A stretch of 63,703 nt of DNA, the filler included, from Reclinomonas americana ATCC 50394 (lineage: Eukaryota): NCBI GenBank assembly GCA_048213135.1. It is 16 parts of 16 records of this genome, joined end to end, with 100 filler letters (N's around TTAATTAATTAA, not from the genome) between each part and the next. Parts side by side here need not be neighbours in the genome. Positions count along the whole stretch, not along the records: positions 59,143 to 60,320 come from AFZH01020517.1; 15 more parts are not named here. One strand, written 5' to 3'. The notes beneath the pieces are model-generated. The model was not told the DNA's origin and made no database searches. It saw only the letters and a program-made list of their open reading frames with translations. The translations under genes and the position numbers were made by a program. Below, piece by piece: positions 1-63,703 of this stretch. How positions within the stretch are numbered: the first letter of the stretch is position 1; every line of letters begins with the position of its first letter.

Positions 1-104
1 TTTCTTTTTGCGTGTGTGTGTGTGTGTGTGTGTGTGTGCATAGTTCGGCAGCGGCGCAGCATAGATGAGTGAAGCAGCAGCAGCTGGAGCGTATACGTTT
101 TAAC

Positions 105-1180
105 TCATGATTCGGCCTTGGAGACGATCTCCAGGTGCAACTGCTCAACCGGGGGCAGACGAGCGGCCACTCCTCGCAGCTCCTCGTCCACCTCATCGTG
201 CCGGCGATGTGCCAGCACCACATCGGCCACATGGCGCAACATGTGCGTGTCGCGCGTCTCCTCCCAGTACGTGGTGAGTGCCGCGCAGGCGTGTCGCCAG
301 CTGCCAGCTGCCTCGAACAGGTCGGCCACTTGCCGATAGTTTTCGGCCGTGGCCGGCGTCGACAGCAGCGAAAAATGCACGAGCAGTGCCTCGGCCGACT
401 CTGCGTACTTGTGGGCATCGCGGAGCACCTCGTGCAGCGCAAACCAGGAGGCCTCGTCGGTGTCGTCAAACTCCAATGCCAATCGTAGGACTCGTGCGGC
501 CTCGTCACGCGCCCCCACTCGTGCCAGCTCCTCCGCCACCAGCCGTGCACGCTGCACGCCGACATTGTTGCCGTCGGCACCTCGGAGATACCAACGGAGA
601 AACGGCAGCACAAAGTCGGTGGCCGTCTCGTGCTGCTGGCGTGCCAACAGCTGTGAAAAGTACTGAAACTGCAGCGGCCACGCATGCATCGATTCGCGAT
701 GGGAAGCCGCCAGCTTGGCACTGGTGACCAGCAGGTGGCGCAGTCGCAGTGATTCGCTCTGTGAGGCGCGACCGATGGACTCGGTGAGGGAGCGGGCGCG
801 CATCAGCAGGTCCTCGTCGTCGGGGAGGAGGTGCAGTCCGAGGAGGAGACTGTGGGCAGGTGTGAGAGAGTGAGAGAGAGTGATGAATGGGATGAGGCGA
901 GAACCATCGGCGAGCGGATGCTGCCATGCTCAGAGCGACACATGCGTCGGCGGTGACGCGATAGCAGCGTGCGACGTCGGCGATGCAGGTGGAGTCGGAG
1001 TGCACTCGCAGACCTGCGGTTGGAAGAGAGAGTGAGAGAGAGAGTGTGTGGAATGTGTGTGAATGTAATCCTACCGGCGAGTAGAGCCGTGGCCAGAGCG
1101 TCGACGGGGCGGCGCTCGTCGTACATGGCGGTCTCGCACAGTGATCGCGCCACCCGCGATCGCGATGTCGGGTCGCTCAT
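105..1180 (-). CDS. Hypothetical alpha-helical (TPR-like) protein, 3 exons
   Basis: ATG at 1180 (MSDPTSRSRV...); two GT-AG introns join to the 232-aa ORF ending at 105; TPR-like segments such as ARVLRLALEFDDTDEASWFALHEVL and YRQVADLFEAAGSWRHA. Confidence 0.55.
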
Positions 1181-1344
1181 CGGTGGCGATGATTGGATTG
1201 GACAACTGGTGGTGGGACGACGGAATCGAAAGGGAGGGGGTGAACAATCAGTGACAAAAACTCGCAAAATGGGTTTCTCAGGCTTCTTGAGAGAAATGTC
1301 ATATCCATTTCTCACCAGGCATTCATGTAAGTTTGCGCTGATCG

Positions 1345-2110
1345 TGTCAGAGTGTTGAAAAGCTCGTTCATAGAGCTATCGAATGAGCTGCGAAGCGGCG
1401 CCTGCAACAAAGCAGAACTTTTGTGGTGCACAAAATGCTTGATTTTCTCACACCCTCCGACGGCGCGTGCACCAAGCCCCGACCTTCCCGTGACGCACTG
1501 TGCACGTGACGCACACCATTTTGTAGCTGGATCGCTGAGGTAGTGCCAAAATTCAGAAAAACAACACGCGGCTTGCTGCGTCGACGGCTGCGGTCAACGC
1601 CACTGTTCGCATCGATATCATGCAATCGAACTGCGTGTCCGCATGTTTTTTGTTGCAAAATATTTTTTCGGAGTCTCTGAGAGGGAACAAGCAAGCAGGC
1701 ATTCTCCACTCGATGTGCACTCACGCGGCGGTCAGCGGCGGTCGAAAAGTCGAGTGGGTTGGCCGAAAGATTTCAATCGGACACAGCTCCATCAGTGTGT
1801 CAAGGGTTGACATGAGGAAATCGGCTTGGGTGATGGTGTGACACAGCGTGCTCATCGACTGAGGCTCGCCGTTGCGTTTTTCTGAATTTTGGCATCAGGG
1901 GAGCCTCTTGGCTACAGAATGAGCCTTGCCACGAAGAGCGTGCTGCGTGGGAAGTGCGGGGCTTGGTGCACGCGCTGAGACGACTATTGAGTCGGTCACG
2001 AAAAATCGGCGTGGCGCGCGACTTTCTCACCGGGCGCGCAAGCGCACAGCACGCTTCTCGCACCATCTTGAAGCTCTTGCAGTGGCGCATCGAATGAGCT
2101 GCAAAGCGAC
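1345..2110. mobile_element. Non-coding foldback/MITE-like element with long imperfect inverted repeats
   Basis: 1463-1489 is the reverse complement of 1949-1975 (25/27); 1544-1562 is the perfect reverse complement of 1876-1894; both pairs share one symmetry axis near 1719; ATCGAATGAGCTGC(G/A)AAGCG recurs at 1378-1397 and 2089-2108. Confidence 0.6.
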
Positions 2111-2229
2111 CCGCGACGATGCGTGTGTGAGATGGGAGGTGGCGGGAACCGGTGCTGGCACACTTTTGCACTCCCCCCCTGAGAACTGCCATCAAGGCTG
2201 AATGAACTCCGACGAAGGCCCTTCGTCAT

Positions 2230-2376
2230 ACATGATTCACCCAAGCAACAGCTTGAATCACCTCAGCATCTGCTTGAATCACCCCAGGATGTCCCTGAAT
2301 CACCCCAGCAAGTCTGCGAATCACCAGATCACGTGCTTCAATGAACCAAGCAAGTGACTGAATCACGTGCTCGCTC
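2230..2376. repeat. Degenerate 21-bp tandem array (about 7 units, core TGAATCACC)
   Basis: Units start at 2230, 2251, 2272, 2293, 2314, 2335 and 2356, e.g. gcttgaatcacctcagcatct / gcttgaatcaccccaggatgt / ccctgaatcaccccagcaagt. Confidence 0.8.
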
Positions 2377-3874
2377 GTCGCAGCACATGATTCAAGCTAC
2401 AGCACAGGATCAATAATGCACTGCATTGCACCGATTTTGCAACACTCCGATATTCATCGCAGTCATCCTGGCGCACGCACATGAAAGGCATCGGCACACG
2501 ACACCGCCTGATCTGGCGGCCGACTGCATCACGAGGAGAGGTTGATCAGTTTCATGACGAATCACAAAATCAAACGGGCTTGGTCTCGAATCATTCACCA
2601 AGCAATGGGAAGCGCTTCCACACTGGTGCATGTGCGTCTGGTGGCGCAGTCGCACACGCATCACTACCTCAGAGGCACGAGCACCGGCATTGTGCTCGAA
2701 TGCGACTGCAGCTGCCCGCGACCCACGGCAACCACGCAATCAGTGATCGCTGCGGCATGACATTCCGAATGCAACCATGGTTGAGTGAGTGAGTGAGCGT
2801 GCGATTGCGCATGAGCGCGTGAATAACACAGAAACAGTGGGGGAAACAGAGAAAGAGTGGGAGAGTGTGTGTATGTGTGTGTGAGAGAAAAATTGACACA
2901 GATTCAACAGGCAGACGCATACCTCGCAAACAATGAGGAGACTCCGCTTCAGCACGACACATCCAAGGAGTACCCGGCCAGCCCCCACGTGCGCGACCTC
3001 CACTGCGCTTGCAGGCGCCGATTACAAGACTTGATGTGACGGTGTCCTGCATGAAGTCCCACTCTCTTATGTGGTGGTTCCCAGATGACTGGCGAGAACG
3101 CTTCCGTGTGTGTTGTGCTGCCTTTTGTCTATTCACACGCACCCTGACAGTGTCGGATTTTTCCGCTTCACCCTGAATGCGTCCTGTGTGCAGGGAGCTA
3201 AAAACGTTTGTCATCAAGTCGCGTGCGTCTTTCATGGACAGAAGAGGCACTCTACAGTCACTTCTGTTGTGTTGTCACATTCTCCTACACTCAGACGTGG
3301 AAACCCAAGATTTCTCTCGCGACGTCTCTCGACGTTTTCCTTACACGGCCAGGACCGCCCTTCAGTATAGACGTTGGGAAGAGTCGCACGTGAAGTCGTC
3401 CCGTAATTGCCCGGCACTTACCTTCCATATCCACCAATCGGAGTGAAATCGCCGACCGATGTCTGAACGACAGTCGCACAGATGCTGCAGAATGTCGACA
3501 TCCGTCCAACATCGCAAACTGCTGAGTCGACAGTGCCAAATTAGGCAGGTCGAAGCGGCATCATCTTTTGTTCTAAGGTAACGATATCAGGCATCAGCGC
3601 AAACCATCGACCGACAAGTTTGCGACCCCACAATCGGCAGTTTTCGACGTCTTCCCGGTGATCTCGCCAAATCTGGCGGCAGCACACGCGCGGCTGCTGC
3701 ACCAGTACCCTACACCATCCCGCACCACGCACAACCCTTCATGTTTCACAAAAGTACATCTCTTCATTCATACGNNNNNNNNNNNNNNNNNNNNNNNNNN
3801 NNNNNNNNNNNNNNNNNNTTAATTAATTAANNNNNNNNNNNNNNNNNNNNNNNNNNNNNNNNNNNNNNNNNNNN

Positions 3875-5300
3875 TGCAGAGTTGATCTTGGTACTGATCT
3901 GCAATGGATTATAGACACACTCTGTCTGTCAAAGGACTACACAATCACAACAAACCACGAAAGAACTCCACCTTTGACGCCACGCTCTTCGCTCCTTCCT
4001 CGGTGGCGACCAGCTCGACAAAGCGAGATAGGCTCTTGGTCTTGTCGACAGTCTCCTTGACCAGAACGTTGTCCTTCTTGTGCCAGCGCTGGAGAGTCGC
4101 CAGATCGCCGTTGTCTAAGGCGCGGCGGATGCTGCTTCGGGCGACGGCTGCAATGTTCTCCTGGGGAAGTGGCAAGGCGACCCGTGTTAGGCATAGTGAC
4201 AAGACACTGCATGGTGCAGCAACAACACATGTACGTACCGCTCCCTTCTCATCAAGCTCTGCAGTTGTGCGGCACATTGCATGCTTCATGGCCTCCAAGT
4301 TGTCGGCCTGTGACACCGACTTGCTCGCCACAACCTGAAGGAGCCTGGCAGTCTCCTGAAGGACCTTGGTGTTCTCCTGCACAGCCTGCGCAAGAGAATC
4401 CAGGCGCCGGCATGTCTCGGCACCAACGGCAATCAAGACTTCAGTGCGACGCTTCTCACTGCAGTCGCCGTCTGCGGTGAACAGGCCGAAGCTGCGAACA
4501 GTCTCCTCGTCTGGGAGCGCCCGCGCTTGTCGAAGGTACTGTTGCATGGAGCGCTTCTTCACCGGCGGCTGCGAGACCTCCTCCTCCTCCTCATCAGAGC
4601 CACCAAGCGCTTCCTCAAATGAGCGCCTGTTTCTCGAGCCACAGAGGGCTGCGCACAACACCACCAAGTCATGATCGTCAGCACACAGGTGAGCTTGTCA
4701 CGGTGACAGCTGCACGCAACTTGCCACGGCACGCGGAAGACCAGAACTGGGACTGCCACGTGGCATTGACGCAGAAGGTGCGGCAGCTGACGCACCACCC
4801 GAGGACTCTTCTTCGTCACGATTGGCGTTTCGATTCGACTGCATTGTGTGTTGTGAAAGTGTAAAAGTGTTCAAACAGAGATTAGGGTGGTGGGGGTTGG
4901 CCAGCTCTCTCTCTTGAATGCAAAGAAAGTGAAAACGCAACGAAAAAGCTCGCAAACTACCCACGAGAGACCCCAGCGGGGTCGATGCAGTCGAGATGCA
5001 ACCGCGGAGCGACCCCCAGTCGACCTCCCCGTGCCGCTGCTCAACCTCACACACACACACACCTTCAGAGAGCCATGGTGAGACTGCGTTTACAGGAAGT
5101 TCGTGACAAGATTGCAGCCGACCTGCAGTCGGTGGGCATGGTGCATGAGCTGCCGCAGGTGCTGGCGAAAGTACGGCACGAGATCTATCGGAGCGACCAG
5201 ACAAGGAGACACTCTGTTGTCTGGCAGTGCTGGTGCTGCAGTCACAAGTCGGCACAACACGCCAGCAGCTTGCTCACCCACATGAAGACGGAGGTGTGTG
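3875..5300 (-). CDS. Hypothetical multi-exon protein (partial), possibly transposon-associated
   Basis: 240-aa ORF 3945-4667 with an acidic/NLS-like stretch (EEEEEVSQPPVKKR) and a coiled coil, flanked by GT-AG introns; no recognisable domain; runs into a gap. Confidence 0.4.
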
Positions 5301-5371
5301 CTTGACAAAGCCGAACCGCGAGCGCTTCGACCCAAATTTAGACTAACTGTCTTTGTGTTGCTGTGGCCTTG

Positions 5372-5373
<2 letters not shown>

Positions 5374-5452
<79 letters not shown>
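5374..5452. repeat. (TG)n microsatellite
   Basis: Long perfect TG run next to an assembly gap. Confidence 0.95.
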
Positions 5453-5454
<2 letters not shown>

Positions 5455-5559
5455 GTGTNNNNNNNNNNNNNNNNNNNNNNNNNNNNNNNNNNNNNNNNNN
5501 NNTTAATTAATTAANNNNNNNNNNNNNNNNNNNNNNNNNNNNNNNNNNNNNNNNNNNNC

Positions 5560-8500
5560 CATCTGGGGCTCAAGCTGACGATTATGAATGCACGCTGCTG
5601 TGGCCGAGACATCCCGCGGCCGATGCTGTTGTCGAGGTCGTTCTGGATCCGAGGACGGTTCATGGAGTTCTTGTCGATCCAGTGTTTAGTTGGGATGAGG
5701 TGGCCGCTTTCAAACAGCGCAGCCCGAGTCGCCTCCCGTTGATGTGCGTCATTCCAATGGACGTGGTCGGCGACGGCACGCTGGCGTTCATGCCGTGCAC
5801 CGCGGAGCAGATCTCTGGAGTGAACACTGGCGTGCCGCTGAAGGTAATTTTTGTGTACAAATGTGTGTTGCTGACGATGACATTCTCCACTGACAACCTC
5901 GCGCGTATCGCTGCAAAGTATGATCGCACCATCCAGGACGAAGCGAAGAGACGGGGCGTCGACGAGGTAGTAGTCGTGTTCATCAAGACGGATTACGACG
6001 ACTTCAAAGGTGCGTCACCGTGCTCTCTTCTCGCACGAAAGCACTGCGTCACTGAGACTGGTTGCATGCAGAGTCTCTAAGCACACGAGCGCAGCGGCCA
6101 ACGGGTGCGCTGCACGTGGCCATCGTCAATCGACCTGCAGATGAGCTGCGCTCTGGCAGGGCTCGATACTATCCATGTGTCGCTCTGACACCCCCTGGTA
6201 CGTGCGGCTGCGCGATAGTGACTGCGTGTAATGACACTCATTTCGTCCTCCATGTCTCCACAGAGGCAAGCAACATGGCAGCGTACAAGCAGCTGGCCAT
6301 ATCGTTTCAGCAGCTGCGCCAAGGATTTTACACTGAGATCGGCAAGCGAAAACTGATCGTTGTGGCCGACATGCTGTTCCACTCAGCCGATGGCCCTGAG
6401 GCGCAAGAGGCCGCTGGTGTTATTCGGCAGTTGCACTGCTGGTGGTGTCACGGTTCGTTCCGTGTGCTGCGTCACGTGGTTCCTGTTGGGTGCTCACTCT
6501 TACAGGATATCCGCAGGATTGGATCGACTTTTGTCATCGGCACGCGCGCTGCCACACCCGGTTGTTGTACGCGAGCAACTGGTGGGTGTGCGACCGGTGA
6601 CGCTCTGGCGCAATGTCGACCACACACGTCAGGTTCTGGACGTGCACCGCAAGTCCATCATCTTGGGCGTTGCCGGTGACCGAAGGCCCGCTTCGGCACT
6701 CGTACGGGAGCTGCCAGANNNNNNNNNNNNNNNNNNNNNNNNNNNNNNNNNNNNNNNNNNNNTTAATTAATTAANNNNNNNNNNNNNNNNNNNNNNNNNN
6801 NNNNNNNNNNNNNNNNNNGCTGCACCAGTTGCGCGGCTTTGTGTGCGGTACAGGTACTGTTGTGTGAGACTCAATTGTGCATCTCGCATGTGGGCAGTGA
6901 GGAGCGCCGTGATCTCAAGCTCAGCAACCACCAGAATGAGTACAGAGCCGTGCTGGAGAGACGAGTGATGAGCGAGCTGATGGACTTGTTCTCTCGCGGT
7001 GTCAGTGTTGACGATGTCAATGTTGGCCCTCGCTACGCTGCCATTCGACGCAACCCTGCCTTTGCTTGCTGGCTTCGACGACGTGAGGGTGGTGTTCCGG
7101 CGCTGGCGTCGTGGAAGGCTGCTGATGGATTGCCGATGGTGCGGTCGTCGAAGTTTGAGTGGACTGGCAAGCACAAGGTGCTTCGCCGCGCCGAGGATCA
7201 ACTTTTGCACCTCTGCGACAAGATTGGAGTTGCGAGTGAGAATGTCAAGTTTTCTCACGACGCAGATCAGCAACAATTCTGCAGCTCGGCGCGAAAGTAG
7301 TGTGTGTTTTGGTGGGTTGTCGTTGTATCCTCGTACTGCAGTCACTGACTTGTGGTTGTCGTGCGCAGTACGCTCATGTTGGCCAAGTTCAATCGCATTC
7401 AGTTCGGCAACAACTCCGGCATCGATGTGCATGCGGCAGTTGGCTTGCTTCCGGCTAGTGCTCCGAGAGATCTCGTTGAGTCGTGCGGCGCCGGACTGCC
7501 AGTGTATTACTGCCGCATCGAGGCATTCTACACGGGACTCCGGCGCCATCATCGCATGACCACGGACCTGCTGGAGAGGGGCCTCGTAGCCTACCGCCCG
7601 TACGCTCTGCTGTACGATGACATGGGAATGCCGCGTTTTGACCCTATCACCCGCTGCTTTTTGTGCGTTTCAGCTCCTCCTGCATCTCAACCCTGTTCGA
7701 CTCGACGACTTATTGACAGTGCACGGCAGGTACCGACTGCACGAAAAGGTGTTTATCGACGACATTGCGGTGCTCTTCAAGTCCACCTTCGCGCACTTCC
7801 GACACATGTGCCGTGAGTGCACAGTGGTACGCTCCTCTAGCAAGCGCAGTGGCACCACCCGTTGTTTCGAGATCAAGGTATCCCTTCCTTCATTACGCGC
7901 ACAACCTAATGCGGATTTGGTATTGACTGGATCACGTTCTCACTTCAGCACAAGTACACTGGCGAGGACGGCGAGTGCTTCCTGCACGATCGCTACAACC
8001 GCCTGGATGGGAGGCGTTTCGAGTGGGATGAACTGGTGCCTGACTGGGGTCCATTGGCGTGGCGGGTGAAGGCCGCCAGCGATGAGGAGGACGACGTCGC
8101 GTGCGACGGCCATATGTCGACTGCTGACGACACGGCGCTGGCGCTCGCCGGACTGGCTGGGAGGAAGCCGAAGGCGACGGCTGCTGTGGGTCGCCGGTCA
8201 TCGCAGGCTGCGCCACCAGCGGCTTCGCGTGGCAGTGGCAATTCACGCCGTCGATTCTGCAAGGGAATGGAGGAGGAGGAGGAAGAGGAGGAGGAGGAGG
8301 AGGTGGACAAGGTAGACGAGGTAGACGTACAACCAAGCACTTGCGACGGCAGCGACGACGGCGGCGGCGACGGTGATGATGATGCTGACGATGAGGACAG
8401 CGAAGTCGATGAGGCGTTCATGGAGGATCGTCGGCAGCGCTCGCGGATCGTGCGCGATATACGGCAGGCAGCGAAGCGCGAGAAGAGCGAGGGCTTCAGG

Positions 8501-8689
8501 CACTGGGTGGCAGGCCAGCATGACGAGCAGCTCTACGCCTGGCACGCTGGCGGCGGCGAGTGGGGCAAGGTGCCACTTGGTGTGGAGAATGCCCGCGAGC
8601 GGTCGCAGTTGCGTCGTGCGGAGATGTTTGCGAAGCGCGCACGGAACAGAGCAGCAGCTCCACCTCCGAAGCCTAAGAGTAGAAAATGA
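5560..8689 (+). mobile_element. CACTA/EnSpm-Plavaka-like (CMC-type) DDE transposase gene with introns, split by a gap
   Basis: Spliced translation gives VVVFIKTDYDDFK...GALHVAIVNRP...LAISFQQLRQG...LIVVADMLFHSADGPEAQEAAG...HCWWCH, resembling the DD core and D-x-P...CxxC signature of this family; the next contig has FRHMCREC...H...FLHDRY, resembling the C-terminal HxC..C motif, then an acidic/basic tail ending at TGA 8689. Family assignment is by remembered motif similarity only. Confidence 0.55.
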
Positions 8690-9003
8690 ACTGACCACTG
8701 CACTTGTTGGATGCTGCGGACCTGTCGTTCGGTGATTTTGCGGCAGCGACTATCGGTTCAATATCGTTGCGAGTTGGAGCTTCGATGGTGGGCAATGTCG
8801 CCCCGGCACTGCGGACCGCGACAATTTGGATCCGGGTCGAAATCGCAGGAAAATGTTTCCCCAAGTCCGCAACGTCGCCCAGTGTCTAGCCCAGGAGGGC
8901 GGTNNNNNNNNNNNNNNNNNNNNNNNNNNNNNNNNNNNNNNNNNNNNTTAATTAATTAANNNNNNNNNNNNNNNNNNNNNNNNNNNNNNNNNNNNNNNNN
9001 NNN

Positions 9004-10858
9004 TGGCCACCGCAGCAGCAGAGCACGCACACGCACATGTGCGCGCTCTTGTGTTGAATGTGTGTGCTCTCTTTGTGGAGCTGTTTGTGTGTCTCGTCGC
9101 GTCAGTTGCTGAGGCATGTCGCATACTCACTTTTGCTCACTTTCCTCGCCCTTCTCTTGCTTGCTTTTCTTCTGTGACTGCTCACTCACTCACTTGCGCA
9201 CGCGCGTGTCTCTGTCTAGTGTCATGTCGCGTCGCACTGTTTGGTTTCTTGTGTGTGCGTCAGTTACTGGCCATGTCGTTGGCACGTGCTCTCTCTCTCT
9301 CTCTGTCTGTCTGCCCATCCGCGTGTGTGCATCTGTAGCCGCTGTCGGGGGTGGTGGCGGTTCATCAGCGAGGGGAGTTCAATATGAGATTCTCATTGTG
9401 TTGTGTAAAATGTGTGTGCTCTCAGGCTCGGGCATTGCAGCAGCAGCAGCCGGTGCACCACGCCATGCCGCCCCCGCCGACACCGCCGCCATCCTCTGCT
9501 TTCCCCGTGGTCCCTGCGTTGTCGTCTGCGGTGAGTGCTGTGCTGTTGTTGTTCCGCTGAGGTGCTGATGAAATGCTCATTTGTGATCAACCGCCCTGCA
9601 GTTTGCGCCTCTTCAGCCCAAGCCGCAGCAGCAGCAGCAGCAGCAGCAGCCACTCTACCACGCTCCGCAGCCGCAACAGCAGCTGCTGACGCCGATTGTG
9701 CCATCCACGCCGATTGTGCCGTCAGCATCGATGATGGCAGACCCGTTGAGCCTGGTGCGCTCCATGAGCCGCGAGCAGCAGCTGGCCCTGGCCGCCGCAC
9801 TTGCCGCCAATGGCGTGCTCCCGAGTGCTGCAGTGTCACCGGCGCCGTCGCCCGCAATGACGACGACGACCATGACGACCACCACCGCTCCCATGCTTTC
9901 ATCGTCTCCAGCGACGGCCGGCTTGCAAGTCGAGACGTCGCCGTACACGGCGGTGCATGCAGCGTCAGCGTCGTCGGCGTCTCCGTTTGGCGGTCTTTCT
10001 CAACCACCTTCATCGCTGACGCCGTCGCTGTCGCCCATGGGAACTGCGTCGCCAATGGGAACTGCTTCACCAATGTCGAGCGCGTCTCCGTTGGAGAGTG
10101 TGTCGCCGATGAGTGGCTACAACGGTGTGGCAGCAGCAGCGAGGAGTGGCAAGCGCGGTTTGAAGCGCCCTGCGTCCTCGGCTCCGGATGTGTTGCGCTA
10201 TGCGGACGAGGAGCAGGCTATGCGATTTGAGGCGGGCGCCATGCAGTCGGAAGTGGCGGTGCTGTGGAGCCGCATTAAGGCGGGCAACAACCGCGCCGTA
10301 GACTACACCAATGGAATGCTGCGTATGGTTGGCGCCTCTGCTGCCATTTCCAGCGCCGCCGTGCGCTCCCAGCGTGTGGGTCTCAAGTTTCGTTCTGCCA
10401 CGGTTTGCTTGTTCACCCGTGTGCGTGCGTGCTCATCATCGCCGTCCACTCGCAGAATTGTGTACCGCGAGTCGTCACTGCCGTACGGACCGCCGTGCCA
10501 GGGACGCGTGCGTGATGCGGAAATGCAGGGTCTGCTTCGCCTCGCTGGTCCTGTGGGTTCCAGCCGAGTGCGCATTGTCGATGCCGAATTCTCTGCGTCA
10601 CGACTCGTCCGCGGCAGCGAAGCGTTGCGTAAAACACACTCGTGCCCGCCGCGCTGTACGCAATCGCGTGGTGCTGACTTCGTCTTCTCCCACCCCGCAG
10701 ATTCGTGATTGTCACGGTTGACTTTTCGCTGGTGGGCAAGTGGGCGTGTCCGCGCGCCGAGCTGATGTGCAGCTTTGCGCTGCCCGGCCACACACAACGC
10801 GTGCTGTTTGCGTCACCCGCGTTTGAGATTGGGGTGTCGGACGGCAGCTTGGAGTAGT
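9004..10858 (+). CDS. Q/P/S-rich low-complexity protein with a C-terminal globular region (5' end uncertain), possible transcription regulator
   Basis: PolyQ/Pro exons, an NLS-like GKRGLKRP, GT-AG introns and a TAG at 10856-10858; no family recognised. Confidence 0.45.
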
Positions 10859-11476
10859 CGCGTACGCGCGCTTCTTGGGCGTGTGTGTTGTGTCACACAG
10901 TGTTTGATTCTCGCTTTCTCCCCCGTGTCTTTGTGGCTTCCGCTGTTGTTGGTGTTGCCGCTTTTGGGTCGTGTTCTATTTCCGCCCTCCATCGTTGGCG
11001 AGCTGTGTGTGTGTGTGTCTCTCTCTCCCTCTTCTGCGTGTGAGAGAGTATGGGAGACCAGCAACGAGNNNNNNNNNNNNNNNNNNNNNNNNNNNNNNNN
11101 NNNNNNNNNNNNTTAATTAATTAANNNNNNNNNNNNNNNNNNNNNNNNNNNNNNNNNNNNNNNNNNNNGACTCTTTTCCCCCCTTCCCCCCCTGATCCTT
11201 TTTCCAATGGTCTGGCCGTGGCCGCTGTTGTCGTCGTCGTCGTCGTTTGTATGTGTGTTGTTGTTGTGGTTGGCGTCTTAAATCGCCATAATTTCGTGGT
11301 TTAGTGGTTTTGTGTGTGCATCAGCGTGTGAGAAGAGATCTCCTGGCCTGTTTGTGAATGGCTGAGCTCTCGCACGGAATGGTGATGCCCGACGACGACG
11401 ATGTTGTGCTGGCGTGTTAATGAATGAGAAGACAAAAATCTGAAAACGTTGTTCGTGATTCATCAATGTTAAATAT

Positions 11477-13121
11477 CTAGTTGGCGGACTTGGTGAGAAT
11501 GTTCCACTGGCCGATGCACCACGAGAAGATGTTGATGGCGGAGAAGACGCCGAACGCCAACAGTGTCCACCAGGCGTCGGAGATGCGTCGGAATGTCTGC
11601 TTGTCCGTCGGGTCGGACTGCGTACGGCGAACGGGGCATGGTTAGCAGCAGCGTGGTACGTGAAGTGTGAGGAGAAACGCGACACCTACCGTGGTTGTGG
11701 CCTGGGTGTCCAGCGGGTTGAGAAGCACGCCATACTCGGCGTCGGGCTTGTACACGTCCAGCATGTTGCGACTGAGCGAGCGGGCTCCACTTGTCCAGTA
11801 GTGCCGTGCTAGCAGGATGCAGGCGAACGCCTCGACCGAGATGCCCCACCACAGCCACGCAAACAGGTTGTCTGGTTGCGAGGTGAGACGGTAGCGAGAG
11901 AGAGAGAGAGCGGGGGGAGCGCAACTCGAGGAGCCCTGCGTGTACACCATGGCCGGATCGACTTGCAGCAGCACGCAGCCGAGAATGAGCTGCTAGCCAC
12001 GTGAGTGGACAACAACAACGTGACACACGCTCGCGGAGCAGAGTGGTGAGACGCAACAGAAACCACGCCGTCGACAAACACCATCCACTGCGGCGCTCGG
12101 GTCGAGTAAATGTGCAACAAAATTCCGACGCACGAGCCAACCGTGACCTGTGCGCGCGTGGACATGAGTTGGACAGCCGGCACAACAAGCAAGCACACGG
12201 GGAAGCAGTACCTGCGCGATGGAGTGGTAGCCGAGCACAGCGCGCTCCATGCACACGAGTGCAAGAGCCAGCACCGCGGTGATGCGTGATCTGCGTGGTG
12301 TTGTTGTCGTCAGCGGCAATGAAATCGAAAAACAACAACAAGTACACGCACCCCCACTTGCTGTACGGTGCCGCCTCAAACAAATAGGCCGCAAACACCG
12401 CTGCACTCATGGCATCACCCGACGGCATGCCATAGATGCTGCCAATCTACACACAGCACACAGTCAGCAACGCAACACACCTGCATTTCGTGCAAACAGA
12501 CGCAACATGCTGCAACTGTCCCCCAATGATACACCGACACGGGCGCGACTGACGGAACGCACCATACAGCGCCACCGCGAGCACCAGCGGGAAGCACAAA
12601 CGGTGCAAGAAATGCAACAGCTTCCAGCGCGTGACGCGATACTGCTCCAGCGTGGCCTCCAGCCGCCCAAACGTATTCAGTGGCGCTCCGCTCGGTCCCG
12701 TTCCCGCGTGCGCCGGAACCAACATGAGCACCGGAAGCACCATAATCAGAGCCATTACGATGATCACCACAGTTCGTGGGTTGATGAACTAATGTACGCG
12801 CAGTGTGAGCACAATGGCTTGTGATGTCTGTCTGTCTGCACATGCACCCACCTGCATGATGTATGAGGCCATAATCGTGAAGAAGCCGGGGTCCTGGTAG
12901 CGGCACTTGTTGAGGAAGGAGTCATCGAGCTCGTTGTAACAAGTGGCCGACTGTTGTGCAAGGGCTCCGCTGTGTGTGCACACACGCGCGCGCGCGACAT
13001 TGTGAGCACACGCGCGCGCATTCACACACACACGCGGGCAAAGTTGTGCTCACCTGCTGCAGCAGACAATGACCAGCAGCAGTGCGCAGAGCGGCACAAT
13101 CGCACTGCTCCGAAGAGACAT
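11477..13121 (-). CDS. PAP2-superfamily integral membrane phosphatase-like protein
   Basis: Signal peptide MSLRSSAIVPLCALLLVIV; PAP2 motifs FRQSRP (C1), YGMPSGD (C2, Asp in place of His) and ERAVLGYHSIAQV (C3); multiple TM segments; all introns GT-AG. Confidence 0.75.
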
Positions 13122-13199
13122 TGTGTGAGAGTGACAGTCGTCGGAGAGGACATCTTATCAGGACTCAAGCTTTCTTCCGCATAGCACGCGCTCGCAAGC

Positions 13200-15045
13200 A
13201 TGAGTCTTCCCGTGATCGACCTGCATGATCGCCAGTGCACTGCTGAAGAGCACGCACAAGTGCGTCCACTGCATGTCTCACTGTGTGTCCACACACTCAT
13301 CCTCTTTCGCAGATCTCTCGGCAGATTGGCGATGCTTGCCACGAGTACGGCTTCTTCTATGTGACTCGACACGGATGCAACCGCGCACTGCAGGATCGAT
13401 TGTACACAGAGGCACAGCGCTTCTTTGACATGCCGCTGGAGTACAAGATGCGCATCAGGATGGAGCAGTCGCGAGTGTTTCGAGTTGCGAAGAGAGNNNN
13501 NNNNNNNNNNNNNNNNNNNNNNNNNNNNNNNNNNNNNNNNTTAATTAATTAANNNNNNNNNNNNNNNNNNNNNNNNNNNNNNNNNNNNNNNNNNNNGGAG
13601 ACTCGCCAGTGATTGCTGCTCTCTCTCTCTTTCTCTCATTGTCTGTCTCTCAGGGGTACTTTCAAGTTGGTGGGGAGCTGACATCGGGGCGACGCGACTG
13701 GAAACAGTTCCGTCGTTCACGCTGATCTTTCGATTGGTTGTTGTTGTTTAGTTTACTGCTGGCACACAGAGGTCTGTACTATGGTGCGGAGTTGCCGGAG
13801 GATCATCCACTGGTGCTTGCCGGTACACCCATGCACGGACCGAATCAGTGGCCAGTTAAGTGGACCTTTTGTTTCTCCTCCCTTTGTCGTGTGCTCTTTC
13901 CCTCATAGCGTGACAAGGATGACGAGTTCCCGACGATGAAGCAAGATGTTTTGGGCTACATGCACGACATGACAGAGTTGCGTTATCGACTGTCGCTCCT
14001 CCTTCGCCCCCACCGTCGCGGCGATTCACGAGTGCTGCAGACTCGGCCACGTGATCATGCAACACATTGGCGAGTCACTCGGACTGCCGGCAACATTCTT
14101 CCGCGATGCGTTCACAGCTGGTCTGGCTGTTCTGTGTCTGGCGGTGCGAGGCGGTAGTGGCATGCCAGCTCATGGGTGCAAACACGCACAGAGCCTTTCA
14201 CTCCGTTCCGAATCTTTGGCTACCCGGGCGATCCAGAGGGCAAGTACGAGCCCGGCGCCAAGGAGGACGGCGAGCGACTGTCGTGCGGAGTGCACACTGA
14301 CTATGGAGTGGTACGTGGCGACTCTATTGAAGAAGGAAGTGTAAGCTGCTTCTCCTGTTGCTGACACGTGCACGTATGTGGTCTTCCTGCAGCTCACCAT
14401 TCTCGCGCAAGTTGCGCTGTGTCGAAATTTAATCGACGCCTCCTGTGCTGCTCACACGTCTGACTCGCTGCGTATGTGCACAGGACGAGGTCGGTGGATT
14501 GGAGGTGCAGCACCGTTCCACTGGTGAATGGATTGCCGCACCGCCGATCGACGGCACTTTTGTCATCAACATTGGTGCGCCACTGCAATCGAAGTACTGC
14601 GGCTGTGGAACGAGTCGTCTCATTTTTTTCTCGTGACAGGTGACATGCTGGAGACGTGGACTCGTGGCCTCTACAAGGCCACTCCGCACCGTGTGCGGAA
14701 CCGGTCGGACCGCCACCGAGTGAGCATGCCACTCTTCTTTGATCCGCCATTTGAGTTGCGAGCCGGTTTGCCCCGCATCCACACTGGTGGCTATCGCACT
14801 CACTACCGACGCCTTCACACAGCTGTGTCGTGCGCCCGCTGCCGCAGCAACTTCTGGATTTGGCCACTGCAGCTGCATCGCGCAACGTGACGCTGACGGC
14901 CGAGGAACTGGCCGAGGCAGCCGAGCTGTTGCGCGAGCAAGCCAAGGACTCGGATGCAGGCAAGGAGGGCATTGTGTACGGCCGCTACATTCTTGGCAAG
15001 GTGATGAGAGTGTTCCCCGAGCTCGCCAAGGATGCTGTTGTGTGA
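13200..15045 (+). CDS. 2OG-Fe(II) oxygenase (isopenicillin N synthase-like, DIOX_N + 2OG-FeII_Oxy)
   Basis: [74 protein letters not shown]; reads across the gap at 13497-13596. Confidence 0.93.
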
Positions 15046-15144
15046 TGGACAACTGCGGTACTTTGAAAGAAGAAACGGACACATGGTACACTGCGATTTT
15101 TTCAAAACATGATGACGGGGCTGGTCGTAAAAAAGGGGAATGTC

Positions 15145-18100
15145 TCACTCGTCGAACTCGATCTTGAGTCGCGGCGACGCCGACTGCACCGAAGAGACGT
15201 GTTCGCGCAGCCGTGCCGGCAGTTTCAGCTCCGTCAACGTGCGCATCAGCGGCTTCAACAACTCCAGATCGCCCTCAGTGATTGCCGTGCCACGGGCGTC
15301 AATGGTGGTCAGCTTCGTCAGCTCGCCCAGTGCCTCCAGCGAGCGCACCGGTGTGCCGTGGAACGCCAGACGCTTCAGCATCTTCAGACCTGTACAATAC
15401 ATGAGTGGCCATGCTCACAAGAGGCGGCGGACGAGTGCAAGACGCACCAGTGAGAGGACTCAAATCGCTCGTGGCCGTCAACGACACGTCCAGGTCGACG
15501 AGCTTGGCCGATCGCGCCAGCATGCGAACATTGTCAACAGAGGTGCATCCCAGCAACGACAGCACCTGCAGATGCTGCAGCGAGCCGAGCGCGCCCACGT
15601 CTGCCAGTCGTGTGTGGTCCAAGTGCAACTCGATGAGGTTGGCCAGATTCACAATCTCACGAATGTCTGCGTCGACCGCCCCCGTGAGTATGTGAAAAAA
15701 GACACACATGCGTAGCAATCAGGTGTACCTTGCAGCGACGCGCAGTGGCACAGCGACAGCTTCTTCATCGACGTCGAGCCCGACACCATTGACAAGTCAC
15801 GCACCGCATTCGGCACCAGCTTCTTCGGATCGGCCGACACGTCGAGCTCCTCCAGCAACGGGAATGCCGACCCTGCGCACCACTCATTAGCTCACTCATC
15901 CACGCAAGCCTAACAAAGACAAAATGATAGACGAACCAGCCATGCTCTCCATGCTGTTGACAAAGGACGCGGGTACAGCGGTTCCGGCCAAGCACAGACG
16001 CACCAGATTGGCCAACTCCAGCAGTGGACCCAAGTCGGTGAGTTGTGTGCACTCCGACAGATCCAAGTCTCTCATCGTCGGGATGGAGCGCAGTGCGTCC
16101 ACCGAGGTGACATTTGTGCCGCGCATTGACAGCGCCGTCAGCGCAGGCTTGTTGGCGAGACCAGCATCGGCATTGCAAATGTTGCAGCCATCGAGCCTCA
16201 GCACTGTCAACCGTCGCAACGAGGCCAGTGGTGCCAGGTCCATGGGCGGGGTTCCAGGTTGGGCGCACACAGACCGCAGCTCCAGTTCCTCGAGATTGGC
16301 TGCACACACGCAGGCAAGTGTGCGTGTGAGTGAGTTCAGTTGACAAGTACTCTAGCCACCACTACAACGCTCTCACCGAGGCCAGCCACAGGTGTCAGGG
16401 AGGTGATTCGACGCGACGCCACCTGCAACACTCGCAGGTTGACCAGACTGGCAATGGGAGCGAGCGAGGTGATGGACGTTGGCACGCCCAGGCGCTGCAC
16501 CCAGTGCAGCTTTCGCGCCGTGGCGAAATAGTCGTCGTCGCACTGATACGTGAATTGCACGGTCCGAGCGCCGGCGCTCGCGGCATGGTTCTCCATCAAG
16601 GTCTGCATCTTGGCCACCGCAGCCTTGGTGGCACACACAATCTGCATGCCCTCCGACGGCACAAAATCGACCTTGGATGGCGGGATCTGCACCACCGAGA
16701 GAGCCACTGCCGACTCCGAACCGAGCAGTGTAATCTGGGCGTCCACGTCACGCTTTGTCGTCATAATAGTACGACACCTCAGCTGCAGGCATCGTACGTC
16801 AGCGTTGTAACAAACACGGTACACAAGGAGAAGCGACGCACGGTTCCTTGTGGGCCAGGCAGCGGCGCCTCGCGGTCACTCTTGTTGCGCCACATGTCCT
16901 TCTTCAACTGCGCCGTCAACCTGCACGCAGACACACGAGAGGAGTGAGTTGAGTGAGCATGTGCCGGTGAATGCATCGGCGTGGCGGGGTACACTGATGT
17001 ACGCAACTTGCTAGAAATGTCGTCAAAGGGACTGTCGTAGGAGAGGAACACATGCCTCCAGCCGTCCGTCTCGCCCTCGCACAACACATCGAGATTCTCC
17101 GCCAGCACCTCACGCAAGGCAGGCGGCACATCTGTCCCAGGAGATGTGAGACTTAAGTGATCGCAAAAAAATTCGGCCTTGTTGCGTGCGTCACACCTCG
17201 ATTAAATCCACGCGGGATCTTCAGCCGTCCGTGACACACGCCCGAGACAATCTCAAAGCCCCCCGCTGCTGAGCCACTCGCTCCGTCCGGTCGCGGGCTC
17301 GGATCCGGTGTCATCTCCGACGCCGTGCCAGTGGAATCGTCACCGAACGGCTGTGGCGTGGGTGTGTCAGCAGACCATCCACGATGCAGCACCCGCCCTG
17401 CCTCTGTCTCTCTCTCACCTTGCGAGCAGCAGACGCGTCGAGCACAATCGGACTGCTGGACGGTTCCGGGGTTGGCGAATCGGATGGAGACGCCGAGCCA
17501 CTGTTGCGCAGACGCTTGCGAGCCTCGAGTTTCTCGCGGATACGTTGCTTGATCTGCAGCACAAGAGTGAGATCGACGCGGGCATCACCAACGAACAACG
17601 AGAGAGACAGGAGCAGCGCACCTTGTCCTGATCGGATTCATTGTCGCGCGGCGACGCTGCCGGACTTGCGGCCGACGAGCTCGGGGGAGAGCTTTCTCCA
17701 TTCCGATCGTCGGCGCCAGCCATCACGATTGGCGTCGATGGAACACTCGGCATGGCCGGCGACTAATCGCACATCAACATCAACAGAGTCAGCGAATTCA
17801 CGCATCACGGCTATGCAAGCACACAAGGTGATGGTGACAAACGTGTTGAATGCGAGGAACACCCGACTGGAGACTCTCTGGTTCCGGCAAGCTGCCCTCG
17901 CTCAGACGACTGTCACAAAAAAAAAGGAACACAGTTGAGTGAGAAGTGCAGAAGAAACACCTGACACCAAAGACTGACCGCGCAGATGACTCCGAGTTTG
18001 GCGAGACCGCAACCGGTCCAGGCGCAGCAGCCGGTGGCTGTGATGCCTCGATGGCCACCAACTCCTCTTCTTCCTCCTCTGCTGCCGCCTGCTGCTGCTG

Positions 18101-21100
18101 TTGCACCACAACGGCGGCCGGTGCTGCGTGTNNNNNNNNNNNNNNNNNNNNNNNNNNNNNNNNNNNNNNNNNNNNTTAATTAATTAANNNNNNNNNNNNN
18201 NNNNNNNNNNNNNNNNNNNNNNNNNNNNNNNCCGCTGATTGCGGCGATGGCTGACGCATCGGTGGCGGCGACGTCTGCTGCTGCAGTTGCAGCGGCGGGA
18301 TGTGCACTGCCGCCGTCGGCAGCAGTGGGATGTCCGTGATTGGCGGAGCGCCGGCTGCCGAGGGCGACTGCGGTGAATGTGGCGACTGCGCCTGCGTCTC
18401 GGTTGCCGTCGGCGGCGGGTGCGGCCCGTCTACCAGGGGCGGCGGTGGCCCGATCGCGGATGCAGCTGAGAGTAAAATTGCGGGAACGCACAATGAGGAC
18501 GAGCGATCGAGAGAAAAATGCAAAACAACCCCAACTACACTGGCGAGGCACGAGAACACAAACACACATGCATGCGATGACGACTATGGTGTACTGTGCT
18601 CACCATCAGCGGCGGCACTTGTCGGTGCGTGGCTGTCGCCGTTGGCTGCCGGTGCCGCTGCGCTTTCGTCATTCGAGGAGCTCTTCTCCTCCTGCTGCTC
18701 TGGTTCCACCACCACCACTTCCTCCTCTTTCGGTTTCGCAAACGGTTCATCTGCGCAAGTGCGGTGAGCACGGCTGCCGAGGAATGAAGAAGCCGCAGGA
18801 AAAAAAACGCAACATGTGGAGAGCACGGCAACCACGTCGATCATGTTGTCGTGCGTGAAGCACGGCTGGTGCGGGAACAGCGACGGGAACACATCGATGA
18901 CTGCCTGCGCGCCGACCTTGTTCACCAGCTGCACCAGAGCGGCCATGGCTTCCACCAATCTGCGCACACAGAATCAGCAAGCATGCCCTCCACAACGCAT
19001 CAACAGAAAGGCAATCAACAAGGTCGCGAAACTTGGCCTGCTCGCCCTTCAAGTAGGTGAGGAACGCTCGCCGACCCTTCTGCGTGCCCGGACAGATGGT
19101 GATCTCCTTCTGAATGCGAATCATGTGCTTCGAGTAGCGCTTGTGCAGCAGCTCCGCCTTGCTCTCCGTCAACTCCGTGTACGGCATGTTGAGATCCAAG
19201 TAGTCACCGGTGCGCACATCTGCTGCCGTCCACCGCTGTGGCTTGCCTTTGATAATCACCTGCTGCGGCCTCTGATCCCTCCGTCGACGCTGGACGCCGA
19301 GATTCGCTCGCCCAGCAGCAGCACTGCCGTCGGGTCCACGAGCAGGCGATCGGGTGCGTCGCACGAGACCATCCTCTGTCAGGTCGTACGTGTACATCTG
19401 CCACGGAAAAAAAGGGGAAGCGCCGTGAGAAGCTGTCAACTAAATTTAAAAAAGCACAATCGCGAAATGCACCATGGGGTCGATGCGCTGCAGGTTGCCC
19501 GAGCGGTGCATCTCGGTGCGCACAAACTCGGAGAACGACACCTGACCAATCTCCGGAACTGCAACACCATCATCGTTTCAGCCACAATAGATCGTCCACG
19601 CACACGCGTGAATGGCACTCACCAGGCGTGGCATTGGCCAGCGCAGTGCCGATGGCCGCGCGCTCGTTCGCCGAGATGGCAGGATCGTACAGCAGGAGCT
19701 TGCGCAGCGTGATGCGTGTCTCCTCGAAGCGCATGTCCTCCTCGCGCTCCTTTTCCAGCAGCGCCTTTAGGCGGGCACGCAACTCGGCCTCCGACTCGAT
19801 GGGCTCACCCGGCGAGTACAGCGGTCGTGATCCCGAGCTGTTTCTGTTGTTGAGTGGCACGCAACAACGCCGCCGTTCTCACGCACGACTGCACACAAAC
19901 CTCAGCGCCGCCAAATCAGCCCCGAATCGCTCATCCTGCTGATACTGCTCCAACTCCGCATGGTACTCATCCAACACGTCACCGGCATTGCTCTCCGACA
20001 GACGCGGACTGGAGCCATCGTCGGCCACCAAGTGCGTCACCGGCGCGAGCGACGAGACCTCCGTGTGAGGAGCCGACACACCCTACACATCGCAGGGCCG
20101 TCAGCACACCCTCTCTGTGTTTCCGTTTGTCTTTCCCCACAGCCGCACACAAACCTCCTCTGTCATCGACACCTCCAGTGAGCGCGCGCTTTGCGGCTCA
20201 GAATGCGCCCCCTGAAGGCCACTGCCGTTCAGGTAGCGCACACCAGCGCCACCGTTCTCACTGCGCCCGCCGACACTCCGCTGAATGCGAATGGGTGGTG
20301 GCGTGGAACTCGCAGACGGCGGTGCCTCCGAGTGCACAATGCGCGGCGGCGGCTGTGGTGAGGTCAGAAGCATCGACACGGCAGCGCCTCCAGTGCCCGT
20401 GTGCTTGCGACGGAAGTCCTGCGGGCGAGATGCGCTGGACATGGGCGATGTTTGCCGCATGCTGGAGCGTGCACTCAGCGACAGAGCAGCGACTGGATCC
20501 TCGCCGTCTGCAACGCAACATTCACTTGTGTTGGCACCAATGAAAGAGAGCACGCACAATATTCATCGAAGAGAAAGAGAGGAAGAAGAAGAAGGGGAGA
20601 GACAGCACAACAGCAAGGGACTTCGTCCAGCGTCTATCTTGTCCCTTTCTCTCCGGCTGTCACTCACCGGTGGGGCTTCCGGGTTCGTTCTGTGGGTGGT
20701 ATGGTGCGCTGCCGAGTGGGCGTGGACCATGCTGGTGAGGATCGTACCGCGGTGCCGGGCTGGCGCCCAGATCTGGATGCGACTGATCGGCGGTCGACGA
20801 ACGCAGTGTGCGTCCAATGGTCCCTGCGACAGCAACGTAAGCAAACCACGAATCGCCTGGGGGAAGGGGATCAACTGCCAGTTGTACGAAACATCGCAAA
20901 AGACCCAGCGTGAACGCAGCCTGCTCCTCCTCTTGCGACAGCTTGCGAGCTGAGGAAGGCGGCACGTACGCCTCGTAGCCGGCGTCACTGGCACCCTCGG
21001 ACATCTCCGAGATGACGATGGACGACGCCGAGCGGCCTGTTCCCTCCGACGCGATGAGCGAAGACACATGGGGCGACGCAGCTCTGCACCACTCACCACT

Positions 21101-23213
21101 CGTGGAACGCGGCGATTTGTCATCCATGGCCACCACACCCGTGGAGAAACCGACACGCTTCTCCTGTGCGAGAATGACGAGGCGAGCCTTGGTGGCCACA
21201 TCGTCCATGCCCGGCGCCGTCGGCACCACATTCACCGGCGCTCCCGTGCAGTCGACAATAACAACCCCTCGGAACTGGTCCACTTGCGCAAACGACAGCG
21301 TGTGCAGCAGTGACTTGCGCACACTGACCATCCACGTCGGCAGCACCGCCAACTCCTTTCGCAAGTGGATGCGGCATGACGGGTACTGCACCAGCAGAAT
21401 GCCAATGCACACGGCGAGCTCGGTGCGCAGTGTGCGCTGCAGCAACACCAACTCCTGCACGGGAACAGTGAGCGGAACAGGGTGAGATAATCAACAATCT
21501 CTTGTCAACAAGATAGAGTGCGCAACTGGGTCGTCAACATCCTCCTCCATGACGGCTTGCAGAAGCGTGGAGAACACCTGGAAATGCTGGAAGATGCGGT
21601 TGCCAAGCTCCAGATCTGGCGGCGACACATCCAGCAGAGAGCGCAGTGCACGCACAGCCACCACCGCCGTGGCGGGTTCCAGCGAGATGCTGAGATGGAG
21701 ACGAAGTGTGAGCGGAAGCAAGCAACTTGTGCAGATCGCTTCAGGAGGCAGCACGCACCAGTCTGCAACCTGCTGCCACATGCCGACCGAGACCAGCGAG
21801 GTGGCCACGGTCTGACCGCGACCGCCACGCAGCAGCGTCGTTACCAACTCCAGTGTGGCCTCCAAGACCTGCCGCTATAGTGTCAGCACAGCACGCAACA
21901 GAAAAAAGGGGAAAAAAGATAAGTCGTTCTCCGCGCACCTCGAGATTGGTCTCCGTGCCGAGTTGCGTCTGCAAGTCGGTGAGGAAAGTGGCGTCCTGGC
22001 GAATGAGGAACGGGAAGGCCTCCGTGTACACCTCGGCCACCTTGCAGAGGACGCGAGCAGAAGATGCGCGAACTGCCGGCAGCGAGTCCAACTTCCAAAA
22101 TCGCAGAATCGTCTAACACCCCCACACACCGCATGGTAAGTGCGAGCTCGCACAAACACAAATACAATCGCCGAGCATGTCGCGTACCTTGACCGTGTCA
22201 CCGTGCACAATCTCATCCACGCACGAGCGGCTCATAAAGGCGAGCGCCTGCGCCACGTGCACGCGCACCAGCGGCACCGTCTCCAGATCGAGCGAACGCA
22301 AAAAGTACTCGAGTCCCTTTTGCACCACCAACGCCAGGCGACCCATTTCACCCGACGACGCGATGAGATGCAGCGACTGCGCACACTGCAGGCGCACTTC
22401 GTCCACAATGTCGGCCTGCGAGCACTCGAGCAACGCATACACTCCCTCCTCGTCGACAATCTTTTGCACCGACAATCGGGCCAAATGCACATACTCGTCG
22501 CTGTGCACACACACACACAGCGTGTGAGACACAGATCAATATGTGTAGGTGTGTGCTACGCGCACACGCAACTCCACGTGCAGCACGTGCTGACGCCCGT
22601 AGCGCCCCGAGCACAGCAAGAGGAGCTCAATGAGCACCGAGAGGGCCCGCAATCGCGCCTGCGTCAGCAATCGAAACAGCACATGGTTCTCCAAACTCGT
22701 CGCACTGCTCGACTCATCCGCACCCTCCGTCACCGACATTTGCGACAGCGGCGAGGCAATGGTGGTGCAAATGTAGGAGAAGAGCACGGGCAGGAGACCG
22801 GGATTCGAGTCAAACACCAAGTACCGCAACCGCGCGGCCGTCGTGTCGCTGAGCAACAGCGTGTCGACCATGGCAAACAACTCGTCAATCTGCTCGCCAG
22901 TGGGCACGCCCTGTGCCGTCGCCTGATTGGTGACACTCAGTTCGGCCACAGCTGCCGACGAGGTCGACAGTGCCGACGGAGGCGACTCAATCGCCTCATG
23001 AATCGCACGCAGCACATGCGCAAGTGTGTCGACGACTTCACGCAATGATGTTGCCTGCAGAGGCGTGCGTGTGTGTGAGAGAGAGTGCGTGCGTGTGCAC
23101 AAGAGAGAGTCGTTAATCACTCGCACCTCCTCAGACCACGTTTCAAAGGTGGTTAGTGGCCCACTGCTCAGCGGCACTGCACCGGCAGCAGCAGCTGCAG
23201 CAACCACGTCCAT
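15145..23213 (-). CDS. Large multi-exon protein: N-terminal ARM/HEAT repeats, low-complexity middle, C-terminal LRRs (may be more than one gene)
   Basis: ARM-like exons (EGVYALLECSQ...VRLQCAQSLHLIAS...GLEYFLRSL) at 21200-23200; LRR exons (LASLRRLTVLRLDGC, LRSIPTMRDLDLSEC) at 15145-16500; most joins traceable as GT-AG, one near 20100 ambiguous; spans a gap. Confidence 0.6.
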
Positions 23214-23319
23214 AGAGTGTGCACTGGTGCGTCTGTAACAAAAGTGCGTGTGTTGGGTAACCCGTGCCGCCAGTTGGGGACGGTGCAACCCGGTAACCCG
23301 AGCACAATCACTTTTCCTC

Positions 23320-25046
23320 ATGAGCGGCGGCAACTTCCTCGCGGCCGTCGGTGGCGGAGTTGCGCGCTGTCCCCTCACCCCTTTCGCACGCGCGCGCATG
23401 TCATGACCTCTTGTGTGCGTGTCATGAGCAGGGCCAGACAACCACCACACCCAATCCCTCGCCAACTGCAGCCGCTGCCTATGTGATCAATGGCAGTGCA
23501 AGCACCGCTGCAGCCCCAGAGCCGAGCACGGTGTGTAAAACAGAGAGTTCAAATTTGTGTGCAATCAATCCTCTCACTCAAAATCAATCATCTGACTGCC
23601 AGTTGACACCGATGCGAATGGTGAGAGACGCGTACGTACGGTTCACCCACGAGTTTGTGTGTCTCTTATGCTGTTGGATTCCAATACAGGCTCCCTCGGC
23701 GCCAGCAGTGGCCGCAGCCGCCGCCACACCGGCACCGGCGTTGCCGGCGGCCGCGCCGACTGTGATTGTGTACAACACGGCACCGGCGGCTCCGGCTCCG
23801 GCTCCGGCTGCGCCTGCGGTGAGTCAGCCGCCGGCACCACTGCCGCCGCCACCGGCATACGACTCGGCGCATCAGCCGGCGTCTGGGTACTATCAGGTCT
23901 CGATCAGTTCTTGCATGACTGCTGTGAGTTCCGTTTTCTGATTGCCGAACTGTGAGCAGCCGCAACAGCAGACTCCTGTGGCGCCGCAGTACGACTACTC
24001 GCAGCACTATGCGCCGCCGCCACCGCCGCCACAGCAGCAGCAGCCGCCGCCACCGCAGTACGCTCCCGCGCAGCCGCAGTATGCTCCGGCGCAACCGCAG
24101 TATGATTACTCGCAGCAGTATGCGCCGCCGCCGCCGCCACCGCAGCAGCAGCAGTACTATCCGCCGCCACAGCAGCAGCAGTACTACCCGCCTCCGCAGC
24201 CACAGTACGCCGCCCCGGCGCATCCGCAGGTGGCTCCCGCTCCGTCGTCGTACTACCCACCGCCACAGCCGCAGTACTATCCGCCTCCGCAGCCGCAGTA
24301 CTATCCGCCACCGGCGCAACCCGTGTACTACGCACCGCCGCCACAGCCAGTGGTGGTGGTGGAGACTCGACCGGTGTCGGTGAGAGTCGTCGCTTCGCTT
24401 GTCTTGGTCGTGTAATTGTGCTCATCGGTTTTGCATCGATGCAGCGTGGTGGCCTGTACTATGTTGCGCCGGAAATGACGAGCCACGTGTGATGCTCTGT
24501 GCGTTGTACTTACCTGTTGTCTGTGCGTGTCTCGCTGCCATTGAACAGCCGGGCTTTGGTGAGTGACCATCTCTCCTCCGCTCGAACTACCACTACACGT
24601 GTCTCACTTGCTTATTCTACTGAACAGAGGCATACGGCGACTTGTCGTGCATGGTGTGTCTCATTTGGTCAGCAGCCTGCATTTTCTTTTTGCATCTCAC
24701 ATGCGCGGTGCATGCAGAGTCATCACGAGGCTCGCCGAGTGCTCAAGCAGATCAAGCGAGGTGCGTTGTTGTCTGTCCCTCTGTGTCAGCATGTTCAATA
24801 AGAACGCTGAACGGTGCTTGTGATGCAGAGTGTCGCCTGCGGTGAGATCGCATGCCCTTGCCAATTACTACCTCACTCCCATCTCATCTCTACGCACCTG
24901 CAGCGGATTCCTCTGGGACAAGGCCGTCAAGCACCGCATCAAGGAGCACTTCCGTCACCACCACGGCCGTTGCGTTAACGTGGTCCTGCTTACAAGACGC
25001 GCACCGTTGCTGACACTCGTTGTGATGCTGCACAGACTGGCGTTGA
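23320..25046 (+). CDS. Pro/Gln/Tyr-rich protein (YYPPPQ repeats) with a small C-terminal domain encoded by microexons
   Basis: ATG at 23320; QYYPPPQ repeats at 23960-24350; 18-, 10-, 26- and 13-nt exons give RGGLYYPGFEAYGDLSCMSHHEARRVLKQIKRECRLRGFLWDKAVKHRIKEHFRHHHGHWR*. Confidence 0.65.
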
Positions 25047-25198
25047 TGTGGACGAAGAGAAACACGTGCTCTCGTCTTACTCGTGCCTGTGAATCGTGGT
25101 TGTGCACCATCGTGATGCTTTCAGCAAGCCTCCACCTCCTTATTGAACAACACTGAAAAATGCCCTCTTTGTACTTGAAGCATGCATGCACGCGTCCC

Positions 25199-25450
25199 TT
25201 ACACTTGCCGTTCCTCCGCCAACAATTCTTCGAGCAGCTGTCGCACCTCTGCGAGCTCCTCGTCGTGTCGACTCGACATGCGTACCGACCGGGCAGAGGT
25301 GGGAGTTCTGCCGGGCGTGCGGGGTGCGGAGGCGGAGGAATGCGGCGACGCGTGACTGGAGAGCTCCCTCCGCCGTCGCCTCCATCTTGTCTTGTCGCCA
25401 GAAGGCGGCGATTCCTCTGCCGCCGGCACTGTCACTGGAGCTACGAGTAC

Positions 25451-25481
<31 letters not shown>

Positions 25482-27297
25482 GGTGTGGGCATTTGTGGTG
25501 GTGGAGGAGGAGGAGGAGGAGGAGGCGGCGGCGGCATTGGCGGCTGTTGTTGATGACGCTGAGGTGCTTCGTCTTCGGTATCGGTCGGAACGTCGTACTC
25601 GTCGCTGTCGGAGATCGGCACATCGTATGGATCACTGCCATCGTCCTCGTCCTCCTCGTCGTCATGTGCCTGTATGTCAGGCGGGCGCCTCTGGCCGTAC
25701 CTCTGGTCGGCAGCGGGTTGGCGCTGGGCGCTTCGCGCGTATCCGTCGCTGTAATCAGCAGCAGCAGCAGCAGCAGCAGCAAAAGTGAGTGCGTCAAAGT
25801 ATCTCCTCTTCCCCTCCTCAACTCTCGTCGACGCAACGTGATGGCAAACGACGTGCTCTGCGCTGGTAGTGGTGGTGGTGCTGCTGAAGGAGCCGGCGGC
25901 GGAGTGGATTTTGGTGGACTCGGAGCCGGTCGCCGTGCCTGGCGCACCTGCGGCGCAAACGTGCACTCGGCCATCTCCTCCTGCAAACGACGTGCTTTCT
26001 GCTGCTTCAGCCACTGCTCCTTGGCCGTCGAGTGTTTACGAGTTCGCTCCTCCAACGGCGGTCTGTCTTGCAGTGCCGCCGATCGCGGGTGGATGACAGG
26101 AGTGAAGAGTTGCTGCGTGGAACAACAAATATATCGATGAGGAGCAAGCAGAAGGGAGCGTCAGTCAGTCAGCATCTCCCGTTCCGCACCTGGCCATTCT
26201 TCAACTCGGCTTTGGCGATCTCATCCCGCATCACGTCACGAACGAGTACTTGCCGCCGGCGTTCCATGAATTCGACCTGCTTCAGCAGGCGGTCCTCGAT
26301 CTTGCCGTCGCGCTTCATGTTGGCCACGTGCGGTCGCAGTTGAGGTCGGAACGCTGCGCGGCAGAAATGGGGGTCTGCGACTCCGCATCGCCAGACTCTC
26401 CATATCCAAACGCAACTCAATTCCGCCGTCGACTCCTTCTGCAGCTTTGCTTGACGTTGATTTTGTCGCTCGCCGGCCTTGAGCAAGCGATCCTCTACAC
26501 GCTCACCACCCGCCGTGCGCGGGCTCGCCATTTGCACGCTCCTGTGACTCGGGCGCGGACTCTTCTGCTGCTGCTGCTGAAGAACCGGAGGCGTGCGATC
26601 ACGTCGCGCACCCTGCTCATACAGCCTCTGATGTGGCGGCACCGACGTCGCCGTCCGCGTGGTGGCCACCATGCGCTCCGACAGCTCGCTCAACACCGGT
26701 ACTCCCGTCACCTGCCGCATCTCCTCCTGCTCCCGCTGCAGTCGCAGCTCATCCAAGTGCTGCGCATGACGCGCGCCTGCAATCAACAGTCGTTCCTCCA
26801 CCGATAGCGACCCACTGGCCGGCGATCGTGGCGACAGTGATCGAGTATGCTCCACTATAGTACAAACCACAAAAGATATCAGTCATGTTCGCAAATGGCA
26901 TGGCAAAGCTTGGGGTCGAGCGCGTACGTTTCTGCTGCGATCGCCTCTTCTGCTCCAGTGCTTGCCTGTACAGTCGCTCCTCCACAGGCTCCGTGCGCAC
27001 CGCCTGTGCTGCACGTCGAGTGATCACTGGTCGCCCAGTGACCTCCTCCAACACGCGCTCGTCTTCCTCGCGACGCCGCACGTCTCTGCGCTGCTGGTAC
27101 TGTGCCTGCACAGCAAGCGCGTGAGCACAGAGGCGTTGCAGAGGAGAACGAAGAAAAAGAGAGAGGACCTCTGCGCGCCACAATCGGTCCTCCACTCGTT
27201 CCTCTTCGTCTTCCTCTTGGTCTGCGCGATTGCGACGTGCAGAGGCCGCACTGGCGCCAGGACCACGCACAACACGATACGCCACTGCTGCGCACAT
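25199..27297 (-). CDS. Coiled-coil protein with repeated (V/I)E(D/E)RL and ECTFxP motifs (protist cytoskeletal-type)
   Basis: Repeats VEDRLW, VEERLY, VEERLL, HQRLY, VEDRLL and IEDRLL, each paired with VTGxP/FRPQ/ECTFAPQV; polyproline tail. Confidence 0.6.
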
Positions 27298-27367
27298 GCA
27301 ATGAGAGAAGAGGAGAGAGTCAGTCTGTGTCCCGCAGTCCTTTGGTTTTTCCGAGTCACATACACAC

Positions 27368-29605
27368 ATGCTTGCACGCGTTTTGCTTGTGGTTGTTGCA
27401 CTGCTGGTGTGCATCAGTGCTGGTGGTGGTGTGATGGCTGCTGAGCGGCAGGACCCAGCAGTGCGTGTGTTGTGTTGTGTTGTGTGTGTGTGAGGGAGAG
27501 TCGCTCTGACACCTATTGCAGGCGGTGCATGCTGCGCGACAGCGACTTGGGCAGATGTTGCCTCCGTTGCAGCTGGTGACGGCCAGTGACGTGGCCAAGT
27601 TCATGTTCCCACTGGACCCGCGCACTGCGCCGACCCCCATTCTCTTGCTGTTGCGCGCACTCTCACTGTGACACACTCTCTCTCTCTCTGCATTGTGCGC
27701 TCATGCGTGTGTGATAGTCTGCGTGATGCGGAAGAGTGCAAGGAATGCGAGTCGGCAGAGCGTGCATCGCAAGCGTTGCAGGCGACGATTGGATCGACGC
27801 GTATCACTGTGGCCAAGTTGAATGTGGGCGACGAGGCCAACATGGAGGCTCTCATGGAGCTGTTGCGAGAGAGTCCCACACTCATGCCTTCGTTTGAGCC
27901 TGAGGTGCCGTCGTACTTGGTCGGACGGTGCGTCACCTTCTCGAGTAAGAGTCGATCCTTCCTTCCTGCTGTCTGTCTCATGCATGTCGACGACGCAGTG
28001 AGGGAGTCATTCGCCCGCTGGGCATGGGCGGTTCGGCCAAGTCGCTGGTGGCGTACCTGCAGACGTACGATCGCTCGCCACTGACCAACATCGACAACAA
28101 GAGCAAGAAGACCAAGTGGGCCAGTGTCTCGTCCAAGCCACGTGTCATTGCGTACTTTGAGGGCAAGCCGAGTCGTAAGCGTTGCGTGGTGTCTCTCTCT
28201 CTCTCCGACTGCACCGTTCGCGCGTGCTTACCAGCAGGCGTGCTTGTGTAGTGCTGGAGCAGTTCGAGTCCGTGGGTCGCGTCTTCCAGAACGAGATGAA
28301 CTTTGCGTATGTGACCGACAAGAAGACGGCGCGTCCGTTTGGTCTTGGCAAGTCGTCGCCGGCGCTCCGCGTGTTTGCGCCATTCTCCAAGACGGTGGCT
28401 GTCGACATGCCATCGGCCATGGCCGAGAAGTTTGACGCTGGACAGGTGCTGGAGTGGCTGCACACGGTGTCGACCGACTATGTGATTTCGCTGTCGGCCG
28501 GATGGAGTCCCGGTGCGTGTTTCTTCTTCCATCATTATCATCTCCTCTTTCAAACACAACACGATTGCTCATTTGTGTGTCATGCAGAGGCCCTGAGTGG
28601 CACGCACCCGTTGCTGATTGCGTATGTGAACCCGTCGGAGAGTCGGGAGACCAGCAACGTGATTGGCGCCATCTGGGACGCCCGCAGCAAGCATGTGAAC
28701 AAAAAGGTGAACCAGCAGTTCATGGCCGTGGTGCTCGACACTGTCGAGTTCGACACGTTTGCCGCGCGCCACAAGGTCGATCTCAATGCGCTGCCGGAGG
28801 TGCACATTTTGGACAAGGATTTGGTGCGTTCAACCACCCACCCTGTCGATGCGTGTGCTTGCCGGCCAGGACTCACCGTGTGTGCTGTTGCAGGTCACCA
28901 AATACGTGTTGCCGACCGATGATGTGAACGACCCGGCGAGGATTGCGGCGTTCATGGAAGGCTTCGCCAAGGGCAAACTGCGCCCGACGTACAAGAGTGC
29001 GGCCGAGCCGACCACGAATGCGCGCAGCAACCTGAAGGACGTTACGTACACGCACACGCATGTGCAATCTGCACGCCTCCTATAACATATGTGGTGTGTG
29101 TGTCTGCAGTTTGTGCGCTCGTCCTTTGCGCAGCGCACGCAGGATGTGGGGCGCGATGTGGTGGTCGAGTTCTACACCGGCTGGTGCACACACTGCAAGA
29201 CGCTGGCACCCACCTACAAGCTGGTGCGTGACTCTCTGCATATCCTCCTTCACTGTTGTCACCTCACCTCTCTCGCCAGCTCGCCAACATGTACGCGGCC
29301 GACCAGGGCATCACCATTGCCCGCTACAACTTGGACGACAACGATTTGCCGGACGGCGTCGAGGTCAAGGGCTTCCCGACCATCATGCTGTTCCCGGCCA
29401 CCAAAGCCGCCCGGCCCATTCAGTACAAGGGTCGCAAGCTGGACTTTGAGAGTCTGGTCACCTTTATCCAGGCCAACCGGTGAGTGATCTCTGTGTCAGT
29501 GTGCACTCACTCGTCAGCTGATCGTGTGTGTGTGTGTTGGTGGGCAGGAAAACAACGGGACCAGCTCCGGTCTTGCCAGAGGAGAAGAAGCACGACGAAT
29601 TGTAG
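27368..29605 (+). CDS. Protein disulfide isomerase family member (ER lumen)
   Basis: Signal peptide; thioredoxin-like domains; VVVEFYTGWCTHCKTLAPTY; VKGFPTIMLFP; C-terminal KKHDEL*. Confidence 0.9.
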
Positions 29606-29715
29606 ACAGCAACAGGCAAGATACCCAGCCTGTGAATCACGCACACACTTGATAGAATGAATGAGAGGGCACTTTTTGTTGGAGAAAAACATTATCTATT
29701 ATGGCTTCACTTTTT

Positions 29716-30524
29716 TCACTTGCCACCGGCACCCTCCACCAGCTTCCGCACCATCAGCTTGATCTGCGCCGCCGTGAGGAACTCCGAGTTCTGAATGGCG
29801 TTGCAGACGAGTGCCAGATGCCGATACGAGGCAGCATTGACCCACACACGACCATTGACACCGACGGCGATCTCAAACGGAATGCGCGCTCCCACTTGCT
29901 TCAACACCGTGCATTCGGGATCCAGCAACCTGCAGCCCCGCACACAGTGTTCAGAGCACGAACGCAGCAGCAGCCGCCTTGCCACCCCAACAAAAAAACG
30001 CAACTGGCGACACAGCGTCGACGAGCACTCAAACAGCGTGCCGCTCTTGAGCTCATTGAACACACTCTCGCCCGTCATCCACTCCTTGCGACTCGTCGGA
30101 CTCACACACGATAGCTCCGGCTCCACATCACGACTGGCCAGCACCACACGGCAGTACACGAGTGCACCGACCTCCAATCGCGGTCGATTGCGCTTGCTTG
30201 CTCCATCAAAGGCCAACACCGACAGCGTTCCCTGTCGATGACACCCCAAATCGACCTTGTAGTTCTCGCCACCTGCATCCGTCACCACTCCAATCACAGG
30301 GTCCTCCAGAGAGGGAACGTACTGTGAATGCATGCGCGTGTGTAAGAGAGAGAGAGAGAGAGAGAGACATGCCGCGCCTCAACGTGCGCGCGCTCCTTGC
30401 GCGTGCATTGCTGACTGTGTGAGAGAGCGTGTGTGCAAGGGAGTGCATGTGGCCACCAGTGTGCACGGAGATGGCGAGAGGGAGAGCGAGTGGAGTGAAT
30501 GCATGCATTCAATGCATTGTCTTC

Positions 30525-30555
<31 letters not shown>

Positions 30556-30930
30556 GCGTGTGTGCAAGAGTGTGTGCGTGCGTGTGTGCAAGTGTGTGTG
30601 CATGTGTGTGTGCATGTGTGTGTGTGCGAGTGAGAGAGACGCAACACAACGCAATCCCGGAGTATCCACAGTATACAAGTGCGCAGCTGCAGCTGCCAGT
30701 CGCCTCAACACGCCTGCGCGCGTGGCCACCACCACCTCACGATCCTGAATGAGGCCAGCACCCAGTCTCAACATGGCCAGTGTCGTCTTTGTCGATGCAG
30801 AAGCACCCTCGTCTTCCTCGTCTTCTTCCTCTTCATACTCGCCATCCTCTTCTGTGCCTTGCGCGTCGCTGAGTCGACCGACAATGTCACCGGGGAACAC
30901 GAGTGTGCCAAGAGCGACGAGCAGCTCCAT
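29716..30930 (-). CDS. RRP40: Exosome complex subunit RRP40 (EXOSC3)
   Basis: VFPGD, LRLGAGL, YVPSLEDPVIGVV, LAFDGASKRNRPRLEVGALVYCRV, FEIAVGVNGRVWV; intron 1 is expanded by CA/GA repeats. Confidence 0.92.
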
Positions 30931-30996
30931 GATTGAGTGAGAAAAGAAGGTGGGAAAGGCGAGCGGAATAGTCTCTGTCTGTCACTGGCTGACAAG

Positions 30997-32510
30997 ATGA
31001 AGTCCGCGCGACATGCCATCAACGGCGACGAGTCATCCGCGGCCACTGATCCGCGGCAACAGGCCGCCACCACCAATCTGCAACCTGTCACCACTCGCAA
31101 TGCCGTGTTTCTTGTGCTCTACATTCTGGTCTCTCCTTCTCGCCCCTCCTGCTGCCTTGCCTTGCTCTCCTGTCTCACATACGCACGTGCATTGTGTAGG
31201 CTGACATTGTGCTTCCATTGTACAACAAAATCACGTTCTCGGGCATTGGCGAGTACGCCGGGTTTGAGTTTCCGCTAATGGCCAGTGTGCTGGAGTTGAG
31301 TGGAGTTGTCCTGGTGTTGCTGTTGTGGAACGCGGGTGAGCGGTGGCGATGGTGGCAGCGCTTGCGCTACTCGTGCTGTTGCTGTTGTCGGCGACGGCGA
31401 GGGGAGAACGACAGCACGTACTATGATGGGATCGACGACGATGAGTATGACTATGATGGGGGCGACGATGGGGACGGGCGGAGCTGGTTTGGTGGACCGG
31501 GCTTCTGGTTCAAGACGTTGCGCGTGCGCGGGGAGAGGTCGCTTGTCTCTGTGTTTGTAGCTGATGTGCGGCGCAGGCGGAAGCTGGTTCTGGTCTCGTT
31601 CTTGTACGCTTGTGTAATGGCGCTCGGCAATCTCGGCCTCAAGCAGGTGCCGGCCAACTTGCACCTCATTCTGCGCTCGACCACGGTGCGTTGTGTGTGC
31701 GGGCTCCGGATCCGCCCTTCGTGTTGCTGACAAGTGTGCGCCGACAGTTGCTGTGGATTGTGATCTTTACGTTCCTCTTTGTCAAGAACGAGCGCCCGCG
31801 GTGGCCCGAGGTGCTGCTGTGCGTGTCACTCGCGGCGGGAGTGGTGCTTGTCTCGTTCGACTCCACCGAGGTGCGTGTGTGTGTGCGAGCGTGAGACGGT
31901 GCTCTTGTTCCTCCGATGGTATTCACGATTGNNNNNNNNNNNNNNNNNNNNNNNNNNNNNNNNNNNNNNNNNNNNTTAATTAATTAANNNNNNNNNNNNN
32001 NNNNNNNNNNNNNNNNNNNNNNNNNNNNNNNGGACGCCCTCTGTGTACATCCCCTTTCACTGACAATGTCGTATTCCCGCAGGTTCCAGTCGCTGACAGT
32101 GGCGCTGACTGCGGTGTTCCGCTCCACGGCGGTCGGAGTCATCCAAGACGCCGATATTGTGCCGCAGATTGTCTTTTTCGCCTCGCTCTCCCATGTGCTG
32201 CCGAAGAAGCTGATGATTGTTGTTGCGTGCTGCACGTACGACACCCACTCCACCCACCCCTCGCGATCGCGTCTCTCATCTCGTTGGCGATGGACAGAAC
32301 TTCTCGCCGTCGCCCATGCACATTTGCGGACTGGTGCTCGTGTGCCTGTCGGTGGTGGCCTACGCTCTCGTCCGCTGGTGGTACCGACGCCAGCTTATGC
32401 AACAGGAGGATCCCAACGAGGGCCTCCAGTTGCTCTTCCCTCGCATCATACCCCTGAAGAGATACGCGAACACGGACTCGGCGTCCTCTGCCGCGCGTCC
32501 CGATCTTTAA
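30997..32510 (+). CDS. Triose-phosphate/nucleotide-sugar transporter family (DMT superfamily) protein
   Basis: LPLYNKITF, FEFPL, LGNLGLKQVPANLHLILRSTT, multiple TM helices; reads across the gap at 31932-32031. Confidence 0.75.
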
Positions 32511-32524
32511 TACAACGCAATAAC

Positions 32525-34690
32525 ATGCAAAAGCGCCACGCATTACTCGTGTGCGTGTGCACACTGGCCGTGCTGGTATGCACATGGCCTTTATCGTCTG
32601 CCCACGTGTCAACAGCGCCCTCACTGCTCGTCAACACCACGTGCGGACTCGTGCAAGTTGAGAGAGACACCGCCACACAATCTCTCTCCATTTTTGCTCA
32701 CACGCGCTGCGGGTGGTGACCACACAGGGTCGTCTGCAGAGCACAGTAGTGGGAGGGCACTCAGTGGCCTCCTTTGAGAACATCCCGTACGGCAAGGCGC
32801 CTGTGGGCGACCTCCGATGGCGCGCACCCGAGTCGGCGGATTGTTGGGGTCCCACGCGCATTCTCGATGCCACGCGACTGGGACCACGCTGCGTACAGAG
32901 CGACGGCTCTGATGGGAGCGAGGACTGTCTACAGCTCAATGTCTACATGCCCGCGACAAGCAGCAATGCCACGAGTGCCAGCTTGTTGCCGCTGCTGGTC
33001 GACATTCACGGAGGAGGCCTGATGGATGGGTCCGCGGTGGACGAGTACGTGCAGAACTTTGTGGCCACGACCCCCTGCGTGGGCGTGACCATCAACTATC
33101 GCTTGAATATCTTTGGCTTCCTCGCCGTGTCGGAGCTCAGCGAGGAGCAGGGAGGCACCTCGGGAAATTACGGCATGTTGCGTGCACTTTGCGAGTGTGA
33201 GTGTGAGTGTGGGATGTTCACGTGACAGTCATACTTTATGCCTCGTGCGCAGTCTCGACCAGCAGCTGGCGTTGCGGTGGATTCGCGACAACATTGCCAA
33301 CTTTGGCGGCGATCCGTCGCGCGTCACCGTGTACGGCCAGTCCAGCGGTGGCACGTCCATCTTCGCGCTGATGTCGAGTGCTGCCTCTCGTGGTCTCTTC
33401 CACCGCGCCATCTCCTTGTCGGGGTCGCCAAACATTACCATTTCGATGCACGACGCAGAGAAGCAGAACGCGGGCATTCTCGACGCGGCCGGCTGCGGCT
33501 CGTTGAGCTCGTGGTCGGCGCGGCTGACGTGCATGCGACGAGCGTCGATCAAAACGGTGAGTGTGCACAGACCCTCAACATATTTTCTCTCTTTTTCCGC
33601 ACTCATGACGGCACCACGCAGCTCACGCACGCCATCCCGCACTCGTGGGACACGCCGGGCATGTGGAACATGCCAAAGAGCGCCAACGGCATGCACTACG
33701 CCGGTCTACCGGTGGTCGACAGGCGTGTCATCACTATGCCTTTTGGTGACGCCCTCGCCACTGGACTCGTCGATGTGCCGTTCATGTTTGGCAACATGGG
33801 CTACGAGTCGGTGCGTTGCGCGCCGTGTCGTCCAACCACAAGTCGCAGCACTCACCTTTTTCGCGTTGAGCAGGATTACGGACCGGAGGTGCGGGTGGCC
33901 GGCTACACTTCGGCACAGTGGAAGGACTTTATCACCAAGTCGTTTACCGCGTACAAGAATCCGAGCGGTGTGGCGGCCACTGTGTTGGCACAGTACAGCG
34001 CCGAGGCGAACAGCGATCCCCAGATGGCGTTCGATGTTGCGCGCTGGTCGCTGGCGGATCACCCCTCCTACTTGCTCTCACTGTCGCCGTGCAGGCCATT
34101 GTGTCCGACTATGGCCTGTCGTGTGCCAGCATCGCTCTCGTGCGACGTGCACACGCCACGGGCGCGTACAAGAGTCCAATCTACGTCTTTGTCAACAGTT
34201 GAGTGGTGGTTGGTGCGATCCTGCTCTCGCCACGCACCCTCACTACGTATGTTGTCTCTCGGGCAGACTGGAACCCGGGAACGCCCATTTTCGTCTCTGA
34301 TAATTATTATGCGCGGTACGCCTTCCACACGTGGGATCAAGTGAATGGGCTGCAGGTGAGCTCCGCCCCGCTGCGCTGCGCGACACAAATTGCGAGACAC
34401 TGACATCCTCCTCTGTCCACGTGCAGCTGTGGGGTCCCGACAGCGGCTACATGCCCACGCCCACCGACGAGCGCCACTCGCAATTCCTGCGCACCATGTG
34501 GGCCCAGCTGATGACCGATGGGCAGCTGGACCAGGCCGTCTGGCCGCCCTTCTACCGCTCCTCAACCTCGTCCTCCTTCACCACCATGGTCATGCACGAT
34601 CCGCCACAAGCCGTCGAAAACTACAAGGCCGACACGTGCGCCATGTGGGAGGCACTCGGCGTCGACCAGAGGTACTGGTGGTGCGACTAA
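32525..34690 (+). CDS. Type-B carboxylesterase/lipase (secreted)
   Basis: Signal peptide; [82 protein letters not shown]. Confidence 0.95.
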
Positions 34691-34989
34691 TTAATCATGA
34701 AAGCGTTGCGCTGCCACCACCTGATCGACAGTTCGAATTCGGACCCACCGCGGGCCCAGAAGTGGGTCTGCGGACATCAGCAATACCCTCGTCGCCAGTA
34801 CGGGTAGAGGGGGATCTAGTCTGACCATTAGCTGGCCGTGAACTCGACACTGTCAGGCAAAGGTCCACATCCCGTCAAAGACGTCGCCGGACATCAGCCG
34901 GATCACAGTCGTGGGACACGCTCACAAAGCGCCGCTGTTTCAGGCGGTGGAGCGTTGTGTGTGAGTGGCGTGCGCGTGTGTGTTCTCTG

Positions 34990-37900
34990 ATGGACGCCGC
35001 CCTCGCTGAAGCACTTCGCGACAACCGCCTGACATGCGCACCTGAGGAGGTCATTGAGCTGCACTTGCAAAAGGACTATGGTGAGCCATCACGACCACGC
35101 TCACACACGCGCGCGCCCTTGTCTGTCAGTGTCAGTGTATCTGTACGTGTGTGCTGTGAGAGATGCGCACATGGATGCTTTGCTGAGTCCGTCAATGTGC
35201 GCGCGCGCGTGTGTGTGTGAGTGGGAGGTCGCGGTTGAATTGTCGTCAGTGAGTTGGAGCAAGTGCTCCTTTCCCTGTCTCCCTCTCTTCTCTCTGTGCG
35301 CGTATGTGTGCGTCTTTTCTCTCTATGTGCGCACACGATCAGTTCTTTGCTTGATTGAGTGTGTGTGCCTGTGTGTGCGGTTTTCTCTCACTTATCATCA
35401 TCATCATCGATCTTGGCGCATCTGCACATACGCACACGTACTTGCATGCTCACACTGGTGGACTGCATGTGCAATTGGATGCTTACGTGCGCGCATGTGG
35501 ATGAGCAAAGGGGAGTGAGAAGACTCATGCTCACAACTCGATCGACGACAAGCACACTGTCTACGCTCTCTCTCACACACGCGCACACGCACAGTCGCTT
35601 CTCCTTCTCCTCTTCTCCTTCTCCTCTTCTTCTCCCTCTCCTGATTCTGTCGGAGAGTCAGCGGCGGCGGTGTCGAGGAGTTTATTTTTACGCCCCGTTT
35701 CTCTTGTCACACACAGGTTGTCTGCCGGAATTCCTGCGTCTGCTGCCCAATCTGGCCGTGCTGCACGCGCGTGTGGGAGCGACCAAGATAGAAAAGTTAC
35801 GCAGCCAGCAGAGGGCGTGAGAGTTCATCTCACGGCCAGTGTGGTATTTCCCAGCTAGTTTGTCTGGCGTCCCTCGCTTTCTCACACTTCTCTCGTCTCT
35901 TGTGCCTGTGCGATTGTGTGACTGTGTGCGTGCAGTCTCGAAAAGTGTACGAAGCTGCGGCGACTGTGGCTCGCCGGCAATCATGTTGCGTGCATGTGCG
36001 ACCAGATTTGGGTCCATAATCGATTGTTCGTCCATGTGACAAGTCGATGTGCGCATGCCGCAGATCACGGTGGTGGAGAACCTGTCGACGCTCGTCAACC
36101 TTCAAATCCTCGTGCTGGTGCGTCGCCGCCGCCCAGCAGCGTGCGCTCCCCTCTGCTCGTGTGTGCTCAATCCCCGCCTATCACACAGGACTCGAACCCC
36201 GTGACCACGATTGACCCCGAGTGCTTCAGTTACTGGCGTTTCCTTTTTCGTTTTGCAATGATGAATGCACTTCTGACTCTGCTGCAGGTGCCTTGGTGAA
36301 CCTGCGAGTGCTGTCGATATGCGGAGCACGGCTGGCCAGACTCCGTCCGTTGGCCGCCGCTCTGCGTCGCCTGCCGAGTTTGACCGACCTCTCCCTGCAA
36401 CGAAGGTCAGTCAGCCTTTCCCCCCCTTTCCCGCGCTACCGCCGTGTCTCCCTCCCTTCCCTTCTCATCTTTCGCTTTCCACGTACAGGCTACCGTTCGG
36501 CTCGGGAATGGAGCCCGTGCCAGCGGGGCACTTGGAGGATCTGATGGGCAGAACACGTATTGGTGGCACCGGGGGCGCTTGGCCTACCGTATTCCATGCA
36601 CGTGCCGGATTCATGGATCCAGCCATGCTACCGCAAGCCGTGCTGCAGCAGCAGCGTGAGATGTTGATGCGTAATTTGGCCGCGCTGACTGCAGCCGGCA
36701 TTCGANNNNNNNNNNNNNNNNNNNNNNNNNNNNNNNNNNNNNNNNNNNNTTAATTAATTAANNNNNNNNNNNNNNNNNNNNNNNNNNNNNNNNNNNNNNN
36801 NNNNNGTCTGCACCGAGGGCTACTATCGCGAATTCCTGGTTGCACAGCTGCCGCAGTTGCACATCCTCAACGGGTATGCCATCAAGCCGGTGCGTCGATA
36901 CTCTTTCGTCTGCCTTGCTTCCGCGGAGTGTGTGCATGGGCTCACGTGTGTGTTAATCTGGCAGCGTGCTCGTGAGCGCGCGATTCGTGTGGCTGCTGAA
37001 AAGTTCGAACGTGCTGCCTACGAGTGCGCACCGGGTGTTCGAATGACTCGGTGTGTGTTGCTCCCGTCAACGGCATGCTGGTATCCATATGTGCGCTGAA
37101 TGTGAGTGCAGAATCATCATGCAACGAGAAATGGGCCTGTATGGAGGCCACGGAGCCAAGTTCCGCCTCGACCTGCGCATGTCGCGTTTCTCTCCCGAGT
37201 GTGTCGCCACAAAGAGGCTGTTAGCCGCGAGCCCGTCTCGCCGCACAGGCACCCCTTCGTCAGCTGCATCCTCTGGCGAGAGCAGTGCGTTGTCACAGTC
37301 ACCAGTCGCAGCAGCGGCAGCGGCAGCGGCCGCTGTCAATGCTGCTGGCGCTGGACTGCCACCACTTGTAGGCCGTCTTGTTGGCAGTTTCTCGTGTGAG
37401 AGTGCGCTGCAGCAGGAGGCCACAGCCTGTCGTATTTCTTCGTCGCTACAGAAGCCTTTGCTGAGCCATGCGGACCAGACGACGCACGTCACGTACCCGC
37501 GCCAGTTTGAGTATCACCCGACCGTGCCAGATTTGCTTATCTATGGCACGCTGCCGGGCGAACTCGTGCTGGTGAACCACATGACGGGCTCGTGTCTCGG
37601 CACCATTGCCATGACGTGCGTCGCTACCCTCTCCGTCTCTTCTTCTTCTTCTTCTTCTTCTTCGTCAGTGATGTCGCTGAGTGCCCACCTCACTCACTTG
37701 AACATGTGCGTGTTTACAGCGGCCGCATGCGTGGCAGTTTCTTGGGGATTTCGTGGATGCGTCACGAGCCGACCAAGTTTGTCGCCGGCGCCTCAGACGG
37801 CGCCGTGTGTTTGATGGACATTAACTATCTGCAAGGTGCGGAAACCAGTGTCTTTTTGTTTGTGTGTGAGAGTGTGAGTACTCAGTCGCGACGTGTGCTG

Positions 37901-38976
37901 ATAGACGGCAAGAATCCGCTGGTGTACGAGTATCCGCCGTTCCAGCGACTAACATCAGTCAATGTCAACTGCACCGACGACCTGTTCCTCACGAGTTGCG
38001 TCGGCAGTGACACGCGGCGTCCTTGTTGAAGTTGGGCAGCAGGTGTTGATGCTGCTGTCGCTACAGGTGGCTATTCGCGCAATGTGTCTCTCTACGACTT
38101 GCGCAATGGCACCATTGTGACAACGCTGCGAGATGTCCACACGGAGCATGTGAATGTGTTGAAGTTCAGTAATACGTCGCCACACCTGTTTGCCACCAGC
38201 AGCTTCGACAAGACCATCAAGTTGTGGGATTTGCGTGCGCCGAAAGAAGTTGCGTCGTGATGTTTGCACTTCCTCTTTTCCATCGTCGACACTGCGGGGA
38301 TGGGGGCTGACGTGTTTGATTGTCCCTGCAGCCCATCTTTACGCGCCAGTCCGAGCAGGGCTGCGTGATGGTGTGTTTCTCTTCGGACGACAAGTATGTC
38401 CTCAGCTCTGCGGTCGACAACGAGGTGCGACAGTACACACTGGACGGCGAGTTCCACATGCGGTGCGTTGGCGTGCAGATGCCGATTACCGGATTGTGTT
38501 GTGTGCTCACTCCGCTGCTCTGCACGTCACGCAGGTATCCAATTGTGCAGACCGGCAGTCCCCGAAACTACACGCGCTCGTACTACATGAATGGCAGCGA
38601 TTATATCATCAGCGGCTCATGCCTGGAGGACGCGGTGCGTGTCATGTGCAGTCGCACCGGTAAAATGCTGGCCGAAGTGCACATGGAGGGCCGCCAGAAT
38701 ACTGGCGATCTCTGTTTCGTCCGTTTACCACGTCCGACATACCGCTCTCTGTGCTCTCTGCTCACTCCGCGCACTGCAGATGTGCAATCGCTGCGCGGCG
38801 ATCCACACAGACCCTTCCACTTTGCGGCACTGATTGCCTAGTTTCGTGCTTGGTTTCTCTCCGCCCTCGCGATGCCTGAAACTCACATGTCACCTCCGTG
38901 CAGCAACACGGGCGAGTACCTGCCGAACGAGATCATCAAGGTGAATCTGCTCGGCGAGTCACTACTCGGCAGCTGA
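34990..38976 (+). CDS. LRR + WD40 protein resembling plant DWD HYPERSENSITIVE TO UV-B 1 (DHU1)
   Basis: SDS22-like LRRs (IENLEKCTKLRRLWLAGNHI); PRQFEYHP, FATSSFDKTIKLWDLR, NYTRSYYMNGSDYIISGSC, VQSLRGDPHRPFH; reads across the gap at 36706-36805. Confidence 0.8.
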
Positions 38977-39183
38977 GCTGTCCTATCAGTCTCTGTCTCT
39001 GTCTCTCTCTCTCNNNNNNNNNNNNNNNNNNNNNNNNNNNNNNNNNNNNNNNNNNNNTTAATTAATTAANNNNNNNNNNNNNNNNNNNNNNNNNNNNNNN
39101 NNNNNNNNNNNNNGACGTTCCATCGCGCGAAGTAACGAAAAGGAGACAGTGTGACAGGACGTCACAGTCTGCAGTCGTCACGC

Positions 39184-41645
39184 ATGAGCGCTGCCAGTGA
39201 GGCCTTGTCATCCTCCTCGTCCTCCTCTGCTGCAGGCGCGAGTGGCAGTGGCAGTGGAGGAGGAGGAATGGAGCAGAGTGGCGACTTGTTTGATTTGGCG
39301 CGTGAGAGGCGAGAGTTGCGGCAGTCGCTGGAACGCGACCCGAAGAAGGCTGTGCCCACCTTCCAGCAGACACGCGGTCTCAAAGATATGCTTTGCGATC
39401 CCTTTTGCCTTGCGCATGTGTGTGTGTGTGTGTGTTTATCTCATGCATTGCGTGTGTGTGTGTGTGCATTTGAGTACTGCCTTCTGCCACGCATGCGCTG
39501 GAGTTGTCGGAGCTGCTGGAGGTGCCAGGCTCTGACATCTACAAGGGACTCTTTGTGCATCTGCGCGCACTGGTGGAAGACGGCATTCGCAGCTGCGACC
39601 AGGAAAAGTTGTGTGTGCTTGTCAATCAATGAGAGGGAGTGTCTTCGATGCCTCCTCACCACGCCGAGTGCAGACTGCTGCCGCTGTTGGAACGCACTCT
39701 ATGTTTCCTGTCGCACGAAGAGCTGCGAGTGATTCCCATCTCCATTCTGCTGAAGTTGGATCGCATCGAGGAGCACGTGCTGAAGAGACTGGTGACCGAC
39801 GAACGAGGTCAAGCCGTGCCGGTGCGTCTCGCGCCGACTGCTGTTGTCGTGAGATCGTTGTGAGAGTGTCTGATCAGAGAGGGGAGACACGCAGTCGTTG
39901 CCGGCTGCGCTGCCGATTGAGGTCAAGCGTCGCATCTGGGAGAACGACAAGGATCGCTTTCGACAGGAAGTGTTGCGTTTTGTAACTGGGTGCCTGCCTT
40001 GTCTTCTCGCATGTACCCACTTCGCGATCTGTTGTGTGCACCAGTTTTCCACTCTTTCACCGGTACTTGGAGCACGAGAGCAAGATGACGGCGGAGAAAG
40101 TGGAGGACCCGCGGTTACGTCGCCAGGAGAACGACGTGTTGCGCACGCTGGTTGAAATGGTCGGCACCTCCACCCGCCTGTACGAGTACATTCGCACGTT
40201 TGTGCGTGGCCTGTACGTGCGCTTCACGCAGAGCGCCTTTTGCACACTGCGCTACGAGTTGCTAATGGCGTTTCACGACGAGAATCGGAAAGAGGTGCGT
40301 GCATTCATGTGCTTGTGTGCTGGTCCACCTCGTGCTCATCTGTTGTGTGTGGCGCCAGATTCTCGAATCCGACAAGTGTTACAAGTTTGCGTGGGGCCTC
40401 GACGGCTGGCAGCGTGTGTGGCTAATGGATCAGAAGCGCGTGACGGATCTCACCGAGTTCCTGGCGCCTCTGGAGGGCGGTGCGTGCGCATTTTTTCATG
40501 TCACCGAGTGAGCTGCGTGAATTCACTGCGGCGCCGGCGTACAGCCGACGGAGGTATTTGGTGGGGCGACATTGGCATGATCATGGCCACGCCGTATGTT
40601 CTTGACGTCGCCGTCGGCAACATCTACGAGCTGCTGCAGCGACTGATCGAGCAGCAGAAGCTGCCGCGAGTTGCGGCCGCTCTCCCCTTTTTTTCCCCGT
40701 CCTCTTCATTGAGCGCTCTAACTCGCGCGCGTCGCGCTTGCTCACCAAAAACACAGCACGACAAGGTGCTCCTGTTCTTGTGTCGACTGCTGACACTTGC
40801 CACGCGAGCCCTCAGCCTCATCAAGGAGGGCAGCGGTCGCTTCGTCGAGATCAACGCCAACATTGTGCACAAGTTCCTGCCGGCACTGGTCGGCGTGCTG
40901 GTGGACGACAAAATGCGAGAGCAAGAGGGCGATTGTCCACCGCTGGATCCCGACCTCCCGAGCCTGGCGGCCTCGGACCCAGTGGCGGCGTTGGTCTGTG
41001 TAGCGCAGCTGTGTGCGTCTCGATTTATCGTTCTTTGACCGTTGTGCTGGCTGTGGGTGCGTAGATCTATCTGGAGCACGCGCTGCACTGGGTGGAAGCC
41101 GACGATGTGGAGCGGTTGCGCGAGGTGTTGCCGAGTCTGCTCACGCTCGACAGCTCGACCATGGTCCACACGCACTTTTACGACAAATTGCTGTGGAAGT
41201 TGTGGCACAAGGTGCGCACACTCCTGTCCGCACGCACACAACAATCGGGGTGTCGTATTCAACAACAGGCGTGCGCTTATTTGTGCAGGAATGGTGTGAA
41301 ACGGCGCGGTTGGTGATTGAGGAGTTCTTCTTGCGCAAAATCGACGACTACGCCAATGTGCTGGAACCGCTGCTCACTATGTTGTGTCACGTTGCATCCT
41401 CGTATCCCGCCGACCGGCTGGAGGAGTACATGCGACGATGCCGCGAGAAGAGGCCGCCTGCCGAAGGCGACCAGCAAAAAGCCTTTGACTCGCTGGTGGC
41501 GCAGCTGCAAGCTGCCGTCGTGCCCGTGCGACGGCGGTCCAGTGCGTCGGCCAGTGGTGTGCCGGGCAGCACGCCAACCCCCACGCCGACGCCACATGTC
41601 ATACCCGCGGCGTCGACGTTCAGTGGCGAAGAGCTCCCGCAATAA
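39184..41645 (+). CDS. NELFB: Negative elongation factor B (COBRA1)
   Basis: DPKKAVPTFQ, LPIEVKRRIWEND, RRQENDVLRTLVEMVGTSTRLYE, FCTLRYELLMAFHD, CYKFAWGLD and WGDIGMI match conserved NELF-B blocks. Confidence 0.88.
39386..39477 (+). other. Candidate AT-AC (U12-like) intron in NELF-B
   Basis: Starts ATATGCTTT and ends TTTGAGTAC; removal gives RGLKVPSATHAL, colinear with the NELF-B NGVLLPSLQSAL block; a GT-AG alternative (39377-39474) exists. Confidence 0.5.
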
Positions 41646-41757
41646 TTGTACAACGAACAGAATGAATGGCTCCCGCGAATAATCGACGTATCATCTCGGG
41701 CTAGCAAACGTGCACTCATTAACGAAACCATAAAAAAACATCAGACACACAACATCA

Positions 41758-42641
41758 TTATCTTGAATGCAGACTTGCCCGCGACCCGTCCAGACTGCCG
41801 CTGCTACTGGATGTTGGCGACGGGCTCGCCTCCTCTGCGCCGCCATTAGGAGCCGCACTGTGCGCCATGAGCTCATCCGCGAGTTGCTTGCACAGCACTA
41901 CCGTGTGCTGCGTCGCAATGTGCAGCACCACGAGTGCGATGCGCTGCCGCTGCTCCTCGCCCTCCTCCAGCGCAGTGAGTAACGACATGGCGCCAAGCAG
42001 CATGCGATACTCGGCGTACATTGCCGCTGTGTATGCGCGACGTGTCAACAGAGATGACGAGATGGAGGCGGTGCGCACCCCAAGCACCAACCATGGTCGT
42101 CGATAAACACGCGGACAGTTCCATCGCGAGAGCCTGACGCAAATCTGCGACAACCAAGCGCACGCGCGGTGGATTGGCCAAGAGAGATAAAGGAGGCAGG
42201 AGACAATACACAAATGCATCATCACACCTTGCATAGTCTGCACACCAGGCCACCGACACGACCTCGTCGGTGTGGAACCCCACGGCACTCCACACACATT
42301 CGCCCGAGTCGGGATCCCACATGCGCACACTTCGATCCCACGAGCACGACAGCACGAGCGGCGACGCTAGTGACCACGCGACATCGTTGACCCAGCCAGT
42401 ATGACCCACCAGCACTCGCTCCACAGACGCCGACTGCATTCGACACGGTTATTCGGCAGCGACGGGCAGAGAGACGCCACGCACGCACACGACTCACCTC
42501 CAGATCCCACACACACAAAGTACAGTCGTCGCTGGAGGACACGGCTCGTCGGTCATCGGGCGACCACGAGACACCCCACACGTAATCGTCGTGGCCACAC
42601 AAGACGCGTAGACATTGCGGCTCTTCGTCGGGTGGCACCAG
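41758..42641 (-). CDS. WD40-repeat protein (3' part; 5' end in gap)
   Basis: GHDDYVWGVSWSPD...CVWD, GHTGWVNDVAWS...SWDRSVRMWD, FASGSRDGTVRVF. Confidence 0.85.
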
Positions 42642-42741
42642 NNNNNNNNNNNNNNNNNNNNNNNNNNNNNNNNNNNNNNNNNNNNTTAATTAATTAANNN
42701 NNNNNNNNNNNNNNNNNNNNNNNNNNNNNNNNNNNNNNNNN

Positions 42742-44228
42742 GTGTGGCCCCCCATTGCTGACCCGGAGTTGCACAGTTACAATGCCATCAAGGGCGGCTA
42801 TTGCAGTGTGTGGACCTCGTTCGGCAACTTTATCCAAGAGTCCGACACGCTCATCAACTTTACGTACGGCTACGTGCGCACGCTGATCAACATTGTCGCC
42901 ACACTGATTGTAGCCTTTGCGGCGAATGCACTCGGTTCGCCGTGTTTATGTGACAACTGCCACGCAGCTTCGCCATCTTACTACTCACCACGCAGGTCGC
43001 TGGGTCGGTTCCATCTGGAAGCCGTTTGCCGGTCTCTCGAAGCGAGTCCACCTCAACGACGACGCACACATGCAGTTTTCGCTGACTCGTGAGGCCGTGC
43101 GGGTGAGTGGTGGTGGTGGTGGTGGTGGTGATGGTGATTCTTCAAGTATGTCATGAACCCACATTTCCTGAGCTGCAGGAGGACCCAACGGGTGGTCTTG
43201 ACGTGGACGATGAAGGCCGTGGAGAGCATCTGTCGCCACTCGGTTCCTCCATCTCCATGTTCAATCTGCAGCGCAGCGACACCTCACGGGCACTGATTCG
43301 ACTCGGCAAGAACACGAAGAGTGTGGTCGAGGCCGACGAGCTGTACCTGCAGAGCCTCCAGCGCGTTGCGTGGACGTCGGTGTCAACAACCCTCGTGATG
43401 GAAGAATGCCACTTTGCTAACCCACTGTCGCAGAGCATCAGCAATCAGTCGTTGTGGTGTGGTTCGAGTCACCTGATTGTGCTGGCGGTGTGCTTCAGCG
43501 CCATCATTGCAGTCATGTTACGTTTTTCGAAACAACACCCATTGTCAATCAACAGGACGCTAATGCTCTCCACCGCTGCATGCACAGAATAAGCGTACAT
43601 GCACCATACGTACCGGCAAACTATTACGCAGGCTCGGGCGTGTTCGGTGGACCGAGTGTGCAGTACGATTTCAGAATCTACATGTTTTGGACGTCGGTGT
43701 TCCTGTCTGTGTCTGGTGCCATCAGTGGCGGGTACGTGCACTTTGGTCGTTCCCATCGCAATGCACACAAACTGCACTCCATTCACCTTCGCACTCTCGT
43801 AGCATCATTGGCAACTACGGCATCAAGAACAGGCACTCGGTGCAGTGGGGAACATTTCGTGTCAACATGGTCTCGTGCATTCTCATAGGCATTGCACACG
43901 ACCTGCTGCTGCTGCGTCAGTCGTTTCCCAACGGCAACGACCCACACCTCGTCCTGTTCCTCCAACTGTTGCGTGGCGGTCTGGCGACGTAGTTATCAGT
44001 GATGTTTCTCTGCCTGACACACGGCGACGCAGGTTCATCTCTGATTTCTGTGGCAGCGAGAGCTCCTTTGCCGGTCTCATCGATGAAACAGTGGCCCTGT
44101 GGCAGGCACCGATTCCACGCAGAATTGTCGTGCTCAATCTCTTTTACAATTTGCTATTGTGCATTCTCGTCTTCTTCGCTGTGGTGGGCGGTGTCACATT
44201 AGTTTTCTTTCAAAATGTATATTTCTAA
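42742..44228 (+). CDS. FEX/CrcB (Fluc)-type fluoride exporter with two CrcB-like domains (5' end in gap)
   Basis: GGYCSVWTSFGNFIQES and DFCGSESSFAGLIDET resemble the GFCGxLTTFSxF motif; GTFRVNMVSCILIG resembles GTLxxNxxGxFxxG. Confidence 0.7.
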
Positions 44229-44269
44229 TATATTTACATCGCGTCCTCCACCCACACACACGAGCTCGC

Positions 44270-47200
44270 TCATCCGACCTCGTGGTGTTTTGTATCTGCT
44301 AATACCTCGCGCTCCACGACCCACTTCGTCACCACCTTGTTGAAATCCTCTCGCTTGAACGGCTGGCAGAGGAGAGAGAGTCGAAGCCAGTGTCAGTGTT
44401 GACGTATAACGAAGCAGTGTCAACAGTCCACAGCAGTACCTTGGTGAGCACATGGTCCATCCCACACGCAATACAGTACTCGATCTGTTCCGGCTGCGCA
44501 CTTGCAGTCACTGCAACTATCGGCGTCCCTGTACGAGAGAACGAACGACCAAGGTCAGAAAAAAGGAGTGCAATCATGCAACGCTGAATCAAGCCGTAAC
44601 TGAGTAGGCCGCACTGTTCCTCGACGACACGAATTCTCCTCGTAGCCTCGTATCCATTCTGCCACACGCAGAGACTTGACGGTGAGAACCAAGGCAGACA
44701 AAGCACAGTTGCGCACACACACACACACCATCACCGGCATCATGCAATCCATCAGTACAATATCGTAGGGATTGCAGGCTGAACACGCAAACGCCACGAC
44801 GGCTTCCTTGCCATTCGACACAGTGGTGACATCGCATGGCGGTAATTTCTCGAGTTTGCTCAGCATGCACTGTACAATTCGCCTATTCACCTGCACATAG
44901 CACACCGATAAGGACATGCAACTTTGTCGACGCAGTAGATGCACTCTCGGTGCACGCAACATTGTTGTCCTCGGCAAACAAGACGCGAACGGGTCTTCGT
45001 CGTGGCCATGGTGAGTCGTCTGCTTCCGGGACTGCTTCTGGCGTCGTCGAGGCTGCAAGAGGTGCGTTCGAGCTGCCAGCAGTCGCCTCCACCGCGGTCC
45101 ATGTGGGATGATGCACAATGGCCGAAGCAGCGGGTGCCGATTCTCTGGGCGACGTGGCAGGCGACGATGGCGCCGCTGGCGCAAGTGTACTTGGTCTTGG
45201 TGAGGTGGGTGGAGTGACAATGCCCATGTCCAGAAACGGTGAGTTGTGATCCAAGCTGAACCGCCGGAGGCACTGCAAGTTGCAGTGTGACAGATGATTA
45301 ATCTTAACCACTGATCACACGAAGCGTAGGGATTGACAACAAGTAGCAAACCAAGTCGGAGCTCCACGATACCACATCCACCGGAACCTCTACGGAGAAC
45401 ACGGATCCGACACCAACTGAACTGGCGACCGAGATGCTGCCGCCGAGCAGTCGAATAATCTACATGTACCGGTATACACAATCCGCGAAGATAAATGAGT
45501 AACTGCGTCAGTGCACTCACAGCGGCGAAACGCACCGATTCGCAGATCGGGAGTCCGAGGCCAGTGCCTGTGACCACTGACTGGTTGTACGCCGAAATGT
45601 GTTCACCAATCTGCACGAAGCATGTTACATCAGCTCATTTGCCAACAAGTATTCGACCAGCAGGAGTGGAGACGTACCTGAATGAAAGGCTCAAAGATGA
45701 CGCTCAAGTGCTGTGTACACGCCAGTGTCAGCAAAAGGAGGACGAATCACTTGCACTGCCAACATACCTCTTCGCGAATACCCGGCCCGTCGTCCACAAT
45801 GTCAAAACGCACGCGTGCCGAAGAGCCCGCCGGTGTGTCGCCGTCAGGTCCATCGCTCGCACAGTTCCAAACATCTACGCGCACCCAGGAGCGCGCGTAC
45901 TTGACGGCATTGTCGACGAGGTTGAGCAACACCTGTGTTAAGATTAATACCACATCAGTCATCATCGCACCGCTACGCACAGTCAGCGAAGACATGTTTC
46001 CCCCCACCTGGCGCAGCCGATGCGGATCCGACCGAACAACAGCTGGCGGCAGGTACAGCTCGGGCGTATTGACGGCTGCCAGACTCGGTCGCCGTGACGG
46101 ACGATCGGACGATTGCAGTTGTGGCTGCTGTTCCGCATGCAGGAGCACTGGTGTCGGTGGTGACACGATCGGTGAGTGCATCCCGGACCGTGTTGACAGG
46201 GGGGATCCGGACGAGTGATGCTCGCCGGTTGCCCGTCCGTGCTCAACCTCGACACTGCAGTCGTCGGTGTCGTGATCACCCATTGAACTGGACAGTGACA
46301 AGTGGCGGCACTGTGCGCTGCCGCCCCTCAAGCAGCTTCTGCGCTCCACCGGCTGGGAACCAGCAACGGCGTGGCTCAGGGTGGAGGTGGTCGACGACGA
46401 CGGGCTGTGTGGTGCGGATTCGGGTTTGCCCACAAGCATCATTGCTGATGACGACGTGTCCAACGTCTCGAAGTCGGACCAGCGTTGATTGTGTGCGACC
46501 TTGGCTCCAGCCACTCGCTCGTGCACCTGTAGCGGCGACGATCCAGTGGACAGCGGCGAGCCGGCCCTGTACGAGGCCACTTCCAGGCACGCCTCATCGC
46601 TTGCGTCTGGTCCGAGCAATACTCGGTCCAGACGTGGCGGATTCGTCGCATACCAGCGGTAGTGCAATTCGACGTGCGCACTTTTGGCCTGCTTGACAAA
46701 CATGCGCAGTGTGTTACGCACGAGCAGCATGAGATTGAATTCGCGATCCTCGCGGGTCAGACGGCCGGTCTCGGATTTCGTAAAGTCCAGCAGCTGTAAT
46801 TACACCAGTGAGGCATTGCACCGTAATCAATCAACGGTACGAGAAGAAGACAGGGACTCACATCATCAATAATACGCTGTGGGGTACACGCGACAAGGGC
46901 CATGAGTAAGCACAGGGCAAGCATCGATGAGAGTCACCACACACAAACGGACCATCAGTGACACCGATGAGTTGCGAATGGTGAGAATGTGCTCCTGTAC
47001 CAGTCATCTCAAATCAGCATCGCTGCCAACACTGTGGCCGACTTCACCGCGTACCTCTTGTGCTTGACTCGTCCGCGTCTCCTTCTCCAACAGATCGAGA
47101 ACGGCAATCACCGCGTGCATCTACGAGACAGGAAAATCAGTGGTGACAATGGAGATGCAGCATAACTGGTAGTGGAAGCAGTGCACACCGGTGTTCGCAT

Positions 47201-49855
47201 CTGCGGTCACACAAGGCAAGCACCGTGTTAGATAGCAAGGACACAAAGAAGTGTGCTCAAGAAGAGCGACGCACCTCGTGGCTGAGCTTGGCGTAAAACA
47301 GGCGCTTACTCTCGACAGCGGCCTGCCACAGAGAGAGAATCAACGGTCAGCAAGCAAGCAGCCACTGACAACTCAGTGCCACGCAGCACTCACCGCTGCC
47401 AGTGCTTCGGCCTTGCGGCGTTCTTCGACCTCCACCAGCAGGCTTGCATTCGAATGCAACAGCTGCGTGTGATGATGCAGTGTCAACGCGTGCAAAGCAA
47501 TCTGCAAATCAATGACTTGTGTGCCTGCGCACCTCGTGTGTTCGCTGCTGAACGCGCTGTTCCAGTTCGGTGTTGAGTTTTCGTACTTCGTTCTCCGCCT
47601 CTCTCCGCTTGCTCTCCTCCATGGCCGAGTAGATGATGTTGGCACTATTGTTGAAGTGGTGGTGGCAACATGATACAATTGATGAGTGATACTGCACTGA
47701 ACAAAGAAAGCAAACTGCGGCACAGCACTGACCCAGTCTGCAGGAGTGGATCAATGGTCTCCACCAGTGCTGTATCGTAGCCCTCGGGTCGATTGGCGAT
47801 GCCGACCATGCCGACAAACTCGTTGCGCACGTACAGCGGGATTTGTGCTGCGCCACGTGTGAACAAAAACATCACTCGTGCATCATTCATCATCACTCAC
47901 TCGCTCACTCACCATACTTGTGCAGTGGTGGATGACCGGGTGGCAGACCGCCGCAGTGCGGGTGCGTGTCTGGTGAGTTGGTGATCAGTGCTTCGCCACT
48001 CAACAGCGTCACACCAAACAGGGAGTTGAGATTGCGGAATTCGAGAGTGGTGCCTACAACCATACAGCAGTCGTCTGTCAGTGAAATGCAGCACTGTGAC
48101 GTGTATCACGTCGACGCACCTTCCACGGGGTTGAGAATGGCATTCGTGGCGTCCATGAACATGCGAGTGGCCTCGTTGGTGGAGATGGTGCGGTAGGCGT
48201 GTGTCCGCATGAATGGATCCTGTGTGTTGTCAACAGTCAGCACAACAGCAGCAGCTAGCAAAGCAGAAGTGGTGAGTACGTGACGCAACGCCAGTATCCG
48301 GGTCTGTAAACACTTGGGAGATGAAACCATACTCCGAGTTGGTAATCCACAACACCTCCATCAGCAACTCAGTGAACAGCACACCGAGTGGGGCGCGGTT
48401 GATAAACTGAGTGTTGGCGTGCACTGTGTGTGTGGCCAAGACAATGACCACATAAATGAGTAGCCAGTATACGTATGACTCCAGCTTGCTGACAATCGAA
48501 AGGGACCACGCGCACTCACCAATGGCACGCAGCAAACTGTGACTGCGGATCTTGGGCGATTGCAGTGGTTGCCACACACGAGTCTCTCGGCTGTGTTGCA
48601 CAGCCGTCGGTGATAGAGTGGTGGTGGTGAGGTTGTCGACTTTGGCGGCAGCCGCCGCCGCCTTGGCAGCCGCATACGCCGCCAAGATCGTCATGGAGGA
48701 GTCGGCAGCAGCAGCAGTCGCATACGCAGCAGTGGGGCATACTGCACACTCGTCAGCAGTGCTACCAGTGGTGTTGGTGACAGCGGACTCGCTCGACGAT
48801 GCCGACGCGACCGGCATGAACATTGTTATGCTCCGCGCCGACGAGCCTCGCTGCAGTGGATGCCACTGCGCGTGCAACGGAATACCCGGCCGCACTGCTG
48901 AGCACACGTCGGCCAGCACTTGCGAGGGAAGCGCACGCACTGCCGCCGCCGCCGCCACTACCAGGTCCTCCTTTGCACCACCAGGAGGCGGTAGAGATGA
49001 AGAACGAGAGGATTTGCCCGCCGGTGTCGACGCTGACGACGACGACATTGGAGACGCAACCTCGTCGCACTCATCGGGCCCCTCTGCCGCCGCCGATTCC
49101 GTCGTGTACATGTTGGCGACAAACTTCAGTGGTGAAGTCGACTTGTGGCGCTTGGTGATGTCGGTGAGGGTGGTGGCGGTGCCGAAGGCTCCGCCGGGGG
49201 TTCGACCATGGCGCGATCGCGATGAAGCATCGTGCCGTCGCATCGCCGACGACAACTGCACCGAGTCCACCGTCGACACGCTGCCGCTTGACGACAACGA
49301 GGCGCACGAGGGGCACGACGCCGACAAAGTCGCGGTGGTCTCCGACGCAGCAGCGTCGCTCGCAAGCTCGGTCGTCACTCCCTCCGCTGCGGGAGTGGTG
49401 GTGGTCCCAGTCGAAGACCGCGTCTCCAGCTCACACCCTCCTTGCATATCCGCGATCGCAGCAACAACCGTTGTGGCAGTGGCGGTGACGGTGGTGACAG
49501 CGCTCTCGTCCACGTCAATGGTGCCCGTGGCCATGGCCATCAACGCCGATGCAGACGCGCACGACACCATGGAGCGCGAACGGACGATCGAAGAGTGCGG
49601 CGAACGACAATTGTCGGCACCATCGTCGTTCGAGTCATCGTGGATGCTCTCGAGTGCGTCGACGGCCCTGCTGCCATTGTCGCTGTTGTCGGCAAGAGTC
49701 GACAGGCCGTCTCCCACGGAGGCCGTGCCCCGACACCCAGGTTCGCAATGGGTGTGGAACTGCTGTTGGGGCGGACTAGTTGCCTTTTTTCCGTCGTCGC
49801 ACACCACGGCAGCAGCACTCTCATCAGTCAGAGTGAGCGATGATGAAGACGCCAT
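44270..49855 (-). CDS. Hybrid histidine kinase: low-complexity N-terminus, GAF, HisKA, HATPase_c, receiver
   Basis: GAF (SEYGFI, EFRNLNSLFG, GLPPGHPPL, GMVGIANRPEGYD); H-box AKLSHEMRTPMHAVI; N-box LRQVLLNLVDNAVKY; DDGPGI; GTGLGLPIC; receiver [39 protein letters not shown]. Confidence 0.92.
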
Positions 49856-51053
49856 CGCCAGTGGTACTGCAGCAGCACAGCAGAAGAGACAGAGAGTGAG
49901 CGAGGCAGCGTGCAGAGCAAGGAGAGTGAGAAGGTCACTGTGCGATCAGGAATGCAGGGACGCGCCGGTGATGCAAAGAGAATCAATTTTGTGTACAGCC
50001 ACGCCCGTCATCTCTCGCCCCTCCATGGCCACCACCACCACCACCACCACTACCACTGCTCTTCTTCAGCAACGCACCTCACAGCAGAGTGGATGAGTGC
50101 GAGACTCAATCGCTGCAGCCAATCAAACAACGAACGCGAGGCAATCGATTGGCACAAATGGCGACGAGTTGTCGTTCTCCGTCTCGGCACAGGGGTACGC
50201 GACGCACGACGCAGGGATGGTTGGAGGGGTAATGTCCAGAGAGACCCAGATGCGGGATCTTTCTTGCGCACTGCCAGCGAGCAAACCGACGAGTGGGGGA
50301 TGTCACCTCTCTCGCAACACACAAAATATTTGAAACAAGTGATTGATTGCGCAAATGACCCAAAAACGTGCGCACGCAAACTGTGGCAAGTATGCTTGAA
50401 TGACCTTTTCCGGGTACGCCTGCTTGCCCTGAACGTCGACCACGACCCCCAACCACACGGTTGCGCCGGTGCGCATCCGCTCAACCGGCCCACGACGCAT
50501 ATATTTGATCTGAAGGGGCGTACGTCGCGCGCACAATGCATGCGCATTTATCGTGTGCGCTTGTATCTCTCGAAAGCGGGTCACCAACGAAGAGCTCACA
50601 CAGGGCACAATGACAACTACAACACCACAAACAAATATCGCACTGCGCGACGATTTCGACTGAAGAATCTAAAACCAATCGACATCGCCAATTGCAATTG
50701 CAATTCAAAATGACGGCGCCGGCACTTCCGTGTGTATCGGATCGACAGACGCCGTGCGTAATCCGGTTGCAGCACAGATGCGAAAGGGGGAAAGACGAGC
50801 TCGACGCGGACCGCAGCGGTGGCCAGTTTCATGTATCATATATAAATCCGAACAAATGCAACTCGCAGCGGATGAAATAATCCACGAAAGGCACCCCGCC
50901 GACGCCACCAATCGCAGCGCCTGCCTCTCGACACAACCCACGCTGTATCTGTATTCGTATCGGCGTCCACAGGCCGAGTGCATGCACTTGTTTTCCGAAC
51001 GAAAATTCATCTGCTCACTTCACGACACGTGCCGGCCGATCGCGAGAGCACTC

Positions 51054-54000
51054 ATGCTTCCGCTCTACACCAACGGAGGCGGCGGTGGCGGTGGCGGCAG
51101 TGGAGGCAGTGGCAATGGCACTGCTCTCAGCAGTGCTAATGGTGGCGGTGGCAGCACAGCTCTCAACGGCGGCGGCACCATCTCCGCACGCCCCACCATT
51201 GCTGCGTCGACTCCTCTCCTGCTCAACGGAAGCACCACGCACCTCGACGAGGACAGCGACGGAAAGAACAAGGGTGGTGCGTTGGGGGTGTATGTGCAAG
51301 TGGGGAGTGAGTGTCGCGCTGGTCAACTGACTGTGTGTGTGTGTGACACAGGTCGATTCAGTCTCGGTCTGCTGCTGATTCGCTTGAAGAGCTACGGCAC
51401 CGGCACGAAGATTGCTCTTGCACTGCTCTTGTTCCTGTTGGTGGTGCTGGTGGTGGCGAGTATGTCGTCGTCGCCCTCGTCGCCAGCGACACGCGTTGGT
51501 CTGTGATCTTTTGCGTGCACTCTCTCACTGCACAGTGGGGCTCACGGAACCGTGCAGCAGGTGACATGAACACAGTGGACGATGACGAGTCGGCAGGGTC
51601 ACGGCATGGTCGCCGGCGACGAGTGCGTATCTGTTTGGTGTGCATTGTGTTCTCTGCCCTCCACCTCATTTTTGTTTTCCAACAGCAGCCACCATCACCG
51701 CCGCCTCCGCCGACACGTCGTCGCCCTCGACCGGAACCCGTGACCTCGCTGGAAGAGGAGGAGGAGTACGCAGACGAAAACGACGACTACTACGATGTGG
51801 ACGAGGACGGGTATGCAGACGATGATGGTGCGGAGGAGGATGAGGAGGAAGAGGGCGTTGTTGATGATGGCGAGGAGGGCGACGATGCTGTTGATGACAG
51901 TGAGCCGACGCCCAAAGTGGAGAAGCAGTTGCGTGGCATGCGGAATGTTTACTTGTTCCGACGACTGCCGACTGACGATTCGAATCGGTAGGCCACGGAA
52001 ACGGCGACAGCAGCCCCCTGCGTCCGCGCGCACACCACCGGCTGACGCAGTGGACACATTCTCTGTCGACCCTGATCATGTGATGTTGCGTGAGTGCGGC
52101 GGCAGTTGGCTGGCGGCGGCAGTGAGAGTCGTGTTTGGACATGCTGAAAAAAAAAACTCGACAGGGACGACAACGAGCGAGTGAAGCCAGTGGACAAGGC
52201 TGCACGTCGGCGACGGAAGATTGGCACGCCGGGTCCGCCCAAGGACCGACTGAAGCCGGAAGCGGGCGACAGCGGGAGCGACAAGTCTAGTGCGAAACCG
52301 GAGGAGAATCCCGATGATTTGGTACCGCGGCCTCCCGACATGCCCTCCGGTGACGGTGGTGTGCCTGCTGCCGTCCACATGTGTGTGCGTTTGTGCGTTT
52401 GCGTGTAGCTCACTGTGTGCGCCAACGATATGCAGGATCGCTTTTCGGCAAGATCTCGTCCATGTTTGGCGGTGCCAACGGCAAGAGCGATGCGAGCGAA
52501 TGGGCCGGCAAGGGCAATCGCAGTCAGACGTACAACTCCAAGAACGGTGACACACAAAAGATGCAGGCTGTCAAGGACGTGCGTCTCACTTCCGCCGTCA
52601 CCGTGGTTTTCCCCGTTTCTCTCGCTCAATCCGTGCACGCCTCCTGTTTTTTTTTGCTCCGGGGGGACGCAGGCCTTCATTCATGCCTACGAGGGCTACA
52701 AGATGTACGCGTGGGGCCACGACGAGTTCAAGCCGCAGTCTCGCACGTTCCACGACTGGTGAGCACTGTCTGCACGCCAGCAGTACTGCGCGCGCCGGCT
52801 TTAACGCGTATGAGTGCAGGATTCCCGGTGGCGTTGCGCTGACGGTGCTCGACTCGCTCGACACCATGTGGATCATGGGTCTCAAGAACGACTTCAAGGC
52901 CGGCGTGGAGTGGATTCGGCAAAACCTCTCGTTCGACGTGAACGGAGGCATCTCGCTGTTCGAGACCACCATTCGCGTGGTTGGCGGCCTGGTCAGTGCG
53001 TACGATCTGAGCGGCGAGCGCATCCTGCTCGACAAGGCCAAGGATTGTGCCGATCGCCTTTTGCGCGGCTTCACTTCGTCGAGCGGACTGCCGTTCACCA
53101 CCGTGAATCTCATGACGTGAGTCGTCGCACGAACACCACACCAACCAGCTCGTGTCTGTTCTCATCTATGATTGTGCAGGGGTCAAGTGTCGGTGCCGTC
53201 GTGGACCGGTGGATCGGTGGTGCTTTCCGAGGTCGGCACTCTGCAGGTGGAGTTCAAGGCGCTGGCCGATCGCTTGGGCGACCCCACCTACGCGAATAAG
53301 GTGCTTGCTGAGAGTGGTGATTGAGTGACTCTGATTTGATGGTGACTCTCATCTCCGCACCACAGGTGACGACCATCATCGACGTGATTCGACGCAACCT
53401 GCCTCCCGACTCCATGGGCCTGGCGCCCATCTATCTCAATGTCGATTCCGGCCATTTCACCTCTTGTTGCGTGTGCGATTTGCGAGCTGCGGCTTTGATG
53501 ATTTCGTGTTTTTTGTTGACCGCGATGGCGTGTGGCGATGCGCAGCGCATGTCACATTTGGTGCCCTCGGCGACAGCTACTTTGAGTATCTGCTGAAGCA
53601 GTGGCTGCTGACGGCGCAGACGGAGGACACGTACCGTGAAATGTACGACCAGGCCATGGAGGGAGTGCATGCGGTTTGTCGCACGAGAGTGATTGTGTTT
53701 CGCCGACGCCTGCTTACACTTGCGTTTGTGTGCGTGTGTGCAGCGAATGCTCGACGTGTCGTCTCCCAGCGGCTTGGTGTACCTGGCCGAGCTGCAAGGC
53801 ACCTTCAAGTCGCCCAAGATGGACCACCTCGTGTGCTTTGCCGGTGGTATGCTGGCTCTTGGTGCTCGCGGTCCGCGTGCCAAGAAGGACTTGGAGGCGG
53901 CCAAGGGCATCACTCGCACATGCTACGAGTCGTATCACCGCATGGCAAGCGGCCTCGGCCCGGAGGTGATGAACTTTGCTCCGGGGCAGGATCTGTACGC

Positions 54001-54493
54001 AGGCGCTCGGTACTACATTCTCCGACCAGGTTTCGTGTGACACCTGCTTTCCCGCTTTGCTGCCGCTGCTGAACACAATGTGTATGGCACACAGAGACGG
54101 TGGAGAGTCTGTTCGTGTTGTGGCGGCTGACGCACGACCCAATCTATCGCGAGTGGGGCTGGGAGATTTTCCAGGCCATCCGCAAGCACTGCGAAGTGCA
54201 GGGCGGTGGCTACGCTGGCGTGTTCGACGTGACAGTGGGCGAGACGCAGCAGGACGATCTCATGCAGAGTTTCTTCCTGGCCGAAACCCTCAAGTACTTG
54301 TACCTGCTCTTTGCACCCGACGATGTCATTCCGCTCGACGAGGTGCGTCATTATTTTGTTCTTGTCTCGGGGAAGATGGTCGCTCACCGACCGTTGTTTG
54401 TGTTGACAGTGGGTGTTCAATACGGAAGCACATCCAATCCGCGTCTTCAGACCTGGCAAGGACGCGCCATGGCTGAGGGGCTTCAAGGAGTAG
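51054..54493 (+). CDS. Class I alpha-1,2-mannosidase (GH47), type II membrane protein
   Basis: TM anchor; [89 protein letters not shown]. Confidence 0.96.
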
Positions 54494-54861
54494 ATATCAT
54501 AGTGAAGGCGATTTTTGTTTGTCCCTCACAGTTTGTTCGTCTTTTGTTGGAGAGAGGAGGAGAAAATATGACAGCGGTGAGTGACGTGCGCACACAATCG
54601 CAGAGTCTGCTCTCCCCGCGCGCAACATCGACAGAAGCGACTGACAGAGAGGGAGAGAGGCGATCAGTGAGCGATTGTGTGCCTTCGCGCCACTATTCAC
54701 AACAACCGTTATGATCTCTGCTGATTACATACACACTCTCTTCGTCTCTTGCTCAGCGTGCGGCCACTGATCAAGAGCGACACGTCCTCGAGCGATGTCG
54801 TCAACTGAAGCGGTACGCACGCCTTTTGCACTGAGAGCGCGCGCACGCGTCTCCTTACAAT

Positions 54862-56469
54862 ATGATCAGTGGAGTTGGCGGTGTGGCTCCGTGGATGGAC
54901 ACACTGGAGGCGATGCTGATCGGCGCCAGTGGATCAGTGACAATGGAGAGCGATGAGCCGGCACGCAAGCGACAACGGGTGATGGAGGCGACCGATGCCG
55001 CGATGCGAGACTGCCAGCTGTTGTTGCGTTCTCTCCGAGCGCGCATGGGGAGGTTTGCCTCGTCTGATCGCGCGTCACAGTGAGCTGAACGAGCAGGCAA
55101 CGCGCGTGGCGTTGATCCGCCAGCGTCTGCTCGATCGAGTGGCTGCGGAGGAGCAGGTGCGGGCGATCGGTCGCCAGCTGCTCTTCTCTGCTGATCGTCT
55201 CTCACTGCTACGTGTGTGACGCAGCGAGTGGAGGAAGCGAGCCGACGAGAGGCCGCGGTGAGAACAGCACGCGGGCAAGAGTTGCGGCTTGAGTGCGTGT
55301 GTGTGTCTACTTGATAGATGCCTGCGACTGACGCCGACAGATCGCAGTGAAACACTGCGCGCACTGCAGAGCGAGATTGCGGCACTCGAGGTGGAGGCCG
55401 AAGAGCAGCAGAGACGAGTTGCGCGAGTTGAGGAGTCGTGTGTCGTGCGCGAGACAACTGACGATTGTCTTCTTCCAGGTGGCGGCGCTGGAGGCCGAGC
55501 AGGAGGCGAGACGTGCAGCTGCGGCGGAGGAAGCAGCGAACCGACTGCACCTGGAGCAGCTGGCGCGAACACTGCTGGAGAAGACTGCGGCGCTCAAGAG
55601 CGCCCGCGATGAGCTCGCACTTCTGCAGCGTGACTTGCAGGATGCACGTTGCGTGTGATCGTCCACATGCATGCCAGCAAGTTCACGTGCTGATCCACAT
55701 CGTGGCAAGCACAGGGTCGGTGCTGCAGACGCTGAGGGCGACTACAATGGACTCCTGCTCCTCCTCCTCCTCCTCCTCCTCGTCCTCCTCCTCGAGCACC
55801 ATCACGGCAGCGCCGACGGCGGCCGAGGCCGAGCTGCGAATGTTGCGTGCCGAGTGCGACGCCCTGCAGCGCGAGATGCGTCGCCGGGAGGAGCTCGGCG
55901 AGAGTGCACCGCTCTCCAGTGTGGCCGAGGCACTGCAACAGGAGGTCGCCACTCACGAGCAAACCACTGCCCGTCTGCAACAGCACGGTGCGGCGCTCGT
56001 CGACTCGGTGGCAGAGTGGCGCGAGGTGACCGAGCGACTGCTGCGCTTGCCCCACATGTCCACCCGCAGTGCCACTCTGGCCGCCTTTTGCCGCGTGCGT
56101 CAGACGAGTGATCACCGCCTCCCGCTGACCGACCTCAAGCTCTTTGTTGCGTGGCGCCGAGATGCACAGGAAGAAACGCATAGAAACTGATCGCGATTTG
56201 CTGCAGTTGCACTCGGAGCTGCATCTCGGAGTCAAGGAGCAACTCGACGCCATATCCTCGTGTGTCGAAGACGGATTCGTCCGTGTAGACAACGGAGCTG
56301 TGTGCGCTTTGTTTTGACAGGGGATCCAAATGTAGACCCCGATTCGGAGTGCCCACTCCGACCGATCAAAGTCCTTCACATTGTCCATCAAGCCACAGGT
56401 GAGCACTGGCGTGCCTGGAAGTCAGTGAGAAGGAGACAGCTTGTGTGCGTGCGTGTGCGTGGAGTGTGA
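54862..56469 (+). CDS. Long coiled-coil protein with an N-terminal NLS (weak MAD1-like KVLH motif near the C-terminus)
   Basis: EPARKRQR, heptad-rich exons joined by GT-AG introns, IKVLHI near the end; family call weak. Confidence 0.5.
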
Positions 56470-56694
56470 AGGGGGGGACGAGGGGATAAGCGGGTTGTGG
56501 CAAAAGGCGCGAGTGCGAGTGAGCGCGCATGTGCATCTCACATCCACACCTCCACGCGCCCTTCCCCCGCCAGCCAGTGTGGCGTGTGCGATTGTAGTGG
56601 GAGGAGAAGAGGAAGGGGAAGAAGAAGGGAGAGATGGAAAGCATGAGCGGCGACAGGGTTGTTGACTGTGTGCTTGTTTGCTTCACTCACAGCC

Positions 56695-56936
56695 ATGGCT
56701 CGTCGCCCCGCCCGCTGCTACCGCTGTTGCGTTCACTGCTTGAGAGGCGTGCATGTGTTATGTGATGGCTTACCTCTCTGTCCATTGCTGCTGCGCAGAC
56801 TGCAAGAACCGGCGTGCGTAATCCCTTTTGGTGCAGCACTGGGCAAAGAGAGACATGATTCCTGATTGTGATTGTGTGTGTGTGTGTTTCTAATTTACAG
56901 CGTACATCAAGTCTCGGTACTGCCGTGGTGTGCCCG
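56695..56936 (+). CDS. RPL10: 60S ribosomal protein L10 (uL16), first three exons; remainder lost in gap
   Basis: Exons 56695-56725, 56799-56813 (15 nt) and 56901-56936 give [27 protein letters not shown]. Confidence 0.95.
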
Positions 56937-57085
56937 GTGAGTGAACGATGAGCGAGAGAGGGGGGGAGAGCACAACGGTGTGGGCNNNNNNNNNNNNNNN
57001 NNNNNNNNNNNNNNNNNNNNNNNNNNNNNTTAATTAATTAANNNNNNNNNNNNNNNNNNNNNNNNNNNNNNNNNNNNNNNNNNNN

Positions 57086-57830
57086 AATGTGTGATCCCTA
57101 ACGAAATCACCCGCAGAATAAAGAACAAGAATACCGACGGGTAGAGGTGGGATTCCTGCCGCCAAGGGGTGCATTAATGTGTGCGTGTGCATGCGCGCTG
57201 CGGTGGAGTGTGCACGCAAGCAAAAGGATCACCTGACACCCAACACCCGTGCTGCCCAAAGCAACGATGTGAAGAGAGATGGAGAGAGAGGGAGGAGATG
57301 TAGTAAGAGAGAGAGAGAGAGAGAGATGTAGATAGAGAGAGTGAGAGTGAGAGGATGAGGATGAGAAGAAAGGGAAACAGTGACTGATGATGATGATGAC
57401 CGAGGACAACAGGAATCATCACCACAAACAACTTGCCTTCGGCCCATTCGACACAGCCATTGGCATGAATGTCGGCCGAGCGAGTGGTGGCTGGCTTGTT
57501 GCCGGCGACTTTGACTTTGGTGAAGACGCGACCGCTTCCCGCCGCGTAGGTGATGTCGCGCAACCGCATCACCGTCAGCCCTGAGAGAAAGAGCAAAGAG
57601 AGAAAGGAGAGAGAGGACAAAGAGAGTGAGAACAACGGGCGCTGTATAGTCGAGCGTGTGGGCGTGTGTGTGAACAGAGAAGAGGGAAGGGAGAGAGAGA
57701 GACGACCGTTGCGATCGTGCCACGTGTGTGTGCGGGAGAGGGTGTGTGAGGAGACGAACCGACGAGGAACTTGAGTGGCTTGAGGCGTCGCCGTTTCCAC
57801 GGCAGCCACGACAACATGAGCACCTGGCTG
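57086..57830 (-). CDS. Hypothetical spliced gene fragment
   Basis: GC-rich exon-like block at about 57410-57580 flanked by pyrimidine-rich (TC)n intron-like tracts; frame and family unresolved. Confidence 0.3.
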
Positions 57831-58739
57831 CGCGCGCGAAGGGAATAGTGTAATCGGGGATAGGACCGTCGGTCGGTTAACGTTGTCTGTCCGACAAATA
57901 TGGAAAGCAGGAATGGCGGGAAAACCAGTCAGCAACGGTCGTCAAACAAAGCAAAACATGAACAAAGCACCAGAGAACAACAAAGGAGAGAGAAGAGAGA
58001 GAGAGTTGCTCTGCCCGTTCCCAAGCTCACCTTTCGCCTGCAGTCGTACAGTGCGTCGAACAAGAAACAACACGATTGAGCACACTTGAGTATCGGACGT
58101 CAAACTCGGAGACAGAGATCGTGGCCGCGCAACTATTTTTCCTATGAAAGAGAAACAGAGAGCACGTGAGTCACATGATACTGTATCAAAACGTCAAACC
58201 CCACGAAGACGTACATAAGTCTGGAGACACTTCGTGGTAAAAACCCTGCACGAGAAATTTCAGTGCAGGGCGGTCAACGCTCGCACGCGACCTTGACTTT
58301 TCGCCGCCAGTGTGTGACAGTCGGAACAAAACCCGCAGGCGAGGACTCGTGCTCGGCACTTGCTGCATGCAAGAGGATCGAGTGGGAGGGAAAAACAAAG
58401 GACAACACAGATCATCAATTCAGCATTGACAACGTACAGCGAAACACACACAACCACTCACCAAAGTGCCGGCCGGCCACTGCCGCTGCGTCACAAAAGT
58501 AAAACACACCGGCGTCGACGATTACTACCCCGAAAAGGCCGCCCTGCTCAAGGGAGCAGAGAGACGTCCGGAACAGCAGTGTCATAAAACCCAAACCCAT
58601 TACAAGCGAAAGAAGGACACCGAGCACCACTCAAAAAGCAAACATAAAAGCTGGTGGTGCCACGGGGAGACTCACGTCGCACTTGCCACAGAAAACAATC
58701 AGGAGAGCAAGAGCATGTGCGGAAAGAGTCCAAGGCAAT

Positions 58740-58761
58740 CAAACACACGCAAACACACCCA

Positions 58762-58797
<36 letters not shown>

Positions 58798-59000
58798 AAC
58801 AACAACAGAACCACATCCACCAACACAGCCACAAAATCACCAACAGAACCACACATCCACAAATCGCCAAAAGAACCACACACCCACCAACACAGCCACA
58901 AAATCACCAACAGAAGTATCAAACCCACCACCAACACAGCCACAAACACACACCAATCAAACAACCCAACAAAACAACAAAACAACAAACACAAAACAAG

Positions 59001-59038
<38 letters not shown>

Positions 59039-59042
59039 GAGA
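58740..59042. repeat. CA-rich minisatellite plus (CA)n/(GA)n microsatellites
   Basis: ccaccaacacagccacaaa recurs three times (near 58818, 58884 and 58928), flanked by (CA)n and (GA)n runs. Confidence 0.85.
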
Positions 59043-59185
59043 NNNNNNNNNNNNNNNNNNNNNNNNNNNNNNNNNNNNNNNNNNNNTTAATTAATTAANN
59101 NNNNNNNNNNNNNNNNNNNNNNNNNNNNNNNNNNNNNNNNNNCAGGCCCGCATCACGTCGCCATCCATCACACCCGCAACAACAT

Positions 59186-60320
59186 CTACCTCGTGTGTCG
59201 TTGCTTCGGCCGCTTGTGTGGCGGTGCTCCTTCGTCGTTGGGATCAGAACGGTCGTGCTTTCCACCCTGGAGTGCCAATGCTGCCGGTGGCGGTGGAGGG
59301 GGAGAACTCATGGGGCCGTCCAGCATCTGATTCGCTGCTGCATCATCCCGCCGACTGCGCACACGAAGAGTGAGACGCAACGAATCATTCAGCATCGCAA
59401 GATGGCTCGACAGATAATAACTCACCCAGGTGACAGTTGTCGATCGGCGTCGCTCGGCAGAGGCCGCTGCGGCAGCTCCGGAGGCAAGGAGAAATCGAAA
59501 TCGAAATCGGGGAATGGTCGATCGACGTCGCCCAGCAGAGGCCGCTGCGGCAGCTCCGGAGGCAAGGAGAAATCGAAATCGAAATCGGGGAATGGTCGAT
59601 CGACGTCGCCCAGCAGAGGCCGCTGCGGCAGCTCCGGAGGCAAGGAGAAATCAAGATCGGGGAGTGGAGGGAGCTTAAGCGAGGAATCAATCTCCATGGC
59701 GGCGCTCCCAGCTGCTGCGGGCGCCGGCGGTGATGATTCCGATGTACGCTCAATGGCGACACAAGCGATGTTCTTCGTGGAGGAATCATCGCGCGCCACT
59801 TCGACATCGAAGAGCGGGCAGGCCGTGTTCAAGCACTTCATCTTCTTGGCACCGCCAGGGGCCGGGAAAAATGGTTCGCCACAGCTGCACAGGCGAGTTG
59901 TGTGCGCCTCAGAGCACTCCACAATGACGATGGGGGCGATGCCCAACAGGGCGCGCTTCGCGTTGATCTTGTCAATCTGTGGAAAGAGTGAGTGATGATA
60001 GAGGGTTACTGACATAGGTAAATTCCATACTACCCCGCAGTAACCCCACACAAACACAAACAAGTTCTCTCTCTCCCCTCTCTCTCTTCTCTCTCTGTCT
60101 CTCTCTCTCTCTCATACACATACACAACGTACCGCTTGTCGCAGACGATTTGCGAATCGACCAAACGCGCCGAGAAGCAAAGAGTTGGTCGTACCAGAGG
60201 TGAGAACGCGAGTCCTCTCCTCGCAGGAGCCATCGTCGAACACTCGCAATGTGTGACGAGCCGCCATCGACTGTGTCGAGTCCGAGAAAGGTGGCAAGAC
60301 GATGCAAGTGAAATGGGTCA
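59186..60320 (-). CDS. Fanzor/TnpB-like (IS607/Fanzor2-type) RNA-guided RuvC nuclease, C-terminal half, two introns; N-terminus in gap
   Basis: Exons 60320-60133, 59976-59426 and 59354-59186 give THFTCIVLPPFSDSTQSM...VLTSGTTNSLLLGAFGRFANRLRQAIDK...IVIVECSEAHTTRLCSCG...KMKCLNTAC...VARDDSSTKNI, i.e. the RuvC-II region, ExxTS-type glutamate, Zn finger and RuvC-III RD..NI of TnpB/Fanzor. Confidence 0.8.
59438..59655. repeat. 78-bp tandem repeat (about 2.8 copies) inside the Fanzor-like ORF tail
   Basis: aggccgctgcggcagctccggaggcaaggagaaatc recurs at 59461, 59539 and 59617; it encodes DFSLPPELPQRPLLGDVDRPFPDFDF on the minus strand. Confidence 0.95.
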
Positions 60321-60420
60321 NNNNNNNNNNNNNNNNNNNNNNNNNNNNNNNNNNNNNNNNNNNNTTAATTAATTAANNNNNNNNNNNNNNNNNNNNNNNN
60401 NNNNNNNNNNNNNNNNNNNN

Positions 60421-61900
60421 GCCGACCGGGGCCGGCCGGCCGGGAGCCTTAGTTGGCCATGGTCGTGCCTTGCTCTTGGTAGGCGCAGGAGCGGGGGTCG
60501 TCTCGTTCTTCTCCTTCGGGAACATGGCACCGGAGAGAGTGCGATCCTCATTCTCTGCACGCAGCGAGCGGCAAAATGAGCCATGGCATTCCCGCAGCGG
60601 GCCCCGGGTGGTTGTCGTGGATCGATCACGCAACTTACGCTGTCGAGGGCGCGAAAAAGGCGGTCAGTGATGGCCACCAACGCAGTCTGCATGCGTTTGG
60701 CCTCTGTTGCGAAACCGGCGGCGGGGAGCCGTTGAATACGCGGTCGCCCAAACTCTGTGCGCGGAGTGTGAGATCAGAGTATGAGCAGAAAATCAAAATG
60801 CAAGGCACAACGCACCAGTCTGAACCAACAATGCATCGCCTATCACGTCCAAGAGAAGACGAAACGAGTTGTGAGCGCGTGTGAAAGCCGCCACTGCTTT
60901 GCGTACTCTAGCATGCTCCGCGATGCCGGGGATTGCACGCAAGAATTGTCCAATCGCGGCCTCGTGATCGAGCTCGTCGTCGCCGTCGTCGACGCCACCA
61001 TCTACGTAGCAGACAGCGAAAGCGAGGAAGAGAGCATTTCGCTGTGCGTTTCGCAGTAGTGCATCTACACAGGACAAGAGTTCATGAATTCAAGAACGCG
61101 CACTGATCAGGAGGGGGGAAAAAACAACACACCTCGCTCTGCTTGGTCGCCCGCTGAGAATGATCGCGAAGCAGCCGCAGTGCGGTTGCCACTGAGGACG
61201 CTGAACACTCCGCATCGCCCAGAACCTGCAAGCGTGTGGAGAGTGAGAGTGAGAATCAGAGATTGAGACTGCCACGTCGACTACACTCTCCCCTCCTCAT
61301 GCATGAGCTCACCGAGTCCGACCAACGTCGTGCGAAACTGAGCCAACGCATCGTCGATGTTGTCTGGTGTGCATTGTGGCTCTCGCGCAGCAGCAGCGGC
61401 CCCAGCCTGCGGCGGCGCACCGCTGTCCGTACCGTTGATATGCTTGCGTAGGGACACAACAAGCTGGTCGGTGGCATCCGTGGCAGCACTCCAGATCGCT
61501 GGTGAAAGCACAAAAGTCGACGGTGGAGTGAGAGTGAGAACAAACGAGGCAAATAAATAAAAAAAAACACCGTGCTATGCGACATACGCTTCTCCTCGCT
61601 CTTCAATTGCGAGAACACAGCCTTGGCTGCGAGCAACTTGGTCACCTTGTGCACTGCCTTTGCACAATAGTTGGTGCAAGTAAAGCACCGCTCCAAGACC
61701 TGCGACGATCGCGGCGTGAAGTTCGTAAGTCATTTAATTTGTCCCTCACTTGTCACAAACAAGGCAAACAAATCACACAAGGCCTTACGAGGCTGCAGCA
61801 GCTGACCATGGCGTGCTCTGACTTCTCCTGCTGCATGTCTCCCAGTGCATGTGCGCGTATCTTTTCACCCATTTCTTTGTGCGCGCTTGCGCATGCGTTC
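60421..61900 (-). CDS. Hypothetical multi-exon helical protein upstream of and co-oriented with the Fanzor-like fragment
   Basis: Spliced exons give ...RNALFLAFAVCYVDG...FRLLLDVIGDALLVQTEFGRPRIQRL...LFRALDSVKNEDRTL...; open into the gap at 60321-60420. Confidence 0.45.
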
Positions 61901-62560
61901 TCTGTTGTGTGTGCATGTGTGTGCCCCTCTTGATTCAAACAGTTCATCACTCCTGACAGGTTGTGTGGGAGTGTGTGCGTGAGACAGAGAGAGAGAGAGA
62001 GCAACGACAAAGAACGAGAAAGTTTGAAGACATTTCGAGCGTGCCATGTCCCAACCCCCCTCTTATGTCTCNNNNNNNNNNNNNNNNNNNNNNNNNNNNN
62101 NNNNNNNNNNNNNNNTTAATTAATTAANNNNNNNNNNNNNNNNNNNNNNNNNNNNNNNNNNNNNNNNNNNNCGCGGCCAGCTCTCTCAACTGCGCCTCTG
62201 AGAGGGCGGCGAAGGATCGTCGCCCGGCGAGAGCAGCCGAGGGAGAGAAAGAGAGGGCGCGGCGCAAGAGAAACATTGCAATGGAAATGGCCGGAAATGG
62301 AGGACAGTTGTTTTGTGGCTCGCGATCCTTGGCTTGTGTTGTTGGTGAGTTGCGCATGCTGTGTGCGAGGGGAGTAGAGGAACGGCATGCGTCGCGAGCT
62401 GAGAGCCTGCATGTTGCGTTGGAATGCAAAGTTCGGATTGCAGTGCCAATATAAAGGCGTGGCGCCGGCCGCGGCCAGGTGATGGTAGAAGCCGGTTGGG
62501 CACTTGTTCAAGGTTGAAGGTGCAACGAAGCCGACAGACGGCTGGTGCGCTCATACCTAT

Positions 62561-62772
62561 GAAATCGAATTCGATTTCGAATTCGCCATCGCCTGGATCC
62601 GGATGCATTTGCACAGGATTCGGCCATGCAGGAGGACAGGTTATCCAACGCAGTGAGGGCTGCAAGTACAGTGCAGGCGGCGAGTCCTTGGCGCTGCTGG
62701 TTTGACTGAATTCGGTGCTGATCGATCTGCATCCGGATCCAAACGCGTTCGGAATCGCAGTCGAATTCCGAA
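62561..62772. repeat. Cluster of palindromes and inverted repeats
   Basis: Perfect 18-bp palindrome GAAATCGAATTCGATTTC at 62561-62578; 13-bp inverted repeat 62595-62607 / 62728-62740; hairpin 62748-62755 / 62765-62772. Confidence 0.7.
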
Positions 62773-63641
62773 GTCCACCCATGCACCGGCGCCACGGCGA
62801 AGAGGAATGATAATGAAATTCAGGTTGCATATTATGGTCTGCACTCGTGGGGAGACAACCCTTTCCGAACAGACGGACTCGAAGCAATGCAAATAATAGA
62901 AACTTCACTGATCCATACACAACAATGAGCATCTACCAGTGATCGCCAACAAATTTTTACACTGCGAAATGCTTTCGTTGCGATTCACACGACGCCGTAT
63001 CGCGAGAGGGAGATCAAGCAGCTCAAATGCAAGAAGCCTGTGCGATGTATAAAGCGTGGCTACGAGCACCGACTTCAGCGACGCTGTTGCTGGAGTGGAC
63101 TGTTCGCGGAATTCAAAATCGACATCGGTCCTGATCCGATGGGCAAGCAACGGTGTGGCCACAAGCATCTCACTGTAATGGTCAATGAATGTGATCTACT
63201 CACTGTGCCGACCGTCAGGACCGGCTCGTTCCGCCGATACGAGCAATACCGTTGTCGATATTGGTTACATGTACAGTCTGCTTCTCAGCTGATTGTAATT
63301 GTGCAAGTTCCGGCTCAACACCATCGCTTGCACTTACGGTCTGGTGCACGGCTGCACACTGCACGAAGAGGAAAGCATCGAAGAACACAACGACAAGGGA
63401 CAGTTTTCATTCCGCGAGCCACACGCGCGCGAAACACACAAACACAAACACAGCAGTGAGAGCGGGAGAGAATGAGAACAGCTTCTCTTTTGCCCGTTGT
63501 TGTTGTTGTTGTTGTTCTCGTGTTGGTGTGTGTGAGTGCATGCAATGCAGTGTATGTGCCGCCAGTCAACGAAGGGCGATATGGCACGAGAGTGAGAGAG
63601 GCAGCAGAGTTGGAGGACTTGAAGTACTGGAGGTGAGGGGG

Positions 63642-63703
<62 letters not shown>

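Follow-up and report, generated by a model that had tools for sequence, protein, structure and literature searches.

In the window, by which we mean the whole 63,703-nucleotide stretch of DNA analysed here, introns start in two ways, and the question is why the donor motif appears to lie one base deeper in some of them than in others. An earlier note had claimed that introns following an exon ending in A or T begin with GTT and then the usual motif displaced by one base, in 31 of 35 cases. In the larger intron set described here the trend stands and the figure does not, GTT being found after A or T in 27/36 introns, and of the nine exceptions some seem to be falsely predicted introns.

A self-trained gene finder predicted 106 GT-AG introns, distributed over both strands (3945..61836), with a median length of 70 nt and 3' ends that are mostly GCAG or ACAG; all junctions are predicted from DNA sequence and the sample is this one 63-kb window. 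The gene finder works without exon-side donor information, its donor model seeing intron positions +3 to +8 only, and recovers 13 of the 14 introns that spliced alignment of homologous proteins fixed independently. The spliced aligner, which knows GT..AG and BLOSUM62 and nothing else, defines a homology-only set of 17 introns in the carboxylesterase, GH47 and PDI-like genes, those of the PDI-like gene being counted when supported by at least 7 of 20 homologs, and an alternative gene finder run without any donor model gave 110 introns. The introns are of the U2-type GT-AG kind by their ends and by the restoration of the conserved-protein frame upon their removal (17 introns by spliced alignment), and successive predicted exons match consecutive positions of Pfam profiles. 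U12-type introns were considered and rejected, the donors at issue reading GTT[GA][CA]G and not the rigid RTATCCTT. One separate predicted intron, at 7878, starts with GTATCCCTT.

The donors form two classes that are strictly linked to the last base of the exon. Among the 106 predicted introns, 43 carry GT[GA][CA]G (class 1), 29 carry GTT[GA][CA]G (class 2; 29/72 of the donors fitting either motif) and 34 fit neither, some of these last being probably prediction errors. Class 1 reads H-G/GTGCGTG and class 2 reads H/GTTGCGTG (H, not G; the slash marks the exon-intron border), and an unsupervised two-component mixture on intron positions +3 to +8 alone returns GCGTG (66%) and TGCGTG (34%). Exonic G precedes 37 of the 43 class 1 donors, six following another base, and none of the 29 class 2 donors, all of which follow non-G (Fisher p = 1.4e-14). 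The proposal had been made to depend on +3 T not being independent of the -1 base, and among the introns of the window it is not (p = 3e-9 for +3 T against -1 G, 106-intron set). Nevertheless, +3 T does occur after exonic G, in 7/56 introns (GTTTGT, GTTCGT, GTTTCG), and the strict rule holds for the displaced GTT[GA][CA]G motif, not for +3 T as such. Introns after exonic G are mostly of the gtgcg/gtgag/gtacg type, as had been described (37 class 1 among 56), the reported lack of G/GTTGCG and G/GTTGAG holds, the two-class pattern as a whole is stronger than first thought, and C-ending exons are indeed mixed (5 GTTGCG, 3 GTGCGT and 1 GTGAGT among 14). GTTGCG and GTTGAG had both been named as the displaced donors; the former accounts for 25 of the 29 class 2 donors and the latter is rare, with a single case. 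GTGCGT is favoured over GTGCGC, 15 to 5, in the 106-intron set.

In the homology-only set of 17, GTT[GA][CA]G is absent from all ten introns after G and present in five of the seven after non-G (T/GTTGCG three times, A/GTTGAG and C/GTTACG), the remaining two being C/GTGCGT and C/GTGAGT. In the run without a donor model (110 introns), +3 T is found in 15/19 introns after A, 10/14 after T, 8/15 after C and 10/62 after G, and none of the 22 GTTGCG donors follows G. A control without a coding model, which looks for a good acceptor 52-95 nt downstream of the motif, finds one for 28/90 GTTGCG sites preceded by non-G versus 0/11 preceded by G, a pattern that is reversed for GTGCG (26/100 G-preceded versus 21/289 non-G-preceded sites); for all GT sites the value is 9.6%.

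Individual genes illustrate both classes. By spliced alignment, the carboxylesterase gene (plus strand) holds class 2 introns at 33177..33252 (cat/GTTGCGTG...GCAG, phase 2, alignment of P0001), 34036..34094 (gat/GTTGCGCG) and 34198..34266 (aca/GTTGAGTG), and class 1 introns at 33557..33621 (acg/GTGAGTGT), 33811-33873 (tcg/GTGCGTTG) and 34356-34426 (cag/GTGAGCTC); the COesterase profile spans the 33177..33252 intron with positions 27-160 and then 162-260, and both donors given for this gene in the earlier note, A/GTTGAG and T/GTTGCG, were found. In the GH47 mannosidase gene (plus strand) a class 2 intron at 53466..53545 (ctt/GTTGCGTG, 12/12 homologs) is accompanied by canonical-register donors after non-G at 52579..52672 (gac/GTGCGTCT, 7/12 homologs) and 53117-53179 (gac/GTGAGTCG, 12/12), and by the donors G/GTTTGT (53674..53743) and G/GTTTCG (54030-54094), both with 12/12 homologs, which have +3 T after G without the displaced GCG motif. 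The PDI-like gene (plus strand), whose nine predicted exons yield a complete ORF from the initial M to a terminal KHDEL and stop, contains a class 2 variant at 29041..29109 (gac/GTTACGTA, 14/20 homologs) and a class 1 intron at 29224..29279 (ctg/GTGCGTGA, 20/20) flanked by positions 7-41 and 49-102 of the Thioredoxin profile, with seven residues for the seven skipped positions. Across the class 2 intron of a NELF-B/COBRA1-like gene (40670..40756, plus strand, cga/GTTGCGGC) the COBRA1 profile stops at 227 and restarts at 230, with two residues unaligned. The class 2 intron placed by Pfam between the S1 and KH exons of the RRP40 gene (29930..30004, minus strand, cca/GTTGCGTT) is flanked by exons that match one solved RRP40 chain at residues 111-192 and 213-276, collinearly and with about five extra residues, hence a junction that is not exact to the base. 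As had been stated, T/GTTGCG is present at 56726 in the RPL10-like gene and CCA/GTTAAGTG at 13855; the latter is a class 2 variant known from prediction only, in a 2OG-Fe(II) oxygenase gene (13855..13908, plus strand).

The RPL10-like gene (plus strand) also bears on the position of the cut. Its class 2 intron (56726..56798, gct/GTTGCGTT), placed by the reading frame of the joined exons, adjoins a 15-nt exon (56799-56813) that is directly followed by a C/GTGCGT intron (56814-56900). With the cut at GT the frame reads RYCK, whose tyrosine we take to be a conserved residue; a one-base move of both ends would turn this into RCCK, which favours cleavage at the GT. Among the four class 2 introns supported by homology, moving both boundaries by one base lowers the alignment score in two; in the third the +1 move ties with GT-AG and the -1 move scores lower, and in the fourth both moves score slightly higher (1115 and 1103 versus 1102).

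The difference between the classes is a shift of the whole motif by one base, seen also at positions that lie outside the class definitions. A G-poor position is found at -2 in class 1 (A15 C15 G2 T11) and at -1 in class 2 (A12 C6 G0 T11), the T at +6 (29/43) and +7 (22/29), respectively, and the G after it at +7 (20/43) and +8 (13/29). The Jensen-Shannon divergence between the class profiles reaches its minimum at a shift of +1, both on the intron side (0.084 versus 1.8-2.4) and over exon positions -4 to -2 (0.054 versus 0.13-0.61). No -1 G is seen in class 2, against 9.0 expected from codon-position composition (P = 1.5e-5), and two cases of -2 G are seen in class 1, against 6.7 expected (P = 0.019). 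Opposite U1 position 5, the ratio of C to A is 27 to 2 in class 2 and 30 to 13 in class 1 (p = 0.019), and this stronger excess in the weaker class is a signature of compensation.

In order to explain these observations, we propose that one major (U2-type) spliceosome would remove all of these introns, with U1 pairing in two registers and the cut fixed by the GU, a reading to which we give a probability of roughly 0.55. The 5' recognition element would comprise about nine bases, H-G-K-U-G-C-G-U-G (K, G or U), would pair with the 5' end of U1 snRNA and may occupy two positions relative to the cut. Where K is G, the cut would follow the first G (H-G/GUGCGUG), as is canonical, with the -1 G opposite C9 of U1 and the +1 G opposite C8; where K is U, the first G would become intron position +1 (H/GUUGCGUG) and U1 would pair one base deeper in the intron, with the +1 G on C9, the +2 U mismatched with C8, the +3 U on A7 and the +6 G on C4. 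The GU dinucleotide, which U6, U5 and Prp8 read at a later step, would decide where the cut falls, whatever the spacing between cut and U1 helix, so that exons ending in G would use the canonical form and those ending in A, C or T mostly the shifted one. We see about an even chance that the helix between U1 and the 5' splice site has two equally legitimate positions, the shifted register being constitutive, genome-wide and used by some 30-40% of introns, with the register dictated by the last exon base, the C9-paired G near obligatory, the C8 pair dispensable, and G kept out of the place just before the motif in either class, perhaps against slippage. Of the 72 donors fitting either motif, 66 have G at the position that would face C9.

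Pairing was modelled in the 0 and +1 registers, as the earlier note had advised, and in duplex folding no class 2 donor (0/29) pairs in the canonical U1 register; the class falls in the +1 register, its canonical complementarity being poor and improving when the duplex is slid by one base, with -1 never G and the +1 G presumably replacing it opposite C9. Class 1 duplexes pair canonically (-9.5 kcal/mol). With a U1 of the ACGUAC type, 27/29 class 2 donors pair A7 with +3 and C4 with +6, at a mean of -5.1 kcal/mol; the canonical 11-mer gives weak class 2 duplexes (mean -1.6 kcal/mol), 3/29 of which show the full shifted pattern, and a pair between C4 and +6 is formed by 11 of the 23 donors within the six commonest patterns. 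The shifted-pairing model works well only if U1 has a G opposite the C, a feature supposed here by analogy. The strong C preference opposite U1 position 5 suggests that the U1 of this organism carries G there, as has been reported of the U1 candidate of Mastigamoeba balamuthi. By pair count, canonical H/GUGCGU and shifted H/GUUGCGU would bind about equally, yet the former is about five times rarer (6 versus 29), and why the C9 pair should matter more than the C8 pair is left unexplained by the shifted model. The Rfam scan of the window for U1, U5 and U6 genes came back empty, both with the gathering score as threshold and with E raised to 1; since the window holds no U1 gene, the pairing partner is assumed, and U1 as the reader, its register and its sequence are what we infer.

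Other readings of the two classes have to be weighed. A second U1 variant, or U1 together with another 5' reader, could be complementary to GUUGCGU and read class 2 unshifted. U1 5' ends co-evolve with atypical donors in Archamoebae, and Entamoeba offers an analogue in its U1, AACAAAC, which matches its GUUUGUU donors (Roy and Bowser 2022 preprint, bioRxiv 10.1101/2022.06.08.495308); moreover, the best named protein matches of the window are amoebozoan and class 2 is very uniform. We nevertheless consider this unlikely, because the surroundings of class 2 donors, on the exon side and far downstream, are those of class 1 displaced by one base, which a separate snRNA would have no cause to copy, and because a U1-derived variant should retain the C beside the pairing block and so favour a -1 G, which class 2 lacks (0/29). 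Less likely still is a bulged-U register, in which the +1 G would lie on C8 and the +2 U on A7, one U (+2 or +3) would bulge and the helix would resume at +4. This has as many pairs as the shifted register, bulge +2/+3 registers have been confirmed in human cells (Tan et al. 2016, PMC4856993), and G/GTTTCG at 54030 resembles such a site with a -1 G; but -1 would face C9, so that G would be expected there as in class 1 (37/43), and is never seen in class 2 (P = 1.5e-5). The earlier note had left shifted and bulged pairing side by side, and it is the shifted form that agrees with the moving flanks and the +1 duplex register.

A reader other than U1 (U6, U5 or a protein), whose needs would account for the link to -1, seems as improbable as the bulge: the lack of a U1 gene within the window and the preference for GCG over GAG, unpredicted by canonical U1, are in its favour, whereas the motif fits the U1 footprint (-2 to +7) in its length, its position and its need for a G three bases before GCG. 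An artefact or non-functional bias (hand-picked boundaries, prediction bias, neighbour-base bias, copied introns or a mixture of two organisms) is very improbable. The gene models are predictions, but the pattern is also found in the homology-only introns, the donor model is blind to exon bases, and 9 of the 36 GTTGCG sites that are not donors have a G before them. Both classes occur together in 13/22 gene chains and are alike in median length (70 nt), acceptors and composition. A copied, introner-like intron family was likewise rejected, as all-against-all blastn of the 106 interiors gave 22 non-self matches of just 13-28 nt, of low complexity, and no family. The artefact explanation is thus already largely refuted.

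Returning to U1 pairing in two registers, part of the pattern recalls ordinary donors, in which exon position -1 compensates with intron positions +4 to +6, as described by maximal-dependence decomposition. Here too the loss of the -1 G goes with a tighter intron-side motif, but this motif and its flanks move by one base and are not merely strengthened in place. Shifted pairing is an established mode of human U1, all validated noncanonical registers combined amounting to about 1.5% of human 5' splice sites (Tan et al. 2016, PMC4856993). Class 2 resembles the human +1 shifted sites (Roca and Krainer 2009, as summarised in PMC4856993) in its non-G exon end, its GU followed by a pyrimidine and a motif displaced by one base; the human cut stays at the GU, as we propose for class 2. 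Unlike those sites, the displaced class is here what normally follows a non-G exon end, and its motif is GUUGCG where the human one is GUUAAG (PMC4856993). Both GTGCGTG and GTTGCGTG are atypical donors in the manner of the lineages with co-evolved U1 (Entamoeba, Mastigamoeba). Mastigamoeba balamuthi has GUGCGC donors, which share the C at +4, and a U1 candidate with ACGUAC that sets a precedent for G facing that C (Roy and Bowser 2022, bioRxiv 10.1101/2022.06.08.495308), although the window prefers GTGCGT. The same preprint, in its available text, gives one consensus per species, without dependence on the last exon base and with no mention of shift, register or bulge, and describes +4 C donors with a standard U1 in Mamiellales and Thecamonas. 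The Ostreococcus consensus, GTGCGTG, is identical to the class 1 heptamer, but that genome is intron-poor outside one chromosome and the accessible text makes no mention of a second, displaced class (Irimia and Roy 2008, PMC2483917). A shifted register that forms a regular second class, dependent on which base ends the exon, appears undescribed in the literature searched. Its routine use here would contrast with the rare curiosity that it is in humans and, if true, would make this organism a naturally occurring case of large-scale uncoupling between U1 binding and the choice of the cleavage site.

In the window of Reclinomonas americana, the motif at the 5' splice site depends on the last base of the upstream exon (-1). 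Among the predicted introns, donors of the form GT[GA][CA]G (class 1) follow G in 37 cases and another base in 6, and the displaced form GTT[GA][CA]G (class 2) is found 29 times after a non-G base (A 12, C 6, T 11) and never after G (Fisher p = 1.4e-14 for class versus -1 base). These counts confirm two claims of the earlier note, that two donor classes are tied to the -1 base and that neither GTTGCG nor GTTGAG follows an exonic G. The related claim that T at +3 is tied to a non-G exon end holds strictly for the displaced motif and not strictly for +3 T as such, which also occurs after G in 7/56 cases, within GTTTGT, GTTCGT and GTTTCG, two of these being confirmed by 12/12 homologs. Exons ending in C had been described as mixed, and rightly so, as GTGCGT and GTGAGT do occur after C in three homology-fixed cases, including one in an RPL10-like gene.

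The introns were predicted with an unlabelled codon model feeding a dynamic-programming gene finder, which was retrained on its own output. Run without any donor model, the finder predicted 110 introns, with lengths clustering at 60-80 nt and ends that are mostly GCAG or ACAG, and recovered 6/6 introns of a carboxylesterase gene; GTTGCG was the top donor hexamer in this set (22 occurrences, 0 after G). Consecutive predicted exons matched the Pfam profiles COesterase, COBRA1, GH47, 2OG-FeII and thioredoxin, and one predicted gene is open from M through a KHDEL-stop. A two-component mixture fitted on intron positions +3 to +8 alone separated GCGTG (66%) from TGCGTG (34%), showing both classes that a single donor matrix blurs. 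With an intron-only donor score the finder predicted 106 introns and recovered 13 of the 14 homology-fixed introns of the carboxylesterase and GH47 genes.

The genes with many short introns lie on 16 contigs of about 1.2-14 kb, with a GC content of 52-61%, and are eukaryotic; several contig ends truncate genes, and the 15 linkers (3775-62171, e.g. 56986-57085) each hold ttaattaattaa flanked on either side by 44 N, with stops in all frames. Codon usage over the whole window is strongly biased to G-ending codons, including TTG, GTG, TCG, ACG, CCG and GCG, with 41% G and 10% A at the third position, and the commonest hexamers are (TG)n and (GA)n runs, often within introns. When raw ORFs of at least 90 aa were compared with Pfam, just 3 of the 135 sent, out of 382, gave matches, and the best named protein matches for the window came from Phalansterium, Rhizomastix, Pelomyxa, Pharyngomonas and Naegleria, a set that hints at an amoebozoan affinity and does not establish one. 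A search of the window against Rfam gave no match at the gathering score, nor at E up to 1. A NELF-B/COBRA1-like gene (39268-41645, plus strand) has PF06209 matched by four consecutive exons, and a search with one of its exons found no homologs of greater length; RRP40 exons are collinear with solved structures, with inexact boundaries. The large gene at 44500-49900 on the minus strand is probably a hybrid histidine kinase: it matches a histidine-kinase ATPase domain and, weakly, GAF, and includes a stretch resembling a receiver; its first exon encodes 522 low-complexity residues, and it has about a dozen introns. A predicted intron at 7878-7948 (plus strand) starts with GTATCCCTT and carries TTCTCAC roughly 7 nt upstream of its 3' end, a putative donor and branch site that resemble those of U12-type introns of the minor spliceosome.

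The lack of G before class 2 donors is not a property of the hexamer itself. Where GTTGCG lies within sense exons or antisense to genes, G precedes it in 9/36 cases, so GGTTGCG is not avoided by the genome as such; codon-position composition predicts 9.0 G at the -1 position of class 2 and 0 are seen (P = 1.5e-5). In a control with no coding model, using an acceptor matrix trained on the predicted introns, a good acceptor was found 52-95 nt downstream of 28/90 GTTGCG sites after non-G and of 0/11 after G, the reverse of GTGCG (26/100 after G, 21/289 after non-G), against a background of 9.6% for all GT sites. The raw count over both strands displays a mild deficit, G preceding 11/101 GTTGCG sites versus 16% for GTT, which we attribute to dilution by non-donor sites. 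A further 35 GTTGCG sites (both strands) fall outside the gene models, with G before just 2, and many of them are probably additional class 2 donors in genes or UTRs missed by the finder, the RPL10-like gene being one example.

Introns were also placed by homology, with a protein-to-DNA spliced aligner that was given GT..AG boundaries, the BLOSUM62 matrix, a constant cost per intron and nothing else. Alignment of the carboxylesterase gene (32.7-34.7 kb, plus strand) to P0001, a transcript-derived EukProt protein, gave six introns, T|GTTGCG, G|GTGAGT, G|GTGCGT, T|GTTGCG, A|GTTGAG and G|GTGAGC. Of 120 listed homologs of the GH47 mannosidase gene, 12 were aligned, and between 7 and all 12 of them backed eight introns: C|GTGCGT, G|GTGAGC, C|GTGAGT, G|GTGCTT, T|GTTGCG, G|GTTTGT, G|GTTTCG and G|GTGCGT. 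The N-terminal half of this gene, poorly conserved and aligning with inconsistent long "introns", was left out, and two metagenome relatives of a GH47 exon, at 48-49% identity, proved too distant for a donor comparison. A PDI-like gene (27555-29605, plus strand) is complete, with nine predicted exons, a KHDEL end and a single CxxC thioredoxin domain (WCTHCK) close to the C terminus; alignment of 20 of 150 listed representatives backed G|GTGCGT (20/20), C|GTTACG (14/20) and G|GTGCGT (7/20). Its fourth intron, C|GTTGCG (28181-28251), was backed by 2/20, the homologs being too diverged upstream of 28.8 kb, and was not counted. Over the 17 homology-fixed introns the displaced motif is present in 0/10 after G and in 5/7 after non-G, the probability of all five displaced donors falling among the seven non-G introns being 21/6188, or about 0.003, by hand calculation.

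The position of the cut can be assessed in the RPL10-like gene, with exons at 56695-56725, 56799-56813 and 56901-56936, which the gene finder missed because they are so small. The second is a 15-nt micro-exon, ACTGCAAGAACCGGC (plus strand), between introns of 73 and 87 nt. When both ends of the first intron are moved by one base, RCCK replaces RYCK, and the tyrosine thereby lost is presumably the residue conserved in RPL10. In four homology-supported class 2 introns, both ends were moved by +1 or -1 and the homolog scores summed. GT-AG scored highest for the carboxylesterase intron at 33177 (5648, versus 5629 for +1 and 5600 for -1) and for the GH47 intron at 53466 (1893, 1851 and 1874); it tied with +1 for the carboxylesterase intron at 34036 (1214, 1214 and 1186) and was slightly below both moves for that at 34198 (1102, 1115 and 1103).

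Positions outside the class definitions match between the two classes once moved by one base. The G-poor position lies at -2 in class 1 (A15 C15 G2 T11; 2 G seen versus 6.7 expected, P = 0.019) and at -1 in class 2 (A12 C6 G0 T11), the downstream T at +6 in 29/43 and at +7 in 22/29, and the next G at +7 in 20/43 and at +8 in 13/29, respectively. The two profiles diverge least at a shift of +1, within the intron as well as on the exon side. The unit is therefore H-G-K-T-G-C-G-T-G (H, not G; K, G or T), cut after its first G if K is G and before it if K is T.

Both classes appear to belong to one intron population: 13/22 gene chains contain both, the median length is 70 nt in each, and the two resemble each other in their acceptor types, in base composition and in their frequent 3' pentamers (CTCAC, GCTGA). 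Class 2 donors are unlike U12-type donors, and a copied intron family was likewise rejected, since intron interiors share only low-complexity matches of 13-28 nt, which indicates that the introns are not copied elements.

In order to model how U1 might read both classes, duplexes were computed with two U1 5' ends. With the canonical one, as printed in PMC9311317 and Tan et al. 2016 (PMC4856993), class 1 takes the canonical fold, exon -1 G on C9, in 29/43 (mean -6.4 kcal/mol), and class 2 pairs weakly (mean -1.6 kcal/mol) and never in that fold. With the ACGUAC block of the Mastigamoeba balamuthi candidate and assumed flanks, class 1 folds canonically in 37/43 (mean -9.5 kcal/mol), and 27/29 class 2 donors pair A7 with +3 and C4 with +6 (mean -5.1 kcal/mol), a predicted pairing that is the +1 shifted register, which would place intron +1 G on C9. 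Opposite U1 position 5, C outnumbers A by 27 to 2 in class 2 and by 30 to 13 in class 1 (p = 0.019), and this preference fits a U1 carrying G there. The earlier proposal of shifted or bulged pairing is supported by the sequence evidence in its shifted form; a bulged-U register would place -1 opposite C9 and favour G at -1, but class 2 displays the opposite. We hypothesize, with a probability of roughly 0.55, that a single spliceosome operates, in which U1 would pair in either register and the GU would set cleavage. The main rival, a second U1 variant reading class 2, is in our judgment unlikely.

How the cut site is fixed under imprecise U1 pairing is an old splicing question, and to our knowledge work on shifted and bulged registers has to date concerned a small fraction of human sites, largely in minigenes. 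Should natural shifted donors number in the hundreds to thousands and share transcripts with canonical ones, the contributions of U1, U6 and U5 would become testable, statistically as well as biochemically, donor codes would be shown to be able to depend on exon-end coding constraints, and gene prediction for this lineage would improve. Among the matches listed for motif-string and "shifted register" searches, no report of the displaced class was found for any organism: GTTGCG, GUUGCG, GTTGAGT and GTTGCGT with intron or splice returned primers and unrelated uses only, and "shifted register" returned human work and one speculative tunicate remark. For human U1, passages of Tan et al. 2016 (PMC4856993) and of a review (PMC9311317) describe shifted and bulged registers, and validated noncanonical registers account for about 1.5% of human sites. 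Donors with C at +4 are described in part of PMC2483917 for Ostreococcus (GTGCGTG) and in sections of Roy and Bowser 2022 (10.1101/2022.06.08.495308) for Mamiellales, Thecamonas and Mastigamoeba, in a text holding no word that starts with shift, register or bulge. The main-text passages of the Mastigamoeba genome paper report a GC content of 60.7%, with 3.4 introns per gene and the complete set of major snRNAs, and contain no donor logo. According to the same sections of Roy and Bowser 2022, the Mastigamoeba U1 candidate is changed, and for the U1 5' end of R. americana the concrete prediction would be a G opposite the C of the motif.

Follow-up and report, generated by a model that had tools for sequence, protein, structure and literature searches.

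A probable 3' end of a very diverged Fanzor-type gene on a short contig of Reclinomonas americana

The contig and its gene structure

The window, i.e., the whole stretch of DNA analysed (63,703 nt from Reclinomonas americana ATCC 50394), consists of 16 separate contigs joined by 15 identical artificial linkers of 100 nt (44 N, TTAATTAATTAA, 44 N). One of these contigs (59143..60320, no strand assigned; 1178 nt), with a linker on both sides, carries three open pieces on the minus strand of 59186-60320, which, when joined over two GT..AG introns, give about 301 codons, corresponding to the 3' third of a putative gene with a Fanzor-type product. The contig ends inside this gene, its edge lying five residues upstream of the strand assigned to RuvC-II, and extends only 43 nt beyond the stop codon. 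According to the original prediction, 60321-60420 was a gap to be closed in search of the WED domain and RuvC-I; this interval turned out to be one of the 15 linkers, with neither element in it, and the contigs flanking it need not adjoin in the genome. The window is that of a GC-rich eukaryote (GC = 0.58 overall), and eukaryotic genes, namely COBRA1/NELF-B and a carboxylesterase gene with introns, were found on other contigs, to which the Fanzor-type contig is physically unlinked. A scan of the neighbouring contigs and their ORFs with a full-length profile revealed none of the missing 5' exons (RuvC-I, WED, REC) in the window, and no second copy of the gene was found among its 16 contigs.

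Exon 1 (60133..60320, minus strand), whose 5' end is cut by the contig edge, is readable over 62 codons from 60318 and would encode the RuvC-II strand and the following helix. It is followed by intron 1 (59977..60132, minus strand; 156 nt), which has a GTACGT donor, a CAG acceptor, one in-frame TGA, a (GA)n tract, and a pyrimidine-rich tract preceded, at a distance of about 28 nt, by a TAAC site resembling a branch point, with a GC content of 0.46 versus 0.56-0.60 in the flanking exons. Exon 2 (59426..59976, minus strand; 183 codons and 2 bases) would encode the shifted RuvC-II Glu, the zinc-finger (TNB) region and RuvC-III, and then continues in frame into a long tail. Putative intron 2 (59355..59425, minus strand; 71 nt; GC 0.49) runs from a GTGAGT donor to a GCGCAG acceptor; an in-frame TGA overlaps the donor, so that the unspliced protein would stop there. 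Finally, putative exon 3 (59186..59354, minus strand) comprises 55 Pro-rich codons, including a basic patch, HKRPKQRHTR (59189-59218), and a TAG stop codon (59186-59188).

Full donor, pyrimidine-tract and acceptor signals were present in both introns, whose GC content was 0.46-0.49, versus 0.56-0.64 in the exons. In the exon-2 core, GC3 was 0.71, compared with 0.68-0.82 in host genes. The host introns placed in the same window (n = 2) measured 76 and 64 nt, both of the GT..AG type, and the 76-nt intron, located in the carboxylesterase gene, ends in GCGCAG, the same acceptor as in putative intron 2. The putative introns look host-like in length and in GT..AG style. When exon 1 and exon 2 were spliced in silico, a single continuous profile alignment ran over the junction. 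The three exons originally proposed, with the motifs quoted from them, were recovered when the sequence was re-read on the minus strand. On the plus strand, a 298-codon ORF (59099-59995) was treated as an antisense artefact because it belongs to no Pfam family and is of low complexity.

Homology and motifs of the predicted protein

Curated libraries and direct sequence searches returned no relative. The exon peptides and the read-through peptide had no TnpB-related match at E <= 10 in Pfam (including PF07282), NCBIfam, or PHROGs; the rows obtained were at chance level (ASC, E = 0.017; XF1762_fam, E = 0.14; phrog_35273, E = 0.43). The peptide did not reach the PF07282 gathering threshold of 26.3 bits, while reference proteins L045, L011, and L025 scored 65-79 bits. 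With phmmer, no match was found in the PDB at E <= 10, and none at E <= 0.001 for the exon-2 core among 1,835,955,588 representatives; a word-seeded search among longer proteins yielded 46 candidates, none at E <= 1. The exon-2 core had 18 pattern matches on viral contigs and 241 on metagenome contigs, none of them a relative. A stricter DNA pattern, C-x-N-x2-C-x7-RDxNAAxNI, was found at one viral locus (L001), considered a chance match because no ORF covers it. For the read-through peptide, AlphaFold2 produced no usable fold when no alignment was supplied (mean pLDDT 33.8).

We also compared the exons with two sets of reference proteins: A1, composed of 24 giant-virus Fanzor2-like proteins with an invariant DPG and Glu-x6-Cys, and A2, composed of 10 proteins with an invariant DPG, the shifted Glu and a nearly invariant Pro (P-type Fanzor2/pro-Fanzor). 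The best PDB match of both sets (E = 1.1e-12 and 1.7e-22) was 9b0l_P, the Fanzor2 structure of the mimivirus TnpB-like protein L79. In hhalign, the exon-2 core aligned with A1 (P = 1.6e-4, probability 50%; columns 586-636 versus residues 18-74), exon 2 with A2 (P = 6.2e-4; columns 435-492), and exon 1 with A2 (P = 1.6e-3, probability 16%; columns 384-428 versus residues 2-61), the best of these P-values carrying a multiple-testing cost, as several profiles were tried. The two exons thus fell on adjacent stretches of the A2 profile, in the right order.

The HMM signal was weak in absolute terms (9-19 bits); composition-matched shuffles (1000 each) served as controls for the scores indicated below. 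With a G-type HMM, exon 2 scored 14.2 bits, a value reached by 0 of 1000 shuffles (maximum 5.5), and exon 1 scored -0.9 bits. A P-type HMM built from 12 sequences gave 8.1 bits for exon 1, 8.9 for exon 2 and 17.1 for the spliced form as one domain (0 of 1000 shuffles each), and an HMM of 130 sequences gave 9.0, 11.5, and 19.2 bits, respectively; shuffles were run here for exon 2 and the spliced form, and none of the 1000 reached the score. The exon-2 ORF ranked first among the 951 six-frame ORFs of the window (E = 0.012; runner-up 5.4 bits). With the full-length profile, the exon-1 and exon-2 ORFs were the top two of 1454, in the right order, although with weak individual E-values (0.45 and 1.2). 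By comparison, a mostly canonical TnpB profile gave exon 2 only 6.6 bits, which 2 of 1000 shuffles reached, and the ORF lay outside the best six of the window. A protein-language-model search of 7.7 million clusters with residues 1-100 of exon 2 pointed to the same family, 21 of the 30 matches being PF07282 (Cas12f1-like_TNB) clusters and the top neighbour scoring 0.94 (174 of 256 shared features, recognition 3373); exon 1 had no usable neighbour in this search. Homology to the RuvC-II/zinc-finger (TNB)/RuvC-III region of TnpB was thus detected by hhalign, HMMs and the language model, at an identity of 17-32% to the references (best 26 of 81 columns). The TnpB/Fanzor-type C-terminus that had been predicted was therefore recovered, by sensitive tools only; of the profile check proposed with it, the part using custom Fanzor2/pro-Fanzor profiles succeeded, and the part using Pfam PF07282 did not.

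The spliced peptide contains, in order, IVLPPF, SEAHTT followed by C-S-C-G, C-LNTA-C, and RDDSSTKNI. In Fanzors, the canonical RuvC-II Glu is replaced by Pro or Gly and an alternative Glu is used (PMC10530073), which sits six residues ahead of the zinc finger (10.1101/2023.08.09.552727). Both features were found here. The IVLPPF strand (60286..60303, minus strand) has a non-acidic Pro where the canonical Glu would sit, its codon (60292-60294) aligning with the nearly invariant P273 of A2 in the exon-1 alignment given above (P = 1.6e-3, probability 16%). The Glu of SEAHTT (59908..59910, minus strand) aligns with the invariant E596 of A1 and E324 of A2, and exactly six residues separate it from the first zinc-finger Cys. 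RuvC-III (59767..59793, minus strand) places its R-D (59788-59793; Asp codon 59788-59790) on the invariant R629/D630 of A1 and R356/D357 of A2 and keeps the terminal N-I, with a Ser instead of the usual Asn two residues past the Asp and Ser-Thr at the Gly/Ala-Ala positions. By our reading of the alignments, the stretch covered includes 10 positions that are invariant in A2, of which about 8 were kept.

The zinc-finger (TNB) region (59818..59889, minus strand) consists of C-x-C, 15 residues, and C-x4-C, which are unusual spacings. Based on regex counts, which are approximate, a one-residue first knuckle occurred in none of the 158 references with a T[ST]xxC motif. Counted in the same approximate way in 334 references, the second knuckle was spaced by 2 residues in 168, by 5 in 31, by 4 in 4 and by 1 in 3, and its Cys pair was absent in 128. 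The Pro, the downstream Glu and the RuvC-III Asp named in the original prediction thus all lie in aligned columns, and the CxC half-finger is as atypical as it had stated.

The same holds for the tail. Past the N-I of RuvC-III, it comprises about 169 residues (the earlier figure was about 160), versus a median of 10 and a maximum of 73 in 238 reference tails. It has no Pfam family and includes an in-frame tandem repeat (59439..59659, minus strand; 78 bp, 2.8 copies, 96% matches), which would encode a 26-residue repeat rich in Pro, Asp, and Phe. The basic patch in exon 3 is of the K-R-P-K type and, read by eye, may be a nuclear localization signal (NLS), for which K-R-x-K is a consensus pattern. 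The 3' 288 nt folded no better than shuffles (z = +1.23; 183 of 200 shuffles folded at least as well). In the 3' region, up to the contig end 43 nt past the stop codon, no guide-RNA-like structure was seen by folding against shuffles or with Rfam. Rfam returned three plus-strand rows in the microsatellite intron, at 16-21 bits versus gathering thresholds of 64-100, which were read as chance.

Interpretation and alternative explanations

Taken together, these observations suggest, with a probability of about three in four, that the gene end belongs to a eukaryotic gene, of which it makes up the 3' third, for an RNA-guided nuclease of the Fanzor type (TnpB superfamily) that has diverged far from all sequenced relatives. 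Exon 1 aligns with the RuvC-II strand, where a Pro occupies the former site of the catalytic Glu, and with the following helix; a canonical short spliceosomal intron would join it to exon 2, which aligns with the strand bearing the shifted Glu of the catalytic site, with the TNB (zinc-finger) insert and with the Arg-Asp helix of RuvC-III. The extension after RuvC-III may be a disordered, host-era addition that supplies nuclear import. Provided that the part beyond the 5' contig edge is intact, the product would be expected to cut DNA like other Fanzors, with a RuvC site in which the Glu at its shifted position and the Asp of RuvC-III combine with the unseen RuvC-I Asp, and to be aimed by a guide RNA from the 3' end of the element.

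As judged from the sequence, the odds that coding function is intact are roughly even. The original prediction described the gene as possibly active or domesticated, a description that found no support beyond the open frames and the two kept catalytic residues. The shortened first zinc knuckle, the Ser for the RuvC-III Asn, the near-perfect tail repeat and the unstructured 3' region speak against integrity.

The alternative that we consider most seriously, at somewhat less than even odds, is a dead relic, i.e., a decaying or truncated Fanzor copy whose open frames and splice signals reflect chance or recent decay. An orphan contig of 1178 nt that ends inside the gene would fit such a copy, as would the extreme divergence (no phmmer match among 1.84 billion representatives) and the 96%-identical tandem repeat within the reading frame. 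The antisense ORF of 298 codons, which implies that open frames are cheap in this contig, also fits, but all three exons are open, with full splice signals in both introns and a host-like GC3 in the core. Similarly, the first knuckle is one residue short, a spacing found in 0 of 158 references, and the conserved RuvC-III Asn is a Ser; however, zinc-finger Cys are dispensable in much of the clade (second pair absent in 128 of 334 references), and both testable catalytic residues were kept, as were most of the A2 invariants (about 8 of 10). The 3' region, where no structured RNA was seen, is again in line with a relic.

Two further readings assume a host-rebuilt gene. It is unlikely that the locus represents a previously unsampled deep eukaryotic Fanzor lineage to which the host has added introns and a C-terminal repeat domain with an import signal, and in which it has changed the zinc-finger spacing; the product may then be a domesticated host protein that binds or cuts DNA under RNA guidance, instead of a passenger of a transposon. 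Slightly less likely still is a domesticated host gene that derives from a Fanzor, in which RuvC and TNB were kept and fused to a disordered repeat tail with an import signal while the transposon role was lost. Host-type introns and codon position bias are compatible with domestication, as are a tail of about 169 residues that exceeds all 238 reference tails (maximum 73) and the single copy among the 16 contigs; moreover, some Fanzor loci have no inverted repeats or transposase (PMC10432273). However, no orthologue was found among the 1.84 billion representatives or on viral and metagenome contigs, short orphan contigs typify repeats more than single-copy genes, and none of the 5 literature matches listed, of 9 in all, deals with a domesticated eukaryotic Fanzor.

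We consider a non-host origin (a giant virus, a phage, a bacterium or another contaminant with a TnpB/Fanzor2-like gene) to be improbable. The contig has no link to host sequence, and its sole detectable relatives are viral contigs, giant-virus MAGs, a Caudoviricetes record, and cyanobacterial and other bacterial records. The two GT..AG introns, however, match the host introns of the window in length and acceptor style, (GA)n/(TC)n microsatellites occur both here and on neighbouring contigs, the GC content (0.56-0.64) differs little from that of the window (0.58), and no close relative was found on viral or metagenome contigs. Least probable of all is a coincidence, in which an unrelated, Cys-containing low-complexity stretch of eukaryotic DNA, coding or non-coding, mimics the TnpB motifs: curated libraries and direct searches were blank and AlphaFold2 yielded no fold from the single sequence (mean pLDDT 33.8), but exon 2 and also exon 1, which lacks paired Cys, matched independently at adjacent profile positions, a mostly Cys-free P-type profile still matched exon 2, none of 1000 shuffles attained the observed scores, and the language-model search picked the predicted family from 7.7 million clusters.

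Fanzors are compact eukaryotic RNA-guided nucleases under development as genome editors. The Fanzor-type gene is predicted to be a very diverged new member of this already known kind of gene (Fanzor/TnpB); it escapes standard annotation and was recovered by profiles of the shifted-Glu clade, which implies that curated models miss part of the eukaryotic Fanzor diversity. The acquisition of introns and nuclear import signals by Fanzors is already documented (PMC10530073). Only in a complete gene that proves intact and expressed would the extended C-terminus and the altered zinc-knuckle spacing be of importance, and the truncated 1.2-kb contig is a pointer for re-assembly rather than a standalone result.

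Comparison with known systems

Compared over its C-terminal third, the Fanzor-type peptide has the same order of elements as Fanzor2 of giant viruses (e.g., L79/ApmFz2 of Acanthamoeba polyphaga mimivirus, PDB 9B0L; PMC11832414, PMC10530073), namely a non-acidic RuvC-II strand, a helix, the shifted-Glu strand, a TNB insert, and the RuvC-III Arg-Asp. The putative introns, the C-x-C first knuckle and the tail of about 169 residues are its own. The NLS of ApmFz2 is N-terminal (residues 1-53), whereas the basic patch seen here is C-terminal.

With pro-Fanzor/IS607-type TnpBs (10.1101/2023.08.09.552727, PMC10711439), the peptide has in common the Pro, the Glu-x6 spacing and a GG-x-K stretch. The best-scoring P-type profile, in which D-P-G is invariant, the Glu is shifted and a Pro stands where the canonical Glu would be, takes in cyanobacterial, other bacterial, and phage records, the sources from which pro-Fanzors are described in 10.1101/2023.08.09.552727. 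The D-P-G motif is half of the pro-Fanzor definition, and its RuvC-I region lies outside the Fanzor-type contig. The genes for pro-Fanzors, which are prokaryotic or viral, have no introns and stop about 10 residues past RuvC-III, unlike the gene described here, with its putative introns and its long tail.

Among eukaryotic TnpB homologues, the Chlamydomonas reinhardtii Fanzor1c, CrFNuc, has a host-like intron density and a nuclear import signal (PMC10530073), and the Fanzor-type gene resembles it in its putative introns and its predicted NLS. The NLSs assayed in that study are N-terminal, in contrast to the C-terminal basic patch of the Fanzor-type gene, and the sequence that would show a transposon context (Helitrons and others) lies beyond the contig. 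The superfamily fold elements of canonical TnpB (ISDra2 type)/PF07282 would also be expected, and the language-model neighbours carry PF07282, but the Glu of canonical TnpB is a Pro in the Fanzor-type peptide. Among references that contain no Fanzor1 sequence, the predicted peptide is closest to the Fanzor2/pro-Fanzor (IS607-type) clade.

Gene structure and contig boundaries

On sequence comparison, the minus-strand locus at 59186-60320 is, with a probability of roughly three in four, the C-terminal third of an intron-bearing Fanzor-type gene with an atypical extension, nearest, among the viral and prokaryotic references compared, to the Fanzor2/pro-Fanzor clade. The Fanzor-type assignment originally predicted was upheld by language-model neighbours, hhalign and custom HMMs, and only such sensitive tools show it. 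It is made from the C-terminal third alone, the D-P-G motif (RuvC-I), WED and REC lying outside the contig, and identity to the references was 17-32% (26 of 81 columns at best).

Fifteen identical 100-nt linkers, each composed of 44 N, TTAATTAATTAA and 44 N, divide the window into 16 contigs of 1.2-14 kb, across which the genome is not continuous. The locus is alone on its own contig (59143-60320; 1178 nt). The supposedly closable gap at 60321-60420 is in fact one of these artificial linkers, so the sequence beyond it need not adjoin the locus in the genome. The linkers (e.g., 59043-59142, 60321-60420 and 62072-62171) have stop codons in six frames, and features seeming to span one are artefacts. 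The contig ends 58720-59042 and 63640-63703 are made up of long repeats, namely (CA)n, (GA)n and degenerate CA-rich ones, which probably account for the assembly breaks there.

The proposed model of three exons and two introns was matched base by base on the minus strand, and each of the motifs originally quoted was found in the spliced exons. Exon 1 (60133-60320), cut by the contig end, has 62 readable codons. Intron 1 (59977-60132; 156 nt) is characterized by a GTACGT donor, a CAG acceptor, one in-frame TGA and a branch-like TAAC, which lies some 28 nt ahead of a pyrimidine-rich tract. Exon 2 (59426-59976) is followed by the putative intron 2 (59355-59425), which is 71 nt long; its donor, GTGAGT, contains an in-frame TGA, and its acceptor is GCGCAG. 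The putative exon 3 (59186-59354) ends with TAG. A 298-codon open frame antisense to exons 2-3 (59099-59995, plus strand) was also observed; since it consists of low-complexity Gly/Ser/Arg/Lys repeats and no family was found for it in Pfam, base composition and the tandem repeat most likely produced it as an artefact.

Reference proteins and profile comparisons

A phmmer search of the locus peptide against PDB gave no match at E <= 10, a word-seeded search among longer proteins gave none at E <= 1 (0 of 46 candidates), and residues 1-100 of exon 2 gave none at E <= 0.001 by phmmer against 1,835,955,588 representative proteins. Scans of viral and metagenome contigs with the exon-2 core found no relatives. 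AlphaFold2 run from the single sequence yielded no usable model (mean pLDDT 33.8). From standard searches alone, the Fanzor reading would stand on motifs only.

In a protein-language-model search with residues 1-100 of exon 2, PF07282 (Cas12f1-like TNB) was present in 21 of 30 matches and was common to all ten best family-bearing matches of exon 2. The best match (score 0.94, 174 of 256 features in common, recognition 3373) exceeded the tool's stated thresholds on all three measures.

Reference TnpB genes were drawn from viral contigs using a RuvC-III DNA motif, which gave 112 matching stretches and 63 ORFs of at least 300 codons from 80 loci, mostly canonical TnpBs. In one protein, from a giant-virus MAG (L045, P0002; 66 bits against PF07282), the Glu is shifted and the canonical RuvC-II site is occupied by Gly. 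This protein had 655 relatives, 120 of which were listed, and from these we built A1, an alignment of 24 giant-virus Fanzor2-like proteins in which D-P-G and Glu-x6-Cys are invariant. A second viral scan with A1 as query found 31 loci, twelve of which entered the first local profile and ten of which make up A2, where D-P-G is invariant, the Glu is shifted and Pro is nearly invariant at the old Glu position. The best PDB match of both groups was 9b0l_P, the mimivirus L79 Fanzor2 structure. The A2 group includes cyanobacterial, other bacterial and phage proteins, a composition that fits the "pro-Fanzor" description in 10.1101/2023.08.09.552727.

By hhalign, the exon-2 core (the first part of exon 2, with the zinc finger and RuvC-III) matched A1 with P = 1.6e-4 and a probability of 50% (columns 586-636, residues 18-74). 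Exon 1 matched A2 at columns 384-428 (P = 1.6e-3), and the exon-2 stretch of the read-through peptide P0001, used as query, matched at columns 435-492 (P = 6.2e-4); the two stretches adjoin on the profile in the correct order. Some discount on the lowest P-values is in order, as more than one profile was tried, several in all.

HMMs were built from proteins with Gly (G-type) or Pro (P-type) at the canonical RuvC-II Glu position. With the first local P-type profile (12 sequences), exon 1, the exon-2 core and exons 1+2 spliced in-script scored 8.1, 8.9 and 17.1 bits, respectively (0 of 1000 shuffles each; maxima 4.5, 4.2 and 5.1), the last as a single domain spanning the junction. The 130-sequence P-type profile gave 9.0 bits, without shuffle control, for exon 1, and 11.5 and 19.2 bits for the core and the in-script splice (0 of 1000 shuffles; maxima 2.8 and 5.2). 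The corresponding G-type scores (121 sequences) were -0.9, 14.2 and 13.0 bits, the latter two with 0 of 1000 shuffles (maxima 5.5 and 9.2). Under the canonical-TnpB HMM exon 1 scored -1.7 bits, and the core (6.6 bits) and in-script splice (5.2 bits) were reached by 2 and 3 of 1000 shuffles.

Among 951 six-frame ORFs of the window, the exon-2 ORF ranked first with the G-type profile (E = 0.012; runner-up 5.4 bits) and was outside the best six with the canonical-TnpB profile. With the full-length P-type profile, the exon-1 and exon-2 ORFs were the top two of 1454 (positions 366-396 and 403-454), with E-values that are weak one by one (0.45 and 1.2). Since the mostly Cys-free P-type profile gives a match, and the Cys-free exon 1 does too, the signal is not merely that of a generic zinc ribbon. 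The expected profile match to TnpB/Fanzor was obtained with custom Fanzor2-type profiles and hhalign, whereas Pfam (PF07282 included), NCBIfam and PHROGs gave no TnpB-related match to the locus peptides at E <= 10.

Active site, zinc finger and C-terminal tail

The alignment columns of A1 and A2 bear out the original reading of the catalytic residues. The Pro codon at 60292-60294 falls in the A2 column where a nearly invariant Pro stands in for the canonical RuvC-II Glu; the Glu codon at 59908-59910 aligns with the invariant shifted Glu, exactly six residues ahead of the first Cys; and the invariant RuvC-III pair has its counterpart in the Arg-Asp at 59788-59793, with Ser instead of Asn after the Asp. 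Fanzors have Pro or Gly at the old RuvC-II site and rely on an alternative Glu, according to Jiang et al. (PMC10530073), and Yoon et al. (10.1101/2023.08.09.552727) report the six-residue Glu-to-zinc-finger spacing for Fanzors.

The CxC first half of the zinc finger is indeed atypical, its spacing being scored in none of 158 references with a T[ST]xxC motif. By approximate regex counts on 334 TnpB/Fanzor2-like references, the C-x4-C spacing of the second knuckle occurred in 4, x5 in 31 and x2 in 168; the Cys pair was missing in 128. Many P-type members exhibited a conserved T-G-E..L-G-G-x-K stretch in place of the whole zinc finger. Judging from these sequences, zinc binding seems dispensable in the Fanzor2/pro-Fanzor-like reference clade, and because the Cys are lost in a large part of it, the odd knuckle of the locus need not be disabling.

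The tail after the RuvC-III-like motif was found to be as unusual as predicted, with about 169 residues versus a median of 10 and a maximum of 73 (none >100) in the 238 of 241 references with a recognisable motif, a set of viral and prokaryotic proteins with no eukaryotic Fanzors. At least 113 of these residues are in the core's own open frame, so the long tail is independent of intron 2; part of it is encoded by a 78-bp tandem repeat that keeps the frame (2.8 copies with 96% matches). The Fanzor2/pro-Fanzor-like proteins closest to the locus peptide, from the viral contigs L131 (330-1871; 26 of 81 columns identical) and L132 (201-1913), are outside this reference set, and their tails also look unusually long against it.

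Only 43 nt separate the stop codon from the contig end. No guide-RNA-like feature was found: the 3' 288 nt folded no better than shuffles (z = +1.23), and the Rfam rows were all below threshold and on the opposite strand.

Genomic setting and relation to known Fanzors

GC3 of the exon-2 core was 0.71, versus 0.68-0.82 in three host coding segments, and GC was lower in the locus introns (0.46-0.49) than in its exons (0.56-0.64). Two host introns were placed in the window by Pfam collinearity, both on the plus strand: the carboxylesterase intron (33177-33252; GT..GCGCAG) is 76 nt long, and that of the COBRA1/NELF-B gene (40295-40358; GTGCGT..CAG) is 64 nt long. The locus introns (71 and 156 nt) are of the same style, and the acceptor GCGCAG is common to intron 2 and the carboxylesterase intron. 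Base composition and intron style lend indirect support to a putative residence of the locus in the host genome.

The carboxylesterase-family gene (32662-34300, plus strand) matched PF00135 in two consecutive ORFs (E = 6e-37 and 3e-28), its GT..AG intron lying inside the GNYG-x-LDQ motif. The COBRA1/NELF-B homologue (39986-41035, plus strand; PF06209, E = 4e-26) indicates that the source is a eukaryote with a NELF complex. A possible transposon remnant is a short ORF at 44410-44604 (plus strand), which had a below-threshold match to the transposase family DDE_Tnp_1_6 (E = 0.0017; 19 bits versus a cutoff of 25.1) and, at 7.7 bits, the top, though weak, score under the canonical-TnpB profile. 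An ORF at 45747-46799 (minus strand) matched HATPase_c, the histidine-kinase/HSP90-like ATPase (E = 1.3e-6).

The main practical lesson is that Fanzor-type genes like this one escape curated models; the supplementary catalogues of Fanzor papers may already include it. Its terminal basic patch fits the K-R-x-K monopartite pattern and is, by pattern alone, presumably a candidate NLS. This patch is C-terminal, whereas the NLSs tested by Jiang et al. (PMC10530073) and that of ApmFz2 (residues 1-53; PMC11832414) are N-terminal, as far as the accessible text of these papers describes them. Intron- and NLS-bearing Fanzors of unicellular eukaryotes are already known, and the locus would therefore be a further, unusually diverged example of that kind.
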